Source: Polyangiales bacterium (GTDB lineage: Bacteria; Myxococcota_A; Polyangia; Polyangiales; Ga0077539). From it: a DNA stretch of 64,000 nucleotides. Below the pieces are notes generated by a model. The model was not told the origin of the DNA, made no database searches, and worked only from the letters and a program-made list of their open reading frames with translations. Numbering within the stretch: the stretch's first letter is position 1; every line of letters begins with the position of its first letter. Made by a program: the position numbers and the translations under genes. Positions 1 through 64,000 of this stretch are shown one piece after another. Location: NCBI GenBank assembly GCA_044229975.1, contig JBGARZ010000017.1, forward strand, positions 32,001-96,000, written 5' to 3'.

Positions 1-161
1 AGCTCGTCGACCGGGATGACGCCCTCGTCGCGCGTCCCGCAGTGCATCTCTTCTTCAGTGCAGCTACCGAGGTCGGGGTGGACCGGGGCGCCGACGATCT
101 GTGGCGGCACGAGGTCCCTTCTGCTCGGGAGCAGCGCGGCGTCCGCCCCGGACGCACGGTT

Positions 162-1508
162 TCAGATCTGCGGGCAACCCGGTCCGAGGTCGCGGAGCGG
201 GATGAACATCCAGCCCTCCCGCTCGGAGCCATCCAAGAGGCGCACGTAGAAGATGCCGTCGCCACCCCGGAGCGTGCTGCTCGCCCGGAGCACGCGCACC
301 TCCGGGTTGGAGCCCACCTCCTCGGACCCCGCGCGCGTGACGGTCTCCGTCGGCCGGAGGTGGAACGAGGTGTAGGTCTGGTAGAGGCACCGTCCCGCGT
401 CGTTTTCATCGGCGCCGCCCGTCTCTGCGCGTGCCGACGGGGTCGTCGCGGCGCTGGGAACGGCAGCCGGACGCGGCACGCCCTCAACGGCGACCTCCGC
501 GATGCAGAGGTCCGACCACCGCGCGCCCGGCCACACCGCCTCGGCCACCAGGCGCACCGTCGACCCGACGGCGTGAAGGTGTTCGAACGTCACCTCTCGA
601 TCGTCCTCGGCGACGTCGAGACGGGCCACTGTATGACCGTCGACCTGAAGCTTCACGCGGCGTAGGTGCGCGTTTCCCAGGAACAGGTCCTCGCCGTGCC
701 CCGAGACGTGGTCCCAGCCAGTGGACACCGTGACGCGCTGAAACTCCGTCAGCGTGTCGAACGACGCCTCGATCCACTCACCCCTTCCGTGCCCGTGGGC
801 GGCCTCGTTCCACGCCGTGGCAGGGTCGCCGTCGAACGCGAGCTCGGGCGGGTACCGCCGGTCGCGGGCGGCGATAAACGTCGACGCCCGAACCGACGTC
901 GGCGCAAGCCCGCGGACAGCCTGTGGTGCCTCGCCCAGAGCAAACCCACAAGGCGCGACCTCCTGGGCGGTCAGGAAGGCGTATCCGTCGGCGCCGTCGC
1001 CCGACGTGTGGATGCGGAACATCTGACCTCTCCCGTGGCGCAACGTTCCGCGCCGGCCGACCTCGACTTCGGTCCCGACCGGGTACTCGCTCCCGGTCGG
1101 TGCGGCCGTCTCGGTGGGTCGGAGGTGAAAGGCAGTCGCGCGCACAATCCGACAGGCGGCCGACTGTGGCGGCACGACGACCGGGACGGGCGGAGGCGTC
1201 GGGGGTTCGGGTGAAGGCGTCGGAGGAGCGGGTGGTGCGAACGTCAGGGGCACCCGCGACGGCGGCGGGTTGTACTCGTCGACCGCGCCGCTCGCTCCTC
1301 GCTCGGCGGCGGGCGGACTCGACGACGGTGAATCGTCGGCGCCCGTCGGCTCCTGGTCCGAGAGCGACGCTGGACCCGTAGGCGTCGGCGCACCCGCGAT
1401 CTCGCGGGCCCCCAAGAGAAACACTCCGAGGACTCCTGCGACCCACGGCAGGGCGTAGCGCACCCCCGTCACTCCAGCGGCTTTGCCCTGCGGTGATCGG
1501 CTGGACAT
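162..1508 (-). CDS. Exported protein: N-terminal TM/signal, Pro-rich linker, two SH3b-like repeats flanking a discoidin/NADase-type glycan-binding domain
   Basis: Start trimmed to ATG 1508 (MSSRSPQG). Hydrophobic LPWVAGVLGVFLLG; repeated FHLRPTET motif; discoidin-like AFDGDPATAWNE...GEWI...DLCIAEV. Confidence 0.65.
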   Translation of the reverse strand: MSSRSPQGKAAGVTGVRYALPWVAGVLGVFLLGAREIAGAPTPTGPASLSDQEPTGADDSPSSSPPAAERGASGAVDEYNPPPSRVPLTFAPPAPPTPSPEPPTPPPVPVVVPPQSAACRIVRATAFHLRPTETAAPTGSEYPVGTEVEVGRRGTLRHGRGQMFRIHTSGDGADGYAFLTAQEVAPCGFALGEAPQAVRGLAPTSVRASTFIAARDRRYPPELAFDGDPATAWNEAAHGHGRGEWIEASFDTLTEFQRVTVSTGWDHVSGHGEDLFLGNAHLRRVKLQVDGHTVARLDVAEDDREVTFEHLHAVGSTVRLVAEAVWPGARWSDLCIAEVAVEGVPRPAAVPSAATTPSARAETGGADENDAGRCLYQTYTSFHLRPTETVTRAGSEEVGSNPEVRVLRASSTLRGGDGIFYVRLLDGSEREGWMFIPLRDLGPGCPQI

Positions 1509-1661
1509 CGTCGCCACCGTACGTCCGTGGAGCGCTTCGTGGAAGCGCCAGTGAACTCTGGCCAGGGGACTCGACGGCCCTCTTGCAGCGGGCGTATAAA
1601 CGGCCGCGGGGGCGCTGGCCCTCTGTTCCCCGTGTCGTCTCGATCCACGGAGTCCGAGCCC

Positions 1662-3143
1662 ATGGCCTCCCTCGCTTCCACCGACTGGTTCGGCTCCTAT
1701 CGGGCGTCCCTGCGCGCCGATCGAACCCATTGGACCGCGGTCTGGCTCTACGGCTCTCTCTGCGCCATCGGCGCTCTCTCACCCGTCGCTGGCGCGGTGC
1801 TCCTGACCTTCTTCGCCTTCTGCGCCTCCCTGCGGGTGCTGTTGCGGAACGGTTGGTTGCTCGCGCTCATGGCCGGCGCCGCTGCCGCAAGCACCTTCTT
1901 TCCGCCCCTCGGGGTCCTCCTGGCGCTCGTCGCGATCTACTTCCTGTTGCGCAGGATCGCCTTCATCTTCGAGAACATCCGGGTGATCGGGTTGGGCCTG
2001 CTCGTCTACGGCGTCGCGGTCGGGGCGATGCTCGGTGCGGACGAAGCCGCGCGCGCCGCGCTGGAGTGGACTGCCGTGCCCGCGCTGCAAGACGAGACGG
2101 TTCGGCATGTCCTGGCCGGGCTCGGGGCGGGGGCGCTCACGAGCGCCCTCATGCACGACGTACTGGTGACGACCTACAAGCGCGGCTACACGACGGCGAA
2201 GGCGCTGGAGATCATGTCGATGATCCCGCTGCTCCTCCTCAGCCTGCTGCTGCCGCTCCTCAAGCTGCATTTCAGCGTGGAGGTCCCGGCCGGACCGGGC
2301 TTCCACGGCCTCGACGGGCTGCACCACGGGTCGCCGGACCTCCATGGATACGGCGCGGTGGGGGAGGCCGTGCCCGAGGCAATGGCCGCGGGACAGGCGG
2401 CCGGGCTCGGTCGCTTCGTCCACGGTCCCCTGGCGGCAGAGCCGTCGATGGGGTTCCACGCGGCACCGCACGGCGCGCTTCACGCCGTGGACGGTCACCT
2501 CGGCGCGCCCGAGCCGCTCGCGCCCCATTTCGCGGGGGCTGCAGCCGCTCACCCCTTGCCCGGGTTCCCGCCTCCCCTGCACGCGCCGGAGCCGCAGTTC
2601 CACCCCGCGGCACCCATGCACGTCGGACCTGCGGTCCCGTCCGCCGTCGAGCCGTTTCATCCGCTCCCCGTCGCGACCGCGCCACACCCCTTCGTTCCGG
2701 CCTCTGCGCCGTTCGTCGCACCATCGCAGAACTTCGTGCAGATGATGACGGCCGACGGCCCGGTGGTCGTCCACCACTTCGGCCTGGACACCTCGTTCCA
2801 GCACGTGGGAGCCGGCGCGCCGCCGCCGATACACCTGCACCATCCGATCGCCGGGTCAGACACCCTGAGCCAGGGCCACGTCGTTCACGCCCACATCGAT
2901 CACGGACCCGGCGGCGACGTGCTCCACGACGGGATGTCTTCTTTCGGCGGAATGCGCATCACGGCGGGCCCTGATGGCTTCCACCACCTCGTCGGCCCGC
3001 AGGGGCTCGATCTGGTGCGCGGGCACGTGGTGAACGGTCAGTGGCAGATCACCGACATGCGTCCCGGGATGCACCCCACGTATCTTCCTCAGTCCGGTTC
3101 GCTCTCTTTTTCGGAGGTGCTCATCGGGCTCAGGATCGTCTGA
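1662..3143 (+). CDS. Multi-pass membrane protein with His/Pro-rich C-terminal region
   Basis: ATG 1662 (MASLAST); about 6-7 hydrophobic segments in the first 200 aa, then a low-complexity His/Pro/Gly-rich tail. Confidence 0.65.
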   Translation: MASLASTDWFGSYRASLRADRTHWTAVWLYGSLCAIGALSPVAGAVLLTFFAFCASLRVLLRNGWLLALMAGAAAASTFFPPLGVLLALVAIYFLLRRIAFIFENIRVIGLGLLVYGVAVGAMLGADEAARAALEWTAVPALQDETVRHVLAGLGAGALTSALMHDVLVTTYKRGYTTAKALEIMSMIPLLLLSLLLPLLKLHFSVEVPAGPGFHGLDGLHHGSPDLHGYGAVGEAVPEAMAAGQAAGLGRFVHGPLAAEPSMGFHAAPHGALHAVDGHLGAPEPLAPHFAGAAAAHPLPGFPPPLHAPEPQFHPAAPMHVGPAVPSAVEPFHPLPVATAPHPFVPASAPFVAPSQNFVQMMTADGPVVVHHFGLDTSFQHVGAGAPPPIHLHHPIAGSDTLSQGHVVHAHIDHGPGGDVLHDGMSSFGGMRITAGPDGFHHLVGPQGLDLVRGHVVNGQWQITDMRPGMHPTYLPQSGSLSFSEVLIGLRIV

Positions 3144-3209
3144 GTGGCCGACGCGATGGGTGACGCGCCGGGGAGGCGTCGGTCAGTTCCCAATCAACGA
3201 AGGACCGCC

Positions 3210-4142
3210 ATGAAAGCCGCGCTGATCGAACTCTGGATCGACCCGACGCAGGACCCTTCGCCCGAACCTCGCACGTTCTCAGCGGTGCTCCAGGACACGC
3301 TCCGCCGCGCGGCCCTTGATCGGGATCGAGTGGTGAAGACGGCTCTCGCTCAGGCGGTGGCAGACGGGGCCGAGTGGATCGTGTTCCCCGGGTGGACGGT
3401 GGTCGGCACGAGCCCCCCGCCCTGGCTGTTGAACGCCTCACGGGGGCGCACGATCGTCTGCGAGTGCCTCCACCCCGACGGGACGGCTACCAAGGAGAAC
3501 CGCACCCGACCAGCGGCCAGCAAGGAGCGCCGCATCCCCGACCGAGCGGCTGGCGCGGTGGACGAGGCCCCAGCACCGTGGCCGTCGTGGACGACGTACC
3601 TGCTCAAGGATGGCAAGGTCGCGGTCACGGCGACACAGCGCTTCGCGAGGGCGAGCGACCGCGCCGCCGGGAGCGCGGCGCTCCTCGGAGACCTGACAGA
3701 CGGGAGTCGTTCCGACAGCGACGCCATTCTGTGGGTCTGCGGTGAGGTCGAGCTCCTCTCCGGGGGCGGGGGGCGCCGCGGCGGAGGCCCGAACCCCGTT
3801 CGCAACGAGACGAAGCACCGCGACTCGGTGCTGCGCGGCGGCGGGGTCGTCCTCAACCCGGCGCACACCCGTGCGGGGCCCCAGGCGTCGCGGGACAAGC
3901 GCGCATGGTTGTCGCGCGGCGGTTGGCTGCTCAACACGGCCAACACGCATGCCAGGGGCTGGACCTTCTGGGGTGTCGACAAGGAGGGGCAGTTCACCAC
4001 CTCGTACACCGCCGGGGTCTCCCACTCTGCGGCGGGAGTGTGGCGCCGGGGGAATCGCCTGGTGGGCAAGCCGAGGGCGTCCGTGGCGCCGATCGAGGGG
4101 CTGGTCGGCTCGAACTCGATCACCTGGGTCGACATGAGCTGA
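3210..4142 (+). CDS. Hypothetical protein, divergent carbon-nitrogen hydrolase (nitrilase) fold
   Basis: AGGA SD before ATG 3210; GAEWIVFPGW resembles the LIVFPE motif and WVCGE resembles the ICYD nucleophile motif. Confidence 0.5.
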   Translation: MKAALIELWIDPTQDPSPEPRTFSAVLQDTLRRAALDRDRVVKTALAQAVADGAEWIVFPGWTVVGTSPPPWLLNASRGRTIVCECLHPDGTATKENRTRPAASKERRIPDRAAGAVDEAPAPWPSWTTYLLKDGKVAVTATQRFARASDRAAGSAALLGDLTDGSRSDSDAILWVCGEVELLSGGGGRRGGGPNPVRNETKHRDSVLRGGGVVLNPAHTRAGPQASRDKRAWLSRGGWLLNTANTHARGWTFWGVDKEGQFTTSYTAGVSHSAAGVWRRGNRLVGKPRASVAPIEGLVGSNSITWVDMS

Positions 4143-4264
4143 ACGGACCAGTCGTACCGCCTGCAAGACAGTCGGCGTCGAGAGGGACCGATCGGCGTCA
4201 GAAAAGATCTCGTCTTGTCGTCTTGTGACGAGTTTCCGCAACCTCGGTCGGGTGCCCCCGCGGC

Positions 4265-4332
4265 TGCAACTCCCATTGCACGCAACGGATCGCCGGCCGG
4301 AATCCAAGCCGAACGTTGCAAGGTTCCTTGCA
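4265..4332. promoter_or_regulatory. Twin palindromic operator TGCAA-N6-TTGCA (4265-4280 and 4317-4332)
   Basis: TGCAActcccaTTGCA and TGCAAggttccTTGCA, 52 bp apart, upstream of the 4701 operon. Confidence 0.5.
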
Positions 4333-4359
4333 CCGGCGTCCCACGCCGGAAGGAGACCC

Positions 4360-4647
4360 ATGGACATCGGATCACGCACTACGAAGAGGGTGGAAGAGGG
4401 CGGATTCAAGCAGGCGTCGCGCAACGGGTGGCCTTCCATCACCCGCAGATGGAGGCATATCGCCGGGTGGAACGCTGGAGAAGTTGCCGCTCGATCGGGG
4501 CGGGGCCCGACTGCTGTTCGTCGTGGCAGGGATCGTCGTGACCGTCTGAAGCGAGCGGTCACTGCAGAGCGTGTCGAGTACCTCCCGCGTCACGCCGCAC
4601 ACGTGTGCCGTGTTGCTCGGGACACGCTTCTTTTTTCGGTCTTTTGA
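4360..4647 (+). CDS. Possible small HTH-like protein or remnant
   Basis: AAGGAG SD before ATG 4360; GWNAGEVAARSGRGPTAVRR resembles a sigma70 region-4/HTH helix pair. Confidence 0.3.
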   Translation: MDIGSRTTKRVEEGGFKQASRNGWPSITRRWRHIAGWNAGEVAARSGRGPTAVRRGRDRRDRLKRAVTAERVEYLPRHAAHVCRVARDTLLFSVF

Positions 4648-4700
4648 GATGAAGAGTCGACGCCTCCACCTCGTAGGTTCGCGCCACGGAGGGTGGACGA

Positions 4701-6269
4701 ATGGCGGTCTCATACGATCAGGTTCACGCGCTGGTGAAGGCCGACACGGCGGTGCTTCACATCGCTTCCTTCGAGTGGGAGCGGGTCCGGGGGTGGTGCA
4801 TCGGGCTCGCGCGCGACCTCGCGCTGCCGCTCAAGGTCTGGAGTTCGTCGTCGGGACTCCAGCGCCCCCGCGGCGACGGCTGGGAGACAGAAACCGAGGA
4901 CACTGATCCCATCGCCGTGATGGCGGCGCTCCGTGAGTCGAAGGAGGGCGGCGTGCTCCTCCTTGAGGACATCCACCCCTACCTCGAACCCCAGCACCAC
5001 GCCGTCACGCGCTACGTCCGCGAGATGGCTCGCTGCGGGGCCGAACCGCGGCGGTTGCTCGTCCTGTCGACGCCGCTGCCCGGGCTCCCGCCCGAGTTGC
5101 AGAAGGAGGTCCCCACGATCGACCTGCCCCTACCGGGCGTCGATGAATTGCAGGAGGTCGCCCGCCTCGTCGCCGAGGCGCACGTGGTGCCCTTCGAACC
5201 GAGCGATGCCCTCTTCGCCGCGGCGCGCGGCCTGACGGTGATGGAGGCGCGGGTCGCCTTCGGGATGGCGGCCGTGCAGGACGGGCGCGTCGGCGCCAAC
5301 GCGATTGGCATGGTGGCGCGCGAAAAGGAGCGTGTGATCCGCCAGAGCCAGGTGCTCGAATACTTCGAGCCGGACGCGGGCATGGCGGACGTCGGGGGCC
5401 TGGAGAACCTCAAGCGCTGGCTCGACCGGCGCGGCCGCGCGTACGGGCCGGGCGCGCGGAAGTACGGCCTCGACGTCCCCAAGGGCGTGCTGCTCCTCGG
5501 GGTGCAGGGCTGCGGCAAGAGCCTCGTCGCCAAGGCCGTCGCCGCGTCGTGGGAGTTTCCGCTGCTGCGGCTCGACCTGGGGAAGGTGTTCGGCGGCATC
5601 GTGGGGCAGTCCGAAGGAAACGTCCGCGCGGCACTCCAGATGGCGCAGGCGCTCGCCCCCTGCGTGCTCTGGATCGACGAGATCGAGAAGGGCCTCGCGG
5701 GCGTGGGCAGCTCCGACCAGACGGACGGGGGCACGACCGCGCGCGTGGTGGGCACGCTGCTCACGTGGATGCAGGAGAAGCGCGAGCCCGTCTTCGTGGT
5801 CGCGACGGCCAACCGCGTGGACATGCTCCCGCCCGAGCTGCTGCGGAAGGGGCGCTTCGACGAGCTCTTCTTCGTCGACCTCCCCACGCACGCGGTGCGC
5901 AAGGAGATCCTCAAGATCCATCTGGTCAGGAAGAAGCGGAAGCCGAAGGACTTCGACCTCGAAGAGCTCGCCCGCTTGTCGGTCGGCTACTCGGGGGCGG
6001 AGCTGGAGGAGGCCGTGCGCGAGGGGCTCTTCGAGGCCTTCGCGGAGGGGCGCGAGGTCACGACGGAGCACATCGCCGTCGCCCTCCAGGGGACCTTTCC
6101 CCTCTCACGCACCATGGACGAACAGATCGGCGCCTTGCGGCGGTGGGCGCGGGTGCGCGCGCGCCTTGCCAGTTCCGATGAGCCCGAGGCGCTGCCCGAG
6201 CAGACGCAGTCCGCGCCGAAGCTCCGTCAGGAAACTCGCAACCCCTTCGTCCCAGAGGGTACGCGATGA
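4701..6269 (+). CDS. Ycf46-like AAA+ ATPase (degenerate N-terminal AAA module plus active C-terminal AAA)
   Basis: Walker A GVQGCGKS, Walker B VLWIDEIEK, SRH ATANRVDMLPPELLRKGRFD; GGAGG SD. Confidence 0.92.
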   Translation: MAVSYDQVHALVKADTAVLHIASFEWERVRGWCIGLARDLALPLKVWSSSSGLQRPRGDGWETETEDTDPIAVMAALRESKEGGVLLLEDIHPYLEPQHHAVTRYVREMARCGAEPRRLLVLSTPLPGLPPELQKEVPTIDLPLPGVDELQEVARLVAEAHVVPFEPSDALFAAARGLTVMEARVAFGMAAVQDGRVGANAIGMVAREKERVIRQSQVLEYFEPDAGMADVGGLENLKRWLDRRGRAYGPGARKYGLDVPKGVLLLGVQGCGKSLVAKAVAASWEFPLLRLDLGKVFGGIVGQSEGNVRAALQMAQALAPCVLWIDEIEKGLAGVGSSDQTDGGTTARVVGTLLTWMQEKREPVFVVATANRVDMLPPELLRKGRFDELFFVDLPTHAVRKEILKIHLVRKKRKPKDFDLEELARLSVGYSGAELEEAVREGLFEAFAEGREVTTEHIAVALQGTFPLSRTMDEQIGALRRWARVRARLASSDEPEALPEQTQSAPKLRQETRNPFVPEGTR

Positions 6270-9200
6270 AAACCCTCTACTTCCACGCCGTCGCCGCCAA
6301 CCCCCGCGTGGCCCACGCGCTGATGTTCCAGGTTGGCAACGTGCTCCGTCCGTTCCGCCGCTTTCTGGGGCAATCGATCTTCGCGGCCCGCGAGCGGCAG
6401 GTCCGCTATCAGCTCCCCTGGAAGCCGGTACCGAACCCTGTGGGGCTCGCGCTGACGGCACGCGACACCCGCATCCGGCTGCGGCGCCCGCCGCCCCGCT
6501 GGCTCTTCTCCGACTGGCCCGCCGCGCGGCCCTTCGACCTGACGCAGCCGCTCATGGTGGTGAGTCGCAGCGTGAACGTCCGGGTGCTCACAGCCGAGCA
6601 CACCCCCGATGGTCTGCGCGTCGAACCCGAGTCTCCCCTCTTCGCCGATGACACGGTCTTCTGGGGTGGTCGTGCCTGTCCGGTGCAGTCCGGGGATGCC
6701 TCCGGGCCACCGCGCACGATCGCGACGGTCGACGGCCACGCGCTCACGCTCCGTACCCCCTTCCACGAGGACGAGGGGGCGTGGTCGGCCACGATCGACG
6801 TGAGCTTCGACGGCGCCGAGCTCCTGGCCGACGGCCAACGGGTCGCGGTCAGCGTCTGCTCCGCGCTCGACGGGGTGACGCGGCTCTACGACGCGGCGGG
6901 GCGCCCGTTCGAGCTGCGCGACGGCGTCTTGAGGGTCGACGAGCTGCCGGCCGAAGGGCTCCTCCGAGCCGACAACGGCGTGCGCTTCGTCTGGCGGTCA
7001 CAAGGCCGGGGCGGGTCGCGTGGACGGTGCGTGCAGTTGCTCGCGCCCCCGAGCGCGCTCGGCGCGGACGACACTCTCGACCCGCGGGCGGCCTTCTGCG
7101 ACGACGACGTGAAAGAGGTCTGGACCCAGGCGCGCCACCACGCCGACACGACCATCAAGGTCCACCGGGTCGACCGCGAGCGGTACCAGCTCACGCTCGA
7201 CCGGCTGCCCCCGGCGGACGCGCTGCTCTACCTGCCGCTCGACCTGCGCACCCTGCGCCTCCAGCAGAGGGCGCTCGCGCAGCTCGCCGACGCTCCGCTC
7301 CCCCACCACGCCCCGCTGCTTCGTCTCTGCGAGGAGCCCGCGAAGGTGCGCTGGCCCGCCGCGGCGCCGCGCTGGCCGAGCCGATGGTACTCGCTCCAAG
7401 ACGAGAGCCGCAGCGGCACCGATGAGCAACGGCGCTTCGTCGCGAAGGCTCTGGGGTCGCCCGACTTCGCGTTCCTGGAGGGGCCGCCGGGGTCGGGCAA
7501 GACCACCGCGATCTGCGAGCTCATCCAGCAACTCGTCGCCGACGGGCAGCGCGTCCTGCTCTGCGCCTCGACGCACGCCGCGATCGACAACGTTCTGGAG
7601 CGTTTGCTGGTCGACCCCGGCGCGCTCGACGCAGTTCGCATCGGGCGCGCCGAGCGCGTCGACGACGCCGTGCTGGGCAGTCAGCTCGATCGCCGGGTCG
7701 AGGCGCTGGTCGGCGCGTGGCGGGGGGTGGGGGCCTTCGCGACGGCGGGCGACGGCGAGCTCCGCGAGATGGCCGAGCGCACCGTCATGATGTCCGCCAA
7801 CCTCACCTGCGGGACGACCATGGGTATCCTCGGCCACCCGCTCTTTCGCGAGCGCAACGGCGCGCGGGACGACCAGCCGGTCGCGACGTCCCCGCACTGG
7901 GACGTGCTGATCATCGACGAGGCCAGCAAGACGCTGACGCAGGAGTTCCTCGTGCCGGCGCTCCTGGCGCGGCGGCACGTCATCGTCGGGGACGTGCGGC
8001 AGCTCCCACCCTTCAGCGATCGCGCCGACGTCGTCGCCAACCTCCGCTCGCTCGCCGACCCGCGCGGTCGCGAGCTCTTCGCGCGCGACCACCAGCGCGC
8101 GATGCTGGTGCTGTTTCGTCTCCGTCGCGAGGCCCTCCGAGCGGCCGGGCTCCGCTGGCTCGTGGCGGAGAGCCCGGGCGTGATCGAATGGATCGTGCGC
8201 GAGCTCGACGCGATGGAGTCGCCGCCCTTCACGACGGCGCGTGTGGTGTCGCGGGTCGGCCGGTCGCCGCGCCACGTCGTCGAGGTGACGACCGACGAGG
8301 TGCTCGCGGGCGCCACACGCGCGCTGCACCTCGCGGCGGCGGAGGTCGTGCTGGTCGGCGAAGACCTCCTCGCGGCGGTCGCGGCCCGGCTCCCCGGCGA
8401 CCTCGCGCCCGCGTGCGACCTCACGGCAGGAAAGGCCGGCCTCGCGGAGTCCGACCCGTGGCTCTTCCGGCACGCGGCGTGGGTCGGCGCCGGGGGCCGC
8501 CTGTCGCGTAGCTACCAGGAGCGCCGGGACGAGATCGCGACCGCGGCGGAGGCCGAGCGCCACGAGCAGCGCTGGCTCTTCGAGCACGACCTGGCCAACG
8601 AGCTGGCGTGGCGCATCACCCGGCTGCACGAGTTGCGTCGGAGCGGCAACCGGTCCGAGCGCGGGCGCCTCCAGCGCGACCTCGCGCGCCTGAAGCCCGG
8701 GGCCGCCGACGTCGACGGTGCCATCGCCGAGATCCAGGACATCGGACTCCCGAGCGTGTTGGAGGTGTTGCAGGAGGGCATCGGCGCCGATCGGGCGGAG
8801 CGGCGCGGCGCGCTCACCGAGGGCCTGGCGAGCCAGGGCGAGGTGTTCGCCGCCCGCTTCGAGCGCCTCTCGTACCAGCACCGCATGCATCCCGAGATCT
8901 CGGCCTTTGCGCGCGAGAATTTCTACGACGGCAACGCTTTGCGCGATGCCAACACCATCGCCCAGCGCGACGCCGACCTCGGGTGGGATTACGGGACCTT
9001 CGGGCGTCGGCGGGTGTGGGTCGACGTCGACGGCCGCGACCAGCAGGGCATCAACACCGACGAGGTGCGGGCGATGCGGGGCGTCCTGGAGGACTTCGTG
9101 CGGTGGGCGAAAGGCCGTCCGCCGCCCGCCCGCCCGTCGTCGCCGCGCTGGGAGGTGGCGTGCCTGTCGTTCTACGCGAAGCAGGAGGGGGCCCTCGCGG

Positions 9201-9517
9201 AGATGCTGGGCGCGCTTACCGGCGACGTCCGGAAGACTCGCTTCCAGTGGCAGGGCGTAGAGATCGTGTGCGGCACGGTCGACCGGTTCCAGGGGCGCGA
9301 GGCAGACCTGGTGCTGCTCTCGCTGCGCAACACCCACCGCGTGGGCTTTCTGGACAGCCCGAACCGGCTGAACGTGGCCGTGACCCGCGCGCGACAGCAG
9401 CTCGTCGTGCTCGGGCGCGCGAGGTACTTCGAGGGCTGCGGGACCCCGGAGCTCGAAGCGTTGGCGAATCGGACCGAGCGCCAGGACGGGCGCCGTTGGG
9501 CGGGAGGACGACGATGA
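6266..9517 (+). CDS. Superfamily 1 (UPF1/DNA2-like) helicase with long N-terminal region and internal insertion
   Basis: GPPGSGKT, LIIDEAS, VGDVRQLPP, QHRMHPEI, TVDRFQGREAD, NRLNVAVTRAR; ATGA overlap with upstream stop. Confidence 0.92.
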   Translation: MKTLYFHAVAANPRVAHALMFQVGNVLRPFRRFLGQSIFAARERQVRYQLPWKPVPNPVGLALTARDTRIRLRRPPPRWLFSDWPAARPFDLTQPLMVVSRSVNVRVLTAEHTPDGLRVEPESPLFADDTVFWGGRACPVQSGDASGPPRTIATVDGHALTLRTPFHEDEGAWSATIDVSFDGAELLADGQRVAVSVCSALDGVTRLYDAAGRPFELRDGVLRVDELPAEGLLRADNGVRFVWRSQGRGGSRGRCVQLLAPPSALGADDTLDPRAAFCDDDVKEVWTQARHHADTTIKVHRVDRERYQLTLDRLPPADALLYLPLDLRTLRLQQRALAQLADAPLPHHAPLLRLCEEPAKVRWPAAAPRWPSRWYSLQDESRSGTDEQRRFVAKALGSPDFAFLEGPPGSGKTTAICELIQQLVADGQRVLLCASTHAAIDNVLERLLVDPGALDAVRIGRAERVDDAVLGSQLDRRVEALVGAWRGVGAFATAGDGELREMAERTVMMSANLTCGTTMGILGHPLFRERNGARDDQPVATSPHWDVLIIDEASKTLTQEFLVPALLARRHVIVGDVRQLPPFSDRADVVANLRSLADPRGRELFARDHQRAMLVLFRLRREALRAAGLRWLVAESPGVIEWIVRELDAMESPPFTTARVVSRVGRSPRHVVEVTTDEVLAGATRALHLAAAEVVLVGEDLLAAVAARLPGDLAPACDLTAGKAGLAESDPWLFRHAAWVGAGGRLSRSYQERRDEIATAAEAERHEQRWLFEHDLANELAWRITRLHELRRSGNRSERGRLQRDLARLKPGAADVDGAIAEIQDIGLPSVLEVLQEGIGADRAERRGALTEGLASQGEVFAARFERLSYQHRMHPEISAFARENFYDGNALRDANTIAQRDADLGWDYGTFGRRRVWVDVDGRDQQGINTDEVRAMRGVLEDFVRWAKGRPPPARPSSPRWEVACLSFYAKQEGALAEMLGALTGDVRKTRFQWQGVEIVCGTVDRFQGREADLVLLSLRNTHRVGFLDSPNRLNVAVTRARQQLVVLGRARYFEGCGTPELEALANRTERQDGRRWAGGRR

Positions 9518-10647
9518 GATGTGTGCTGACGGATGACGTCCCGGTCGAGCGCTTCGCGGCGTGCGCAGAGCTGGCGTGGCTGGAGCGCCGGCCCGAGCTG
9601 GGGGCCCTCTGCCGGGCGGCGCGGGACGCCGGGCGCCGCATCTCCGTGGAGGTGGTGTCGGCCGCGCTCCCCGGCGTGGCCGCGGCGGGAGCGAAGAACG
9701 TCGTCGCGTGGTGCCGCGCGTTGGCGCTCTGCGACGAGCACGGCGGTCTCACGCAACTGGGCGACACGGTGGCGAAAGACGACGAGGCGCCCGTGTCCGA
9801 GCAGGGGGTCTTCGACCTGTGGTTCGTCTCGCACCCGCTCCTCGGCGCCCGCGCGCTGCACGCCGAGCGCATCACCGCGAAGCAGGACGGGCGCTTCGAC
9901 GAGATCGTCCTGTTGCCGACGCCGCCGACGCGGGCCGCGGTGTTCCGTTCGGGCGTCGAGCCTGCGAATCGCTTCGTGGTCCGCGCGTGGCTGCCCGCCG
10001 ACGCGGCGCCCGCGGGTCAGCGCCGTGACACCGCCGCGCACTGCCGGGTGCGCTGGACGATGGACTTCGCGAGGGGCCGTGAGCAGTTCACGCTCGACGG
10101 TGCGATCGATGGCACGCGCGGCGCGAACCGCCCGCTCCGACACGAGGCGGAGCCCGCTGACGTCGATCTCGCGAGCGTGCTCCGCGCCTGGGCGGCCGGA
10201 CCGCTGGCGGCCTTCGGCCGGTGGGACGAGGCTCAGGAGCGCCTGGCGGTGCGCTGCGAGGCGCTCTCGGTGGACGAGCAGGAGCGTTTCGCGAAGAGCG
10301 TGCGGCTGCCGGAGGTGACGGTTGCCGGGCGCGGCACCTGGAGGAACGTCACGTTGGAGGACGTCCCGATCGGCCCGGCGACGGCCGACGACGCGACGCA
10401 TTGGGCGGCCGCGCGCCTCGACCGCCGACTGCGCCGCGAGCGCCGCTACCGCACCCGCGCCGACGTGGGCGCGCTCTTCGCCTCCGTCACCGCCGGGACG
10501 GCGCTCGAAGCGCATCGTCCCGTGCTCGCCCCGCACGACGAGCTCCTGGTGCAGTACGCGCTCGCGCCCGCGGTGTTCTGGGGCCTCGCCGCGCCCGCCG
10601 ACCTCGCCCCGACCGACCCCGACTCGAATCTGGAGGCCATGCGATGA
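9514..10647 (+). CDS. Hypothetical protein, possible N-terminal winged-HTH
   Basis: GGAGG SD and ATGA overlap at 9514; in-frame part of ORF 8608..10647; ALALCDEHGGLTQLG resembles a wHTH wing. Confidence 0.75.
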   Translation: MRCVLTDDVPVERFAACAELAWLERRPELGALCRAARDAGRRISVEVVSAALPGVAAAGAKNVVAWCRALALCDEHGGLTQLGDTVAKDDEAPVSEQGVFDLWFVSHPLLGARALHAERITAKQDGRFDEIVLLPTPPTRAAVFRSGVEPANRFVVRAWLPADAAPAGQRRDTAAHCRVRWTMDFARGREQFTLDGAIDGTRGANRPLRHEAEPADVDLASVLRAWAAGPLAAFGRWDEAQERLAVRCEALSVDEQERFAKSVRLPEVTVAGRGTWRNVTLEDVPIGPATADDATHWAAARLDRRLRRERRYRTRADVGALFASVTAGTALEAHRPVLAPHDELLVQYALAPAVFWGLAAPADLAPTDPDSNLEAMR

Positions 10648-12644
10648 AGTTCCAAGGACCGATCCTGGCGCGGGTGCCGCGTCGTCGTGCCGAGGACCGC
10701 CGCGAGGTGCGGCTCCCGACGGTCTGGGTGCGCGACGGCCGCGAGCCCTTGCTGCCGGAGACGACCGTGTTGCGGTGGGACGCCGGCGACCTGGCCGCGC
10801 CCGTGATCGCGGGCGACACGGTGATCGTGATGCTCTCGGGCGACTGCGCGAGCGCGTCGAGCACTCTGCTCGCGGCGGCCCGGGCGGGCAAGCGGGTCTA
10901 CGTGCTGGCGGCGCCGGGATGGGGGGCGGGGGCGCTCGCGTCGGTGCCGCGCGGCCGCGTGCTGGTGCGCCATGTCGAGGGCCTCCCCGCGACGGCGCTC
11001 TGGAGCGCGGCGGACGCCTTCGTCTGGACCAGCGGCACGTCCGGGGGGGCTTCCTGGCGACTGACGCTCACCGCGCCGCAAGCGCACGCGCTGCGCCTCG
11101 CCATGCTCCGTCTCTTCTGGCACCACGGGCTCGCCGAGGCTTGGAACGACGAAGGTGCCCTCGTCTTCCAGGCCTGTGCGGAGCGTCCGTTCGACGTGCC
11201 CGAGGCGACGAGCGAAGTGCCCATCCAGCTCGTCGCGCGAGGCGCGGCGTCGCCTGCGCTCGCGGGCGACACGGTCTACCTCCCAGGGTTCGCGCCACGT
11301 CCGCATGTGGCCGTGCGCGCGTGGCTGCCGCCGTCGGGGAACAATCACGCGGGCCTCGCGGCGCTGAGGGCGGCGGGCGTGGAGGTGGTCTGGCACGACC
11401 TCGACCTCCCAGCGTGCGGGCTCGCGGGCGACGCCGGTGAGCTGCGCGCCGCGTCGCCGCAGTGGACGCTGTCCGTCGCGCTCGACGCCGCGCAGCGCGA
11501 CGACCTGCGGGAGATCCTGGCGACGGAGGCTCCCTGGCGCTTCCTCACGAACGCATCGCTGGGGGATATCGACCGCTCCCCAGACGTCGTGGTGTGGCTG
11601 CCGGGGTCGAACGCCGCCGCTTCGCTACGCGCGCTAGAGACGCTCGACGCGGGCGAAACCCCGGCGGATTCCCTCCGCGGCTGCGCGACGACCGAGCCGG
11701 TCGCGTTGCCCGCCCCGTCGCCGCTGTCGCTGCGGGTAGAGTGGCAGTGGGGAGTGCGGCCGCCGAGCGCCCCCGCGACCTCGTCGGACGACCCGCTCGT
11801 GCAGGCGTGGCGGCGCTTCGATGCGAGCTTCCGGGCGCGGGTCGAGCTCGCGCGGCGGGCGGTCGACGGTGCGACGACCCGCGCGGAGGGGTTGGGGCGA
11901 AGCTTCGAGTCGCTGCGCGCGGCGGTGCTCGGCTTTAACCGCGCGGGCGTCGACCTCGGCGACCGCCTCGTGCCGCTCGGCGCCCTGACCCCGTCGGCGG
12001 TTGGACCCGACGTCGCTTCCTCCGCGCTGGCGGAGTTGCGCGCGATCGAGGGCGAGGTCGCCGAGCTGCAGCGCGGGTTGAACGCCGAGGAGGCCCGGGC
12101 CCGCGAGGCGCGGGACCGCGAGGAGCAGCGCGATGCCTTCGAGCAGAAACAGGCGGACGACCGTGCCACGCTCGACGCTCACGAGCAGGAGCTGGAGGCG
12201 AAGTCCGCGGCGCTCGCGGAGAAGGAGAAGATTCTCGCCGAGATCGAGGCGAGCCCGAGCCCCGGGCTCAAGGAGAAGGACCGCAAGGCGTCCCTGAAGA
12301 GCTACGGCGACGACCTGCGACGGCTCAAGCCGCGCGTTGACCGGCTGCGTGAGTTGATCGAAGAGGGGAAGCGAAAGCTCGAAGAGTCCTTCGTCTACCG
12401 CCCGAACGCCGTCGTCGGGGGAGCGCCCGCGGGTGGCCGCGCGGCGGGGGCGGCGTTTGTTCCTGCTGCCGGGACGAGCGACGACCTGCGCGCGCCGATG
12501 GACCCGCTTCCGTCGGTCGGTCGGCTCGTGGTGGCGGGCAAGCAGCGCTACCTCGGGATCAGGAACTGGGAGGATCTCGACGTCGCCGAGCGGGAGGCCG
12601 TGCGCCTTTCGGCGCGCCTGGTCGCGGAGGTGGCGGCGCCGTGA
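10644..12644 (+). CDS. Hypothetical protein: two degenerate PLD-like halves plus long coiled coil
   Basis: GGAGG SD and ATGA overlap at 10644; AARAGKRVYVL...RVLVRH and LRAAGVEVVW match the PLD nuclease scaffold but there is no HxK; E/R/K-rich coiled coil at about 11850-12380. Confidence 0.72.
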   Translation: MKFQGPILARVPRRRAEDRREVRLPTVWVRDGREPLLPETTVLRWDAGDLAAPVIAGDTVIVMLSGDCASASSTLLAAARAGKRVYVLAAPGWGAGALASVPRGRVLVRHVEGLPATALWSAADAFVWTSGTSGGASWRLTLTAPQAHALRLAMLRLFWHHGLAEAWNDEGALVFQACAERPFDVPEATSEVPIQLVARGAASPALAGDTVYLPGFAPRPHVAVRAWLPPSGNNHAGLAALRAAGVEVVWHDLDLPACGLAGDAGELRAASPQWTLSVALDAAQRDDLREILATEAPWRFLTNASLGDIDRSPDVVVWLPGSNAAASLRALETLDAGETPADSLRGCATTEPVALPAPSPLSLRVEWQWGVRPPSAPATSSDDPLVQAWRRFDASFRARVELARRAVDGATTRAEGLGRSFESLRAAVLGFNRAGVDLGDRLVPLGALTPSAVGPDVASSALAELRAIEGEVAELQRGLNAEEARAREARDREEQRDAFEQKQADDRATLDAHEQELEAKSAALAEKEKILAEIEASPSPGLKEKDRKASLKSYGDDLRRLKPRVDRLRELIEEGKRKLEESFVYRPNAVVGGAPAGGRAAGAAFVPAAGTSDDLRAPMDPLPSVGRLVVAGKQRYLGIRNWEDLDVAEREAVRLSARLVAEVAAP

Positions 12645-12856
12645 AGGAGCAACGCATCACCGTCAACATCGACGGATCCGGCGCGCTGCACGCCGACGCC
12701 GAGGGGTTCTCCGGGGACACCTGCGTGAAGGACCTGGAGCGGCTGCTCGAAGGGCTCGCGTCGGGCGTCGAGCGCATCGACCGCAAGCCCCAGGTGCCGG
12801 ACGCGAGCGTGGTCGCGCGCGGCGCGACGCGGGTCGCGACCGGGAGGAAGCCATGA
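12641..12856 (+). CDS. DUF2997 family protein
   Basis: ITVNIDGSGALHADAEGFSGDTC signature; GTGA overlap. Confidence 0.8.
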   Translation: MKEQRITVNIDGSGALHADAEGFSGDTCVKDLERLLEGLASGVERIDRKPQVPDASVVARGATRVATGRKP

Positions 12857-13359
12857 GCGCCTACGTCACGCTGGCGGTCCCGCTCACCGACGAGTCCACG
12901 CTCCTCGCGGCGCTGGCGGAGCTGGGCTTCGGTCCCGCGAAAGTCGAAGTGCACGCCGAGGCGGTCGCGCTGGTGGGCTACGGCGCCGACGCGCGCGCGC
13001 AGCGGGCGCACGTGGTCATTCGCCGACAGCATCTGGGCTCCGCGTCGAACGACGTCGGGTTCGAGCGGACACCCACCGGCTACCGGGCGCATGTGAGCGA
13101 GTACGACCAGGGACGTTTCGGGAGTGGTTGGATGGGCCAACTGCGCGCGGCCTACGACCGCCACGACGCTGCGCGGCTGGAGGCGCTGGCCGCGGAAGAG
13201 CGCCGACGCGAGGAGGAGCGGCGAGCGGTCGAGCGGCGCGCGCTGGTCGAGGCGCAGCGGCAGATGGTACTCGCGAAGGCCGCGGCGCTCGGCTACCGGG
13301 TGGAGGAGACGCGCGAGGGCGAGCGGGTGCGGCTGGTACTGCGAAAGCGGGTGTATTGA
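12853..13359 (+). CDS. DUF1257 (Ycf35-like) domain protein
   Basis: LLAALAELGF...LVGY...AHVVIRR...SNDVGFER...YRAHVSEYD; ATGA overlap at 12853. Confidence 0.8.
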   Translation: MSAYVTLAVPLTDESTLLAALAELGFGPAKVEVHAEAVALVGYGADARAQRAHVVIRRQHLGSASNDVGFERTPTGYRAHVSEYDQGRFGSGWMGQLRAAYDRHDAARLEALAAEERRREEERRAVERRALVEAQRQMVLAKAAALGYRVEETREGERVRLVLRKRVY

Positions 13360-13931
13360 TGCGCCCGGGGCCGACGCTCAACGTCGCGCGGTGGGTCGCG
13401 CGGAGCCGCGTCAACGGGCCCGGCGAGCGCTTCGTGCTGTGGGTGCAGGGGTGCGCGATCCGCTGCGCTGGCTGCTGGAACCGCGACACCTGGAGCCACG
13501 TGCCTCGCGTCAGGATGACGGTTGACGAGGTGCTTCGCGAGGTCGACGCGGCGAGCGGGATCGACGGGGTCACGCTCACGGGCGGCGAGCCATTCGAGCA
13601 GGCGGAGGCTTTGCTACCGCTGGCTGAGGCGCTGCGTGCGCGCGGGCTCTCGGTGATGGCGTTCACCGGGCGGGAGCCCGCCGAGCTGTCGGGTCCGGCG
13701 GAGCGTGCGTTGATTGCGTGTCTCGACGTGCTCGTCGTGGGGCGCTACGAGGCGGCGCAACGCTCGTTGGACCTCGGGTGGAGGGGCTCGCGCAACCAGC
13801 AGATCCGGTTCCTCACGACCCGGCATGACGAACGCGATCTCCCCGCGGGCCGCGAGGCGGAGGTCCACCTGTCGCCCGACGGCGCCATCGTCGTGATGGG
13901 CTTTCCTGAGGCGGGACTACTGTCGGTTTGA
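13359..13931 (+). CDS. NrdG-like radical SAM (4Fe-4S single cluster) protein
   Basis: NGPGERFVLWVQGCAIRCAGCWN (CxxxCxxC), GVTLTGGEPFEQ, WRGSRNQ; TGATG overlap. Confidence 0.9.
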   Translation: MRPGPTLNVARWVARSRVNGPGERFVLWVQGCAIRCAGCWNRDTWSHVPRVRMTVDEVLREVDAASGIDGVTLTGGEPFEQAEALLPLAEALRARGLSVMAFTGREPAELSGPAERALIACLDVLVVGRYEAAQRSLDLGWRGSRNQQIRFLTTRHDERDLPAGREAEVHLSPDGAIVVMGFPEAGLLSV

Positions 13932-14223
13932 GCGAGGCGCCGACGGCGCCATCGCTGCCGCAACCCCACCGCGCTCCTATCGACCCGGCTGCGCGAGCTC
14001 ATCGAACACCGCATCGGGTAGCGCCTCGGGATTCGGAATCGCACGTTCATGGTTTCACGCTTCTCGTCCGAGTCGACCCGATCCTCGCGCTGTTCGGTGT
14101 GCTCGACGGGCTGAGCGACGAAGGGGCTGGAGCAGCAACCGAAGCACCTCCGAAGAGCGCCGCGGGTCGTCCGCGTCCCAGCCTCGGTGATCTCCTACGG
14201 GGTGAGCGCGGAGCAGACCCTCT

Positions 14224-16749
14224 TTAGGTTTCGATGACGACCGGAACACCAGCCTGCTGCGCGACCGGCGTCCAGATGTCGGCGTCGACGTCCGGCGTCT
14301 CGATGGAGACGACGAGCGCGTAACGCGCGCCCTGTCCGCTGCGGTCACGCTTCGGCAGATCCTTCCACCATCCGCTCACCGGGTAGATCCCGATCACGCC
14401 GCGCTCGGCGATGTCGGCCGCGGAACCTTGGAGGACGTCCGAGTGGACGGAGCCATGACTGCGAGCCTGTTCACCGAGGAACCACTCGGAGGAATTGCCC
14501 CCCGCTGAAGGCCGATCCTCATCCTCATCGAGGGCAAGCTGGTTGAGACGCTTGCGAAAATCCTCGACTAGCTCAGTCGGGCCTTTCACCTCGAAGCGAA
14601 GTCCGTGTGACGCGTAGCGGTGCCGCTTTTTCCAGCCACGTCGCCCTGGGTTCGGCTCGATGAAGTAGGACAGCGTCACGCGCAGGCGGACGGACGCCGC
14701 CCCCAGGGCGTGGAGTACGTCGTTTGGCCAGGGCAGCTCAAAGAAGTGCATCTCGCGCATCGTTCCCTGCGCGAACGGCCGGATGCTGCCCTGCACGATC
14801 AGTGTCAGCGCGTTGCCCGCACTCCGCAACGCACGGTCGATGTGCGGGACGCCGAATCCGTAGCGGCGCACGACTCTCAAGCGGGCACGCTTGCCGCCCG
14901 CAGCGTGGAGGTAGGCCAGCATCCGCGGGGTCCACTCGGCCGAGTGCACGATGAGCGCCCGCACGGCCTCGGGCCATAGGGTCGGGTACTCCGCCGCGAT
15001 CATGGCGGCCATGCGCGCGGCCTGCGCCGTCGCCGCGCTGGTCGCCCAGCTCAGCGCGAAGGGCTTCAGCGCGGGTCGGTAGTACGTCGTGAGCACGCTG
15101 AGATCGGCGCACGGGAAATCGATCGTCCCCTGCGTGTCCTTCACGACGTTCCCTCCTTCGAAGACGACGTCCGGCTTGATCGGCCAGGCCTCGGCGAAGG
15201 TGACCCCGGTGGTGCTCCACGGCGAGAGGTCGCCCCCGCGCGCGACGGGGCTCCATCCGCTCATTTTCGGATCACTGATCAACGCTTTGTCGGTGAACGC
15301 CCCGACCGTGAGCGCGTTCCAGGCCTGCGCGGGGTCGTGGACGGCATCGGCGTCACTCCGATCGAGGTGCGCGACTTCCAGCGCGTCGGCGTCGACGTTT
15401 CCGGCGCTCACGATGAACAAGCGGCGCAGCGGCTCCTCCCCGTCATTGAGATACACGAGGCCCTGGCTGCTCGCGTCGAACGAACGCCCCGCGGCCAGCG
15501 CGTCGATCGACGCAGACCATGACGTCGGTTGTCCTCGGTCGCGCTCATCAGTCGCGGTGATGGCCATCGAGAAGCATCGGCGGCGCTCTGGCGCTTGGAT
15601 CTCGACCCGGCTCGTCGCCTCCGCCGTGACGGCGCCGTACACCTCGGGCGCGTTCTGTCCGGTCGGCGGCAGAATCTTCACCGACTCAAGGACATGGCGA
15701 AGCCGCACCTGTCCGGAGCCGGTCAGCATCGGAGTGAGGTCGCCGTACAGCGCGAGGCCAGCCATCTCGGTGCCGTGTCCCTGGTGATCGTGTGTGCCCC
15801 ACGAAGGATCACAAGCGTGGCAGTCCTTGGCTGCGAGCGCGAGCGCGAGCAGCGGATGCCCCTGCGACACGCCGGTATCGAGCACGCAGACCGAGGGCGC
15901 CGCGGCCCCAGGCGCTGTCGTCCTCGCGAGCAGATCCTTGGCCCAGTTGGCTTGCTCGTGGCCGCCCAGGTCAACGAAGAAGGTCGGAGTCTCCTTGGCG
16001 CGTCGCAGCTCCGCGAGGTCGTTCAACACGTCGATGGACGCGGCGAGCTGCTCTGCCGTCGCGCGGACCAGCGTGACGATGCGGTCGTCGAACTGCAGGC
16101 GTCGCGGTGCCACATCAATGTGCCGGAGTTCGGCGAACTCCATCAACCGTGCGAGCTCGTTGCCGTCCTGCCGACGCAACCAGACCTCCCACCAGATGCT
16201 CTCGTGCTCGGGCGGGTACACATCGCTCGCATCCGTCCAGAGGCTGCGAAGGGTGGCGAGCCTCAGCGCGGCCACCGGGTCCAGCATCCCTTCGTGGCGC
16301 TTCTCGCCCTTCGCCTTCGGCCCGCTCTTCGCGTAGCTCTCGAAGCGGTCGATAAAGTGCTTCACCTTACCTTCGGGGACGAAGACCGTGGCGCGCTCCA
16401 CGCGACGCGGCTGAGCTCCGTCGCTCAGCGAGTGGCTCACCGCGACGAGCTCGATGCCCTGGGCAGCGTTCTCGAACGATGAGAGCTGCAGTGACTCGCC
16501 TGGCTGACTCTCGAACTGCACGTAGAGCCCGGGCGATGCGCCATGCACCTCGATCTCGGTTGCTTCGCGGCGCTGGAGGGCCTCTACCACCGCTGACTCG
16601 AGAGCGCTCTTGAGCGCCCTACCATGAGCCTTCCTGCTCTCGGGAGCTGGAACCTTGCGGATGTCGAACCTACGCCTGTGCGGCCGGTACGGCTCGGTCG
16701 TGGGTGGGCTCGAAACGGTGATGTGCTTGCGGTTGCGAGGTGAGACCAC
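14224..16749 (-). CDS. ietS: S8 family subtilisin-like serine protease (IetS/Y4bN type)
   Basis: Triad motifs VLDTGV, GHGTEMAG, ATSAATA; VSAGN, DPAQAWNALTVGA, IKPDVVFEGGN; directly downstream of an AAA ATPase. Confidence 0.85.
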   Translation of the reverse strand: MVSPRNRKHITVSSPPTTEPYRPHRRRFDIRKVPAPESRKAHGRALKSALESAVVEALQRREATEIEVHGASPGLYVQFESQPGESLQLSSFENAAQGIELVAVSHSLSDGAQPRRVERATVFVPEGKVKHFIDRFESYAKSGPKAKGEKRHEGMLDPVAALRLATLRSLWTDASDVYPPEHESIWWEVWLRRQDGNELARLMEFAELRHIDVAPRRLQFDDRIVTLVRATAEQLAASIDVLNDLAELRRAKETPTFFVDLGGHEQANWAKDLLARTTAPGAAAPSVCVLDTGVSQGHPLLALALAAKDCHACDPSWGTHDHQGHGTEMAGLALYGDLTPMLTGSGQVRLRHVLESVKILPPTGQNAPEVYGAVTAEATSRVEIQAPERRRCFSMAITATDERDRGQPTSWSASIDALAAGRSFDASSQGLVYLNDGEEPLRRLFIVSAGNVDADALEVAHLDRSDADAVHDPAQAWNALTVGAFTDKALISDPKMSGWSPVARGGDLSPWSTTGVTFAEAWPIKPDVVFEGGNVVKDTQGTIDFPCADLSVLTTYYRPALKPFALSWATSAATAQAARMAAMIAAEYPTLWPEAVRALIVHSAEWTPRMLAYLHAAGGKRARLRVVRRYGFGVPHIDRALRSAGNALTLIVQGSIRPFAQGTMREMHFFELPWPNDVLHALGAASVRLRVTLSYFIEPNPGRRGWKKRHRYASHGLRFEVKGPTELVEDFRKRLNQLALDEDEDRPSAGGNSSEWFLGEQARSHGSVHSDVLQGSAADIAERGVIGIYPVSGWWKDLPKRDRSGQGARYALVVSIETPDVDADIWTPVAQQAGVPVVIET

Positions 16750-16769
16750 GCGTCATGCTCCTCGATGCG

Positions 16770-17756
16770 TTAGCCGTGCGCGCCGCGCCGCTCCCCGAGA
16801 GCGACCGCCAGCGACGCGGCTCGAACGACGATCGAGTGGTCGAGGATCGAGTTCTTCGCCGCCTGCTCGCAGGCCATCACGATCTCCGCGTGGCTGAGGT
16901 CGGCGGCGGCCGTGGCCGCCGCGCTCCAATCGATGTCCGACGTGTCGAGCAACCCGAGGCGCGACCGCATCACTCGCTCGGCGATGTCCGACGTAGGCAG
17001 CGCGTACTCAAGCGTTGCGTCGAAGCGGCGGAAGAGCGCGCGGTCGAGCAGACCGACGTGGTTGGTCGCGCCAAGCACGAGACTATCCGACTCGTCCTGC
17101 TCAAGAAACTGGAGGAACGAGTTGAGCACCCGTCGAATCTCGCCGACGTCGTTCTTCGCGCCGCGCTCGCCGCCGAGCGCGTCGAACTCGTCGAACAGGT
17201 ACACGCCGCGTGTGGACTGGATCGCGTCGAACACGAGCCGCAGCTTGGCCGCGGTCTCGCCCATGTACTTCGTGATGAGGCCATCCAGCTGGATGCTGAA
17301 GAGCGGGAGCCCCAATTCGCCCGCGAGCGCCGCCGCGGTCATCGTCTTACCGGTGCCAGGCGGCCCCACGAGAAGGAGCTTCCGCATCGGCGCGAAGCCA
17401 TGCCCCCGGATCCGCTCGCGCTGCTGCTGCTCGTTCAGGACGCGGTCGAGGCGGGCTCGGAGCACGTCAGTCAGCGCCATGTCGGCGACGCGTGTCTTCG
17501 GGTAACCGACCGTGAGGAGCCCGGCCAGCTCGCCTCGCGGTTGGGCCAGCGGCACAGGCTTTGGGCCTCGTGCAGGCTCGACCGCGTGCGTGCGCGTCTT
17601 CACCTGATCGACGAGCTCGCGTAGCTCCTGGGCGAACTTGCCGTGCCCTCCCCGAGCCGCCTGAGCCGCGACCTGCATGGCGATCGCGTAGAAGCGCGCG
17701 TCGTCGCCATCTGCATGACTCCGGATGAGCGCTTTGACTTGGTCCGCGGTCGCCAT
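16770..17756 (-). CDS. ietA: AAA ATPase (IetA type)
   Basis: GPPGTGKT, YLFDEFD, NDVGEIRRVLNSFLQ, LDRALFRRFD; paired with S8 protease. Confidence 0.85.
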   Translation of the reverse strand: MATADQVKALIRSHADGDDARFYAIAMQVAAQAARGGHGKFAQELRELVDQVKTRTHAVEPARGPKPVPLAQPRGELAGLLTVGYPKTRVADMALTDVLRARLDRVLNEQQQRERIRGHGFAPMRKLLLVGPPGTGKTMTAAALAGELGLPLFSIQLDGLITKYMGETAAKLRLVFDAIQSTRGVYLFDEFDALGGERGAKNDVGEIRRVLNSFLQFLEQDESDSLVLGATNHVGLLDRALFRRFDATLEYALPTSDIAERVMRSRLGLLDTSDIDWSAAATAAADLSHAEIVMACEQAAKNSILDHSIVVRAASLAVALGERRGAHG

Positions 17757-18139
17757 GACGATTCTATCTCTACCCTGCCCAGTTTCTGCGAAGGCTAAAG
17801 CAAGTCACCTGCTGAACCGAATTCTGCTCCTTCGGAGGCGTAGGTTGCGTTCCGGTCGTGCGCGCGGTCTCCGCGAGGTCGCCGCGGGCTACGAGCGGTG
17901 AGGTGCCATGCCGCAGCGGGTGCGGGCCGTGCGCACCACCATGCGGGCCCGGCCGCTCGCCACGGCGAGTACGCCGCGCGTTGTGGCGATCCAGACGCGC
18001 TGACCGTGGGTCGGACGAACGCGCGAGCCTGCAGGGGCCGCCGCACCCATCACGGCACGACGGGTGCCCAAGGTCATCGCGGGGCGGGACGACGAAAACG
18101 AGGTCACGAGGAAACGATTCGAGAACAGAGGTGGCGTTG

Positions 18140-18491
18140 TTAAACGGCGGCGGCGCGGGTATCGAGCGCGCGGCGGTGCTGGGCTTCGCACCTCACGCGC
18201 ACGAGGAGGTCGCGGTCGGTCGGATCCGGGAGTCGCTCGACCGAGACGTCCAGAGCGGCCGCGCAGCGCCGCGCGGAGCTGGAAGAGCGCGGCGCCGCAG
18301 CTCATCGTGAGCTCGCGTCCGTCTGGGTCGACGATCGGCAGCGCGCGACCGCGATCGGCGCGGAGGTCGAGCGAGGCGCCGTGGACGACGAAGCGCCAGG
18401 GTTGGCTGTTGTGGGGGGAGGGGGCGAGCACGGCCTGATCGACCGCGCGGCGGAGCGATTCGGAGAGAAAGTTCGCAGGGTCGTGGGGCAT
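18140..18491 (-). pseudogene. Truncated, frameshifted Acg-family nitroreductase
   Basis: APSPHNSQPWRF...DPDGRELTMSCGAAL matches the intact paralogue at 63139; homology continues in another frame after about 18254 (LDVSVERLPDPTDRDLLVRV) and stops at TAA 18140. Confidence 0.8.
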
Positions 18492-18808
18492 TGGATCCGT
18501 GGGCTCTCGTGGGCTAGGAACCGGGGACGGGATTCACTTGCGGCCCAGGGGGACGAAGGCGGGCTCTTCGCAGCGGCACACGGCGCAACCGCGCGTGCTG
18601 ACGTGGACGCATCGCTCGCCGATCACGCAGCGCAGGGGCAGCGCACCGTCGCACCGTCGACCGCCGCGCGCGGGGACGCACCCGCCCTCGATCGAGAGGC
18701 CCATGACGGAGATCGCGACCACGGTGACCCGCACCGCCCGTCGGAAGCACGAAGTCGCCGCGCGCTCGCTCCGCGCGGTGGGTCGTCTCCCATGGAGGCC
18801 GTCGCTCG

Positions 18809-20212
18809 TCACAGGTGGAGGCGGTCTCCCGCCGCCGGAACGATCACGCGCGCCGCTCCGTCCGCGAGGAGCGCTTCCCGGAGGGCGGTCTGCGCCGGGA
18901 GCTCGCCGTGGACGAGGGCGATGGCATCGACATGTCCCGCCTCCCGGGTGGCCGTCGCGTAGCGGCGCAGGTCGTCGCGGTCGGCGTGGGCGCTGAAGCC
19001 GTTGAGGACCACGACCTCGGCGCGTCGCTCGCGCTCGACGCCGAAGATGCGCACCTTCGCGCGCCGCTCGACCAGGCGCCGCCCGAGCGTGTGCTGCGCC
19101 TGGAACCCCACGATGACAACCGTGTTCCGCTCGTCCTCGATGGTGGTGCGGAGGTGGTGGAGCACGCGGCCCCCCTCGCACATGCCGCTCGCGGAGATGA
19201 TCACCGCGGGGTCGGGTCGGAGCGCGAGATCGCGGCTGGCCTCGTTGTCCTCGACGTAGCGCAGGCCGTCGAACTCGAAGGGCGAGTCGTGGGCAAAGAG
19301 CATGGCGCGCGCCTCGTCGTCGAGGCACTCGGGGTGGGTCTTGAAGACCTCGGTGATCTTCACCGTGAGGGGCGAGTCGATGTAGACCGGAATCGGCGGG
19401 ATCGCGCCTCGCTTGCGCAGGGTCTTGAGGGCGTAGACGAGCTCCTGCGCGCGCTCCAGCGCGAAGGCCGGGATGATGACCTTGCCGCCTCGGGCGAAGG
19501 TGCGCTTGATGGTGGCCGCGAGGTCGTCGTCCATCCGCGTGATCGGGTCGTGGAGGCGGTCGCCGTAGGTGCTCTCGCTGATCAGCACATCCGCCCCTGG
19601 CACCACCTCCGGGTCGCGCAGGATGGGCATGTTGGAGCGGCCGAGGTCGCCGGTGAACACCAGCCGACGGGTGCGCTCGCCCTCGTCAACATCGAGCGCG
19701 GTGACGGCGCTCCCCAGCACGTGCCCGGCGTCGAAGTAGGTGACCCGGACGCCCTTCGCGATCTCGAAGGTGCGGTGGTACGGGATCCCCACGAAGTGCC
19801 CGAGCGCGGCGATGGCATCGGCCTCGGTGAAGAGCGCCTCGACCCGGTCGCCCTCGATCCTCCCGCGCTCGATCTGGTGGTTCAGATAGCGGGCGTCCGC
19901 CTCCTGTATCATCGCCGCGTCGATGAGCATCGCCGCGCAGAGGTCGCGCGTCGCGTGGGTCGCGTAGATGGGGCCGTCGTAGCCCTGCTTCACCAGCAGA
20001 GGCAGTGCACCCGAGTGGTCGATGTGCGCGTGCGACAGCACCACGGCGTCTATGGAGGCGACGGGTAGCGGGAGTCGGCGGTTGCGCTCGGCGCTCTCCT
20101 GGCGGCGCCCCTGGAAGAGTCCGCAGTCGAGCAGCACGGTCGCGTGCGGCGTGCGAACGAGGTGCATCGACCCGGTGACCGTTTGGGCCGCTCCGACAAA
20201 TTCGACTTCCAT
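18809..20212 (-). CDS. MBL-fold beta-CASP metallo-hydrolase (YSH1/CPSF-like ribonuclease)
   Basis: LSHAHIDHSG, AGHVLGSA, FTGDLG, ESTYGDR, SASGMCEGGRVLHH, FSAHAD; start trimmed to ATG 20212. Confidence 0.92.
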   Translation of the reverse strand: MEVEFVGAAQTVTGSMHLVRTPHATVLLDCGLFQGRRQESAERNRRLPLPVASIDAVVLSHAHIDHSGALPLLVKQGYDGPIYATHATRDLCAAMLIDAAMIQEADARYLNHQIERGRIEGDRVEALFTEADAIAALGHFVGIPYHRTFEIAKGVRVTYFDAGHVLGSAVTALDVDEGERTRRLVFTGDLGRSNMPILRDPEVVPGADVLISESTYGDRLHDPITRMDDDLAATIKRTFARGGKVIIPAFALERAQELVYALKTLRKRGAIPPIPVYIDSPLTVKITEVFKTHPECLDDEARAMLFAHDSPFEFDGLRYVEDNEASRDLALRPDPAVIISASGMCEGGRVLHHLRTTIEDERNTVVIVGFQAQHTLGRRLVERRAKVRIFGVERERRAEVVVLNGFSAHADRDDLRRYATATREAGHVDAIALVHGELPAQTALREALLADGAARVIVPAAGDRLHL

Positions 20213-20225
20213 GAGGCTGCCAGTC

Positions 20226-20241
20226 AGCAGCACGCGTGCCG
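20226..20241 (-). promoter_or_regulatory. Putative sigma54 -24/-12 promoter
   Basis: CGGCACGCGTGCTGCT (GG-N10-GC) upstream of 20212. Confidence 0.6.
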
Positions 20242-20273
20242 AAGGGCCGCCGTGCCTTTCGCCTCTGCTCGCG

Positions 20274-20308
20274 ATGCAGAGGGTGCATCCCTGACGCAGG
20301 GTTTGCGC
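20274..20308. promoter_or_regulatory. Tandem enhancer sites (GCGCA-N5-TGCGC-like)
   Basis: ATGCAgagggTGCAT (20274) and ACGCAgggttTGCGC (20294), between divergent sigma54 promoters. Confidence 0.6.
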
Positions 20309-20338
20309 TTCGACGTTCGGAATCGGCGCTCGGCGGCG

Positions 20339-20354
20339 TGGCACGCGCGGTGCT
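20339..20354 (+). promoter_or_regulatory. Putative sigma54 -24/-12 promoter
   Basis: TGGCACGCGCGGTGCT upstream of 20409. Confidence 0.7.
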
Positions 20355-20408
20355 CACTTCCTCGCCGTGATCGGCCCGAGAGGCACCCGGTCGGAGGAGA
20401 GATCATCG

Positions 20409-21062
20409 ATGGAATCCCAAGACACCGCTGGCGTCGTCGAGTGCGCGATCGGCGTGCGCGAGACCGTGTGCGGCGACGGCGCGACGAAGCGGCGGCTGCT
20501 GGCCCATTGCGATCACCGGCGCGAGGCCGTCGAGCTGATGGACTGCTATGGGTGCGACCGACGTGTCCGGCTGCATCTGCCCACGGCGCGGGCGGCCGGG
20601 GCGGTCGAGTGTCGCCGCGACGCAGACACCGCCGAGCAGCCGTCGAGCGACCTTGGTCTGCGGGTGCCCGTCCGGCTCGTGATGGAACGCGACGTCGTCT
20701 GCCTTCAGCCTGATGTGACGATCGACATGGCGGCGCGCCTGCTCCTTGAGCGGCACGCCGCGGGCGCGCCGGTGATCGACGAGGCCGGGCACCCGGTCGG
20801 CGCGATCTCGCTCTCGGACGTGATGCGCCCGCGCCAGGCCGCGGCCGTCAGGCACACCGTCGCCGACGTGATGACGCCGCTGGTGTTTACCGTCTTCGAG
20901 AACACCGAGCTCTCGCGCGCGGCGGCCGTCATGTCATCCGTGGGCCTCCAGCAGCTCCCGGTGGTGCGGGGCGACGGCACCATCGCCGGCGTGCTGTCGA
21001 CCGTCGACGTGGCCCGTTGGGTGGCGCGCGACGCTTCCTTCGCTGGCTCGGCGACCCGATGA
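20409..21062 (+). CDS. CBS-pair protein with N-terminal four-cysteine domain
   Basis: GGAGGAG SD; CBS motifs VMERDVVCL...GAPVID...VADVMTP...LPVV; Cys-rich N-terminus. Confidence 0.85.
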
Positions 21063-23446
21063 GCGACGCCTCCATCTCCTCCGAGGAGCTCGCCAACCTC
21101 GATGCCTGGTGGCGGGCGGCCAACTACCTCACGGTCGGGCAGATCTATCTCCAGGACAATCCCCTGCTGCGCGAGCCGCTACGCCCCGAGCACGTCAAGG
21201 CGCGGCTGCTCGGGCACTGGGGAACGTCGCCGGGCCTGAGCCTGCTCTACGTGCACCTCAACCGGGCGATCCGCGAGCGCGGCCTCGACACGATCTTCCT
21301 CGCGGGTCCCGGGCACGGCGGCCCCGCGGTGCTCGCCAACCTCTACCTCGAAGGGAGCTACACCGACGTCTACCCGCGGGCGTCGCAGGACCTCGCCGGG
21401 ATGCGCGCGCTCTTCCGGCAGTTCTCCACGCCGGGCGGCGTGCCCAGCCACGTCGGGCCCGCGACGCCGGGCTCGATCCACGAGGGCGGCGAGCTCGGCT
21501 ACGTGCTCACCCACGCGTTCGGCGCAGCCTTCGACAACCCCGACCTGCTGGCTGTCGCGGTTGTGGGCGACGGCGAGGCGGAGACGGGTCCGCTGGAGGG
21601 ATCGTGGAAGGGGGTGAGCTTCTTGAACCCCGTGCGCGACGGCGCAGTGCTCCCGGTGCTGCACCTCAATGGCTACAAGATCGCCGGGCCCACGGTGCTC
21701 GGACGCGCCTCGGACGACGACGTGCGCTCGTTGCTCAGGGGACACGGCTACGACCCTCGCTTCGTCGAGGGCGACGACCCGATGCAGGTCCACCGCGCGC
21801 TCGCGGCGGCGCTCGACGGGTGCCTCGACGAGATCGCGCGCATCCAGCGCGAGGCCCGCGCGCGGGGCTCGATCGACGAGCGGCCGCGCTGGCCGATGAT
21901 CGTACTGCGCACCCCGAAGGGATGGACCGGCCCGAAGGAGGTCGACGGCATTGCCATCGAGGGGACCCACCGCGCGCACCAGGTTCCGCTCGCGGGCGTG
22001 CGCGCCGACCCGCGCCACCTCGCGATGCTCGAAGCCTGGCTGCGCAGCTACCGTCCGGAGGAACTCTTCGACGAGCGAGGCGCGCCCCGCGACTTCCTCA
22101 AGGTGCTCGCTCCCGAAGGCGCACGGCGGATGGGCGCCAACCCTCGCGCCAACGGTGGGGTCGTGTCGCGGCCGCTGGAGGTGCCCGACGTCGCGGCCTA
22201 TGCCGTCCCGGTGACCGCGCCGGGCGTCACGCGCTGCGAATCGACCGGGCAGCTCGGGCTCCTCTTGCGCGACATCTACCGCGCGAACCCGACGAACTTC
22301 CGGCTCTTCTGCCCGGACGAGACGCGCTCCAACCGCCTCGGGGCGGTCTTCGAGGCGGAGCGCCGCTGCCTCGTGGCGCGCCCGCGCTCCGGGGACGAGC
22401 AGGTGTCGCCCGATGGGCGCGTGATGGAGGTGCTGAGTGAGCACAACTGCGAGGGCTGGCTGGAGGGCTACGTGCTCACTGGGCGCCACGGCCTCTTCGC
22501 CACGTATGAAGCCTTCGCGCTCATCGTCGCTTCGATGACCACCCAGCACGCCAAGTGGCTGGAGGCCTGCGACGAACTGCCGTGGCGGGCGCGGGTGCCG
22601 TCGCTCAACATCCTCCTGACCTCCACTTGCTGGCGCAACGACCACAACGGGTTCAGCCACCAGGGGCCCGGCTTCATGGACACGGTGCTTTCCAAGAAGG
22701 GCACCGTCGCGCGCGTGTACCTCCCGCCGGACGCCAACTGCCTCCTGTCGGTCGCCGACCACTGCCTCTGCAGCACCGGCTACGTGAACCTCGTCGTCAT
22801 CGACAAGCAGCCGCAGCTCCAGTGGCTCGACCTCGACGCCGCGCGGGCCCACTGCGCTCGCGGCGCCTCGACCTGGGAGTGGGCCGGCAACGACCACGAC
22901 GGCCCGCCCGACGTGGTGCTCGCCTGCGCGGGAGACACCGCCACGTTGGAGACGCTCGCCGCCGCGAAATGGCTACGCGCTCGCGCCCCGGGGTTGCGTG
23001 TGCGGGTCGTCAACGTCGTCGATCTGATGACGCTCTACTCGCCCGCCGACCACCCCCACGGCATGTCGCAGGAGCGCTTCGTGGAGCTGTTCACCGCCGA
23101 CACGCCGGTGATCTTCGCCTTCCACGGGTACGCGGGCGCGGTGCATCAACTCCTGCACGGTCGCCCCGATCAGCGGCGGTTCCACGTGCGCGGTTACCGC
23201 GAGGAGGGATCGACCACAACGCCCTTCGACATGGTCGTGCTCAACCGCACGAGCCGCTACCACCTCGCCGCCGAAGCGCTACAGCGCACCTTGCGTCCGC
23301 CGGTGGATCGGGACGCCCTGGTCGCGGAGTGTCAGATGACGCTCGCTCGGCATTCCGCCTACGTGCGCGAGCACTTCGAGGACCTCCTCGAGATTCGCGA
23401 CTGGACCTGGAGCGACGACCCTGCGGCGGTGACGCGACGTGGGTGA
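21059..23446 (+). CDS. xfp: Phosphoketolase (XFP family)
   Basis: [54 protein letters not shown]. Confidence 0.96.
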
Positions 23447-24089
23447 CGCGCGCTGCGGGTGCCCGTCGCCGGGCGCCCATCGCCCGCGGCGCGTCGTGCT
23501 CACGGGTGGCCCGGGCGCCGGGAAGACCGCCGTGCTGGAGGTGGTGCGCAAGCGCTTCTGCGAGCACGTGGTGGTGCTGCCGGAGGCCGCGGGCATCGTC
23601 TACGGCGGAGGCTTCCCCCGCCACGCGAGCGACGCCGGGCGGCGCGCGGCGCAGGTCGCGATCTACCACGTGCAGGACCAGCTCGAAGCCCTCGCCCTCG
23701 CGGAGGGCGACCCCGCGCTCGTGCTGTGCGACCGGGGCGTGCTCGACGGGCTCGCCTACTGGCCCGGCACTGCGGAGTCGTTCTTCGCGCAGACCGGGTC
23801 CTCGCGTGCGGCGATCTTCGAGCGGTACGCGGCCGTCCTCCACCTGCGCACGCCCTCCGTCGCGGTCGGCTACAACCACCAGAATCCCCTGCGCGTGGAG
23901 TCGGCCGACGAGGCTTCCGTCATCGACCTGCGTCTGCTCGACGTGTGGCGTGACCACCCGCGGCGCGTCGTCGTCGAGAGCACCGAGGACTTCCTCGACA
24001 AGCTCCGGCGCACGCTCGACGCCCTCCGCGCCGAGCTTCCACCGTGCTGCGAGAACGGGGCGGGGCCCGACCGTCAGATGACGACCTGA
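23439..24089 (+). CDS. AAA_28 (NadR/Ttd14-like) P-loop ATPase/kinase
   Basis: [31 protein letters not shown]. Confidence 0.85.
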
Positions 24090-24125
24090 AGCGGGAACGT
24101 CGTCCCGAGACGGCACGCCCGCTGT

Positions 24126-25649
24126 TCACGCCTCGCGTGACGCGGCCGGATCTCCGGGCACGAAGCGGCGGACGAGCGACCGGAGCGCTTCTGCTTCGAA
24201 GGGCTTGGTCATTCGCTCGTTGGGGACGCTGTCGAGGAAGGTCTCCGCCATCGGTGCGAACGCACCGCCGGTGAGGAACACCATCCGACGGGCATCCTCG
24301 GGCCTCGCGCGTGACAGTGCGGCGTGCAGCTCCATCCCGGTCATTCCCGGCATCATCAGGTCGCAGAGGATCACGTCGAAGGCCGCGCCTGCGTCGAGGA
24401 GGTCCAGCGCCTCGCGGCCGGTGGCGGCCAGGGTGACGTCGTGCTCACGCAGCAGGCGATGGAGCAGAGCCCGGATCCTGGGCTCGTCGTCCACGACGAG
24501 CACGCGGCCGCGCTTCGCTGCGACTTCGCTTTGCTTCGCCGTATCTTCGCCGACCGGGGTGGGCGTAGGCAGCGGCGCGGGGGCAGCGGGGAGGGACACG
24601 CGGAAGGTGGTCCCCCGCCCGACGACGCTCTCGACCTGGATGTCGCCGCCGAGAGCGGTGACGAGACCGTGGCAGATGGAGAGGCCGAGGCCCGTGCCGA
24701 CCCCGACAGACCTGGTGGTGAAGAAGGGATCGAAGATGTGCGGGAGCACGTCCGCCGCGATTCCGGCGCCGTTATCGCGCACCTCGACGAACGCACGACC
24801 GTCGGGGGCGGTTCCGGCGTGGAGGCGGATCTCGTTGTGCGCGAAGGCCCCCTCGGGCAGCGATTGCGCGGCGTTCACGATGAGGTTGAGGAACACCTGC
24901 CCGAGCCGTCCATCGTCGGCCTCGACGAGCGGGACGACGCCGTAGTCCTTCACGACGCGGCCGCGGAGCCGGAGCTCGTGGAGGGAGAGCATGAGGGCCG
25001 AGTCGAGGACGCGCGTGACGTCGAGGGGGACGCGCCGCTCGTCGTCCACCCGGGAGAAGGACTTGAGGTCGCGGACGATGCGTCGGATGCGCTCAGCGCC
25101 CTCGCGTGCCCCCGCGGCAAGCTCAGCGATTTCCGGTGCCGTGACCGTCCCCTCGGCGACGCGCTCGCCGATGAGTTCGAGGTTGCCCAGGACGTAGGCG
25201 AGGGGGTTGTTGATCTCGTGGGCGACGCCGAGGGCGAGGACGCCGAGAGAGGTCAGGCGGTCGTTGAGTAGCAGCTGCGTCTCCATCGCCTTGCGCACGG
25301 AGATGTCGCGGATGGCGACCAGCGCCATCATGCCCTGCGCGGCTCGCAGCGGGCTCAGGCTGATCTCGATGGGGAACTCGGTGCCGTCCCGGCGGAGGCC
25401 GCAGAGTGCGCGGCCGGCGCCCATGGGGTGCACCCTCGGCGCCGCGAAGAAGTCTGCGCGGTGTGCCGGGTGATCGCCACGCAGTCGCGACGGGATGAGC
25501 GTCTCGATCGGCCGGCCGAGGAGGTCGGCGCGCGCGAAGCCGAAGAGCCGCTCGACCTCCTCGTTGAGGAGAACGATGCACCCGTCGCGGTCGACGATCG
25601 CCATCGCGTCGGGGGCGGCGTCGAGCAGGTCTTTGAAGCGCTCGGTCAT
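24126..25649 (-). CDS. Hybrid sensor histidine kinase (PAS-HisKA-HATPase-REC)
   Basis: PAS N-terminus; [36 protein letters not shown]...CDLMMP. Confidence 0.93.
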
Positions 25650-25652
25650 GGT

Positions 25653-28205
<2,553 letters not shown>

Positions 28206-28254
28206 CGTTCGGGTCGCGTGCGGGGAGGCATGAGGTCCATGGAGTGGGTCACAG

Positions 28255-28270
28255 AGCAGACGGCGTGCCG
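28255..28270 (-). promoter_or_regulatory. Putative sigma54 -24/-12 promoter of mgtA
   Basis: CGGCACGCCGTCTGCT. Confidence 0.6.
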
Positions 28271-29227
28271 CGGTGCAGTCCGACCGCGCGCGGCGTCCGA
28301 TCCACGCGAGCAGCGCCTGTAGAAACGGTGCGAGCGGCAGGCGTCCGAGGAGGGCCGCGAGGTCGCGCGGGGACGCTCGCTCGTCGAGGAAGCGGAGCAC
28401 CGGCTCGACGCTTCCCCGGTGGAACATCGCCGCGAACACGCCGGGCATCCGCGCGGGCCATCGCGCCCACAACAGCAGGAAGACCTCGTCGAGGAAGCCG
28501 CAGAGCCGCCGCCTCTTCGGCGCTTCCATCGGGTCCCCAGGTGTTTGCAGCGAACGGAGGATCGCGGCGCTTTCCTCCAGGATGCGCGAGACCGCGTAAC
28601 CCGTGGAGGGCTTGAGCCGGCCCGCAGCCACGCCGATGCGACGGGTTCGCGGGCCGGCGAAGGGCGGGAGTCGCCGCGTGGTCAGCGGGCTCGCGCCGCC
28701 CTCGCGCGCGGTGACCTCCAGGGCACCGACACCGTACACGGTCGCCAGATAGCGCCGCAGGGTGGACTCGGCCTCTGCCCCCATCGGCTGGAGGCTCACC
28801 ATCTCGACCAGCGCCTCGCGCGCCGAGAAGGGCAGCAGATACGCGAAGTGCTCGCCGTTTCCGGCGCCACACCGGAAGTCGAGGAAAACCGCCGCGGACG
28901 GGTCGAACGCGTCCGTCGCAGTGCGGACGACGATCCCGTGGAAGTGCTGCCGGGTCGGCTCGTCGTCGTCCTTCTCCGCGACCGGATCTTCTCGCGGGAG
29001 GCGACTGTCGAAGACCCACCGTGCCTCCCACGGCTTCCCGTCGACCGTCACCCGCGTGAGTTCTCCCTCCGTCCTCACCTCGGTCGCCCGACCCTCGACG
29101 ACGTGGTGTCGAGGGTCGGCTCGCAGAGCCTCCGTCACTGACCGTCGGAGGTCGGCGAGGAAGAAGGTCTGGTCGCGAGACAGAGCCCGGACACCCCCGC
29201 GCCGATGATCGCGACGTCGTAGACCAT
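28271..29227 (-). pseudogene. Lycopene cyclase (CrtY-like FAD oxidoreductase), internally deleted/frameshifted, reading through in frame into mgtA
   Basis: ATG 29227 gives MVYDVAIIGAGVSGL (Rossmann) then an early stop; the other frame has VFDSR, QHFHG, FAYLLPFS, GRLKPSTGY, VLRFLDER. Confidence 0.7.
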
Positions 29228-29234
29228 CAGCCTC

Positions 29235-29729
29235 TCATTCCCCCGCTCGGGTCAGCAGAGAGGCCTCGGCCTCGAAGGTCGCGTTCAGCAGATCGACGAG
29301 ACGAGACTCCGCGGCGCGGCCCACGAGGGGGGCGCGGATCGAAAGGAAGACTTCGACGCAGCGCCGGGTGCCGCCATCGGCTCGGGGCGTGAGCGAGTAG
29401 GTCCCATGGCAGGTCACCCGCCGGGCCGCGACCTCGGGAAGGCACGGGGAGATCGTGAAGCGTCCGGCGTGCGCGGCGCGTGACCACTCGACGTGCTCGA
29501 CCCAAGCCACCGTCGGCAGCCATGCGAAGGCGCCACCCAGCCACCCGGGCCGCGCTCGGAACCGCGCCGTGGGTGTGACGAGGTCGCCCCGCGCCGTGCG
29601 CTCGAGGAGGCGCCCCTCGGCGAGCGCGGGGCAGGTGCTGCCCAGGGACGCGGGGAAGCCCGGGTCGAGGAGCGTTGCCTCGACGTGTTCGAGGTCGGCC
29701 GGGATGCGATGGTCGATACGATGATGCAT
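29235..29729 (-). CDS. DUF2505/SRPBCC-like protein
   Basis: ATG 29729; START-like pattern WVEHVEW...GTYSL...GGTRR...LSIRAPLVG..AE. Confidence 0.65.
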   Translation of the reverse strand: MHHRIDHRIPADLEHVEATLLDPGFPASLGSTCPALAEGRLLERTARGDLVTPTARFRARPGWLGGAFAWLPTVAWVEHVEWSRAAHAGRFTISPCLPEVAARRVTCHGTYSLTPRADGGTRRCVEVFLSIRAPLVGRAAESRLVDLLNATFEAEASLLTRAGE

Positions 29730-29783
29730 TCGAAGGAAGTGACGACGCTCCGAACCGGTGCGTCGTTTGACCGTAGGTCCCTC

Positions 29784-29799
29784 CGCAACGGACGTGCCG
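29784..29799 (-). promoter_or_regulatory. Putative sigma54 -24/-12 promoter
   Basis: CGGCACGTCCGTTGCG. Confidence 0.7.
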
Positions 29800-29839
29800 C
29801 GTGGAGATGCATCTCGAGGTGAGAACGGCATCACGCGGG

Positions 29840-29875
29840 GCGCAGATCCTTCACGCGACGGTGCAGGTCCTGCGT
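29840..29875. promoter_or_regulatory. Tandem enhancer sites (GCGCA-N5-TGCGC-like)
   Basis: GCGCAgatccTTCAC (weak) and GTGCAggtccTGCGT, 21 bp apart. Confidence 0.45.
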
Positions 29876-29938
29876 CGACATCGCTCATGCGTTCGCGGCC
29901 ATCGAGATCCCTTCGTGCGTCGGCGATGGATGAGGCAT

Positions 29939-29954
29939 CGGCCCGCAATCTGCA
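29939..29954 (+). promoter_or_regulatory. Putative sigma54 -24/-12 promoter
   Basis: CGGCCCGCAATCTGCA upstream of 29967. Confidence 0.5.
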
Positions 29955-29966
29955 CTCGCTCCGGGC

Positions 29967-30341
29967 ATGCCCCACCATGCAGTCCTCTGGATCGATCACC
30001 ACGAAGCCCGTCTCTTCGCGCTGGAGGGAGACGACCTCCGCGCCGAGGTGATGGTCGCGCACCCGCACCGCGCGTCGCACGCCCACCGCCACGTCGAGAC
30101 CCGGCACGCGGAGTCGGACGCGCGCTTCCTCGACGACGTCGCCGCGGCGCTCGAGAGCGCCGACCCGCTCCTCGTGGTCGGCCCCGGGACGGCGAAGCTC
30201 GAACTGATCCGCTACCTGCACCGCAAGGCGCCGACCATCGAGTCGCGGGTGGTTGGCGTGGAGACCGTCGACCACCCCACGGACGGGCAGGTGGTCGCCT
30301 TCGCGCGGCGCTACTTCCGCGCCTCCGACCGCATGCACTGA
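29967..30341 (+). CDS. Small eRF1 domain-2-like (baeRF/host-attachment type) protein
   Basis: HAVLWIDHHEAR, LLVVGPGTAK, VVGVETVDHPTDGQVVAFARRYF. Confidence 0.75.
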   Translation: MPHHAVLWIDHHEARLFALEGDDLRAEVMVAHPHRASHAHRHVETRHAESDARFLDDVAAALESADPLLVVGPGTAKLELIRYLHRKAPTIESRVVGVETVDHPTDGQVVAFARRYFRASDRMH

Positions 30342-30348
30342 CCGCCCG

Positions 30349-31533
30349 TCACGCGCCGTCGCGTGGGAACCACAGCGTGAAGGAGGCACCCCGCCCGGGC
30401 GCGGTCTCCAGCTCGATGCGCCCGCCGTGGCGGCGCACGAAGGCGTAGACCATCGCGAGCCCGAGGCCCGTCCCCTCGTCGCCCTTGGTCGTGAAGAACG
30501 GCTCGAACACCCGCCGCTCGACCTCCGGGCTCATCCCGGGGCCGTCGTCGGACACGCGCACCCACGACCCGTCGGACGACCCTCCCGTCGCGACGGAGAC
30601 GGTGCCGCCTCCGGGCATTGCGTCGATCGCGTTGACCACGAGGTTCACCAGCGCGGCCACGCCCTCGCCGGCCGCGAGCTGCACCGGCGGCGGCGCGCGG
30701 AGGTCCTCGACGAACGCGTACGTCACGCCCGTCTTCGCGCGGGCGCGCCCGATGGTCAGGGCCTCGCGCGCGATGCGATCGAGCTCGGTCGGCTCGGGAC
30801 GCCCCGAGGGCGTCTGGTGGCTGAAGGCGCGCAGCCGCTCCAGGGTCTCCACGCCGCGCCCCAGCACCGACTGCATCTCCGCGATGGAGCCTTGCGCCTC
30901 GGAGGCGTCCCGCGGCAGCAGGCGGCGCAGGTACTGGAGGTTGAGCGAGAGGGGGTTGAGGATGTTCTTGAGGTCGTGGGAGACGCTCGCGGCCATCTGC
31001 CCGAGCGCCCGCAGCTTCTCGCCCCGCTCCAGAGCCGCGCGCGAGTCCCGGAGCCGCTGGTACGACTGCGCGAGCTCGGCGTACTGGGCCGCCCCCGCGA
31101 GCCCCGCCGCCGCGAGGTCGACCAGGCCCTCCACCAGCACCTGCGCGCCCTCGTCCATGGCGCGTCCCGCCCGGTAGAGCAGCACCAACGACCCGAACAC
31201 CCCGCCCCCGCTCACGAGCGGGATCGTAACCGGCCGACCGAAGCCGCCGCCGACCGCCGTGAGGAGCGCGTCGCCGATCTCTTCACCCACCAGGTCCGCG
31301 TCCGCGGTGAAGTCGATGGGCGCGTCGGGCAGCCCCGTGGACGCGACGAGGCGCGAGGCGCCCGCAGACGTCACGGCGAGGGCGGCCGCCGCGTCGGCGC
31401 TGGCCTCCGTGACGGCGGCGCAGGCGAGCGCTGCGAGGACGTCGTCGGGTTTGGCGCTGCGGGTGACCAGTCGGCCGAAGTCCACGAGCGCGGTGAGGGC
31501 GCGGCGGCCCTCGTCGGTGTGCAGGGAGGCCAT
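30349..31533 (-). CDS. GAF-domain sensor histidine kinase
   Basis: SHDLKNILN, NLVVNAIDA, DDGPGM, FFTTK, GTGLGL; start trimmed to ATG 31533. Confidence 0.88.
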   Translation of the reverse strand: MASLHTDEGRRALTALVDFGRLVTRSAKPDDVLAALACAAVTEASADAAAALAVTSAGASRLVASTGLPDAPIDFTADADLVGEEIGDALLTAVGGGFGRPVTIPLVSGGGVFGSLVLLYRAGRAMDEGAQVLVEGLVDLAAAGLAGAAQYAELAQSYQRLRDSRAALERGEKLRALGQMAASVSHDLKNILNPLSLNLQYLRRLLPRDASEAQGSIAEMQSVLGRGVETLERLRAFSHQTPSGRPEPTELDRIAREALTIGRARAKTGVTYAFVEDLRAPPPVQLAAGEGVAALVNLVVNAIDAMPGGGTVSVATGGSSDGSWVRVSDDGPGMSPEVERRVFEPFFTTKGDEGTGLGLAMVYAFVRRHGGRIELETAPGRGASFTLWFPRDGA

Positions 31534-31636
31534 CGGGTGGGGGATAGTCACTCTGGCGCGAAGGCGTCGCTTCTTGCAATCCCGTCCCGCCGACCCTTGC
31601 CCCGCGCGCGGCGTCGGGGCTACCACTCGCGGGGGT

Positions 31637-32551
31637 ATGCACCACGACGAATTCCTCCACATGATCGACGAGCGCGAGCTGGCGAGTCGCCGGGCGTTCT
31701 TCGAACTCACTGACGAGGACCTCGCGCGCCTCGCGGCGCTCCGGCCCTTCGCCGAGCGCCATCTCGACGACATCAACGAGGCCTTCTACGAGCTGCTCCT
31801 GGGGCACCTGGAGAGCCGCCGCTTCTTCCCCGACGAGGCGACGGTGCGCCGCGTGAAGCGCCTACAGCGCGACTACTTCCTCGGGCTCTTCGACGGGCGC
31901 TGTGACATGGACTACGTGCGCAACCGCCTCCGCGTCGGGGCCGCGCACGAGCGCATTGGGATGGCCCCGCGCTGGTACATCGGAGCCTACCGCAAGTACC
32001 TCGAGCTCATCCAGGTACGGCTCTTCCGCGACCTGCCCGACGCGGCCGAGGCGCGCGCCGGGTACAGCAGCGTGCAGAAGCTGGTGGCCTTCGACATGGC
32101 CATCGCCATCGACACCTACAACGAGGCCAACCTCCAGACCGTGGGGCGCCACCAGGCAGCCATCCGCGAACTCTCGACGCCGGTGATCCGGGTGCACGAC
32201 GGGGTGCTGCTGCTGCCGCTCATCGGCACCATCGACAGCCAGCGCGCCCAGCAGGTGATGGAGACGGTGCTGGTGCGCGTCACCGAGGAGAAGGCCGAGG
32301 CCATCATCATCGACATCGCGGGCGTTCCCGTGGTCGACACCAAGGTGGCCGACCACCTGCTCAAGACCACCGCGGCGGTGCGGCTGCTGGGCGCCCGCAC
32401 CATCCTCACGGGCATCACCGCGCAGGTCGCGCGCACCATCGTGCAGCTCGGCGTGGACATCTCGGCGATGGAGACCCGGGCCCGCCTCGCCGACGGCATC
32501 GAGCTGGCCCTCTCCATGGTCGGCAAGTCCATCGGTCCGAAGGGACGCTGA
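31637..32551 (+). CDS. rsbR: Globin-coupled stressosome sensor (protoglobin + STAS), RsbR-like
   Basis: Protoglobin FYE...RLRVGAAHERIG; STAS ELSTPVI...PLIGTIDSQRA...VDTKVA. Confidence 0.9.
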   Translation: MHHDEFLHMIDERELASRRAFFELTDEDLARLAALRPFAERHLDDINEAFYELLLGHLESRRFFPDEATVRRVKRLQRDYFLGLFDGRCDMDYVRNRLRVGAAHERIGMAPRWYIGAYRKYLELIQVRLFRDLPDAAEARAGYSSVQKLVAFDMAIAIDTYNEANLQTVGRHQAAIRELSTPVIRVHDGVLLLPLIGTIDSQRAQQVMETVLVRVTEEKAEAIIIDIAGVPVVDTKVADHLLKTTAAVRLLGARTILTGITAQVARTIVQLGVDISAMETRARLADGIELALSMVGKSIGPKGR

Positions 32552-32554
32552 GCG

Positions 32555-32920
32555 ATGCGCGGCCCGATCCCGATCCTGAAGGTGGGGCCCAACCTCCTCA
32601 CCACCATCCACGTCGAGCTCAACGACTCGGTGGCCGAGGCGTTTCAGCGCGACGTGCTCAGCGCCATCGAGCGCACCAGCGCCGGGGGCCTGGTGATCGA
32701 CATCTCCTCGCTGGAGGACGTCGACACCTACGTCGCGCGGCTGCTCGCCGAGACCGGCCGGATGGCGGCGCTCATGGGCACCCGCACCGTGCTGGTGGGC
32801 ATGCGCCCGGAGGTGGCCGCGACGCTGGTGCGCATGGGCTACGCGATGGACGGCGTGGAGACGGCGCTGGACGTCGACCGCGGCATCGCGCGCCTCGCGG
32901 CCCTGCGCGGAGGGGCGTAG
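32555..32920 (+). CDS. rsbS: Stressosome STAS antagonist RsbS
   Basis: IPILKVG, GLVIDIS, VDTYVA, GMRPEVAATLV. Confidence 0.9.
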   Translation: MRGPIPILKVGPNLLTTIHVELNDSVAEAFQRDVLSAIERTSAGGLVIDISSLEDVDTYVARLLAETGRMAALMGTRTVLVGMRPEVAATLVRMGYAMDGVETALDVDRGIARLAALRGGA

Positions 32921-32928
32921 GCGGGCCC

Positions 32929-33345
32929 ATGGCGGTGCAGATCATCGACGCGGTGGAGCTGCCCATCCGCTACGAGACGGACATCGCGGACGTGCGTCGC
33001 CGGGCGCGAGCGCTCGCTCAGGGACGGGGCTTCGACTCCTTCGCCACCGCGGCGCTCACCACCGCGGCCTCGGAGATCGCGCGCAACGTCTGGGTGCACG
33101 GCGGCGGCGGCACGGCCCTGCTGGAGGACCTCGCGGACGGTCACCGCGCGGGTGTGCGCCTGACCTTCATCGACGCAGGCCCTGGGATTGCGAATCTCGA
33201 CCGCGTGTTGGTCGGCGGCTTCAGCACGGTGCGCTCGCTCGGCCTCGGCGTGTCGGGTACGCGGCGGCTGGTGGACGAGTTCACCATCGAAACGGCGCCG
33301 GGCCGCGGCACCAAGGTGGTCATCACGAAATGGACGCGCTTCTAG
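32929..33345 (+). CDS. rsbT: Stressosome Ser/Thr kinase RsbT
   Basis: SEIARN, DAGPGI, GGFST..SLGLGVSGTRRLVDEF. Confidence 0.9.
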   Translation: MAVQIIDAVELPIRYETDIADVRRRARALAQGRGFDSFATAALTTAASEIARNVWVHGGGGTALLEDLADGHRAGVRLTFIDAGPGIANLDRVLVGGFSTVRSLGLGVSGTRRLVDEFTIETAPGRGTKVVITKWTRF

Positions 33346-34349
33346 TCGAGCGGTGGCTGGGGGACGGGCCGCGGACCCCGATCTATGATCAGGCCTCGGT
33401 GTCCGTCGTTCGCGAGGCGGTGCGCGCGCTGGGCGTCCGGCTCGGGATGTCGGAGGTGGCGATCGGGTCGCTTGCGATCGTGGTGAGCGAGCTGGCGACC
33501 AATCAGCTCCGGCACGCGCGCGACGGCGCCATCGCGCTTCGCGCCGTGGAGCGCGGTGGGGTCCCGGGCGTCGAGGTGATCGCGGCCGACCGGGGCACCG
33601 GTATCCGCGACGCGGCGGAGGCCATGGACGGCGTGCCACGCACCCACGGGAGCCTCGGCATCGGCCTGTCGGGAGTGCAGCGGCAATCCGACGAGGTCGA
33701 CTTCGACGTGCGGCTGGGGCAGGGCACCTGCGTGCGCGCGCGGAAGTTCGCCGCTGCGGTGGCGCGGCGGCGCGAGGTGGCCGTCCTCGGGCGGAGCTTC
33801 GCGGGCGAGCCCGTGAGCGGCGACGACGCGACCTTCGAGCGGTCGGGTGACCTCCTGGTGCTGGCGCTGGCCGATGGCCTGGGCCACGGGCCTGAGGCGC
33901 TGGTGCCCGCGCGGCGGGCGATCGAGCTGGTGCACGGGGCGCCGGGCGTCGCTCCGGCGACGCTGCTGAGCGACGCGCACGAGGCGCTCCGGGGGTCGCG
34001 CGGCGCGGTGATGGCCGTGGCGCGCATCGACGAGGGGGCGTCGTCGCTCGCCCACGCCGCGGTCGGTAACGTCGTGACGCGCGTCCTCGGCGATCGCGCC
34101 AGCCGTACCTACGGCGACGTCCAGGGGGTGCTGGGGATGGCCGCCCCGCGCCCGCCCCGCGTCGTTGAAGAGGTGGGAGCGCTCGGGCCAAGGGACCTGC
34201 TCGTGATGTGCTCGGACGGCCTGCGCTCGCGCCTCGACCTGGGCGACACGCGGCACCTCGCGTCGCGGCACCCGCTCGTGACGGCCGAGCACATGCTGCG
34301 CCTCTTCGGGCGCGACAACGACGACGCCACGCTGATCGTTGTGCGCTGA
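33330..34349 (+). CDS. rsbX: RsbX-like protein: HATPase domain + SpoIIE/PP2C phosphatase
   Basis: SELATN, DRGTGI; SGDD, ADGLGHG, CSDGL, DDATLIV. Confidence 0.82.
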   Translation: MDALLVERWLGDGPRTPIYDQASVSVVREAVRALGVRLGMSEVAIGSLAIVVSELATNQLRHARDGAIALRAVERGGVPGVEVIAADRGTGIRDAAEAMDGVPRTHGSLGIGLSGVQRQSDEVDFDVRLGQGTCVRARKFAAAVARRREVAVLGRSFAGEPVSGDDATFERSGDLLVLALADGLGHGPEALVPARRAIELVHGAPGVAPATLLSDAHEALRGSRGAVMAVARIDEGASSLAHAAVGNVVTRVLGDRASRTYGDVQGVLGMAAPRPPRVVEEVGALGPRDLLVMCSDGLRSRLDLGDTRHLASRHPLVTAEHMLRLFGRDNDDATLIVVR

Positions 34350-34356
34350 CGGGTCC

Positions 34357-35739
34357 CTACGGGGCGCCGCGGTCCTTCGGCGAGGTGCGACCGTACTCGT
34401 GGAGGCGGTACTGGATCGTACGGATGCTGAGGTCCAGCATCTCGGCGGCCTTCGCGGTGGAGCCGCCCACGGCGTCGAGCGTCGTCTCGATGGCGTGGCG
34501 CTCGATCTGCGCCATCGTCGACCCGGGGATCTGCACCCCCTGCCGACCCGCGACCGCCACCTGGATGGGGAGGTCGTCCTCGTCGATGAGTTCGCCCTCG
34601 GCGAGCACCACGGCGCGCTCGACGGCGTTCTCCAGCTCCCGCACGTTGCCCGGCCAGCGGTGCGACAGGAGCCTCGCCACGGCCCGGTCGGTGAAGCCCT
34701 CGATGGCCTTGCCGTTGTCGCCCGCGAAGCGCGCCAGGAAGTGCCGCGCCAGCGTGAGGATGTCGTTGTCGCGCGCCCGCAGCGGCGGCATCTCCACGTG
34801 CACCACGTTGAGGCGGTAGTAGAGGTCCTCGCGGAAGCGCCGGGCCTCGACCTCCGCGGGCAGGTCGCGGTTGGTGGCCGCGATGAGGCGCACGTCCACC
34901 TTCACGCTCTCGTTGCCGCCCACGCGCTCGAAGGTGCGCTCTTGCAGCACCCGCAAGAGCTTCACCTGGATGGCCATCGGGATCTCCCCGATCTCGTCGA
35001 GGAAGAGCGTCCCGCCGTGGGCCTGCTCGAAGCGCCCCACGCGCCGCCGGTCGGCGCCGGTGAAGCTCCCGCGCTCGTGGCCGAAGAGCTCGCTCTCCAG
35101 CAGCGTCTCGGCGAGCGCCGCGCAGTGCAGCGTCACGAAGGGTTTGCCCGCCCGTGGGCCGCGCGCGTGGATGGCCCGCGCCAGCTCCCCCTTGCCGGTG
35201 CCGCTCTCTCCCGTGATGAGCACCGTCGCCCGCGCCGGGGCGACCTGTGCGGCCACCTTGTAGACCTTCTGCATCGCGGGAGAGGCACCGATGAGGCCCT
35301 CCAGGCCCCGGGCGTCGCGCTCGCTGAGCTGCCGCCGCAGCTGGCTCGCCTCGGCGCGAACGTCGCGGTGCTCGATGGCGCGGTCGACGGCGACCTGGAG
35401 CTCGTCAAAATCGACGGGCTTCATCAGGTAGTGCTCGGCGCCCTGCCGCATCGCCGCGACGGCGGAGGCCACGTCGTGCGAGGCCGTCACCATGATCACC
35501 GGGAGGTCGGGGTACTGCGCGCGCAGCTTGCCCAGCAGCTCGATGCCGTCCATGCGGGGCATCTTCAGGTCGGTGACGACCACGTCGGGACAGGTCTCGG
35601 CGGCGCGCTCCAGCGCTGCCACGCCGTCGGCCGCGGTCTCGACCTCATAGCCCTCCAGGCGAAGCAGCTTTTCCAGCCCCGAGCGCGCCGCCTCCTCGTC
35701 GTCGACCACCAGAACCCTGATCTTCGATTTGCCGCTCAA
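34357..35739 (-). CDS. Sigma54-dependent response regulator (REC-AAA-HTH; NtrC family, NmpR-like)
   Basis: [46 protein letters not shown]-terminal HTH; TTG start after GGAGG. Confidence 0.93.
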
Positions 35740-35832
35740 GATTCCTCCATCACACCGCGTCGGTTGAACGAGCGCGCGGGCGGACGGTCGCACGGTGGAG
35801 CTGGACCGGACAACCGTGAACCCCACCCCGCC

Positions 35833-35868
35833 GCGCGCCGATTGCGCCCCTCAGCGCACCGCCTGCGC
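35833..35868. promoter_or_regulatory. Tandem enhancer sites (GCGCA-N5-TGCGC)
   Basis: GCGCGccgatTGCGC and GCGCAccgccTGCGC, 21 bp apart, next to the activator gene itself. Confidence 0.65.
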
Positions 35869-35899
35869 CGCGTCCCATCCACCTCCTTCCGGCGCAGGG

Positions 35900-35915
35900 C
35901 GGCACGGGGGCTGCG
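35900..35915 (+). promoter_or_regulatory. Putative sigma54 -24/-12 promoter
   Basis: CGGCACGGGGGCTGCG upstream of 35929. Confidence 0.65.
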
Positions 35916-35928
35916 TTGGGTGCGGCCC

Positions 35929-36354
35929 ATGTCGAAGTCCATCCCAGCCATCCAGAAGTACATGACCACCGCGCCCCACTCGATCGGGGTCGATCAGCCG
36001 ATGAGCCGCGCGCACGCCGTGATGCGCGAGCACCGCATCCGGCACCTCCCGGTGCTCTCGGGCGGCCGCCTGATGGGCGTCGTCAGCGAGCGCGACCTCC
36101 ACATCATGGAGACGATCTCGGGGGTCGACCCTAGGACCGTCGGCGTCAACGAGGCGATGTCTACGGTCGTCTACGCGGTGCCGCCAGACGCGCCCCTCGA
36201 CGAGGTCGCCCTGGAGATGGCCGAACACCGGTACGGCTGCGTCGTGGTGATGGAGCACGAGAAGGTTGTCGGCATCTTCACCACCGTCGACCTCGCGCGC
36301 GTCCTCGCGGAGCTGCTCCAGGGCCGCCTGGGCAAGGAGGGGCGCGCGGCATGA
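35929..36354 (+). CDS. CBS domain protein
   Basis: YMTTAP, HRIRHLPV, GVVSERD, VGIFTTVD. Confidence 0.9.
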   Translation: MSKSIPAIQKYMTTAPHSIGVDQPMSRAHAVMREHRIRHLPVLSGGRLMGVVSERDLHIMETISGVDPRTVGVNEAMSTVVYAVPPDAPLDEVALEMAEHRYGCVVVMEHEKVVGIFTTVDLARVLAELLQGRLGKEGRAA

Positions 36355-36403
36355 AGGCTGCTCAAGGACAGTCGTGTACAACCACGTTGAGGGAGATGCG
36401 AAC

Positions 36404-37162
36404 ATGAAGCGCTTCGAAGACAAGGTCGTGTTGGTGACGGGCGGCGGCGCGGGCATCGGCCGCGCGGCGGCCCTGGCCTTCGCGCGTGAGGGCGCCGCGG
36501 TGATGATCGGCGACCTGAGCGCCGAGGGAGAGGAGGTGCTCGGGGAGATCCGGGCGGCGGGGGGCTCCGCGCGCTTCATGCGCTGTGACGTCTCGGAGCC
36601 GTCGGCCGTCGAGGCGCTGGTGTCCGCCGCGGTCTCCACCTTCGGGGGCTTGGACGTAGCGTTCAACAACGCTGGCGTGGAGGGCGCCTCGGCGCCGACC
36701 GAGTCGTACCCCCTCGACGCCTGGAACCGCGTGATCGCCACCAACCTCACGGGGGTGTTCCTGTGCATGCGGGCGCAGATCCCCTACCTGCGCACGCGCG
36801 GCGGCGGGGCCATCGTCAACAACGCCTCCATCCTCGGTCACGTGGCCTTCGCCAACGCCCCCGCCTACGTCGCCGCCAAGCACGGGCTCATCGGGCTCAC
36901 CAAGGCTGCGGCTCTGGAGAACGCGCCTCACGGCGTGCGCGTCAACGCCGTCTGCCCGGCCTTCATCGACACCCCCATGCTCACCCGCGCCGGCCTCACC
37001 GCAGATCCCGCCGCCCGCGCGGCGGTCGAGGCGATGCACCCGGTCCACCGGCTCGGACGAGCCGAGGAGGTTGCGGCGGCCGTGCTCTGGCTCGCCTCGG
37101 CCGAGGCATCGTTCGTCACCGGGACCGCGATGCTGGTAGACGGCGGCTACGTCGCGCAGTAG
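36404..37162 (+). CDS. Short-chain dehydrogenase/reductase
   Basis: TGGGAGIG, NNAG, YVAAK (YxxxK), VDGGY. Confidence 0.93.
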   Translation: MKRFEDKVVLVTGGGAGIGRAAALAFAREGAAVMIGDLSAEGEEVLGEIRAAGGSARFMRCDVSEPSAVEALVSAAVSTFGGLDVAFNNAGVEGASAPTESYPLDAWNRVIATNLTGVFLCMRAQIPYLRTRGGGAIVNNASILGHVAFANAPAYVAAKHGLIGLTKAAALENAPHGVRVNAVCPAFIDTPMLTRAGLTADPAARAAVEAMHPVHRLGRAEEVAAAVLWLASAEASFVTGTAMLVDGGYVAQ

Positions 37163-37179
37163 GCGCGACGGAACGCGAC

Positions 37180-38808
37180 ATGGCCGACCCGCCCGCCGAG
37201 ACCCTGTTCGGGGAGATGAAGCGCTACGTGCGCTTTTCGGACGACGACGCCCGCGCGCTGGCCGCCTTCGGCGAGGTCGCTGCGCCCCACTTCGAGCGCA
37301 TCGCGGCGGAGTTCTACGAGCGGGTGCGCGAGCACGAGGAGGCGCACGCGGTCTTCACCGGCGAGGCGCAGATCGAGCGGCTGCGGCGCACCCTGGTGCG
37401 CTGGATGGAGCGGCTCTGCTCCGGCCCCCACGACGAGGGCTACTACGCCGAGCGGGCTCGCATCGGTCGGGTCCATGTTCGCATCGGGCTCCCGCAGCGG
37501 TACATGTTCACGGCCATGGCGCTGATGCGCGGCGCCTTCGAGCACCTGGCCGAGGGGATGGCCGCGGGGGAGGCGACGGCAGCCCGCACGGCGCTCTCGC
37601 GGGTGCTCGACCTGGAGCTCGCCATCATGCTGGAGACCTACCGCGAGGACTATGTTGAGCGCCTCCAGCGCACCGCGCGGCAGGAGAACGACCGCCTGCG
37701 CGGCGAGCTCGCGCGCAGCGAGCACCGGGCCGCGAGCGCGGTCGCGTTCGCCCGGGTGATGGTGGTGGGGACGGACGCCGCGGGCGTGATCGTGCTCTTC
37801 AACCACGAGGCCGAACGGGTCACCGGCTACGCCGCGGACGAGGCGCTGGGCCGGGCCTTCGTCGACCTGCTCGTGCCCGAGTCGCTGCGCGACGGCGACG
37901 GCGACGACGCGCGCTTCCTGCGGGCCGCCGCGGGCTCCTCGTCGACCCCCGAGGTCTGGGATGCGCCGGTCCGGGTGCGCTCGGGTCGCGAACGACTGGT
38001 GCGTTGGCTCCTCTCGCCGGTGCCGCCCACGCCCGACGACACGGCCACGCTCTACGCCGTCGGCCGCGACGTTACGGACGAGAACGTCTTGTGGGAGCGG
38101 ACGCGCCAGAGTGAGCGCCTCGCCGCGGTGGGCACGCTCGCGGCGGGCCTCGCGCACGAGATCCGCAACCCCCTCAACGGCGCGCTGCTGCACGTCACCT
38201 ACCTGGAGCGCGCCCTGCGGCGCTCGGACGGCACCCCTGACGCCCTGGAGGCGGCGCGCTTCATCGGCGTCGAGATCCAGCGGCTGTCAGCGCTGGTGCG
38301 GGACTTCCTCGTCTTCGCGCGCCCCGCCCCGCCCGACCGCCGGGCCCGCTCGCTGCCGGAGGTCTGCCGGCGCGCGGCCGCGTTGGTGACCGGGGACGCC
38401 GAGCGTGCGAAGGCCGCCATCGCCCTCGACCTGCCCGCCGCCGACCTCATGGTCCAGATCGACGCCGACAAGATCGAGCAGGTGCTGCTGAACCTCCTGC
38501 GCAACGCCCTCGACGCCGTCGGCGGCGCGGGCGGCGGCCGGGTCACGCTGCGGGCGCGCCGGGAGCCGCGCCAGGCCCTCGTCGAGGTCGAGGACGACGG
38601 GCCGGGGCTCCCCTCGCCCGACGCGCCCATCTTCGACGCGTTCTACACGACCCGTCCGCAGGGCACCGGCCTCGGGCTCGCCATCGTGCACCGCGCGGTG
38701 AGCGACCACGGCGGGACCGTCGAGGTCGAGAGCCGCATGGGGCGCACCGTGTTCCGGGTGCACCTGCCGCTGGGGGGTGGAGCGACAGAGTCACCGGCGG
38801 CGCCCTGA
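37180..38808 (+). CDS. Globin-coupled sensor histidine kinase (protoglobin-PAS-HisKA-HATPase; NmpU-like)
   Basis: FYE...RARIGRVHVRIGL protoglobin; PAS; AHEIRNPL, DDGPG, GTGLGL. Confidence 0.9.
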   Translation: MADPPAETLFGEMKRYVRFSDDDARALAAFGEVAAPHFERIAAEFYERVREHEEAHAVFTGEAQIERLRRTLVRWMERLCSGPHDEGYYAERARIGRVHVRIGLPQRYMFTAMALMRGAFEHLAEGMAAGEATAARTALSRVLDLELAIMLETYREDYVERLQRTARQENDRLRGELARSEHRAASAVAFARVMVVGTDAAGVIVLFNHEAERVTGYAADEALGRAFVDLLVPESLRDGDGDDARFLRAAAGSSSTPEVWDAPVRVRSGRERLVRWLLSPVPPTPDDTATLYAVGRDVTDENVLWERTRQSERLAAVGTLAAGLAHEIRNPLNGALLHVTYLERALRRSDGTPDALEAARFIGVEIQRLSALVRDFLVFARPAPPDRRARSLPEVCRRAAALVTGDAERAKAAIALDLPAADLMVQIDADKIEQVLLNLLRNALDAVGGAGGGRVTLRARREPRQALVEVEDDGPGLPSPDAPIFDAFYTTRPQGTGLGLAIVHRAVSDHGGTVEVESRMGRTVFRVHLPLGGGATESPAAP

Positions 38809-39483
38809 TCAGGCGTCCGCGAAGCGGGGCCGGAGCACGTGGTTCTCCAGGTGGACGTGCGTGAAGACGTCGCGCTCGACCTGTGCGAGCTCGGAGAGGA
38901 GCGTGCGGTAGCTGTTGCACGCCCAGGCGGGCGGCGCGAACCCGTCGGCCGCGGCGTGAACCCTCTCCAGCAGCCCCGCCACCGCCAGGTGCTCGCCCTG
39001 CATCGCGGCGAGCCCCTCGGCCACCTCCGCCCGGTCGGTCCGCCTCGCGGTGAGCGCGGGGAAGAGGGTAGCCTCCTCGTCGTCGAGGTGAACCAGCAGC
39101 GCGGCGGAGAGCGCTTCCACCCCGGCCTTCAGTTCGCGGAGCTTCGGGTTGCGGTCGCCGTGGACTCGGCTCACCTTGGCAGCGAGGGCGCTGGCGAAGG
39201 GCAGCGCCCGGCGGAGGTACTCATGGTGCTTCGCGACGATGTGCGCGACGAGCCGCGGGGTGGAGAGCGTGCGCGGGTCGACCTGCGAGTCGCCGCGGCG
39301 CTCCGCGATGGCCGCGGACAGCTCCGCGACGAGGGCGTCGACGGCGAGGCCCCTCCCCTCCGCCGCTGCCTCGACGCTGATGTCACCGCGGCAGCAGAAG
39401 TCGATGCGGTTGCGCTGGAAGACCTCGGCGCACTCCGAGTGGTCGAGGACGAGGGAGGCGACGGTCTGTTGGCGATCGAGCAT
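38809..39483 (-). CDS. ric: Iron-sulfur cluster repair di-iron protein (RIC/YtfE/ScdA)
   Basis: IDFCCRG, HHEYLR, HLDDEE, HVHLENHVL. Confidence 0.92.
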   Translation of the reverse strand: MLDRQQTVASLVLDHSECAEVFQRNRIDFCCRGDISVEAAAEGRGLAVDALVAELSAAIAERRGDSQVDPRTLSTPRLVAHIVAKHHEYLRRALPFASALAAKVSRVHGDRNPKLRELKAGVEALSAALLVHLDDEEATLFPALTARRTDRAEVAEGLAAMQGEHLAVAGLLERVHAAADGFAPPAWACNSYRTLLSELAQVERDVFTHVHLENHVLRPRFADA

Positions 39484-39513
39484 GGTCAGGAACTCCTTCC
39501 AGCGGCGATACCC

Positions 39514-39529
39514 AGCAGCGGTCGTACCA
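39514..39529 (-). promoter_or_regulatory. Putative sigma54 -24/-12 promoter
   Basis: TGGTACGACCGCTGCT upstream of ric. Confidence 0.65.
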
Positions 39530-39571
39530 ACGCAGCAACCCCGGTCCCGACCCGCGGCGGGCGGCGCCCCG

Positions 39572-39607
39572 GCGAAGGTCTTGCGCCGGCCGGCGCAGAC
39601 CCTGCGT
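39572..39607. promoter_or_regulatory. Tandem enhancer sites (GCGCA-N5-TGCGC-like)
   Basis: GCGAAggtctTGCGC and GCGCAgacccTGCGT, 21 bp apart. Confidence 0.6.
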
Positions 39608-39972
39608 CAGCAGCGGTCGTGGGGGTTGGGGAAGGCGTCGTCGTCGCTCTCGCCGCTGCGGGTCTTCAGGCAGGCGAAGTCCTTCTCGACGAGCACCCGC
39701 AGCGACGCTCCTTCCCCCACCGGCTGCGACCCCTCGATGGCCACACGGTCGGTCTCGCACCACTCCCGCGCGACGACCTCGGGGACGGTGACCACCACGC
39801 GCGCGCCGTCGAGCCGCGCCGACAGCGCGTCACCCAGCTCCAGCGCGTACGACAGCCGGGCGTCCGCGCCGAAGCGCACCGCCTCCTCAACGCGGCCGTC
39901 GCGCCCGAAGGCCTCCACCTCGCTGCGCGTCAGCCGCAGCCGCAACGAGTCTCCGCGCATCCTCAGCTTCAT
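39607..39972 (-). CDS. Conserved hypothetical protein
   Basis: MKLRMRGDSLRLRLTRSEV...VEKDFACL...FPNP; ATGA-coupled to mobA. Confidence 0.75.
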   Translation of the reverse strand: MKLRMRGDSLRLRLTRSEVEAFGRDGRVEEAVRFGADARLSYALELGDALSARLDGARVVVTVPEVVAREWCETDRVAIEGSQPVGEGASLRVLVEKDFACLKTRSGESDDDAFPNPHDRC

Positions 39973-40535
39973 CGTCGCTCCATGTCCTCGGGCGTGTCCC
40001 AGTCGTCGAGCAGCCGCTGCTCGCCCAGCGAGAGCGGCAGCTCCGCGGCGCCGAGCGCGTCGAGCAGCCCTTGTGTCGAGCGCGCCCCGGCCTCCAGACG
40101 GCTCAGCGCCGTGGGGAGCGCGCGCGGGGCGTCATAGCGGGCGAACATCGGCTCCCAACGCCCGCCGCGCCGGGCGGCCACGGCGGGGCCCGGGGCGTCG
40201 GCCGCGAGGAGGGCGCCGAGCAGCGCGCGCGTGACGAAGGGCATGTCGCAGCCGAGGGCGACGCACCGGCCCCCACCGGCCCGGCGGAGCAGCGCCACGA
40301 GCCCTCCCAGCGGGCCGACGCCGGCGGGTTCGTCGTCGAGGGTCTCCACGCCGAGGTGCGCGTACTCGGGACGCCGGCCGACCAGCACGCAGGGGACCGA
40401 GAGCGCCACGCAGTGCCCCCGCAGCCCCTCGACCAGCGCCGCCCCGGTGGGCCCCGGAAGGAGCCCCTTCGGGCGGCCGCCGAAGCGGACAGAGGCGCCG
40501 CCGACGAAGATCCCTGCGACGACCGCGTGCGTCAT
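39969..40535 (-). CDS. mobA: Molybdenum cofactor guanylyltransferase
   Basis: GGASVRFGGRPKG, GPLGG, CDMPFV, DTPED. Confidence 0.85.
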   Translation of the reverse strand: MTHAVVAGIFVGGASVRFGGRPKGLLPGPTGAALVEGLRGHCVALSVPCVLVGRRPEYAHLGVETLDDEPAGVGPLGGLVALLRRAGGGRCVALGCDMPFVTRALLGALLAADAPGPAVAARRGGRWEPMFARYDAPRALPTALSRLEAGARSTQGLLDALGAAELPLSLGEQRLLDDWDTPEDMERR

Positions 40536-41572
40536 CGCTCGCGCCACGCCTTCGGGAGGTTCGTCGCCATGCCCGCGAAGGCGAGGGCCCAGGCCGCCAG
40601 GGCGACGAACACGAAGGCCCTGGGGATGGCGAAGAGGAAGGGCGCGTCCACGGCGCGGGAGAGCCGGGCCGTCGCCGCGGTGTACATCCCGAGCGGGAAG
40701 ACTGCGCCCCAATAGAGCGCGTCGTAACGCAGCGGGAAGCGCTTGTAGACGTGCCGCCACGCGCCCAGCACGAGCAGCATCGGGATCCACCAGGTGGCCG
40801 TCGACCACCACAGGAGCGTGAAGCCGCGCACGAAGGGAAGCACCTGCGTGAGCACGGGCGAGTGCGCCGCCGCCGCGACCAGCGACGCGCCTGCGAGGGT
40901 GGTGATGGCCGCGGCGCCCATGTTGACCCAGTAGGGCGGCGCGAGGTCGGAGGGCGCGAGGGTAAAGAAGGTGTAGCGGTAGAAGATGAGCGCGATGATC
41001 CAGAGGTAGAGCATCGCGCCGCCGAGCCACATCGCGAGGCAGAAGAAGAGCGCCTCGGCCCGGTGCGACGCGAAGCCTGGCGCGAGCTGCGCGCCGAGGG
41101 CGGCCACCGACTGCGCCGCGACGACGGAGACGAGCCAGCCACCGTTGATGCCCTCGGCGAGCGAGGGCTTCTCGGGCTTCACCGTGAGGAGCGCGAACAC
41201 CCCGTAGGTGAGCGCCGCCCAGAGCGCGATGCCAAACCCCCAGAGGGCCGCCGCGGCGCGCGGGGCGTCGCCCACCAGGAGGCACTGCGAGCCCAGCACG
41301 GAGGTGGCCGCGACGGCGGTGAAGAAGCCCACCGAGCGGCCGTGGTGCAGCAGGTCGGCGACCACGCGGTCGCGGTGGAGGGCCACGCGCGCCAGGGTGA
41401 GCGCCCACACCGCGGGGTAGAGGGCGAGGTTGAGCGCGAAGAGGGCGGCGGCGAGGGTGCGGTAGCCGACGAGGTGCGACGCGACGGAGACGATGCCCGT
41501 GGCCATCACGAGCGCGAACTGCGCCGGGTGCATGGTCGCGAGGGACCCGGAGGGTGCGTCGCGGGCCGTCAT
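40532..41572 (-). CDS. TDT/SLAC1 family (tellurite-resistance/dicarboxylate) transporter
   Basis: FALVMATGIVS, PPYWVNMGAAAIT, YWGAVFPLGMY; about 10 TMs. Confidence 0.88.
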   Translation of the reverse strand: MTARDAPSGSLATMHPAQFALVMATGIVSVASHLVGYRTLAAALFALNLALYPAVWALTLARVALHRDRVVADLLHHGRSVGFFTAVAATSVLGSQCLLVGDAPRAAAALWGFGIALWAALTYGVFALLTVKPEKPSLAEGINGGWLVSVVAAQSVAALGAQLAPGFASHRAEALFFCLAMWLGGAMLYLWIIALIFYRYTFFTLAPSDLAPPYWVNMGAAAITTLAGASLVAAAAHSPVLTQVLPFVRGFTLLWWSTATWWIPMLLVLGAWRHVYKRFPLRYDALYWGAVFPLGMYTAATARLSRAVDAPFLFAIPRAFVFVALAAWALAFAGMATNLPKAWRER

Positions 41573-41793
41573 CCCAGCGAGTCGAGGTGGCGGAGCAGGC
41601 CGAGGTTGAGCAGCAGGCACGCGAGGCTCGCGGCCAGCGCCGGCCACACGACCGCGGCGTCGCCGCCGAGCCAGGCGTTCATCGTGGCGGTGAGCAGCCA
41701 GAGCTGCAGCACCACGAGCGTCAGCACGAAGCAGAGCACCCCGTAAACGACGGTGGTGCGCTGGGCCCGGGTGAGGTGCCGCTTCAGCCCCAA
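41569..41793 (-). CDS. Small two-TM membrane protein (DUF6755-like)
   Basis: LQLWLLTATMNAWLGG motif, two hydrophobic helices. Confidence 0.7.
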   Translation of the reverse strand: MGLKRHLTRAQRTTVVYGVLCFVLTLVVLQLWLLTATMNAWLGGDAAVVWPALAASLACLLLNLGLLRHLDSLG

Positions 41794-41794
41794 G

Positions 41795-42448
41795 TCACAC
41801 CGTCCTCGCGGTGACGCCCACGGCGTACACGTCGTCGCCCACGACCTCGAGCTCGACCTTCGGCAGCGGGCGCGGGGGCGGCCCGGCGACGTTGCGCCCC
41901 GTGCGCAGGTCGAAGTATCCGTGGTGGCAGGGGCAGACCAGCGTCCCCCCGGCGAAGTCGGGCACCACCGCGCAGGACAGGTGTGTGCACGCCTGGCTGA
42001 AGGCCACCACCGTCTCAGCGTCCGGGCGCAGCAGCAGGCACGCGTCGTGGTCGCCCGGGTAGTGGAACATCTTCGCGGTCCCCACGGGCACCTCGCCCAG
42101 CGACGCGACCTTCACCCGCGGCGGCGCGCGGCGGGCGCGCACGAGGTGCTGCCCGGCGATCCACGCCTGCCCAACCACGAAGGCCCCGCTGGTGAGCACC
42201 AGGAACTTCGCGAGGTCGCGCCGCGCCACGTACTGGTCCTGCGGCCAGTCGATGGGGAAGTCCTGGCGCCACCGGGGCTGCTCGCCCATCGGGCGCCCGT
42301 CGGGGGCGACCGTAACGTCGTCGGGGTCGCGCGTGGGGGCGTACACGTCCGAGCGCGCGGTGCCCGTGAGCCCCTCGCGGCCGGGCGAGTCGACGCGGGG
42401 GTCGAGCGCCCGGTCCTGCTCGAAGCGGCGCTGCGGGTCGTCAGGCAC
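41795..42448 (-). CDS. Membrane-anchored Rieske [2Fe-2S] protein
   Basis: CTHLSC and CPCH boxes, GPPPRPL; RRDLAKFL plus hydrophobic helix (possible Tat anchor). Confidence 0.9.
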   Translation of the reverse strand: MPDDPQRRFEQDRALDPRVDSPGREGLTGTARSDVYAPTRDPDDVTVAPDGRPMGEQPRWRQDFPIDWPQDQYVARRDLAKFLVLTSGAFVVGQAWIAGQHLVRARRAPPRVKVASLGEVPVGTAKMFHYPGDHDACLLLRPDAETVVAFSQACTHLSCAVVPDFAGGTLVCPCHHGYFDLRTGRNVAGPPPRPLPKVELEVVGDDVYAVGVTARTV

Positions 42449-42451
42449 GGC

Positions 42452-43111
42452 TCACACCTCCACGTCGGCGAAGGGGTCGGCGCTGTCGGCGCCCAGCACC
42501 GGGAGGCGCACCGTCCGCGGGCGGGCGTGCTCGTCCATGGCGGCGACCACGTCCACGATCACGTCGCGCGCGGCGCCCTTCGGGGCCATCACGTTCACCC
42601 GGGTGGTGATGGTCTGGTCGCCGAAGCGGAAGCGGTTGACCGGCGTGGACTGCGGGCGCAGCGCCAGCACCTGCTCGCGCGTCCCGAAGAAGAGCGCCTG
42701 GCTCGGGCAGACCGTCGCGCACATGGGCCGCTTGCCCGCCGAGGAGCGGTCGTAGCACATGTCGCACTTCATCATGATCTGCCGGTCGAGGTAGAGCTCG
42801 GGCACCCCGAAGGGGCACGCCACCACGCAGTTGCCGCACGCGATGCACCGCGGCTTGCGGGCGCTCTGCACCACCCCGTCGGCGGTGCGCTTGATGGCGT
42901 CGGCGGGGCAAACCTCCGCGCAGGTCGGCTGCTCGCAGTGCATGCAGACCACGGGCACCGTCTGCACGGAGCTCGCGCGATCGACGTACTCCAGGTGGAT
43001 CATCGATTCGCCGCGGTGGGTGTCGCACTCGCTGCACGCCTGCACGCAGGCCTGGCATCCGATGCAGCGGCTCGGGTCGATGAAGAACTCCAGGTGGGCG
43101 GGCACGGGCAT
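42452..43111 (-). CDS. 4Fe-4S dicluster ferredoxin subunit (DmsB/NrfC type)
   Basis: [42 protein letters not shown]...CATVCP. Confidence 0.93.
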
Positions 43112-43124
43112 GGGGCGTCTCCGG

Positions 43125-45392
43125 TCACTGCTGGGATTCGTGGGTGGCGGCGTAGGCGGGCGGCCCGGCGGCCTTGCGCACGCGGCAGCCGCAGACCTTG
43201 TACTGGGGGATCTTGCTGATCGGGTCCTGGGCGGCGACGGTGAGCCGGTTGGCGCTCTTCTCGCCGGGCCAGTGGTAGGGGACGAACACCGTGTCGGGGC
43301 GGATGGTGGTGACCACCATCGCGCGGAGGGTGACCTCGCCGCGGCGGGTCTCGCAGGTGGTCCAGTCGCCGTCGGCGATGCCGAGCTTGTCGGCGAGGCG
43401 CGGGTGCAGCTCGATGCAGGGCTCGGGGTACTGCTTCACCAGCGGGCCAATGCGCCGCGTCTGCGTGCCCGACAGGAACTGGCTCACCACCCGGCCCGTC
43501 GTGAGGAACAGCGGGTACTCCTCGGAGGCGTCGTCGACCGGGGCGCGGTAGTCGGCCACGTTGAAGCGCGCGCGCCCGTCGGGGAAGTAGAAGGGCCCCG
43601 TGCCCTTGGCGACGGGGTTGTAGCTCCCGGGCTCAAAGAGCCTCGGGGTGCCCGGGTGCTCGGGCGTCGGCGCGCCGGTCTGCGGGTCGTGGCTGTAGCA
43701 GGGCCAGAACACGCCCATCTGTCGCTCGATCTTCTCGTAGGTGATGCCCGAGTAGTCGGCGACGCCGCCCTTGCTGGCCACCCGCAGCTCCTCAAAGATC
43801 TCCCCCGCGCTCGCGAAGGTGAACCCGTGCGGGCGCTCGAGGGCGCGGGCGAGATCCTGGATGATCTCCCAGTCGCGCTTCGCCTCGCCTGGGCACTCGA
43901 CGGCCCGGTTGATCTTGATGACCCGCCCCTCGACCTGGGTGACCGTGCCCTCGTCCTCCTCCTGGAGGCTCCCCGGCAGGACGAGGTTGGCGTGGCGGGC
44001 CGAGTCGTTGAGGAAGAAGTCGATCGCCACGTAGAACTCGAGCTTCTCCAGCGCGCGCGCGATGAACCCGTTGTCGGGCAGCGAGATCTTGGGGTTGAAG
44101 CAGATCGATATCAGCCCCTTGATCTCCCCCGCGTCGATCTTCCGGAACATCTCGTAGGCGTCGACGCCGGGCCCCGGGATGGACGCCTCCTCGACGCCCC
44201 ACACCGACGCGACGTACTTGCGGTGCTCGGGGTTGGAGATGTCGCGCCAGCCCGGGAGCTGGTCGCACTTCTGCCCGTGCTCGCGCCCCCCCTGCCCGTT
44301 GGCCTGGCCGACGATGGTGCCGTAGCCGCACTTGGGCTTGCCGATGCGCCCAGAGGCCAGCACGAGGTTGATGCTCCCGAGGGAGTTCTGCACCCCGTTG
44401 GAGTGGTGCTCGATGCCGCGCGCGTGGAAGAGGAAGCTCGACTTCGCCGTCCCCCACAGCTCCGCCGCGGCGCGGAGCGAGCGCTCGGGAACGCCCGTCA
44501 CCTCCGCGGTGCGCGCGGGCGTCCACTGCGCGCAGTACTCCTCCACCTTGTCGAAGCCGACGGTGTGGGCGTCGATGAAGTCCCGGTCGATCCACCCCCT
44601 CTCGATCATCAGGTGGAGCACGCCCGCGAAGAGCGCGGCGTCGCGCCCGGGGCGCACTGGGAGGTAGAGGTCGCAGGTGCGCGCGACGGGGGTGATGCGC
44701 GGGTCCTGCACAATGACCTTCGCGCCCATCTCGCGGGCCTGCCAGATGTAGTTGGTGGTGATGGGCGAACACTCGGCGACGTTCGACCCGGCGACCCAGA
44801 TCACCTCCGTGCCGACCATGTCCGACCAGGGGTTGGTGGTGCGGTCGACGCCGAAGGCCTTCTTGTTGGCGGCCCCCGCGCTCACCATGCAGAGCCGCCC
44901 ATTGTAGTCGATGAAGGGGGTCTTCAAGCACACGCGCGCGAACTTGCCGAGGAGGTAGGTCTTCTCGGTGGTGAGGCTCGCCCCCCCGAGTACGCCCACG
45001 GCGCCCGGGCCGTGCTCCTTCTGGAGCCGCCCGATCTCGCGCGCGGCGAGCGCGATGGCCTCGGCATACGGCATCGGGCGAAACCCGCCGGACGCCGAGG
45101 GGTCGCGCCGCACGGCAGTGAGCAGCCGGTCGGGGTGCGAGCCCTGGAGGTAGCGCTTGACCCCTTTGGGGCAGAGCATCCCGCGGTTGAAGGGGAACTC
45201 CTCCCAGGGCTCGAAGCCGACGACCTCGTTGCCGCGCACCTTCAACTGGATGCCGCACTGCTGCCCGCAGAAGCAGCAGTGGGTCTTCACCAGCTTGTCG
45301 GGCTCGCCGCTCTCGGGTCCGCGGACGGACGCCGACAGGTGCGGCCCGAAGGCGCGGGTGATCTCGAGGTCGTCGACGGGGAGGGTGGCCAT
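43125..45392 (-). CDS. Molybdopterin oxidoreductase catalytic subunit (NasA/NapA/FDH-like, no Tat leader)
   Basis: [10 protein letters not shown]...[36 protein letters not shown]. Confidence 0.92.
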
Positions 45393-45396
45393 GCGG

Positions 45397-46464
45397 CTAA
45401 GGGCTCACTTTCGGTGTGGACCAGAGGGCGCCCTGTGCGAGCCCGAAGAGGGCGCGTCGGCACTTGGGGCAGACCTGCTGGTAGTGCTTCCCCTCGCCGC
45501 GGGCCGTGAGCTCGTAGCGGAACCCGAGCTCGCGCTCGACGGTGACGAGGTCGCGCACCATCGCGGCCGATGCGTACGGGGCGTCGCAGCGCGCGCAGCG
45601 GGCCTGCTCGCTCCGGTTGCCGGCGTCCTTGTAGAAGCTGACCCCCAGCTGCGCGGGGCGCTGGAAGACGTGGAAGAGCTTGCCGAAGGGCAGCCAGAGC
45701 AACGTGAGGATCACTACCGCGGCGTGCAGGATGGCGAGGAAGGGGTACGCGTAGCCGCGCATCCACGTGTAGCTCACGGTGAGCATCAGCCCCGTGACGC
45801 TGACGGCGAGGAGCAGCACCAGAGGGAGGATATCCTCGCCGAACTGCTGCACCGCCGCGGCGCCGTGGTCGATCATGCGCCGGCGGAACGCGAGCATCAC
45901 CCCGACGATGACGAGAAGCGACGACCAGACGAGCCCGTGGAAGAGCACGAACCCGACGAGCGAGCGCACCGGGAACTCCCCCGCGGCGACGCCGAAGACG
46001 AAGGCGCGGTAGGTATCGAGCTGCCCCGGGACGGTCTCGAAATGGATCCAGCCCCAGACGAGCGGGAAGGTGATCGCGGCGGCCAGGAGGCAGCCCCACA
46101 TGATGGCCCAGTGGGCCAGGCCCCGGAGGGATCCGCGCCGGAAGATGAAGCGGTTGGCGGCGAACTCCAGCAGGGCGCGCCGCCCGAGCTCGGCGAGGTT
46201 GGTGCCGAGGAAGCGCGGCGTGAAGAAGACCTGCCACCCGCGGCGCCAGTACATCCGCGTCGGCGGCCGCTGGAGCCACATGGTGTAGCGCCAGGTAATG
46301 CCGAAGGTCGCGAACAGCGTCGCGAAGGTGTAGCCCACCAGCGCGGCGTCGAAGTGCGCGAGGTTGCGCGAACCGAGCACGATAAACGCAGCGAGCGTTG
46401 TGGTGAAGGTCGTCGCCCACGTGAAGGCCTTGAGTCGAGGCTTGTCTCGCGCCACGTCAGCCAC
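45397..46464 (-). CDS. NarI-like membrane (cytochrome b-type) subunit with C-terminal CxxC...CxxC
   Basis: Several TMs with His ([29 protein letters not shown]); CARC and CPKC. Confidence 0.75.
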
Positions 46465-46735
46465 CGTGGGTGGTTCTTACAGCCCCTGCCGCCGGGGCGG
46501 AAGCCTCCGCATCGTCGATCCTCGCGGGGTCGCCCGGCGGTCTGCACAGCACCGCGCCCCGCCGCCCGCCGGACGGCAACAGGAATCCCACGCACCCCGG
46601 GCAGACCGCGCAGACCGCGACGAACGTCGTGCCGACGTAGCGATCGCAGTCCACCGTCAGTCGGCGCACCACGGTCCCTTCCACGGTGACCATCTCCTGC
46701 ACCCCGATGTCACGCTCGACGAGGTCCGCCATCAT
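46457..46735 (-). CDS. Small stand-alone four-cysteine domain protein
   Basis: GGAG SD; ungapped homology to the N-terminus of the 20409 CBS protein; overlaps start of the next gene. Confidence 0.7.
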
Positions 46736-46786
46736 GTTCTTTGCTCCAGCGCGGACCCTGATTGTGGTGCCGCCGAGCAGCCACAG

Positions 46787-46802
46787 AGCAGTCCACGTGC
46801 CA
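46787..46802 (-). promoter_or_regulatory. Putative sigma54 -24/-12 promoter of the molybdoenzyme operon
   Basis: TGGCACGTGGACTGCT. Confidence 0.7.
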
Positions 46803-46843
46803 TCACCCTCGCCCCTCCGTACAAGTTCGGAGCGCTCAGTCCG

Positions 46844-47252
46844 ATGCGCCTTGACGGGTTCGTGTCCTTAGAGTCGCGATCCGAGACGAAGCACCGCATC
46901 CTTCTGGTGGAGGACGACGCGGGCACCGCGCGGACGCACTCGCGCCTCCTGGGCGAGGACGGCTACGAGGTGGAGGTCGCCTCCGACAGCGCCGAGGCGT
47001 TGGACCGCCTCGACCGCGCGCCCGCCCCGGACGTCCTCATCTCCGACTTCCTGCTGCCGCACGCCGACGGCCTCGCGGTGGCAAGCCACGCCCGCGCGCG
47101 CCGACCGGCGCTCCCGGTGGTCATGGTCACCAGCTCCGCGGAGGTGCTCGCGCGCCTCGACCGCCGGCTCGATCCCCCCGCGGTGATGCTGGCCAAGCTG
47201 CTCGACTACGCGGCACTGACGCGCGCTCGAAGCGCTGCTCGCGCCGACGTAG
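46844..47252 (+). CDS. Single-domain response regulator; probable frameshift near the 3' end
   Basis: ILLVEDD, ISDFLLP, VMVTS, LAK; restoring 2 nt in the GCGCGC run at about 47221 gives TRALEALLAPT* (TAG 47250). Confidence 0.7.
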
Positions 47253-47253
47253 T

Positions 47254-47694
47254 TCAGGCGGAGGGGGCGGGCTGCGGGCGCACGACGAGCGCGCTCCGAT
47301 CGAGGTGGGTGACCACGCGACTCGCGGTGGTGCCGAGCAGGCCGTCGAGCGTGCGGTGGCCGTGGGCGCCGATCACCACCAGCGCCGCGTTCTCGTGGAG
47401 CGCGACGTCGCAGATCACCCGCCACGCCGCGCCGTACTCCACGCGCACCGTGGCGTTGACGTCCGCCGGGAGCAGCGCGCGCAGCCCTTCGAGCTCGGAG
47501 CGGGCGCTGCGCTCGATGAGCTGGGCGACCTGGTCAGGCGCCATGGCGTAGGCCTCCAGCGGCAACTCGGAGGGGATGCCGAGGGCGCGCAGGAGGACGA
47601 GGTCGGCGCTGCGCCAGCGAGCCTCCTCGACGGCCGCGGCGAGCACGGCGGGGGCGATCGGGGTCGAATCCACGGGGACAAGGATCTTCGTCAT
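47254..47694 (-). CDS. Universal stress protein
   Basis: KILVPVD, VVIGAHG...LLGTTASRVV. Confidence 0.92.
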   Translation of the reverse strand: MTKILVPVDSTPIAPAVLAAAVEEARWRSADLVLLRALGIPSELPLEAYAMAPDQVAQLIERSARSELEGLRALLPADVNATVRVEYGAAWRVICDVALHENAALVVIGAHGHRTLDGLLGTTASRVVTHLDRSALVVRPQPAPSA

Positions 47695-47719
47695 GGGGAA
47701 TGCTCCTTCACGACGCGCC

Positions 47720-48130
47720 TCAGCGCGCCTCGGCCTGGATCTCGGTGAGCTCCTCAGCCGCGACGCCGCGCCACCGGTAGAGCGTCTCCTCCTCGTGGCG
47801 TCCGTGCGCTCGCAGGTGAGAGAGAAGGCGGTTCATCGCGTCTTCGCGCACGGTGTGCAGCTCGATGGCAATGCCGACGTCGGAGAGGGCGTCCCGAATC
47901 TGCGCGTGCTCGGCCTGGATCCGGCGCGCCGCGTCCGGGGCGATCAGCTCGAAGCGCGGCAGGAGCTGGAGCTCCTCGAAGTCCATGTGCGCGCGGAGCC
48001 TCGTCTCCAGCGGGCCCCAGGCCTCGTCGATAGCGGCCGTGTCGCCGCAATGGACGCGGTTGGCGAGGTCTTCGTAGAGCGCGTCGAGGTCCTTGTGTTC
48101 GTGAGTGAGGCGTTCTCCCAGCGTCGTCAT
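47720..48130 (-). CDS. Hemerythrin-domain protein
   Basis: EH, HMDFEE, EH, HGRHEEETLY; GGAG SD before ATG 48130. Confidence 0.85.
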   Translation of the reverse strand: MTTLGERLTHEHKDLDALYEDLANRVHCGDTAAIDEAWGPLETRLRAHMDFEELQLLPRFELIAPDAARRIQAEHAQIRDALSDVGIAIELHTVREDAMNRLLSHLRAHGRHEEETLYRWRGVAAEELTEIQAEAR

Positions 48131-48157
48131 CGCATTCTCCGTTCGACCGGGGCGTAG

Positions 48158-48173
48158 AGCAGTCGACGTGCCA
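48158..48173 (-). promoter_or_regulatory. Putative sigma54 -24/-12 promoter
   Basis: TGGCACGTCGACTGCT. Confidence 0.72.
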
Positions 48174-48213
48174 CCGCGGCCCGCGGCCGAATGGATGCCG
48201 GGACGGTCGCTTC

Positions 48214-48248
48214 GCGCAGACGCTGCGCCCCACGCGCAAGGCGTGCGA
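48214..48248. promoter_or_regulatory. Tandem enhancer sites (GCGCA-N5-TGCGC)
   Basis: GCGCAgacgcTGCGC and GCGCAaggcgTGCGA, 20 bp apart, between divergent sigma54 promoters. Confidence 0.7.
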
Positions 48249-48288
48249 GCGCCGCGCCCGGCGACGGCGGTGGCTTCGGATCGACAAA

Positions 48289-48304
48289 CGGCACGCCCCG
48301 TGCG
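48289..48304 (+). promoter_or_regulatory. Putative sigma54 -24/-12 promoter
   Basis: CGGCACGCCCCGTGCG. Confidence 0.62.
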
Positions 48305-48362
48305 AACGCGTCTGGCCTTTGGTCCCGCGGTGTCGCGCGGGCGGTCGCGACGAGGAACAACG

Positions 48363-49007
48363 ATGTCCCATGCGAGGCAACCGATCGGGTCCCAGGCGCC
48401 TCTGCCGACCTTCCTCCGCGCGGCCTTCGACGAGGCCTCGCTGGAGGAGAGCCGGTCGACGCTCGTGGCCGTGGCGCCGACGGGCGAGATCCTCTGGGTG
48501 AACTGCGCGTGGTGGGACTTCGCGCGCGCCAACGGCGGCGACGAGGTGCCCACGCGGTTCGGCGTGGGCGCATCGTACTTCGACGGGATCGCGCCGCCCC
48601 TGCGCGCCTACTACGAGGAAGCACTAGCGGGCGCCCTGCGCGCCGCCGAGCCCTTCGAGCAGGACTACGAGTGCTCCTCACCGGACGTCTTCCGGCTCCA
48701 CCACCTGAGGGCGCTCCCCTTCGGATGGGACGGGCTGCTGCTCGAGCACAGCCTCGTGCTGGAGCGCGAGCACGGCGACGACGGCGATCTGCGCGACGAG
48801 GGCGGGATCGTTCGACAGTGCTCCAACTGCCGCCGGGTCGAGCGCCCGTCGGACGGGTCGTGGGTGCACGTACGATCCCAGATGGTCGCCCCGCGCCCGA
48901 ATGTCAGCCACGGCATCTGCCCCCTGTGCGTCGGCTTCTACTGGGGCGTCCTGCTGAACGACGAGCCGCCGACGCCCGTTGGCCCGGAAGAGGGGACGCA
49001 GGGATGA
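48363..49007 (+). CDS. PAS-like protein with C-terminal CxxC...HGICxxC metal-binding motif
   Basis: GAGG SD; GEILWVNCAWWDFA, YECSSP, QCSNCRRV...SHGICPLC. Confidence 0.75.
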   Translation: MSHARQPIGSQAPLPTFLRAAFDEASLEESRSTLVAVAPTGEILWVNCAWWDFARANGGDEVPTRFGVGASYFDGIAPPLRAYYEEALAGALRAAEPFEQDYECSSPDVFRLHHLRALPFGWDGLLLEHSLVLEREHGDDGDLRDEGGIVRQCSNCRRVERPSDGSWVHVRSQMVAPRPNVSHGICPLCVGFYWGVLLNDEPPTPVGPEEGTQG

Positions 49008-49353
49008 AGATCCTGGTGGTCGACGACGATGTCTCACATTCAAGGTGGTGACCCTCCTGCTGCGCCAGGAGGGCCACGAGGTCGACGCCTGCACGTGCGG
49101 GGAGGACGCCCTGACGCGGCTGCGGTCCGCGCAACACGAGGTGCTCCTGACCGACCTGGTCATGCCCGGCATGAGCGGCATCGAGCTCGTGCGGCGGGCC
49201 CGCGAGCACGACGGCGCGTTGCGCTGCGCGATCCTCAGCGGCCACGAGGACGGCGGTGCGGGCGCGGCGGTGCGGCTGCGCAAGCCACTGGACTTCGAGG
49301 CGTTGATCGCGACCCTCGACGCGTGGCAGAGGGAGGGCGTCGCGGTGCGGTGA
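49004..49353 (+). pseudogene. Single-domain response regulator with frameshift near codon 10
   Basis: MKILVVDDD in one frame (stop 49051); LLRQEGHEV...TDLVMPGMSG...KPLD continues in another frame. Confidence 0.75.
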
Positions 49354-49381
49354 GTGACGGCGCGCCCTACCCGAAGGTGTT

Positions 49382-49894
49382 CTACGCGCACTCCGTGGCC
49401 CCGGCGTCGGGCGCACACTCGGCGTCGGGCTCCAAGCGCGCGAGGAGCGCGGACAGGCGCAGACCGGTGTGGACTAGCGCGTCCTGGAGCATCGTCTCGA
49501 TGTCGTGGTCGACCGCGTAGACGTGAGGGTCTGCCGGGTCGTCGTCCGAGGCTGCGACCATGAGGACCCACGTACCAGAGTTGGCGCTGCCGACCTCGAT
49601 CAGCGGCGTCGGGGATTGGTCGAGCACGGGATCGAGGGTGTCTTCGAGGCTACGGCCCGGCCCGAACCGCACCCACTGCCCGGCTTGGAGGAAAGGCGCC
49701 GCCGGGTCCCGGACGCGGAGGGTTCGTTCGCCCCAGGCGAAGCCCGCGAGGAGCGACCACAGGGTGGATCCGGGCGTGAGGGACCCCGGCGTCGACCACA
49801 GCGCGCCGACGGGCCCCGGGTCCCGTCGGCGAATTCCCAGGCGGGCGGCCTCTCGCGCGACCGGAGGTTGCAGGCGTTCCACGCCCGGCATCAT
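49382..49894 (-). CDS. Hypothetical protein, SUKH/SMI1-KNR4-like C-terminus
   Basis: LIEVG...WVLMV...DPADPHVYAVDHD...LSALLARLE. Confidence 0.45.
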   Translation of the reverse strand: MMPGVERLQPPVAREAARLGIRRRDPGPVGALWSTPGSLTPGSTLWSLLAGFAWGERTLRVRDPAAPFLQAGQWVRFGPGRSLEDTLDPVLDQSPTPLIEVGSANSGTWVLMVAASDDDPADPHVYAVDHDIETMLQDALVHTGLRLSALLARLEPDAECAPDAGATECA

Positions 49895-49944
49895 CGCCGG
49901 GCGTACGTGGGATGACCATCGGGCCCCCAACCCGAAGCCGACGC

Positions 49945-50571
49945 TCAATAGGAGATGGAGACCCCGCGGCGGATCAGTGTCCGGTCGTCGACCTGCCTGA
50001 GCATGAAGTCGGCAAGGTCGGCCCGGGCGACGCGGGCCAACGCGCCAAGATGAATGGTCTCTCCGACCCGCCAGCTCCCGCGCGGCGCGCCGTCGGTGAG
50101 GCGCGGCGGGTGCACGAGCGTCCAGTCCAGGTCGCTCGCCGTCACCAGCGTCTCCTGGAGGCGCCGGTCGGCCAGCGAAGCCTGTGGGATGGCGGCGCGC
50201 AGGGTGCGGTAGAGCCAGCCGAGCCCTTCGGTGGGGTGGCCGATCATCGCGCCCGTGACGATCACCAGCCGGGGGACGTGCTCGCTCTTCATCGCCGCGA
50301 TCAGGTGCTGCGTCCCCTCGGAACACAGCGTCGGCGGCGAACCCGTCGCCGGGCCCAACACGCAGAGGACGGCGTCCTGGCCCCTCACCGCGGGCGCGAG
50401 GGTCGCTGCTTGGAGGACGTTCCCCTCGGCGCGTACGACCTCGGCGGGGAAGAGATCTGGCGGCGCCCCTGGAGGGACGAGCGCGGTCACGCCGAGGCCG
50501 CGGGAAAGGGCGCTGGCGACGAGGTGACGACCGGTGCGGCCCGAGGCGCCAACGATCAGTACGCGGGTCAT
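49945..50571 (-). CDS. NAD(P)H-binding atypical SDR (flavin/biliverdin reductase-like)
   Basis: GASGRTG, GQDAV, DLDWTLVHPPRL, RADLADF. Confidence 0.88.
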   Translation of the reverse strand: MTRVLIVGASGRTGRHLVASALSRGLGVTALVPPGAPPDLFPAEVVRAEGNVLQAATLAPAVRGQDAVLCVLGPATGSPPTLCSEGTQHLIAAMKSEHVPRLVIVTGAMIGHPTEGLGWLYRTLRAAIPQASLADRRLQETLVTASDLDWTLVHPPRLTDGAPRGSWRVGETIHLGALARVARADLADFMLRQVDDRTLIRRGVSISY

Positions 50572-50588
50572 TGGAGGCTCCTACGGTT

Positions 50589-51326
50589 TCAGTGGCAGTG
50601 GCAGTGGGCGGGCGACATCGCGGGGACGGTCGGTTGCAGGAAGACGGCGGTCTGCTGGCAGACGGCGACCAGGCTCAGCACCCCCATCACGCCGAGCGCG
50701 AAGCCGATGGCGCGCCGCACTGGCGCCCGGCGCACCAGGGACGAAAGCACCCCGGCGGCGACGGACATGGCGAGCAGCATCGGCAGCGTCCCGAGCCCGA
50801 ACGCCATCATCGCGAGCGCGCCCGTGGTGGCCGACCCGGCGCTCAGCGCCAGCGCGAGCGCGGTGTACACGAGGCCACAGGGCAGCCACCCCCACAAGAC
50901 ACCTAGCGCTATCGCCTGGCGCGGCGAGCGCACCGGCAGCAGCGCCTGCGCGGCCGGTCGGAGGCGCTCCCAGAGCGGCGCGCCGAGCGCTTCGAGCCGG
51001 GCGAAGAGCGGCCACACGCCCGCGAGGTAGAGGCCCGCGCCCAGCATCAGCGCGCCTGCCACGGCCTTGAGTGCGAGCTGGGCTCCCGCGACGGGCCAGA
51101 GACCCTGGGCGACGGCGCCGAGCCCGCCCGCGAGGAGCCCGGCGAACGTGTACGACCCGATGCGGCCGAGGTTATAGGCCAGCAGGTAGGGGAGCGGCCG
51201 CGAGCGCGCCTCGGCCGGCAGGCCCGCGCAGAGGACGCCCACGACGCCGCCGCACATCAGCACGCAGTGGGTGCTGCCCGCGAGCCCGAGCGCGAAGGCA
51301 GCGACGATCGTCGCGTCGACCGTCAC
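50589..51326 (-). CDS. DsbD_2 / TauE-SafE-like membrane protein of cco clusters
   Basis: GSTHCVLMCGG, YNLGRIGSY, GWLPCGLVY, FGLGTLP. Confidence 0.88.
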   Translation of the reverse strand: MTVDATIVAAFALGLAGSTHCVLMCGGVVGVLCAGLPAEARSRPLPYLLAYNLGRIGSYTFAGLLAGGLGAVAQGLWPVAGAQLALKAVAGALMLGAGLYLAGVWPLFARLEALGAPLWERLRPAAQALLPVRSPRQAIALGVLWGWLPCGLVYTALALALSAGSATTGALAMMAFGLGTLPMLLAMSVAAGVLSSLVRRAPVRRAIGFALGVMGVLSLVAVCQQTAVFLQPTVPAMSPAHCHCH

Positions 51327-52705
51327 AGCACCACCCCCGGCCCGAGGCAGGGCGCTGTGAGCACGCGGGACGAACCGCCGCTCGCGCGCACCGTGATGGG
51401 CACGCCGAAGTCGCCCCGCCTCGACGCGCGCGGGACGCTCACGAACACCGGCACCGTGACCCCCTCCAACGGTCCGAGCACGACCTCGCGCAGCGGCGCG
51501 ACCACCTCCACGCCCGCGACGTTCGACGGCTCGATGCGCAGCGTGGCGCGCTCGCTGCGCTTGTTTACGAGGTGGATCTGGAAGGCGTTGCGGACGCGCC
51601 CCTCGACCAGCTCGTAGGGTGCGCCCGGCAGGCGCATGAGGTTGGCCTCAAAGTCCGCCCGCTCGCGCAGCGTGAGGCCCGCGACCAGGGCGCCGATCGC
51701 TCCGAGCGCGAGGTAGGCCGCGAGCCGGGGACGCCAGAGGCGACGGGTCTCGCCGTCGAGGCCGCGCACCGAGTCGTAGCGGATGAGCCCGCGCGGTCGG
51801 TGGAGCTTGTCCATGATCTCGTCGCACGCGTCGATGCAGGCCGTACAGCCGATACAATCGAGCTGTGTGCCGTGGCGGATGTCGATGCCCGTCGGGCACA
51901 CTACCACGCAGCGGTGGCAGTCGACGCAGTCGCCGTGGTTGGGTTCGGTGGCCTTGCCGCGGGGTTCGCCGCGGCGCGCGTCGTAGCCGACGGTGAGCGA
52001 GTCGGCGTCGGTGAGCGCGCCCTGGAGCCGGCCGTAGGGGCACACCCCCAGGCAGAGCTGCTCGCGGAAGTGCGCGAAGTTGGCGTAGAGCAGGGCCGCG
52101 ATGACGAAGGTCCAGGCGAAGGCTTCGGGGTGCGCGGCGGGCGCGGCGCGCACCATCGCGTAGAGGCGCGGCAGCGAGACGAAGTAGCTGATGAAGACGT
52201 GCGCGAGCAGCAGCGACACCACCGCGAAGAGCGCGTGCTTGGTCACCTTGCGGGCGAGCTTGCCCGCGTCCCAGGGCCCCTTGTCGCGGCGCACGCGGGC
52301 CTCGCGCGGACCCTCGATCGCCCGCTCGATGCGGCGGTAGACCCCTTCGAGGAACACCGTCTGCGGGCACGCCCAGCCGCACCACACCCGTCCCGCCACG
52401 GCGGTGAGCAGCAGCAGCGCGAAGCCCACGCCCGTGACGAGGAAGAATACCAGCGGCAGGTCTTGCGCGTTGAAGGCGGCGCCGAAGAGGAAGAAGCGCC
52501 GCGCCTCGATGTCGAGAAACACCGCCGGGTTTCCGCCTACCGACACCCACGGCAGCGCGGCGTACACCGCGATGAGCACGGCGAACACCACCCGGCGCGC
52601 GGTGGTGAAGCGCCCGTGGGTGTCCGCGGGGTAGACCCGCGCGTGCGAGCCATCGGCGCGCAGCGAACTCGGGGCGAGCACCGGGAGGTGGTGGCGGGCG
52701 GTCAT
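51323..52705 (-). CDS. ccoG: cbb3 oxidase accessory protein CcoG
   Basis: GRVWCGWACPQTV, FREQLCLGVCPYG, CVDCHRCVVVCP, CIGCTACIDAC. Confidence 0.93.
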   Translation of the reverse strand: MTARHHLPVLAPSSLRADGSHARVYPADTHGRFTTARRVVFAVLIAVYAALPWVSVGGNPAVFLDIEARRFFLFGAAFNAQDLPLVFFLVTGVGFALLLLTAVAGRVWCGWACPQTVFLEGVYRRIERAIEGPREARVRRDKGPWDAGKLARKVTKHALFAVVSLLLAHVFISYFVSLPRLYAMVRAAPAAHPEAFAWTFVIAALLYANFAHFREQLCLGVCPYGRLQGALTDADSLTVGYDARRGEPRGKATEPNHGDCVDCHRCVVVCPTGIDIRHGTQLDCIGCTACIDACDEIMDKLHRPRGLIRYDSVRGLDGETRRLWRPRLAAYLALGAIGALVAGLTLRERADFEANLMRLPGAPYELVEGRVRNAFQIHLVNKRSERATLRIEPSNVAGVEVVAPLREVVLGPLEGVTVPVFVSVPRASRRGDFGVPITVRASGGSSRVLTAPCLGPGVVL

Positions 52706-52720
52706 CGGTCTGGGTCTCCT

Positions 52721-53302
52721 TCAGGGCTCGGCGGTGCCCTGCGGTGCCTTGCCGCTGGGCACGTTGCGGTTGCGGATGGTGACCAGGTACGCGGTCACGG
52801 CGAGCACGCGGTCGGCCCCGAGCTGCGGCCCCCAGGCGGGCATGCCGCGCGCGGTGACCCCTTCGGTGACCGTGCGGTACACCCGGTCGGGCGCCGCGCC
52901 GTGCAGCCACGCCGCGTCGGTGAGGTTGGGCCCGATGCCGCCGCCACCGGTCGCGCCGTGGCAGGCCGCGCAGGTGCTCGCAAACACCCCGGCGCCCTGG
53001 CGCACCGTGGCGTCGTCGCGGGACATCGCCAGCAGCATCGCGGGGGTGATGGTCCCGCGGGCGCGCATCCGAGCGGCCTCGGCGGCGTACACGGCCTGCA
53101 TCTCGCGGTGGAGTGTCTGCCGCGGCGTCTCGGCGACGGCGAAGACCTCGACCCAGTACCAGTACCCGAAGGCGAAGACGATCGTGGCGAAGAGTGCCGT
53201 GAGCCACCAGGTGGGCAGGTCGTTGTCGTACTCCTCGATGCCGTCGTACTCGTGCAGCACGCGGTCGACGTTGGCGTCGGGCGTCACGGCGCGGTCAGTC
53301 AT
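52721..53302 (-). CDS. ccoP: cbb3 oxidase subunit III (single heme)
   Basis: HEYDGIEEYDNDLPTWW, one CAACH, GPNLTD, GMPAW. Confidence 0.92.
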   Translation of the reverse strand: MTDRAVTPDANVDRVLHEYDGIEEYDNDLPTWWLTALFATIVFAFGYWYWVEVFAVAETPRQTLHREMQAVYAAEAARMRARGTITPAMLLAMSRDDATVRQGAGVFASTCAACHGATGGGGIGPNLTDAAWLHGAAPDRVYRTVTEGVTARGMPAWGPQLGADRVLAVTAYLVTIRNRNVPSGKAPQGTAEP

Positions 53303-53468
53303 CGGCGTCCTCCCGGGCGGCGAGCGGCACGGCGGCGGCGCCGTCGAAGTGGGCCGCGCGGCGCAGCACCACCGAGAGCAGCACGGCGGTGAACGCGACG
53401 AGGAAGATCACCAGCGCCGCGAGCGGCAGGGCCAGCAGGGGGCTGTGAGCGAAGAACTCCCGGTACAT
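53295..53468 (-). CDS. ccoQ: CcoQ-like small subunit
   Basis: 57 aa, single TM, ends AAAVPL; lies between ccoNO and ccoP. Confidence 0.65.
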   Translation of the reverse strand: MYREFFAHSPLLALPLAALVIFLVAFTAVLLSVVLRRAAHFDGAAAVPLAAREDADD

Positions 53469-53470
53469 GG

Positions 53471-55825
53471 TCAGTGCGCTCCTTGCGCAGGGGTGGTCGC
53501 GGCGGGGGCCGCGGCGGTCGCGGCGTCGGGCGCGTGGCCCAGTCGCTGGAGATAGGCGATGAGGGCGAGCACCTCGCGGTCGGGCGCGACGCGGGCGCCG
53601 TTGTCGGCGAGGTCGCGGGCGATCTCGGCGGCCTGCGCGCGGGCGTCGGTCACCGCGTTGGCGATGTCGCGGTCGGTGTACGGCACGCCCAGCGTGCGCA
53701 TCGCGGTGAGCTTGTCGGCGGTACGCGAGAGGTCGAGCGGCGCCCGCGCCATGAACGCGTACGGCGGCATGTTGGACCCCGGCGAAGTGGCCCGCGGGTC
53801 GAGCAGGTGGCGGTAGTGCCAGAGGTTGGGGTAGCGGCCGCCCTCGCGCGCGAGGTCGGGCCCGGTGCGCTTGGAGCCCCACTGGAAGGGGTGGTCGAAG
53901 CGCGACTCCTCCGCCGTCGAGGCCTCGCCGTAGCGCAGCGTCTCGAAGCGCAGCGGCCGGATCATCTGCGAGTGGCAGTTGTAGCAACCCTCGCGCAGGT
54001 AGAGGTCGCGCCCCTCCAGCTCCAGCGGGCGGTACGGATGCGCGTGCGTGCCGGCCTCGCTTGCGGGCCGGAGCACGATGGTGGGGATGATCTCCGCGAC
54101 GCCACCGATGAGCACGGCGATCACCGTGAAGACAGTGAAGATGAGCGCGCGTCCTTCCAGGAGACGGTGCCAGGTGGGGCGGCCGTCTTCGCGGGTGAGC
54201 TGGATGCCGAGGGTTCCGCCGAAGGCGACGCAGACGCCCAGCAGCGCCACCGCGAGGCTCGCCACCTGGCTGGTGACGGCCATCGCGCCGAAGAGCACGG
54301 CGCTCAGCGTGACGATGACCACTGGGGCGCTGAAGACCATCGCCGTCCAGCGCACTTCGGGCTCCTCCTTGGGCTCCTCGAAGACCGTCATGGTGCCGTC
54401 GACGGCGTGGCCGCGGCGGGCGGTGGCGACGAGGTTCCAGGCCATGAGGCCCATGCCCGCGAGGTAGAGCGAGCCGCCCGCGAGGCGCATCCAGTACATC
54501 GGCCGCAGCGCGAGCACCGTCTCGATGAAGTTCGGATAGACGAGCGCGCCGGTCGGAGTGAGCGCGCGCCACATGAGGCCCTGGGTGACTCCAGAGACCC
54601 ACATCGAGACGACGTAGAGCAGGATGCCCACCGTCCCGACGTAGAAGTGCAGCTCCGCGGCGGCCTTGGAGTGGAGCTTCGTGCCGTAGAGGCGCGGCAC
54701 CATCCAGTAGAACATCCCGGCGGCCATCAGGCCGTTCCAGCCGAGGGCGCCGGCGTGCACGTGGCCGACGATCCAGTCGGTGTAGTGGGCGAGGCTCGAC
54801 ACGCTACGGATGGAGAGCAGTGGCCCCTCGAAGGTGGCCATCCCGTAGAAGGTGATGCCCGCCGCGAAGAACTTGAGCACCGGCTCTTCGCGCACCTTGG
54901 CCCAGGCGCCGCGCAGCGTGAGCAGGCCGTTGAGCATGCCGCCCCAGCTCGGCGCCCAGAGCATCACGCTGAAGATCATCCCCAGCGTCTGCGCCCACTC
55001 GGGCAGCGCGGTGAACAGCAGGTGGTGCGGCCCCGCCCAGATGTACATGAACACCAGGGCCCAGAAGTGGATGATCGAGAGCCGGTACGAGTAGACCGGG
55101 CGCTCGGCCGCCTTCGGCACGAAGTAGTACATGATCCCGAGCACCGGGGTGGTCAGGAAGAAGGCGACGGCGTTGTGGCCGTACCACCACTGCACCAGTG
55201 CGTCCTGCACGCCGCCGAAGATCGAGTAGCTCTTGAAGGGCGAGACCGGCAGCGCGAGCGCGTTGACGACGTGCAGCACCGTCACGGTGACGATGGTCGC
55301 GATGTAGAACCACACCGCGACGTACAGGTGCTTCTCGCGGCGGCGCGCGAGGGTCCAGAAGAAGTTGATGGCGAAGACGACCCACACCGCGGCGATGGCG
55401 AGGTCGATGGGCCACTCCAGCTCCGCGTACTCCTTGCCCTGCGTGATGCCGAGCGGGAGCGTGACGGCGGCCGCGACGATGATGGCCTGCCAGCCCCAGA
55501 AGTGGATCTTGGCGAGGAGGTCGGACGGCAGCCGCGCCTTCACGAGGCGCTGGGTGGAGTAGTAGATCCCGCTGAAGATCATGTTGCCCACGAACGCGAA
55601 GATCACGGCGTTGGTGTGCAGCGGGCGCAGGCGACCGAAGGAGAGGTGCGGGTCGACGTTGGCCCGCCACCACGCCATCTGAAGGGCGATGAGCGCGCCC
55701 ACGGACATGCCGATGAGCCCCCAGAAGACGGAGGCCCAGAGGAACTTTCGCGCGACGTCGTCGTTGTAGACGATGCGGGTGCCGACGAGGCTCGGCCGGG
55801 GCGGTTCGAGGTCGGATGTGCTCAC
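53471..55825 (-). CDS. ccoNO: Fused cbb3 oxidase subunits I/II
   Basis: RLRPLHTN, WWYGHNAVAF, AGPHHL, GHVHAG; CYNCHSQMIRP, WGSKRTGPDL. Confidence 0.96.
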   Translation of the reverse strand: MSTSDLEPPRPSLVGTRIVYNDDVARKFLWASVFWGLIGMSVGALIALQMAWWRANVDPHLSFGRLRPLHTNAVIFAFVGNMIFSGIYYSTQRLVKARLPSDLLAKIHFWGWQAIIVAAAVTLPLGITQGKEYAELEWPIDLAIAAVWVVFAINFFWTLARRREKHLYVAVWFYIATIVTVTVLHVVNALALPVSPFKSYSIFGGVQDALVQWWYGHNAVAFFLTTPVLGIMYYFVPKAAERPVYSYRLSIIHFWALVFMYIWAGPHHLLFTALPEWAQTLGMIFSVMLWAPSWGGMLNGLLTLRGAWAKVREEPVLKFFAAGITFYGMATFEGPLLSIRSVSSLAHYTDWIVGHVHAGALGWNGLMAAGMFYWMVPRLYGTKLHSKAAAELHFYVGTVGILLYVVSMWVSGVTQGLMWRALTPTGALVYPNFIETVLALRPMYWMRLAGGSLYLAGMGLMAWNLVATARRGHAVDGTMTVFEEPKEEPEVRWTAMVFSAPVVIVTLSAVLFGAMAVTSQVASLAVALLGVCVAFGGTLGIQLTREDGRPTWHRLLEGRALIFTVFTVIAVLIGGVAEIIPTIVLRPASEAGTHAHPYRPLELEGRDLYLREGCYNCHSQMIRPLRFETLRYGEASTAEESRFDHPFQWGSKRTGPDLAREGGRYPNLWHYRHLLDPRATSPGSNMPPYAFMARAPLDLSRTADKLTAMRTLGVPYTDRDIANAVTDARAQAAEIARDLADNGARVAPDREVLALIAYLQRLGHAPDAATAAAPAATTPAQGAH

Positions 55826-56004
55826 GGGATATCGGCTCCTGAGGGTGTGCGGGGAGAGGGTTGAGCGTCGTCGTCGCCGAGGGGCGCGAGGGCGAGGCGG
55901 TCGGCGTGGTCGAGGTCGCGCTGGCGCGCCGAGTACGCGAAGAGGAGCAGCGCACCGGCCACCAGCGCGAGGCTCACGAAGACCTGGAGGACGAGGACTT
56001 CCAA
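55822..56004 (-). CDS. ccoS: cbb3 oxidase maturation protein CcoS
   Basis: MEVLVLQVFVSL..., single TM then D-rich tail; between ccoI and ccoN. Confidence 0.78.
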   Translation of the reverse strand: MEVLVLQVFVSLALVAGALLLFAYSARQRDLDHADRLALAPLGDDDAQPSPRTPSGADIP

Positions 56005-58412
56005 AGGGGGCTCCGGGAGGAGAGCGAGGCGACGGTGGCCAGCAGGATGCTGAGCGAGCTCGCGGGCATCACCACCGCGCAGAGCAGCGGCGACATGCGG
56101 CCCGCGAGCGCGAGTCCGACCGTGACGGCGTTGTATGCGAGCGCGATGCCGAGGTTGCGGCGGTGGATGCGGGCGAGGGCGTGCGCCGCGCGCAACGCGA
56201 GCCCGACGGGGCGCAGGCCCGCCGTGACGACGTAGAAGTCCGTGCGCGCGGGCATGAACGGCCGGTCGATGGCGGGCGTGCCGGAGCAGAACGCGCGCTC
56301 GACGGCGAGGGCGTCGTTGATGCCGTCGCCGACCATGAGCGTGTCGTGCAGATCGTGCGCCTCCAGCCAGCGGGCCTTGTCGTCCGGCGAGAGTCCCCCG
56401 ATGGCGCGCTCCGCGGGGACGCCCAACGCGACGGCCATGGACGACACCCGTCCGGGCGCGTCGCCGCTCAGGATCCAGACCTCGTATCCCTCGGCGGTGA
56501 GCTGCGCGAGCTCGGCCCGGGCGCCCGGGCGGAGCACCTCCTCGGTGCGCATGCGAGCGAGCGCGACCCGGTCGACAGAGAAGACGAGATCACCGTCGGT
56601 CGCGGCCGCCGCGGCGGCCCACGCGGGCTCGCCGAGGCGGTACACGTGGTCGCGCGTGCTGAGCTCGACGCCGCGCCCGGCGAGCTCGCGCACGTCGAGC
56701 GAGTCGTCGAAGCGGAGGCCGTTGTCCGGCAGCGCCGTGCGCACCGCGAGGCTCTTCGGGTGGGTGCTGCGGACGGCGAGGTTGTAGAGGGCGGCGCGGT
56801 CGTCGGGCGCGAGCGCGTCGAGCGCCGCGGGGTCGGCGAGGCGGAGGGCGCCGGTGGTGAGCGTCCCGGTCTTGTCGAAGACGACGCGCCGCACGGCCGT
56901 GGCGCGGTCGAGGAAGCTCGGCGAGCGCACGAAGAGGCCCGCGCGCCGCAGGCCCGCCTGCGCGAGCTCGTAGGCCATCGGGGTCGCGATGCCGAAGGCG
57001 CACGGGCAGGTGACGATGAGGACGGCCGTCGCGACTTCCATCGCGCGTTGCGGGTCATTCGTCACGACGGTCCAGCCGATGAATCCCAGCGCGGCGAGGG
57101 AGAGCACGCCGACGACCCATGCGGCGGCGAGGCGACGCCACCACGGGGTCGCGCGTGCGGCGTCGGCTCGGGGGACGGGGTTGCGTAGCAGGCCCACGAG
57201 CGGCGAGCCCGCGAAGTCGGTCGACGCGCCCACCCGCACCGCTCGTTGGCCCAGGTTGAAGGCGCCCGCGGGGACGGCCTCGCCGCGGACGAAGGCGCGC
57301 GGGGCGCTCTCGCCCGAGATCCAGTCGAGGGAGCAGCTCGCCTCGTCATCGAGGAGCGCGCCGTCGACCGGGACGACGTCACCCGGCGCGATGAGCATCA
57401 TGTCGCCCGCCGCGACCTCGCGGCACGGGACGAGCGACACCGCGCCGTCGCGCACCCGGCGGGTGAGCAGGCCGTCGATGCCGTCGGAGGCGAGGAGGTA
57501 GTGGCGGTTGCGCTCCAGCACCCGCTCCTGGAGCCAGCGGCCCGCGAGCATGAGGGTGATGAAGGTCGAGAGCGTGTCGAAGTAGGCGCCGCGCCCGTCG
57601 CGCCCGGCGGCGAAGGCCCAGGTCGACCCGGCGAAGGTGAGCACGATCCCGAGCGCGATGGGCAGGTCGAGGTGCACGACCCGGCGCCGCACGGCCTGCC
57701 ACGCCGAACGCAGAAACACCGACCCGCCGACCGAGACGCTCGCCAGGGCCAGGAGGAAGGAGAGCCACGCGAAGAGCGAGTGCACGGGTCCGGTGCGCAG
57801 CCCAAGGTAGAGCGGGAGCGAGAAGATCATCCCGTTGACGGTGAGGGCCGCGCACACGCCGAGGCGCGTGAGCAGCGTGCGCGAGGGCTGCGTCTCGGCT
57901 TTGAGCGGCGGTCCCAGCGCGTAGCCGAAGGACTCGACGTCGCGCACGTAGGCGCGCAATCGGAAGGTGCGGGTGACGGTGAGCGAGACGCGCCCGACGC
58001 CCGGGTTGACGACGTCGCGGAGCGCGCCGGGCTGGCGGCGGAAGAGCTCGCCCAGCAGCCACACGCAGGCCGCGCAGTGGAGGCCCTGCACGTCGAGCTC
58101 GACGCGGCACACGCCCTCGGCGGCGGCCACCCGAGCCTCGATCGACTCCAACCATTTCAGGTCGTGCGCCGAAGACCCCGTCGCAGCGACCGGCGCGCCC
58201 GAGGTGCCCTGGAGGTCGTAGTAGCGGGTGAGCCCCTGGGCCTGGAGCAGATGGTGAACCGCCTCGCAGCCCGTGCAGCAGTAGGGTCCCTCATCGCCCG
58301 CGAGGGCTGTCCCGCAGTGGAGGCAGAGGGTCTCGTCGATGCCCGCGCCCGAGGCGCGCCGCGAGGCAGCGTCGTCAGCGGGGGCGGACGACGTGACAGG
58401 CTCGGTCTGCAT
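55974..58412 (-). CDS. ccoI: Heavy-metal (Cu) P1B-type ATPase CcoI
   Basis: CLHC...CCTGC, CAAC, SGES, CPC, DKTGTLT, GDGINDA. Confidence 0.92.
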   Translation of the reverse strand: MQTEPVTSSAPADDAASRRASGAGIDETLCLHCGTALAGDEGPYCCTGCEAVHHLLQAQGLTRYYDLQGTSGAPVAATGSSAHDLKWLESIEARVAAAEGVCRVELDVQGLHCAACVWLLGELFRRQPGALRDVVNPGVGRVSLTVTRTFRLRAYVRDVESFGYALGPPLKAETQPSRTLLTRLGVCAALTVNGMIFSLPLYLGLRTGPVHSLFAWLSFLLALASVSVGGSVFLRSAWQAVRRRVVHLDLPIALGIVLTFAGSTWAFAAGRDGRGAYFDTLSTFITLMLAGRWLQERVLERNRHYLLASDGIDGLLTRRVRDGAVSLVPCREVAAGDMMLIAPGDVVPVDGALLDDEASCSLDWISGESAPRAFVRGEAVPAGAFNLGQRAVRVGASTDFAGSPLVGLLRNPVPRADAARATPWWRRLAAAWVVGVLSLAALGFIGWTVVTNDPQRAMEVATAVLIVTCPCAFGIATPMAYELAQAGLRRAGLFVRSPSFLDRATAVRRVVFDKTGTLTTGALRLADPAALDALAPDDRAALYNLAVRSTHPKSLAVRTALPDNGLRFDDSLDVRELAGRGVELSTRDHVYRLGEPAWAAAAAATDGDLVFSVDRVALARMRTEEVLRPGARAELAQLTAEGYEVWILSGDAPGRVSSMAVALGVPAERAIGGLSPDDKARWLEAHDLHDTLMVGDGINDALAVERAFCSGTPAIDRPFMPARTDFYVVTAGLRPVGLALRAAHALARIHRRNLGIALAYNAVTVGLALAGRMSPLLCAVVMPASSLSILLATVASLSSRSPLWKSSSSRSS

Positions 58413-58998
58413 GACGGAGCCGCTCAGCAAGGGGGAGGCCGGACGCGTCGGCCCGCGGGTTCGCGACGCTCGACGAAGGTTGGCGCAAGGCGTGCGCCTG
58501 ACACGCGAGACCTGCGCCTGCCGGGGGTGCAGCGTGGTCGTGCTTCGGGGAGCTGCTCGCGACAGGGGTGGCCGTGACGTCGTCTCCGGAGCCCGCGCGG
58601 TCGACCGCGGCGAGCACGTCGGCCGGCAGACGCGCCTCGCACCACGGGAACAGCTCGCGCTCCTCGAAGCGGACGTGCTCGCGGAGCAGAGCCGCGAACA
58701 TCGCCGCCGCCCTGCGATCGCCGCCCGCGGAGGCCTCGACGAATGCGCGCACCGCGGCGTGCTCGCGCTCGACCCGCAGGGCGAGGGCGTCGCCGCCGAA
58801 CAGGCGTAGCGCGGGCAGCAGGACCGACTCCTCGACGCGGAAGTGGGGCTCCAGCTCGCGTTCGAAGTGCGCGCTCAGCGCTGGACCGAGGGAGGGGTCC
58901 ATGGGCACAGCAATGGCCCGGCGCGCGACATCGCGGGCCAGTACGAGCGCGCGGTGGTGCTCTGCGGAGAGGCGATGGAGTCGGGGGTCGCGGATCAC
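58375..58998 (-). CDS. Hemerythrin-domain protein (C-terminal tail runs over the cco promoter; true end may be earlier)
   Basis: LSAEHH, HFRVEE, EH, HVRFEERELF; GTGA overlap at 58998. Confidence 0.8.
   Translation of the reverse strand: MIRDPRLHRLSAEHHRALVLARDVARRAIAVPMDPSLGPALSAHFERELEPHFRVEESVLLPALRLFGGDALALRVEREHAAVRAFVEASAGGDRRAAAMFAALLREHVRFEERELFPWCEARLPADVLAAVDRAGSGDDVTATPVASSSPKHDHAAPPAGAGLACQAHALRQPSSSVANPRADASGLPLAERLRHADRACHVVRPR
58426..58441 (-). promoter_or_regulatory. Putative sigma54 -24/-12 promoter of the cco operon
   Basis: CGGCCTCCCCCTTGCT. Confidence 0.55.
58483..58517. promoter_or_regulatory. Tandem enhancer sites (GCGCA-N5-TGCGC)
   Basis: GCGCAaggcgTGCGC and ACGCGagaccTGCGC, 20 bp apart. 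Confidence 0.65.
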
Positions 58999-59801
58999 CG
59001 ACTCCACTCGACCGACGCGGCGTTCGGCGACGACGTCGCGAGCGCGGGCAGCGGGTCGGCCGAACGCTCGATCGACCGGAAGTACCTCGTGGAGAGGCCT
59101 GCCCCGACGAGGCCGAGTAGCGCGAACGCGACGGCCCGCGCGGGTTCGCCGTGGAGGGTGGTCGAGGCCACCGCGAACGCGGACAGCGTGGCGGAGGGGA
59201 GCAGCACCCCAGCAAGCACGAAACCCCAGGGCTTGCGCCGTCCGAGCGCCGCGCTCACGAGAAGAATGACGGGCAGCACGAGCGTCACATCGAGCACACG
59301 CAGCAGGGTCCCGTCGGCCGCTGAGCCCGAGGAGGCCAGGACAACGGCGGCAAGCGCGAGGAAGGCGGCGACGGAACGCGCCGGGGCACGCGCGCCGAAG
59401 GCGGACTTCACGGCGTCGGCGTCGACGTCGAGCAGCAGGTCGAGCAGGGCATAGAGGCCTGCGGCGACGAGGGCGACGTGCGCGGGGACGAACGGCGCGT
59501 CGTGGGCCCCGAGAACGGCCCGCGCGGACGAGGACGTCAGGTGGGCAAGTGCGCCCATCCAGAGCAGGCGACCCGCGAGCGAGCCACGGCGCGCGAGCCA
59601 GGTCGCGCCCAGCAATAGCGGCAGACCGACGAGAAGATCGACGACACCTCGCCCCAGGAGTGCGGTCTCCGGCGCATCGAGGCGTGCGACCGTGAGCGCG
59701 AAGAGACCTGCGCCCGCGACCGAGAGAGCAGTGGGCAGGTCGAGCGGGTTCGCCTCGGAGCGAGACGAGATGTCGAGCGGGGCATCGTAGGAGAGCGTCA
59801 T
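58995..59801 (-). CDS. Multi-pass membrane hypothetical protein
   Basis: About 7-8 hydrophobic helices; GSLAGRLLWMG, RRKPWG. Confidence 0.65.
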   Translation of the reverse strand: MTLSYDAPLDISSRSEANPLDLPTALSVAGAGLFALTVARLDAPETALLGRGVVDLLVGLPLLLGATWLARRGSLAGRLLWMGALAHLTSSSARAVLGAHDAPFVPAHVALVAAGLYALLDLLLDVDADAVKSAFGARAPARSVAAFLALAAVVLASSGSAADGTLLRVLDVTLVLPVILLVSAALGRRKPWGFVLAGVLLPSATLSAFAVASTTLHGEPARAVAFALLGLVGAGLSTRYFRSIERSADPLPALATSSPNAASVEWSR

Positions 59802-59850
59802 GGCCAGAACCTCTGGCGCGAACGCAATGCAGGGCCCGCGCCGATCGCAA

Positions 59851-59866
59851 CGGCACACCCCGTGCT
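59851..59866 (+). promoter_or_regulatory. Putative sigma54 -24/-12 promoter
   Basis: CGGCACACCCCGTGCT upstream of 59879. Confidence 0.55.
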
Positions 59867-59878
59867 CCGCGGGCCGCA

Positions 59879-60424
59879 GTGACCACCCTCGATCTCGCTA
59901 CCACCACTCGTCAGGCCGCCGATCACTACCGACACCTGCACGACGACGTGGAGCGGATCACCGGGAGTCGTCGCGGCGCGTCCGAGGCCGACGACCCGTC
60001 GGCGCCTCCGCTGGTCGAGGTGATGCCGCGGGTGTCGATCGCGCCGTGGGGCACCGAGCCTGCGGCGAGCGCCGACCTCGTGTCCGAGCGGGTGCTGGGC
60101 GAAGGGGGGATGGGCGTCGTGCTGCTTCTCCTGCGCTGCCTGGCCGGGGCGATGGCCAACCGCGCGGGCCGGGTGCTCATCGCGATGCCCTTCATGGCGC
60201 AGGGCGGCGCCCTGGTGAGCCTCTGGGTGGGATCGCGCCTGGGCCTCTCACCCAGCGCGCCGACGGTGTTCGCGCTGCTGGTGGTGTCGGCGACGACGCT
60301 GGCGGAGACCGTCGCGAGCGCGTCATGGCCCGCACATGCCTTCGACATCGCGGCCCTGGCGTGCGGCTGCGCCTGCGTCGAGGTCGCGCTCTTCTTCCGC
60401 GCCTTCGCCCGCGCCGAGGTCTGA
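59879..60424 (+). pseudogene. Internally deleted Ser/Thr protein kinase remnant
   Basis: ERVLGEGGMGVV (kinase subdomain I) followed directly by TM helices; no VAxK, HRD or DFG. Confidence 0.5.
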
Positions 60425-61327
60425 GGCGAGCGCGAGACCGTCCGCGCCGGGCTCGACGTGCACGACGACGCGCAGTCCGGGCTCCCACGCCCGGAGCGCC
60501 TCTTCGATCAGATCGCAGATGGCGTGGGCCTCGCGCACCGACATCGCGCCCGGCACCTTGAGGCGCAGGTCGCAGTGCCCGTCGGGCCCCGCCCGTCGGA
60601 GACGGAATCCCTCCACCGCGAGCGCGCCCCGCTCCCTCGCGACGCGCTCGGCGATCGCCCGCCCCCGCGCGACCTCCTCCTCGTCGAGGACCTCGTCCAT
60701 CAGCCCGCCCACCGAGCGCCGCACGAGCTTCCATCCCACCCACAGGATGTTGAGGGCGACGCCGCAGGCGAGGAGCGGGTCGAGCCACCACCGCCCCGTC
60801 GCCCACGCGAGCGCGACCCCCACGAGGACGCCCGCCGTCGTCACGACGTCGGTCAGGACGTGTCGCCCGTCCGCCGTCAGGGCCGGGGAGCGCAACTGTT
60901 TGCCCGCGCGCAGCAGGCTCCACGCGAGCGCGGCGTTGAGCGCGGACGCGGCCGTCGAGACGAGCAGCGCGATGCCCACGGTGGGGAGGGCGACGGGGTG
61001 CAGGAGTCGTCCCCACGCTGCGCGGATCGTGAGCATCGCGGCCACCACGATGAGCGCGCCCTCCAGCACTGCGGAGAGGTACTCCGCCTTGCCATGGCCG
61101 TAGGGATGGTCGCGGTCCTCGGGGCGGTGCGCGATGCGTACGGCGAAGGCCATGGCGATCGCCGCCACGACGTTGACGATGGACTCGAGAGCGTCGGAGA
61201 GCAGCGCGACCGAGCCCGTCAGCCGCCAGGCGACGCCCTTCAGCGCGAGCACCGCGACGCCGGTCGCCACGCTCCAGCGGGCGAAGCGTTCGGCGGGGTG
61301 CAACAGGGGCCGTGGCGTCGGTGGCAT
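60323..61327 (-). CDS. Cation diffusion facilitator transporter
   Basis: SVALLSDALES, DRDHPYGHGKAEY, HVLTD, EAHAICD, VHVEP. Confidence 0.92.
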   Translation of the reverse strand: MPPTPRPLLHPAERFARWSVATGVAVLALKGVAWRLTGSVALLSDALESIVNVVAAIAMAFAVRIAHRPEDRDHPYGHGKAEYLSAVLEGALIVVAAMLTIRAAWGRLLHPVALPTVGIALLVSTAASALNAALAWSLLRAGKQLRSPALTADGRHVLTDVVTTAGVLVGVALAWATGRWWLDPLLACGVALNILWVGWKLVRRSVGGLMDEVLDEEEVARGRAIAERVARERGALAVEGFRLRRAGPDGHCDLRLKVPGAMSVREAHAICDLIEEALRAWEPGLRVVVHVEPGADGLALASDLGAGEGAEEERDLDAGAAARQGRDVEGMCGP

Positions 61328-61430
61328 CGGTCCTCGGGGGTGATGCATGCGCTGGGCTACGAGGTGCGTCGAGGGGCACCGCGGAGGTGAGCACGCTTCT
61401 CGCTTGAGGCCGCCGACGGAGGAGAGACCC

Positions 61431-61865
61431 ATGATTCAACCGTTCAAGAAGATACTCGTCGCGACGGACTTCAGCGAGCCCGCCGGACGCGCGGTGGAGC
61501 GCGCTTGCGACCTCGCGCGGAGGTTCGACGCGGCGCTGCACGTGGTCCACGTCTGGGAGGCGCCGTTGATCGTGGGCGGCGCCATCGCGGGATACGACAC
61601 CGACTGGGTCACCCTCGTGGAGGAGAGTGCGCGATCCCGCCTGAGCGCAGTGGTCGGGGGTCTTGAGGGGAGCGGCGTCGTGGTCACGTCAACGCTATGC
61701 AGCGGCGCCGCGTGGGACCGCATCGTCGCCCTGGTGCCCGAGCACGGAGCCGATCTCGTGGTCGTCGGTACCCACGGACGCACCGGCCTCAGCCGCGCGT
61801 TCATGGGGAGCGTCGCCGAGCGGGTGGTCCGGCACTCGCCGGTCGCCGTGCTCACGGTTCGTTGA
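61431..61865 (+). CDS. Universal stress protein
   Basis: KILVATDFS, VVGTHGRTG...MGSVAERVVRHS. Confidence 0.93.
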   Translation: MIQPFKKILVATDFSEPAGRAVERACDLARRFDAALHVVHVWEAPLIVGGAIAGYDTDWVTLVEESARSRLSAVVGGLEGSGVVVTSTLCSGAAWDRIVALVPEHGADLVVVGTHGRTGLSRAFMGSVAERVVRHSPVAVLTVR

Positions 61866-61886
61866 TCGGTCGGGCGCGCGAACGGG

Positions 61887-62711
61887 CTACCGCGTCGTGC
61901 GCCCGGGCGTCCTCGCGCCGTCGAGGAACTCTCGCACGACGGGGGCGGTGCTCGCCTCGATGCTCTCGACGGGGCCGATGGCCACGACCCGCCCCTCGTG
62001 GAGGAGCGCGATGCGATCGGCGACGCGTGAGGCCAGCGCGAGGTCGTGAGTGACGACCACCGAGGTGACCTTCAACTGCTCGCGCAGGGACGCGATGAGG
62101 TCGCCAATGCGGCTGCTATTGATCGGGTCGAGGCCCGTCGTCGGTTCGTCGTAGAGGACGACCTCGGGGCGCAACGCGATGGTGCGCGCCACGCCCACGC
62201 GCTTGCGCATGCCCCCGGAGAGCTCGGCGGGCATCAGCGGCCCGGCGTCGGCGAGCCCCACCGCGCCGAGGGCCCACGCCACGCGCTCATCGACCGCGTC
62301 GGGCTTCATGCCGCGACGCCCCTCCACCCGGAGGCCGTAGGCCACGTTGTCGGCGACCGAGAGCGAGTCGAAGAGCGCCGCGCCCTGGAACACCATCCCG
62401 ACGTTGCGGCGCACCGAGGCCAGCTCGCGGGACGTGGCGCGCTCGACGTGGAGGTCGTGCCAGAGGACCTCGCCGCGGTCGACGGGCAGCAGCCCGATGA
62501 TGAGCTTGAGCAGCACGCTCTTGCCGCACCCGGACGGCCCGAGGAGCGCGAGCACCTCGCCGCGACGCACGTCGAGGTCGAGGTCGCGAAACACCTCCTT
62601 CGGACCGAAGCTCTTCCAGACGCCGCGCACCCTCAGGACCACCTCCGCGGGTGTGGCGGTCGACGGCTGGGGCGGGTCGCGCGGGACCCGGTCGGACGTC
62701 GCAGCGTTCAC
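61887..62711 (-). CDS. ABC transporter ATP-binding protein (MlaF/Mkl-like); start uncertain
   Basis: GPSGCGKS, FQGAALFDSL, LSGGMRKRV, YDEPTTGLDP, VTHD. Confidence 0.9.
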   Translation of the reverse strand: MNAATSDRVPRDPPQPSTATPAEVVLRVRGVWKSFGPKEVFRDLDLDVRRGEVLALLGPSGCGKSVLLKLIIGLLPVDRGEVLWHDLHVERATSRELASVRRNVGMVFQGAALFDSLSVADNVAYGLRVEGRRGMKPDAVDERVAWALGAVGLADAGPLMPAELSGGMRKRVGVARTIALRPEVVLYDEPTTGLDPINSSRIGDLIASLREQLKVTSVVVTHDLALASRVADRIALLHEGRVVAIGPVESIEASTAPVVREFLDGARTPGRTTR

Positions 62712-62718
62712 GTTGGCG

Positions 62719-62904
62719 CTACGCGGCGAACGACACACGGGCCACGGCGCGCCCACCCAGGCGCTCACGTAATGCCCCTCGGACGGTGAGGGTCGCGAGC
62801 GCGGTCGCGAGGCGCGGATCCGGCACGACAGCCTCGGCGGCGTCGAACGCCAACGCGACGAGGTCGCCCAGCGAGATGGTGTCAGTTCGGCGGGTTCGGC
62901 TCAT
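62719..62904 (-). CDS. Small hypothetical protein
   Basis: GGAG SD, upstream sigma54-like promoter; LGDLVALAFDAA helix. Confidence 0.55.
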   Translation of the reverse strand: MSRTRRTDTISLGDLVALAFDAAEAVVPDPRLATALATLTVRGALRERLGGRAVARVSFAA

Positions 62905-62934
62905 GGTTCAACACTCCGTTCGGGTAGGAGCAAG

Positions 62935-62950
62935 AGCAGAGCGCGTGCCG
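62935..62950 (-). promoter_or_regulatory. Putative sigma54 -24/-12 promoter
   Basis: CGGCACGCGCTCTGCT. Confidence 0.65.
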
Positions 62951-62992
62951 AGCACGCCGTGGGCATCGGCGGGCGCGACGCGCGTGAGCTCA

Positions 62993-63028
62993 GTGCAGCC
63001 GGTTCGCCGTGCGGCGCAGAACGTGCGC
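62993..63028. promoter_or_regulatory. Tandem enhancer sites (GCGCA-N5-TGCGC)
   Basis: GTGCAgccggTTCGC and GCGCAgaacgTGCGC, 21 bp apart. Confidence 0.62.
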
Positions 63029-63070
63029 GAGGCCGCGTCCCAGTCGGCGTGGCGTGGCCGGGCACGAACG

Positions 63071-63086
63071 TGGAACGACTCTCGCT
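63071..63086 (+). promoter_or_regulatory. Possible sigma54 -24/-12 promoter (weaker match)
   Basis: TGGAACGACTCTCGCT upstream of 63139. Confidence 0.4.
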
Positions 63087-63138
63087 TTGCGCGCCCTCCG
63101 TCGGGCCTCTGCGCCCGAACGGACAGGAAGCGAAACCG

Positions 63139-64000
63139 ATGACCTCCAGCGACGTCGACGACCGGATCCACAACCAGCTCCGCTGGGCCGTCGCCCAGGC
63201 AGTGCGTGCGCCCTCGACCCACAACACGCAACCCTGGCGGTTCCGCATCGTGGGTTCGACCATCGAGCTCTACGCCGACCGCTCGCGGGCGCTCCCGGTG
63301 ACCGACCCCGAGGGGCGCGAGCTGACGATCAGCTGCGGCGCGGCGCTCTTCCACCTCCGCGTGGCGCTCCGCGGCTTCGGGCTCGACGCCGACGTCGAGC
63401 GCCTGCCCGAGCCGGTGAACAACGACCTGCTCGCGCGAGTGACGGTGCGAGCGGGTTCGCCCCCCGACGAGGAGGAGCGCCTGATGGGCGCGGCGATCGG
63501 CACGCGACACACCTCCCGCGCGCCGTACCTGGGCATCACCGTGCCCGAGGACGCGGTCGATCGTCTCCGTCGCGCCGTCGAGGCGGAGGACGCCTGGTTC
63601 GTACCGCTCGCCGAGGAGGCCCAGCGGGTCCGCCTCGTCGCGTTGATCATGGAGGCCGACCACGAGCAGTGGCAAAGCGGCGCCTTCCGCGGCGAGTTCG
63701 CCCGGTGGATGCGCGCCAACGACAGCACGGCCACCGACGGAGTCTTCGGCTACGCGGGCGGGCTCGACAACGTGGAGTCCCACCTCGCCGCCATGGCCGT
63801 CCGGCTGATCGATCGCGGGGCGCGCGAGGCCGTCCGACACAAGGACATCGCGGAAGCCTCGCCGCTGCTCGCGGTGATCGGGACCGAGGGCGACTGGGCG
63901 CTGCCGTGGATCCGCGTCGGCGAGGCGCTCGACCGGGCGCTCCTCTGCGCGGAGAGCGAGTCGTTCTGCGTGGCGTACCTCAATCAACCGATCGAGGTCC
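63139..64000 (+). CDS. Acg-family FMN-binding nitroreductase (runs off the window end)
   Basis: Own translation from ATG 63139: APSTHNTQPWRF...DPEGRELTISCGAALFHL...RHTSR; open to the edge. Confidence 0.88.
   Translation, partial: MTSSDVDDRIHNQLRWAVAQAVRAPSTHNTQPWRFRIVGSTIELYADRSRALPVTDPEGRELTISCGAALFHLRVALRGFGLDADVERLPEPVNNDLLARVTVRAGSPPDEEERLMGAAIGTRHTSRAPYLGITVPEDAVDRLRRAVEAEDAWFVPLAEEAQRVRLVALIMEADHEQWQSGAFRGEFARWMRANDSTATDGVFGYAGGLDNVESHLAAMAVRLIDRGAREAVRHKDIAEASPLLAVIGTEGDWALPWIRVGEALDRALLCAESESFCVAYLNQPIEV

What the first reader, a model, noticed from the sequence alone, without database searches (positions are those of the whole stretch)
4701..13931. Candidate undescribed 7-gene defence/conflict system: Ycf46-AAA + SF1 helicase + wHTH-like + dead-PLD/coiled-coil + DUF2997 + DUF1257 + radical SAM
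Seen: all six junctions are overlapping stop/start codons (ATGA 6266, 9514, 10644, 12853; GTGA 12641; TGATG 13357-13361), so this is one translationally coupled unit. It converges on an IetAS pair. Known: Ycf46-type AAA, DUF1257 and DUF2997 form a recurrent trio of unknown function; UPF1-like helicases and PLD folds are common in anti-phage systems; defence systems cluster. Inference: a helicase/wHTH/PLD-like module has been inserted into the AAA-DUF2997-DUF1257-rSAM core, forming a multi-subunit nucleic-acid-sensing machine. I cannot match it to any named system.
Basis: partly seen in the sequence, partly recalled or inferred. Interest (0 to 1): 0.85.

Follow-up and report, generated by a model that had tools for sequence, protein, structure and literature searches.

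The report
Seven-gene helicase–unfoldase–radical defence cassette
Seven tightly overlapping genes form a cassette kept in the same order in distantly related bacteria; it joins a helicase module whose nuclease has lost its active-site motifs to a protein-remodelling-type ATPase, two orphan proteins and a radical-SAM enzyme, and is likely an undescribed anti-virus system that in this copy has no recognisable nuclease.

Summary
Observation confirmed: seven intact ORFs at 4701-13931 with six overlapping junctions. All seven genes recur in this order in 35 of 39 non-redundant loci with enough flank, patchily (9 of 301 genomes of the phylum), and modestly enriched beside defence genes (18 of 37 vs 4 of 20 control regions). 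It has two modules. The helicase / winged-helix / PLD trio is of the Mokosh and CoCoNuT CnuH-CnuE kind. Gene 4 is a dead homologue of a two-HKD PLD (HHalign 98.7%). Relatives of the trio pair instead with CARF-sigma54 or TerY-P genes. Gene 3 carries a MITD1-type nuclease-like domain in 59 of 76 relatives; this copy lacks it and so has no recognisable nuclease. The second module is a p97-like ATPase, DUF2997, DUF1257 and an NrdG-like radical-SAM enzyme with no glycyl-radical partner in the cassette. It is not Mokosh or a CoCoNuT by defining features, and I found it in no paper searched. Defence is inferred, not shown; complex modelling was unavailable. IetAS is a chance neighbour. This scan reported the same cassette before on other DNA (e1-2074938, e1-4273536, e1-6241839, e1-9870760).

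The parts
4701..6269 (+). Gene 1: 522-aa AAA+ ATPase, degenerate N-terminal half and intact C-terminal module of the p97/Cdc48 kind (Ycf46-like by recall); conserved tail PxLxQExxNxF
   Evidence: Pfam AAA and AAA_lid_3; best solved relatives p97/Cdc48 D2, E 1e-70; Walker A, RKGRFDE and tail in 30/30, exact LWIDEIEK in 26/30
6266..9517 (+). Gene 2: 1083-aa UPF1-like SF1 helicase with an unassigned N-terminal region (about 1-330) and a long insertion between the RecA lobes; no kinase domain
   Evidence: Pfam AAA_11/12; PADLOC MkoA E 1e-77 from profile position 529 on; PDB UPF1/SMUBP-2/DNA2; motifs in 25-30 of 30
9514..10647 (+). Gene 3: 377-aa elongated winged-helix protein (CnuE-like), short form without the C-terminal MITD1-type PLD domain of most relatives
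   Evidence: Model of a 555-aa orthologue pLDDT 92.7; wHTH 25-90 Z up to 7.6, MITD1 393-540 Z 11.2, rmsd 2.8-2.9, 133-135 aligned; long 59, short 17
10644..12644 (+). Gene 4: 666-aa tandem PLD-fold protein without HKD motifs, then helical bundle and coiled coil (384-580) and a small conserved C-terminal domain (620-661)
   Evidence: Model pLDDT 88.1; PLD family Z 14.1, rmsd 3.5, 239 aligned; HHalign 98.7% to two-HKD PLDs; HxKxxxxD in 0 of 68
12641..12856 (+). Gene 5: 71-aa DUF2997 protein with conserved G22-F23-x-G25-x-x-C28
   Evidence: Alignment of 36; Pfam DUF2997 above cut-off in 4 of 5 orthologues; GxxGxxC in 11 of 11 distant homologues
12853..13359 (+). Gene 6: 168-aa DUF1257 (Ycf35-like) protein with a charged helical extension; invariant N-terminal Met-Ser
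   Evidence: Pfam; alignment of 36
13359..13931 (+). Gene 7: 190-aa NrdG-like radical-SAM activase (CxxxCxxC, GGEP); no glycyl-radical enzyme in the cassette
   Evidence: Pfam Fer4_12 and Radical_SAM; NrdG 104.9 bits vs cut-off 126.1; motifs 35/35; not adjacent in L032 and L048

Best explanation
The seven genes are one conserved two-module cassette that likely defends against phages or plasmids: a UPF1-like helicase with its winged-helix and dead-PLD partners would sense foreign single-stranded nucleic acid, and a p97-like ATPase with DUF2997, DUF1257 and a radical-SAM enzyme would act as the switch and motor that turns sensing into growth arrest. Shown: gene order, coupling, folds, intact ATPase, helicase and Fe-S motifs, loss of HKD in gene 4, partner swapping of the trio. 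Inferred steps: (1) gene 2 binds gene 3 and loads on RNA or ssDNA, as proposed for CnuH-CnuE; (2) gene 4, once the nuclease, now serves as a coiled-coil scaffold linking the trio to an output module; (3) the AAA+ hexamer, using DUF2997/DUF1257 as adaptor, remodels the complex, filling the role that the McrB GTPase or TerY-P fill for related helicases; (4) the radical-SAM enzyme arms or marks the complex, the best candidate site being the GxxGxxC loop of DUF2997 (weakest step); (5) most relatives would cut nucleic acid with the MITD1-type domain on gene 3, while this copy, lacking it, would arrest the cell through the ATPase/radical arm.
For: Order kept in 35 of 39 loci with enough flank, in records titled Myxococcota, Planctomycetota, Actinomycetota and Ca. 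Sumerlaeia. Patchy: strong match in 1 of 8 genomes of the genus and 3 of 60 relatives; 9 of 301 phylum genomes. Flanks differ from locus to locus and hit defence profiles at E<=1e-30 in 18 of 37 loci vs 4 of 20 random regions, Fisher p 0.047; 22 of 104 vs 7 of 80 proteins, p 0.025. Helicase plus PLD is the tested Mokosh design (10.1101/2022.05.11.491447, passages). Helicase plus elongated wHTH-effector with TerY-P and CARF-RtcR partners is the CoCoNuT design (PMC11090510 sections 9, 10), and the trio's relatives have these two partners. Long gene 3 keeps DRY 58/59, H[DA]R 57/59 and W..NS 57/59, like the DRY, HxR and Ser residues of the MITD1-like DruE nuclease (10.64898/2026.05.13.724313, passages).
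Against: No activity data. The enrichment is modest, the cut-off was set after seeing the hits, flank genes were hand-picked, the control comes from one genome, and three CBASS-flanked loci are kin (tree); 19 of 37 loci had no such neighbour. This copy and 17 of 76 relatives have no recognisable nuclease. The DUF2997-DUF1257 pair is also a conserved chromosomal cluster with ferredoxin fed7 in cyanobacteria (PMC4284462, passages), a stress rather than defence context. Radical SAM is missing beside 2 of 39 loci and the DUF2997 cysteine is kept in distant homologues too, so it need not be a radical site. Operon GC (72.8%) is close to the genome's (71.3%), giving no sign of recent transfer. The ATPase pore-loop region reads mostly GIVG, without the aromatic residue typical of unfoldases (loop assignment recalled).
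Confidence: 0.55

Rival explanations
1. An RNA/ribosome quality-control or stress machine: a UPF1-like helicase and a Cdc48-like extractor clear damaged RNPs or stalled ribosomes, with DUF2997/DUF1257 and an Fe-S protein as redox input.
For: Closest solved relatives are UPF1 and p97/Cdc48; active-PLD relatives are followed by an RtcR-like CARF-sigma54 regulator; DUF2997-DUF1257-fed7 is a stress-linked cluster in cyanobacteria.
Against: Present in about 3% of phylum genomes and 1 of 8 congeners, with changing flanks rich in defence genes; housekeeping systems are not so patchy.
Confidence: 0.2
2. The family is a defence system whose weapon is the MITD1-type nuclease on gene 3, and this window's copy is disarmed.
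For: 59 of 76 complete relatives have the domain with conserved motifs; the window's four-member clade holds one long form (L009), so loss is likely.
Against: Short forms arise at least five times on the tree, keep a clean overlap with gene 4, and all seven ORFs and motifs stay intact here; the TerY-P-linked trios are also short.
Confidence: 0.13
3. It is a subtype of Mokosh type I or of type III CoCoNuTs with accessory genes.
For: MkoA profile E 1e-77; active-PLD relatives of gene 4 hit MkoB at 6e-18 and 4e-14; CnuE type III-C is described as wHTH plus two PLDs.
Against: No kinase on the helicase, no MkoB hit for genes 3 or 4 at E<=1, no HKD, no McrB/McrC gene; the paper's text and four supplements have no DUF2997, DUF1257, Ycf46 or MITD1.
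Confidence: 0.08
4. A selfish addiction or mobile-element maintenance module.
For: Active-PLD relatives and AAA-DUF1257-DUF2997 cores lie on plasmids; a recombinase flanks L028.
Against: Gene 4 has no plasmid match; genes 3 and 6 have no viral match.
Confidence: 0.04

Closest known systems
CoCoNuT type II/III CnuH-CnuE modules (Bell et al. 2024, PMC11090510; abstract, sections 9, 10, 16, passages and a word search of 4 supplements seen)
   Same: UPF1-like helicase followed by an elongated winged-helix gene with a swappable effector; coiled coils; a hexamer-type NTPase in the operon; relatives linked to TerY-P and CARF-RtcR.
   Different: No McrB GTPase or McrC, no HEPN; a p97-like ATPase, DUF2997, DUF1257 and radical SAM instead; PLD on a separate gene and dead.
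Mokosh type I (MkoA, MkoB; Millman et al., bioRxiv 10.1101/2022.05.11.491447, passages seen)
   Same: COG1112/UPF1-like helicase beside a PLD-fold gene; MkoA profile match.
   Different: No Ser/Thr kinase; PLD active site, required in Mokosh, is lost; wHTH and PLD on separate genes; four extra conserved genes.
DruE C-terminal MITD1-like PLD nuclease, Druantia type III (bioRxiv 10.64898/2026.05.13.724313, abstract and passages seen)
   Same: MITD1-like fold and DRY / HxR / Ser motif order in long gene 3 forms.
   Different: DruE is an SF2 helicase with two fused PLD-like domains; the domain is absent from this window's gene 3; no direct sequence match shown.
Cyanobacterial and plastid Ycf46 / Ycf35 (DUF1257) / DUF2997 genes (PMC4284462 and PMC13060386, passages seen; Ycf46 name recalled)
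   Same: DUF2997 and DUF1257 adjacent, with an Fe-S protein or an AAA+ gene; N-terminal Met-Ser.
   Different: No helicase trio; function unknown there too; other gene order.
NrdG and glycyl-radical activating enzymes
   Same: Short radical-SAM fold with CxxxCxxC and GGEP.
   Different: Below the NrdG cut-off; no NrdD or other glycyl-radical enzyme among the seven genes.

Membership tests
Mokosh type I | UPF1-like COG1112 helicase | tested here: met
Mokosh type I | Ser/Thr kinase fused to the helicase | tested here: not met
   No Pkinase hit; MkoA best stretch starts at profile position 529, while kinases match positions 5-282 of the same profile
Mokosh type I | PLD nuclease with intact HKD active site (MkoB) | tested here: not met
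   HxKxxxxD in 0 of 68 gene 4 proteins; no MkoB hit at E<=1
Mokosh type I | MkoB N-terminal region homologous to gene 3 | tested here: inconclusive
   HHalign 0.3% and 17.8%, E 0.0014, against one MkoB-like protein only
Mokosh type I | Anti-phage activity needing helicase and PLD | not testable with these tools
   bench test
CoCoNuT type II/III | McrB-like GTPase (CnuB) and McrC homologue (CnuC) in the operon | tested here: not met
   The seven genes are all assigned otherwise; gene 1 is a p97-like ATPase
CoCoNuT type II/III | UPF1-like helicase followed by elongated wHTH gene with C-terminal effector | tested here: met
   Architecture only; effector absent in this copy
CoCoNuT type II/III | Gene 2 and gene 3 fall within CnuH and CnuE by sequence or tree | not tested
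CoCoNuT type II/III-A | HEPN RNase effector | tested here: not met
   Gene 3 C-terminal domain is MITD1-like or absent; no HEPN hit
MITD1/DruE-type PLD nuclease (long gene 3 forms) | MITD1-like fold with DRY, HxR and Ser motifs | tested here: met
   Relatives only; not present in the window's copy
NrdG (class III RNR activase) | Score above TIGR02491 cut-off and NrdD partner | tested here: not met
   104.9 vs 126.1 bits; no NrdD among the seven genes or the neighbours scanned
DUF2997 / DUF1257 | Pfam gathering score | tested here: inconclusive
   Window proteins miss the cut-offs; orthologues pass in 4 of 5 and 2 of 2
IetAS | Part of the cassette | tested here: not met
   No IetS match beside any related locus in the visible part (rows L047-L052 partly cut)

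The most novel reading that the evidence does not exclude
A nuclease-independent, radical-armed immune machine: a helicase sensor whose PLD died was rewired through a coiled coil to a p97-like ATPase, and an orphan NrdG-like activase puts a protein radical on the GxxGxxC loop of DUF2997. This would be a new effector chemistry in defence and the first biochemical role for the Ycf46/Ycf35/DUF2997 core kept in cyanobacteria and red-lineage plastids.
Probability: 0.15. Interest if true: 0.92.

Novelty: new variant of a known kind. Interest (0 to 1): 0.68.

Why it matters
The cassette ties an uncharacterised, widespread core (p97-like ATPase, DUF1257/Ycf35, DUF2997, radical-SAM activase without a known substrate) to a helicase module of a kind with a simple assay, phage plating. 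That makes the open function of Ycf46/Ycf35/DUF2997 and of an orphan activase testable. It also shows one helicase trio coupled to three different partner modules (CARF-sigma54, TerY-P, AAA/radical SAM), with loss of one nuclease, gain of another and repeated loss of that one, which gives natural controls for separating sensor from effector.

Tried and rejected
Complex prediction (radical SAM with DUF1257 and DUF2997) was not available: nothing was folded, so no binding claim is tested. Pfam, PADLOC, NCBIfam and PDB sequence searches give nothing for genes 3 and 4 beyond coiled-coil noise. No viral or phage relatives of genes 3 and 6; no plasmid match for gene 4. ESM Atlas: no usable hit for the gene 4 tail; unnamed clusters and one DUF2997-rich cluster for DUF1257, leads only. 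PLuB_AAA (NF040671) hit is far below cut-off and no relevant paper among 15 listed of 42. A shared C-terminal tag among the seven proteins (idea from earlier notes) was not evident by eye in four sequences per family; the gene 4 tail also exists in trios without the core, so it is not a core-specific tag. Gene 3 vs a DruE-like neighbour: no match. The MkoB family search returned mostly generic PLDs. No sigma70-like promoter upstream. Not-in-print searches: (5 papers, 4 listed, none a defence system by title and abstract start); the library lacks most subscription journals, bioRxiv supplements are closed, the 2020 CARF classification paper was not held, and DefenseFinder and post-2023 PADLOC models could not be run. 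Sampling of other phyla by whole-genome search was not achieved.
Full report
OBSERVATION. The seven ORFs and six overlapping junctions are as reported. Six overlaps in a row exceed background: 19% of 1422 co-directional pairs overlap and 0 of 167 six-junction runs all do (simple gene caller on five contigs). A convergent IetA/IetS-like pair follows at 14224-17756.

CONSERVATION. An alignment of gene 3 homologues retrieved 44 genome loci and 55 metagenome loci. After dropping 12 duplicates and one locus without gene 3, 86 remain; 43 show all seven genes, and many of the rest end at contig edges. Of 39 with enough flank on both sides, 35 have all seven in the same order. The four exceptions are L089 (DUF1257 in two pieces), L032 and L048 (no adjacent radical SAM) and L051 (trio only). 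Record titles are mostly Myxococcota, also Planctomycetota, Streptomyces and Ca. Sumerlaeia; the proteobacterial labels are on metagenome bins and were not checked. The cassette is patchy: 3 strong matches among 60 relatives and 9 of 301 phylum genomes including this one; the eight others appear to be contigs already counted and are not added. The cassette's DUF1257 subfamily occurs in 10 of the 301 genomes, nine with the trio and one at a contig start.

ANATOMY. Gene 1 has an intact ATPase module closest to p97/Cdc48 D2 among solved structures. Gene 2 is UPF1-like with conserved motifs and matches MkoA only outside the kinase region. Gene 3 was modelled from a 555-aa orthologue (pLDDT 92.7): winged helix at 25-90 (Z up to 7.6, a middling score) and a MITD1-like PLD domain at 393-540 (Foldseek E 1e-4; Z 11.2). 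That domain keeps DRY, H[DA]R and W..NS in 57-58 of 59 long forms, matching in kind the residues listed for the MITD1-like nuclease of DruE; a direct comparison with one DruE-like neighbour gave no match. The window's gene 3 stops before this domain, as do 17 of 76 complete relatives, and a quick tree forces at least five changes of state. Gene 4 folds as two PLD domains, a helical bundle and coiled coil, and a small tail domain, with no HKD in 68 of 68. Genes 5 and 6 are DUF2997 and DUF1257 by orthologues; gene 5 has GFxxxxC in 36 of 36. Gene 7 is an NrdG-like activase below the NrdG cut-off.

TWO MODULES. A gene 4 profile found trios without the core. In L159, L160 and L161 the dead-PLD trio is followed by vWA, PP2C and kinase genes, a TerY-P-type triad, and those three genomes have no match to the DUF1257 profile. 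In L172 the trio, and in L173 a frameshifted gene 3 and gene 4, end in a 510-aa protein with two intact HKD motifs followed by a CARF-sigma54 regulator. The same four genes are on three of the four plasmids hit; the fourth was not opened. Gene 4 is homologous to this active PLD (98.7%, E 3e-16) and gene 3 to the middle gene (100%). The active family has 622 clusters at E<=0.001; of the best 150, 108 have two HxK..D-like motifs, 41 one and 1 none. On a quick tree of 48 rows the dead forms lie on one side of a fully supported branch, the TerY-P-linked ones apart from the core-linked ones, and L051 inside the core-linked group; the root is only a midpoint, so the order of events is inferred. Conversely, AAA directly next to DUF1257, with no trio between, occurs at 18 of 18 more distant DUF1257 loci in the phylum sample, with DUF2997 detected in 9, and a similar core lies on Nostoc plasmids.

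CONTEXT. Up to five flanking proteins per locus were scanned with PADLOC: 98 proteins of 34 loci and 6 of three more. At E<=1e-30, leaving out kinase and sigma54 profiles, 18 of 37 loci have a hit (CBASS cyclases in five, Sir2-HerA, Cas10, ZacB/C, DruE, TmtA, PDC-S02, PDC-S68, methylase with SspF, Mokosh-like genes). Twenty random regions of this genome give 4 of 20, two of them one island; Fisher p 0.047. The rule was set after the fact, metagenome loci were not scanned and kin are not independent, so this is a tendency, not proof.

MECHANISM. I commit to a defence role (0.55): the trio as nucleic-acid sensor, dead gene 4 as scaffold, the ATPase with DUF2997/DUF1257 as the coupled motor or switch, radical SAM as an arming step. 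Only anatomy and linkage are shown. The link between modules and the radical site are inferences, each well under even odds. The awkward fact is that this copy has no recognisable nuclease; either the core supplies the output or the copy is disarmed (0.13). A quality-control role (0.2) fits the UPF1 and Cdc48 kinship and the cyanobacterial DUF2997-DUF1257-fed7 cluster but not the patchiness.

COMPARISON AND NOVELTY. It works like Mokosh and the CnuH-CnuE arm of CoCoNuTs but fails their defining features (kinase and active PLD; McrB/McrC). The CoCoNuT paper notes that such helicases generally precede elongated wHTH-effector genes, so the trio's kind is known in outline; its text and four supplements do not mention DUF2997, DUF1257, Ycf46 or MITD1. 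My other searches listed no description of the cassette, within the limits of the library. Earlier notes of this scan report the same block in other genomes; they are leads, not support. Verdict: real, conserved, undescribed variant of the helicase/wHTH/PLD defence kind with an uncharacterised AAA/radical-SAM arm; interest 0.68.

Noticed in passing
window 14224-17756 (-): IetS-like S8 peptidase and IetA-like ATPase, convergent on the cassette, GC 67.4% vs genome 71.3%; below NCBIfam cut-offs; not conserved beside relatives.
   Followed up: partly
window 4609-4636 (+): Terminator-like hairpin with a T run about 70 bases before the gene 1 start; could end an upstream transcript or attenuate the cassette.
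   Followed up: no
L172:4038-11247; L173:8413-12528; L176-L178: Four-gene unit helicase, wHTH protein, two-HKD PLD, CARF-sigma54 regulator, also on Vibrio and Pontibrevibacter plasmids; a simpler candidate defence system for testing.
   Followed up: partly
L159:5114-14085; L160:5029-14467; L161:4857-14597: Dead-PLD trio followed by vWA, PP2C and kinase (TerY-P-type triad), with no recognisable nuclease either.
   Followed up: partly
L045:922-5090: In a Streptomyces record a MkoA-like helicase in two ORFs and a MkoB-N-like gene lie directly upstream of the seven-gene cassette.
   Followed up: partly
L166:3024-5172 (same contig as L038): Duplicated DUF1257 and an extra ORF carrying the gene 4 tail domain between gene 4 and DUF2997.
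   Followed up: no
window 12853-12858: DUF1257 starts Met-Ser in 36 of 36, echoing the MSH start noted for Ycf35 in PMC13060386 (passage); unexplained.
   Followed up: no
window 6216-6254: ATPase tail motif PxLxQExxNxF in 30 of 30 orthologues, a likely binding peptide of unknown partner.
   Followed up: no
window 162-4142: Upstream genes: a protein with a NADase-type discoidin domain (162-1730, -) and two ORFs without Pfam or PADLOC hits (about 1662-3143 and 3144-4142, +).
   Followed up: no
L121, L122, L136 (random regions of G000): The genome also carries CBASS with HORMA and SAVED effector, a type I methylase and SspC/D-like genes.
   Followed up: no
L174:10001-14479; L175:10001-14332: Nostoc plasmids carry DUF1257 twice, DUF2997 and an AAA ATPase among many small hypothetical genes.
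   Followed up: no

Follow-up and report, generated by a model that had tools for sequence, protein, structure and literature searches.

Haem-containing kinases that are active without oxygen and directly drive a hypoxia regulon are exemplified by FixLJ and DosRST, in which haem is held in PAS or GAF domains and the regulators are of non-sigma54 type. In Myxococcus xanthus, the NmpRSTU pathway joins a protoglobin sensor to an NmpR-family activator of sigma54 promoters (PMC6211767, PMC11841059). Its regulon comprises seven hypoxia-induced promoters at separate loci, with a preferred gap of 14-15 nt between paired enhancer sites and an exception at the pilR promoter, where the gap is 5 (PMC11841059). 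AfGcHK of Anaeromyxobacter sp. Fw109-5 (PDB 5ohe) consists of a globin plus a kinase and is active with oxygen bound but inactive when deoxy, and the same source states that FixL is active without oxygen (PMC8697598). Clustering of low-oxygen genes is also on record: the lxa locus of Burkholderia cenocepacia covers about 50 kb and has an Anr/Fnr-like motif (PMC3721108).

The window considered here is a stretch of 64,000 nucleotides on contig C17 of a Polyangiales genome. It carries, as the first-pass annotation had proposed, an NmpR-type sigma54 regulon with low-oxygen gene content and with sensor and activator inside the cluster; what did not hold up was that the regulon is self-contained, that two of the named transcription units are direct targets and, as it implied, that the kinase is equivalent to NmpU. 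The enhancer and promoter motifs are real. All seven proposed tandem palindrome pairs are present, with periods of 20 or 21, and the suspected similarity to the NmpR site is borne out, as the window motif is the published M. xanthus consensus (PMC11841059). As in that regulon, paired GCGCA-N5-TGCGC sites stand upstream of sigma54 elements, here by about 30-60 bp. Mismatches summed over the two palindromes number at most 2 in five of the seven pairs, 4 at 29840 and 5 at 20274. Genome-wide, 19 pairs have at most 2 mismatches, against 4 for a reversed-pattern control; 16 of the 19 are intergenic and 13 of these are on C17, and the five strict intergenic pairs inside the window compare with 0.12 expected by length. 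When a matrix was built from 12 pairs lying elsewhere in the genome, the seven window pairs ranked 2, 4, 7, 19, 22, 23 and 26 among 314 genome-wide.

As for the sigma54 elements, a GG-N10-GC core lies at each of the 14 listed positions, and the fuller form YGGCACG-N4-BTGCW fits 12 of them with at most one mismatch; it fails at 63071 (2 mismatches) and 58426 (3 mismatches), the latter a degenerate site whose GG and TTGCT are retained in the paralogous promoter on contig C3. The expected enrichment is evident, with 16 matches in the window against a mean of 7.8 in shuffles of it (0 of 100 as high). Intergenic density reaches 2.54 per kb in the island (25 in 9.8 kb) versus 0.11 per kb elsewhere (136 in 1199 kb), figures that depend on our own gene calls and on island bounds set after the motifs were seen. 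No enhancer pair occurs within 200 bp upstream of the sites at 28255, 46787 and 59851. Sharing of pairs between divergent promoters is clear at 20274 and 48214, and one side is weak at 29840 and 62993.

The gene content reads as a low-oxygen inventory. A pair of period 20 found by matrix scan (20274..20308) lies between divergent sites 20226(-) and 20339(+), with a beta-CASP metallo-beta-lactamase nuclease (18809..20212, minus strand; profile hits) and an operon for a CBS protein, phosphoketolase Xfp and an AAA_28 protein (20409..24089, plus strand; Pfam) as predicted targets. The next, of period 21 (29840..29875), separates a strong site, 29784(-), serving DUF2505 and broken lycopene cyclase genes, from a weak one, 29939(+), before a baeRF10-like gene (29967-30341). 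A 1161-codon frame at 25653-29138 is not a real fusion; it is the frameshifted lycopene cyclase gene reading into mgtA. A stressosome operon follows (globin-STAS RsbR, RsbS, RsbT and RsbX-like; 31637..34349, plus strand; Pfam), with a kinase gene divergent from it (30349-31533) and no scored enhancer pair. The NmpR-type sigma54 activator (REC-AAA+-HTH; 34357..35739, minus strand) adjoins the sensor operon, which encodes a tandem-CBS protein (35929-36354) and a short-chain dehydrogenase (36374-37162; together 35929..37162, plus strand, Pfam), and then the globin-PAS-histidine kinase of 542 aa (37180..38808, plus strand; Pfam, trees and structure model). Pfam thus agrees with the first reading in placing both an activator and a protoglobin kinase inside the island. 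A pair of period 21 (35833..35868) lies 31 bp before the sigma54 site of this operon (35900..35915, plus strand), through which we predict positive autoregulation. Beyond it, a pair of period 20 (48214..48248) lies between 48158(-), for hemerythrin (47720-48130) and Usp (47254-47694), and 48289(+), for the gene at 48363-49007 and a REC gene. The cbb3 oxidase operon (ccoI, small genes, fused ccoNO, ccoP, ccoG and DsbD_2; 50589..58430, minus strand) has a pair of period 20 (58483..58517) 40 bp from its site 58426(-), both elements being conserved in the C3 copy. The last pair, of period 21 (62993..63028), separates 62935(-), a strong site for an ABC ATPase, from 63071(+), a weak one for an Acg-family nitroreductase that starts at 63139 and continues past the window end.

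Two proposed direct targets lose their place in this set: the MgtA-like P-type ATPase (25653..28205, minus strand; site 28255(-)) and the NasC/FdhF-like molybdoenzyme operon (39607..46735, minus strand; site 46787(-)) have sigma54 sites without an enhancer pair. The latter operon encodes a membrane protein, MopB, 4Fe-4S, Rieske, DUF6755, SLAC1, MobA and DUF7009 proteins. Its molybdoenzyme (43125-45392) falls short of the NCBIfam NasC cut-off (761 bits vs 1100) and scores 522 bits with the Fdh-alpha profile against a cut-off of 666. This nitrate-reductase-like operon and the RIC gene (38809-39483), which has a pair of period 21 (39572..39607) 41 bp from its site 39514(-), adjoin the kinase. They would suit a sensor whose working ligand is NO, CO or redox state instead of oxygen, as would the activity of AfGcHK in its CO and Fe(III) forms (PMC8697598). 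We consider such a ligand quite unlikely: the molybdoenzyme promoter has no pair, the RIC promoter lacks one in three congeners, in two of which the gene stands by another sigma54 activator, and the conserved neighbours of the kinase are cbb3, Usp and CBS genes.

In common with the M. xanthus NmpR regulon are a CBS protein, Usp, a cbb3 operon with P-type ATPase, hemerythrin and the sensor operon itself. The target classes overlap with that hypoxia-induced regulon and with the lxa locus. Like the island, lxa is clustered, encloses its regulators and repeats one motif across many intergenic regions, and both loci contain Usp, phospholipid-binding (BON), nitroreductase, cation ATPase, metal-dependent RNase and protease genes, a likeness of gene classes alone (PMC3721108). 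Unlike lxa, the island uses an NmpR/sigma54 motif and a globin kinase, and contains a cbb3 operon and a globin stressosome.

The first description, of a self-contained 45-kb unit, does not hold. The regulon spans about 83 kb, reaching C17:133.7 kb, 38 kb beyond the window, and has further members on other contigs: C1 and C3 carry a paralogous island, C15 has the third of the kinases, and C29 has one more candidate target. In all, about 26 predicted enhancer pairs in two islands, with two island activators and three fused kinases, contrast with the seven separate promoters of M. xanthus. DNA identity between the island copies is about 80-86% over the main blocks. Genes with a paralogue of at least 70% identity are concentrated at C1:80-97 kb and C3:0-21 kb and are rare elsewhere on both contigs, and in trees the paralogous kinases cluster with one another, as do the activators; whole-contig contamination is therefore an unlikely source. 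The second island may have been acquired from a congener. No tRNA genes, a sign of mobile elements, were found on C17, C1 or C3. Nor is a giant island a trait of the genus, as eight congeners, whose assemblies are mostly fragmented, hold 0-9 strict pairs versus 19 here. The 20-kb flanks of the sensor cluster in G001, G002, G162 and G252 contain almost no island homologues.

As judged from trees and bit scores, the activator at 34357 is an NmpR co-orthologue. It has Asp57, a GSFTGA loop and an RTIQY recognition helix. An M. xanthus-type NmpR, from locus L185, contains the peptide sequences for which the published NmpR primers code, and its best matches in the genome are on C3 (470 bits), in the window (469) and on C32 (461), the next being 384. 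Loci of the M. xanthus type, this one included, were recovered by scanning metagenomes; neither the 120 matches listed for each protein search nor a pattern search across 401 genomes included a named Myxococcus or Anaeromyxobacter entry. NmpR-type activators form one clade with support 99 in a tree without L185. In a regex census of receiver signatures, the three NmpR-type receivers are unlike the genome's single NmpU-partner-like receiver. The island activator's own sigma54 site is poor, scoring 2.3 against 15.4 for the C3 copy.

The C32 protein is an orphan NmpR-type activator. Its near-equal score and similar recognition helix raise the question of whether it, instead of the island activators, reads the island sites. 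Enhancer geometry makes this highly improbable. C32 belongs to the RK-type group, whose pairs have periods of 29-31 in 17 of 21 cases, whereas RT-type activators like those of the island are tied to periods of 19-21 (35 of 41 pairs); the island's own intergenic pairs have a period of 20-21 in 26 of 31 cases and of 30 in one. The island departs from the M. xanthus preference (period 29-30), its gaps being 5-6 nt, and relay-type activators have nearby enhancer pairs spaced 29-31 bp, versus 19-21 for the window type.

The novel component is the kinase. Its globin is an NmpU-like protoglobin with distal Tyr46 and proximal His99, homologous to that of AfGcHK (E 7.8e-42) and sharing both residues with it. 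The transmitter is an NmpS-type PAS-DHp-CA module with phospho-His326. Its H-box, HEIRNPLNGALLH, can be compared with HEIRNPLNAAALQ in the NmpS and HELRNPLGVIETS in the NmpU of L185. In a tree of 33 kinase domains the transmitter groups with NmpS kinases, a grouping with NmpU transmitters being rejected (p-AU 0.013); the branches that join the window lineage to the closest NmpS group have moderate support (84/85 and 90/83). The first reading implied equivalence with NmpU, and trees and H-box restrict that likeness to the globin, which is itself not resolved as sister to the NmpU of loci with the nearest NmpS. After the globin tail comes a stretch that matches the coil behind the NmpS receiver, and the structure model has a single helix over residues 129-190 (mean pLDDT 90.2). 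Both haem ligands are kept in 30 of 31 PAS-type relatives, and the globin-PAS-kinase family is also found in cultured Sorangium and Polyangium.

Unlike NmpRSTU, the window sensor has no adjacent nmpT or nmpS, and neither gene follows any of the three fused kinases. These kinases and two RsbR proteins account for all five protoglobin hits in the genome (93% complete), in which NmpT has no clear match (best 61 bits). An NmpS-type gene unlinked to the island (C34:191545-193113; REC-PAS-HK) is 41-44% identical to NmpS of four canonical clusters; this intact kinase has a globin-less NmpU-type neighbour. The gene context was compared over 77 loci, all centred on hits to a kinase or an activator and with one genome represented more than once, which makes the counts non-independent. 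An NmpR-type activator lies near the kinase in 38 of 40 S-type globin-kinase loci, and nmpS in none; 11 of 27 U-type kinases have the activator, all 11 together with nmpS. Clustering at 80% identity leaves 26/28 and 11/11, respectively. A single clade of S-type globins is rejected (p-AU 0.0016); in two S-type groups the globins have relay-type NmpU globins as their sister group, and the transmitters have the NmpS of related loci. By these topologies, the pairing of globin with NmpS-type transmitter is of more than one origin. Fission, instead of fusion, may underlie the architecture, because the trees have no firm root.

We interpret the whole as an NmpR-type island regulon in which the NmpU-like globin/NmpS-type PAS-kinase fusion probably phosphorylates the activator directly and would be net-active when haem loses oxygen, a reading to which we assign a probability of about 0.6. 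Tandem sites 20-21 bp apart upstream of -24/-12 elements would be read by the NmpR co-orthologue, its partner having a transmitter that trees and motifs show to be NmpS-type. A fusion within an nmpU-nmpT-nmpS cluster would have removed the NmpU transmitter, NmpT and the NmpS receiver. The kinase would be cognate to the activator, whose phosphorylated dimers would bind the paired sites and open sigma54 promoters of presumed low-oxygen genes (cbb3 oxidase, hemerythrin, Usp, CBS, Acg and BON). Once the inverting NmpS receiver is lost, signalling probably passes straight from the kinase to the activator, and the net-active state is expected to be the one free of oxygen. A four-protein relay was thus likely shortened to a direct two-protein switch that would fire on the fall of oxygen, not on its binding.

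Since the targets appear to be low-oxygen genes and the inverting step is gone, the change of sign must occur within the kinase, possibly via the globin-to-PAS helix. In YF1, changing one linker residue can be enough to reverse kinase polarity (PMC5431215). All 27 U-type kinases have a distance of 36 residues from globin to His, and all 12 PAS-less S-type kinases have one of 31, 37, 42 or 45, an argument drawn from relatives without the PAS domain that the window kinase has. If the sign of AfGcHK were instead kept in a direct two-component system, the kinase would be on with bound oxygen, and the regulon on when some oxygen is present. Retention of the AfGcHK Tyr and His fits this, AfGcHK being active as Fe(II)-O2 (PMC8697598). 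It is nonetheless rather improbable: hypoxia induces these same targets, with this motif, in M. xanthus (PMC11841059), the gene classes match those of the low-oxygen lxa locus, and the 36-residue linker is never retained in PAS-less S-type kinases. We predict a net sign opposite to that of AfGcHK, from which the window kinase also differs in its added PAS domain and kind of transmitter; it differs from FixLJ and DosRST in having a globin as its haem site.

The C34 kinase and the C32 orphan activator suggest another route into the regulon. The relay could even persist in trans, with the C34 kinase phosphorylating the island activator and the globin kinase having a modulatory part alone; it might, for instance, turn the C34 kinase off or load single-domain receivers that act as sinks. 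Consistent with this are the C34 kinase's identity to canonical NmpS proteins, an H-box near that of the window kinase, unlinked genes like it in at least 7 genomes with a fused kinase, and single REC genes both in the island and, in relatives, next to the activator. Against it, the C34 receiver bears the signature of NmpU partners, and a U-type kinase of its own is encoded two genes upstream; the window kinase is without U-type specificity residues; and the C34 kinase falls in another branch, with clusters whose activators group with the C32 orphan. We regard a relay in trans as unlikely.

As lxa attests, clustering of low-oxygen loci was already known; the new part is the sensor. The island takes NmpR control into a second class of myxobacteria and adds a list of about 26 predicted enhancer pairs. 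The sensor outweighs the regulon, because it offers natural globin-kinase pairs of predicted opposite oxygen logic, with a junction readable in sequence and several independent origins. It thereby bears on what determines the sign of a sensor kinase and on the gain and loss of phosphorelay steps, and the two site spacings (periods of about 20 and about 30) provide a test case for enhancer geometry that follows the activator. With odds slightly better than even, we suggest that the NmpU-NmpT-NmpS-NmpR relay collapsed independently, several times, into one globin kinase wired to NmpR, its sign flipped by a new linker each time; that the globin-PAS-kinase family represents the first globin-coupled histidine kinases active without oxygen; and that, in the same lineage, the activator's enhancer sites moved closer, from about three helical turns apart to two. 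If true, this family would be a natural series for the reversal of sensor polarity.

The motifs of the proposed low-oxygen regulon are a real feature of this DNA. All 14 sigma54 positions claimed by the first-pass annotation carry the GG-N10-GC core, 12 of them with at most one mismatch to the proposed consensus, YGGCACG-N4-BTGCW. This consensus matches 16 times in the window against a shuffle mean of 7.8 (0 of 100 shuffles equalled it), and its density per intergenic kilobase is 2.54 in the island and 0.11 in the remaining genome, a roughly 23-fold enrichment. The seven claimed enhancer pairs, each made of two tandem GCGCA-N5-TGCGC palindromes, are also all present, five with a total of two mismatches or fewer, and potentially serve up to 11 promoters in the window. 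Genome-wide there are 19 pairs with at most two mismatches; 16 are intergenic, and 13 lie on contig C17 between 67.8 and 133.6 kb. A pair matrix trained on 12 pairs, all from outside the window, ranked the window pairs 2, 4, 7, 19, 22, 23 and 26 among 314. Pairs scoring at least 20 number 41, the 12 training pairs included; 28 are intergenic, 26 of them in two islands, and the 13 coding pairs are probably chance matches. Counts of intergenic sites depend on gene calls from our own codon model, and the assembly comprises 10.0 Mb in 39 contigs (93% complete, 3% contaminated, ~71% GC).

The regulon had been proposed to be self-contained, with mgtA and the molybdoenzyme operon among its targets. 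These proposals are not supported, because the regulon extends beyond the window and has further parts on other contigs, and because the sigma54 sites of mgtA (28255) and the molybdoenzyme operon (46787), like that at 59851, have no enhancer pair within 200 bp. A pair is absent from the molybdoenzyme operon start in two congeners as well. Island A spans ~C17:50 to 134 kb, and past the window it encodes an Acg nitroreductase, PEP synthase, BON proteins, further Usp proteins, Dps, a DsrE-DsrC-flavoprotein operon, LonC, a MacB system, OsmC and acetyl-CoA hydrolase. Island B, in two contig pieces that may adjoin (C1:74-97 kb and C3:4-21 kb), contains copies of the activator (92%), kinase (76%), stressosome, cbb3 operon, mgtA, beta-CASP gene and others, at protein identities of 61-93%. 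A third kinase lies on C15 with a Usp gene and two enhancer pairs. Outside both islands, a single pair at C29:92226, with a period (start-to-start distance) of 19 bp and a strong sigma54 site, precedes an efflux-type operon. A grouping of low-oxygen genes under a single motif has also been described for the lxa locus (PMC3721108).

Several features of the islands and their surroundings deserve mention. The LonC gene is split between two frames in island A (L002:6180-7946 and 5445-6179), but island B has it in one piece (818 aa). At the left edge of island A, an apparent Acg nitroreductase gene remnant and its upstream region (18187-18724) are 86% identical to C1:75217-75758, and directly left of the island lies a defence-like region (4701-17756). 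This region encodes an IetA/IetS pair (16770-17756 and 14224-16590; best E-values 5e-69 and 1e-35, respectively) as well as a Mokosh-like helicase (6266-9517), whose operon also includes an AAA ATPase gene and genes without annotation. The lycopene cyclase gene (28206-29227, minus strand), which has a frameshift near its start and lacks its own stop codon, continues in frame into mgtA and contains the mgtA sigma54 site in its tail. The pair at 39572-39607, at the 3' end of the DUF7009 gene, is kept in three congeners (L123:4671, L124:4646, L106:7156), where the genes on either side converge and no promoter is obvious; RIC, which this pair serves in the window, looks like a recent recruit. The molybdoenzyme cassette (39607-46735) recurs in differing surroundings in genomes G001 (92% DNA identity) and G003 (84%); a search of six further congeners did not recover it as a block. 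Its enzyme is NasC/FdhF-like but scores under both cut-offs, and its partners are 4Fe-4S, Rieske and DUF6755 proteins. In both islands a globin-RsbR stressosome operon and divergent kinase adjoin the activator (window 30349-34349; C3:16116-20095). This operon is a possible second oxygen input, without an NmpR motif of its own. Oxygen-sensing stressosomes are known (PMC9237108).

The regulon belongs to the NmpR kind, as a further member. The NmpR site described for M. xanthus is GCGCA-N5-TGCGC with a preferred gap of 14-15 nt, and the regulon there has seven promoters at separate loci: those of the CBS gene operon with nmpR, nmpU, a Usp gene, the cbb3 operon, hemN with hemerythrin, mxan_1578 and pilR (PMC11841059). 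Scanning with the published nmpU primer gave 18 metagenome loci, 7 of which begin an NmpU-like protein; at loci L185 and L191 the order of nmpU-T-S and nmpR is that of M. xanthus. The L185 activator contains the peptides for which the NmpR primers code, and its best matches in this genome lie on C3 (470 bits), in the window (469) and on C32 (461), the next reaching 384. In the window activator (34357..35739, minus strand) GSFTGA replaces GAFTGA, as in its L191 orthologue; its closest named relatives are from Myxococcota genomes (84%) and Polyangium (73-75%), which makes a Polyangia myxobacterium the most probable host. In a census allowing periods of 17-44, with some loci repeating a genome, 35 of 41 pairs near activators with an RT recognition helix have periods of 19-21, and 17 of 21 near RK activators have periods of 29-31. 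Loci L185 and L191 have a period of 29. Spacing tracks activator clade and not the type of kinase, since several fused kinases without PAS accompany RK activators and periods of 29-31.

To judge from its sequence, the sensor kinase is a hybrid of an NmpU-like globin and an NmpS-type transmitter. This protein (37180..38808, plus strand; 542 aa) is a protoglobin-PAS-HisKA-HATPase, with a globin that matches AfGcHK and is 51% identical to L185 NmpU; its kinase part shows only 34% identity to the same protein, and its H-box matches NmpS, not NmpU. In kinase-domain trees of 83, 87 and 33 domains (the first two quick trees, the last two built from chosen subsets) it clusters with NmpS proteins, its nearest neighbours being the REC-PAS-kinases from complete U-T-S-R clusters, for example L150. 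A clade uniting it with NmpU transmitters was rejected (p-AU 0.013, in a test carried out once the first trees were known). At the junction, the last globin helix is followed by a stretch matching the coil downstream of the NmpS receiver, and an alignment-based structure model predicts a single helix from residues 129 to 190. Among the 120 globin-region matches listed, which include many Sorangium isolates, all but four have an annotated PAS. Neither a globin-PAS-kinase carrying an NmpS transmitter nor a collapsed Nmp relay is described in the open-access literature searched or in two text supplements of PMC6211767; Fig. S2 of that paper surveys homologues under a legend mentioning divergent domain architectures, and may show fused forms.

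Gene context differs between the kinase types. Our 77 globin-kinase loci comprise 40 with an NmpS-type transmitter (S-type), 27 with an NmpU-type transmitter (U-type) and 10 of a third type that goes with an unrelated activator; they were chosen from kinase and activator matches and are mutually related, so their counts are a pattern, not a test statistic. An NmpR-type activator is near the kinase in 38 of the 40 S-type loci, an NmpS gene within 6 kb in none. The two exceptions are on short contigs, one of which ends within the activator gene. U-type loci have an activator in 11 of 27 cases, nmpS accompanying it in 11/11; 15 have neither and one has nmpS only. After collapse at 80% identity, the figures are 26/28 for S-type loci with an activator and 11/11 for U-type loci with activator and nmpS. 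A single clade of S-type globins was rejected (p-AU 0.0016). In two PAS-less S-type groups the globins are sister to relay-type NmpU globins and the transmitters to related NmpS proteins; deletion within a U-T-S cluster would leave such sisterhoods. For the window lineage, the transmitter's link to NmpS has moderate support and the globin's link to NmpU lacks firm placement. The third family (L089-L093, L095, L096, L128, L131, L132) consists of ~495-aa globin-PAS-like kinases adjoining a different sigma54 activator, often with adjacent cbb3 genes and almost no NmpR-type pairs, which suggests a parallel oxygen regulon with another motif.

Other Nmp-type proteins may cross-talk with the island: locus L146 (C34:189541-193113) has genes for an NmpS-type REC-PAS-kinase and, two genes away, for a U-type kinase that shows no match to globin, and an orphan NmpR-type activator lies on C32 (L161, C32:1014196). 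Together these may form an Nmp relay that has been rewired to a different signal.

In M. xanthus, the reported substrates of NmpU are the NmpS receiver and NmpT but not NmpR, which NmpS alone phosphorylates; in the authors' model, oxygen-bound NmpU holds NmpS off (PMC6211767). AfGcHK is described as active in the oxygen-bound state and inactive in the deoxy state (PMC8697598). Genes for single-domain receivers occur repeatedly in the island (window 46844 and 49045; C17:97668) and beside the activator in relatives (L123:4265-4660), and are possible phosphate sinks replacing NmpT. A direct fusion of globin to NmpS transmitter would take the inverter out of the pathway; if the targets stay low-oxygen genes, the fused protein would have to be net-active when deoxy. 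In line with this, globin and phosphorylatable His are separated by 36 residues in all 27 of the U-type kinases but in none of 12 PAS-less S-type kinases, and engineered kinases are reported to be invertible by linker changes (PMC5431215, PMC11164954). This evidence has no direct bearing on PAS-containing forms such as the window kinase. Net deoxy activity of the fused protein could arise through either a deoxy-on kinase or an oxy-on phosphatase.
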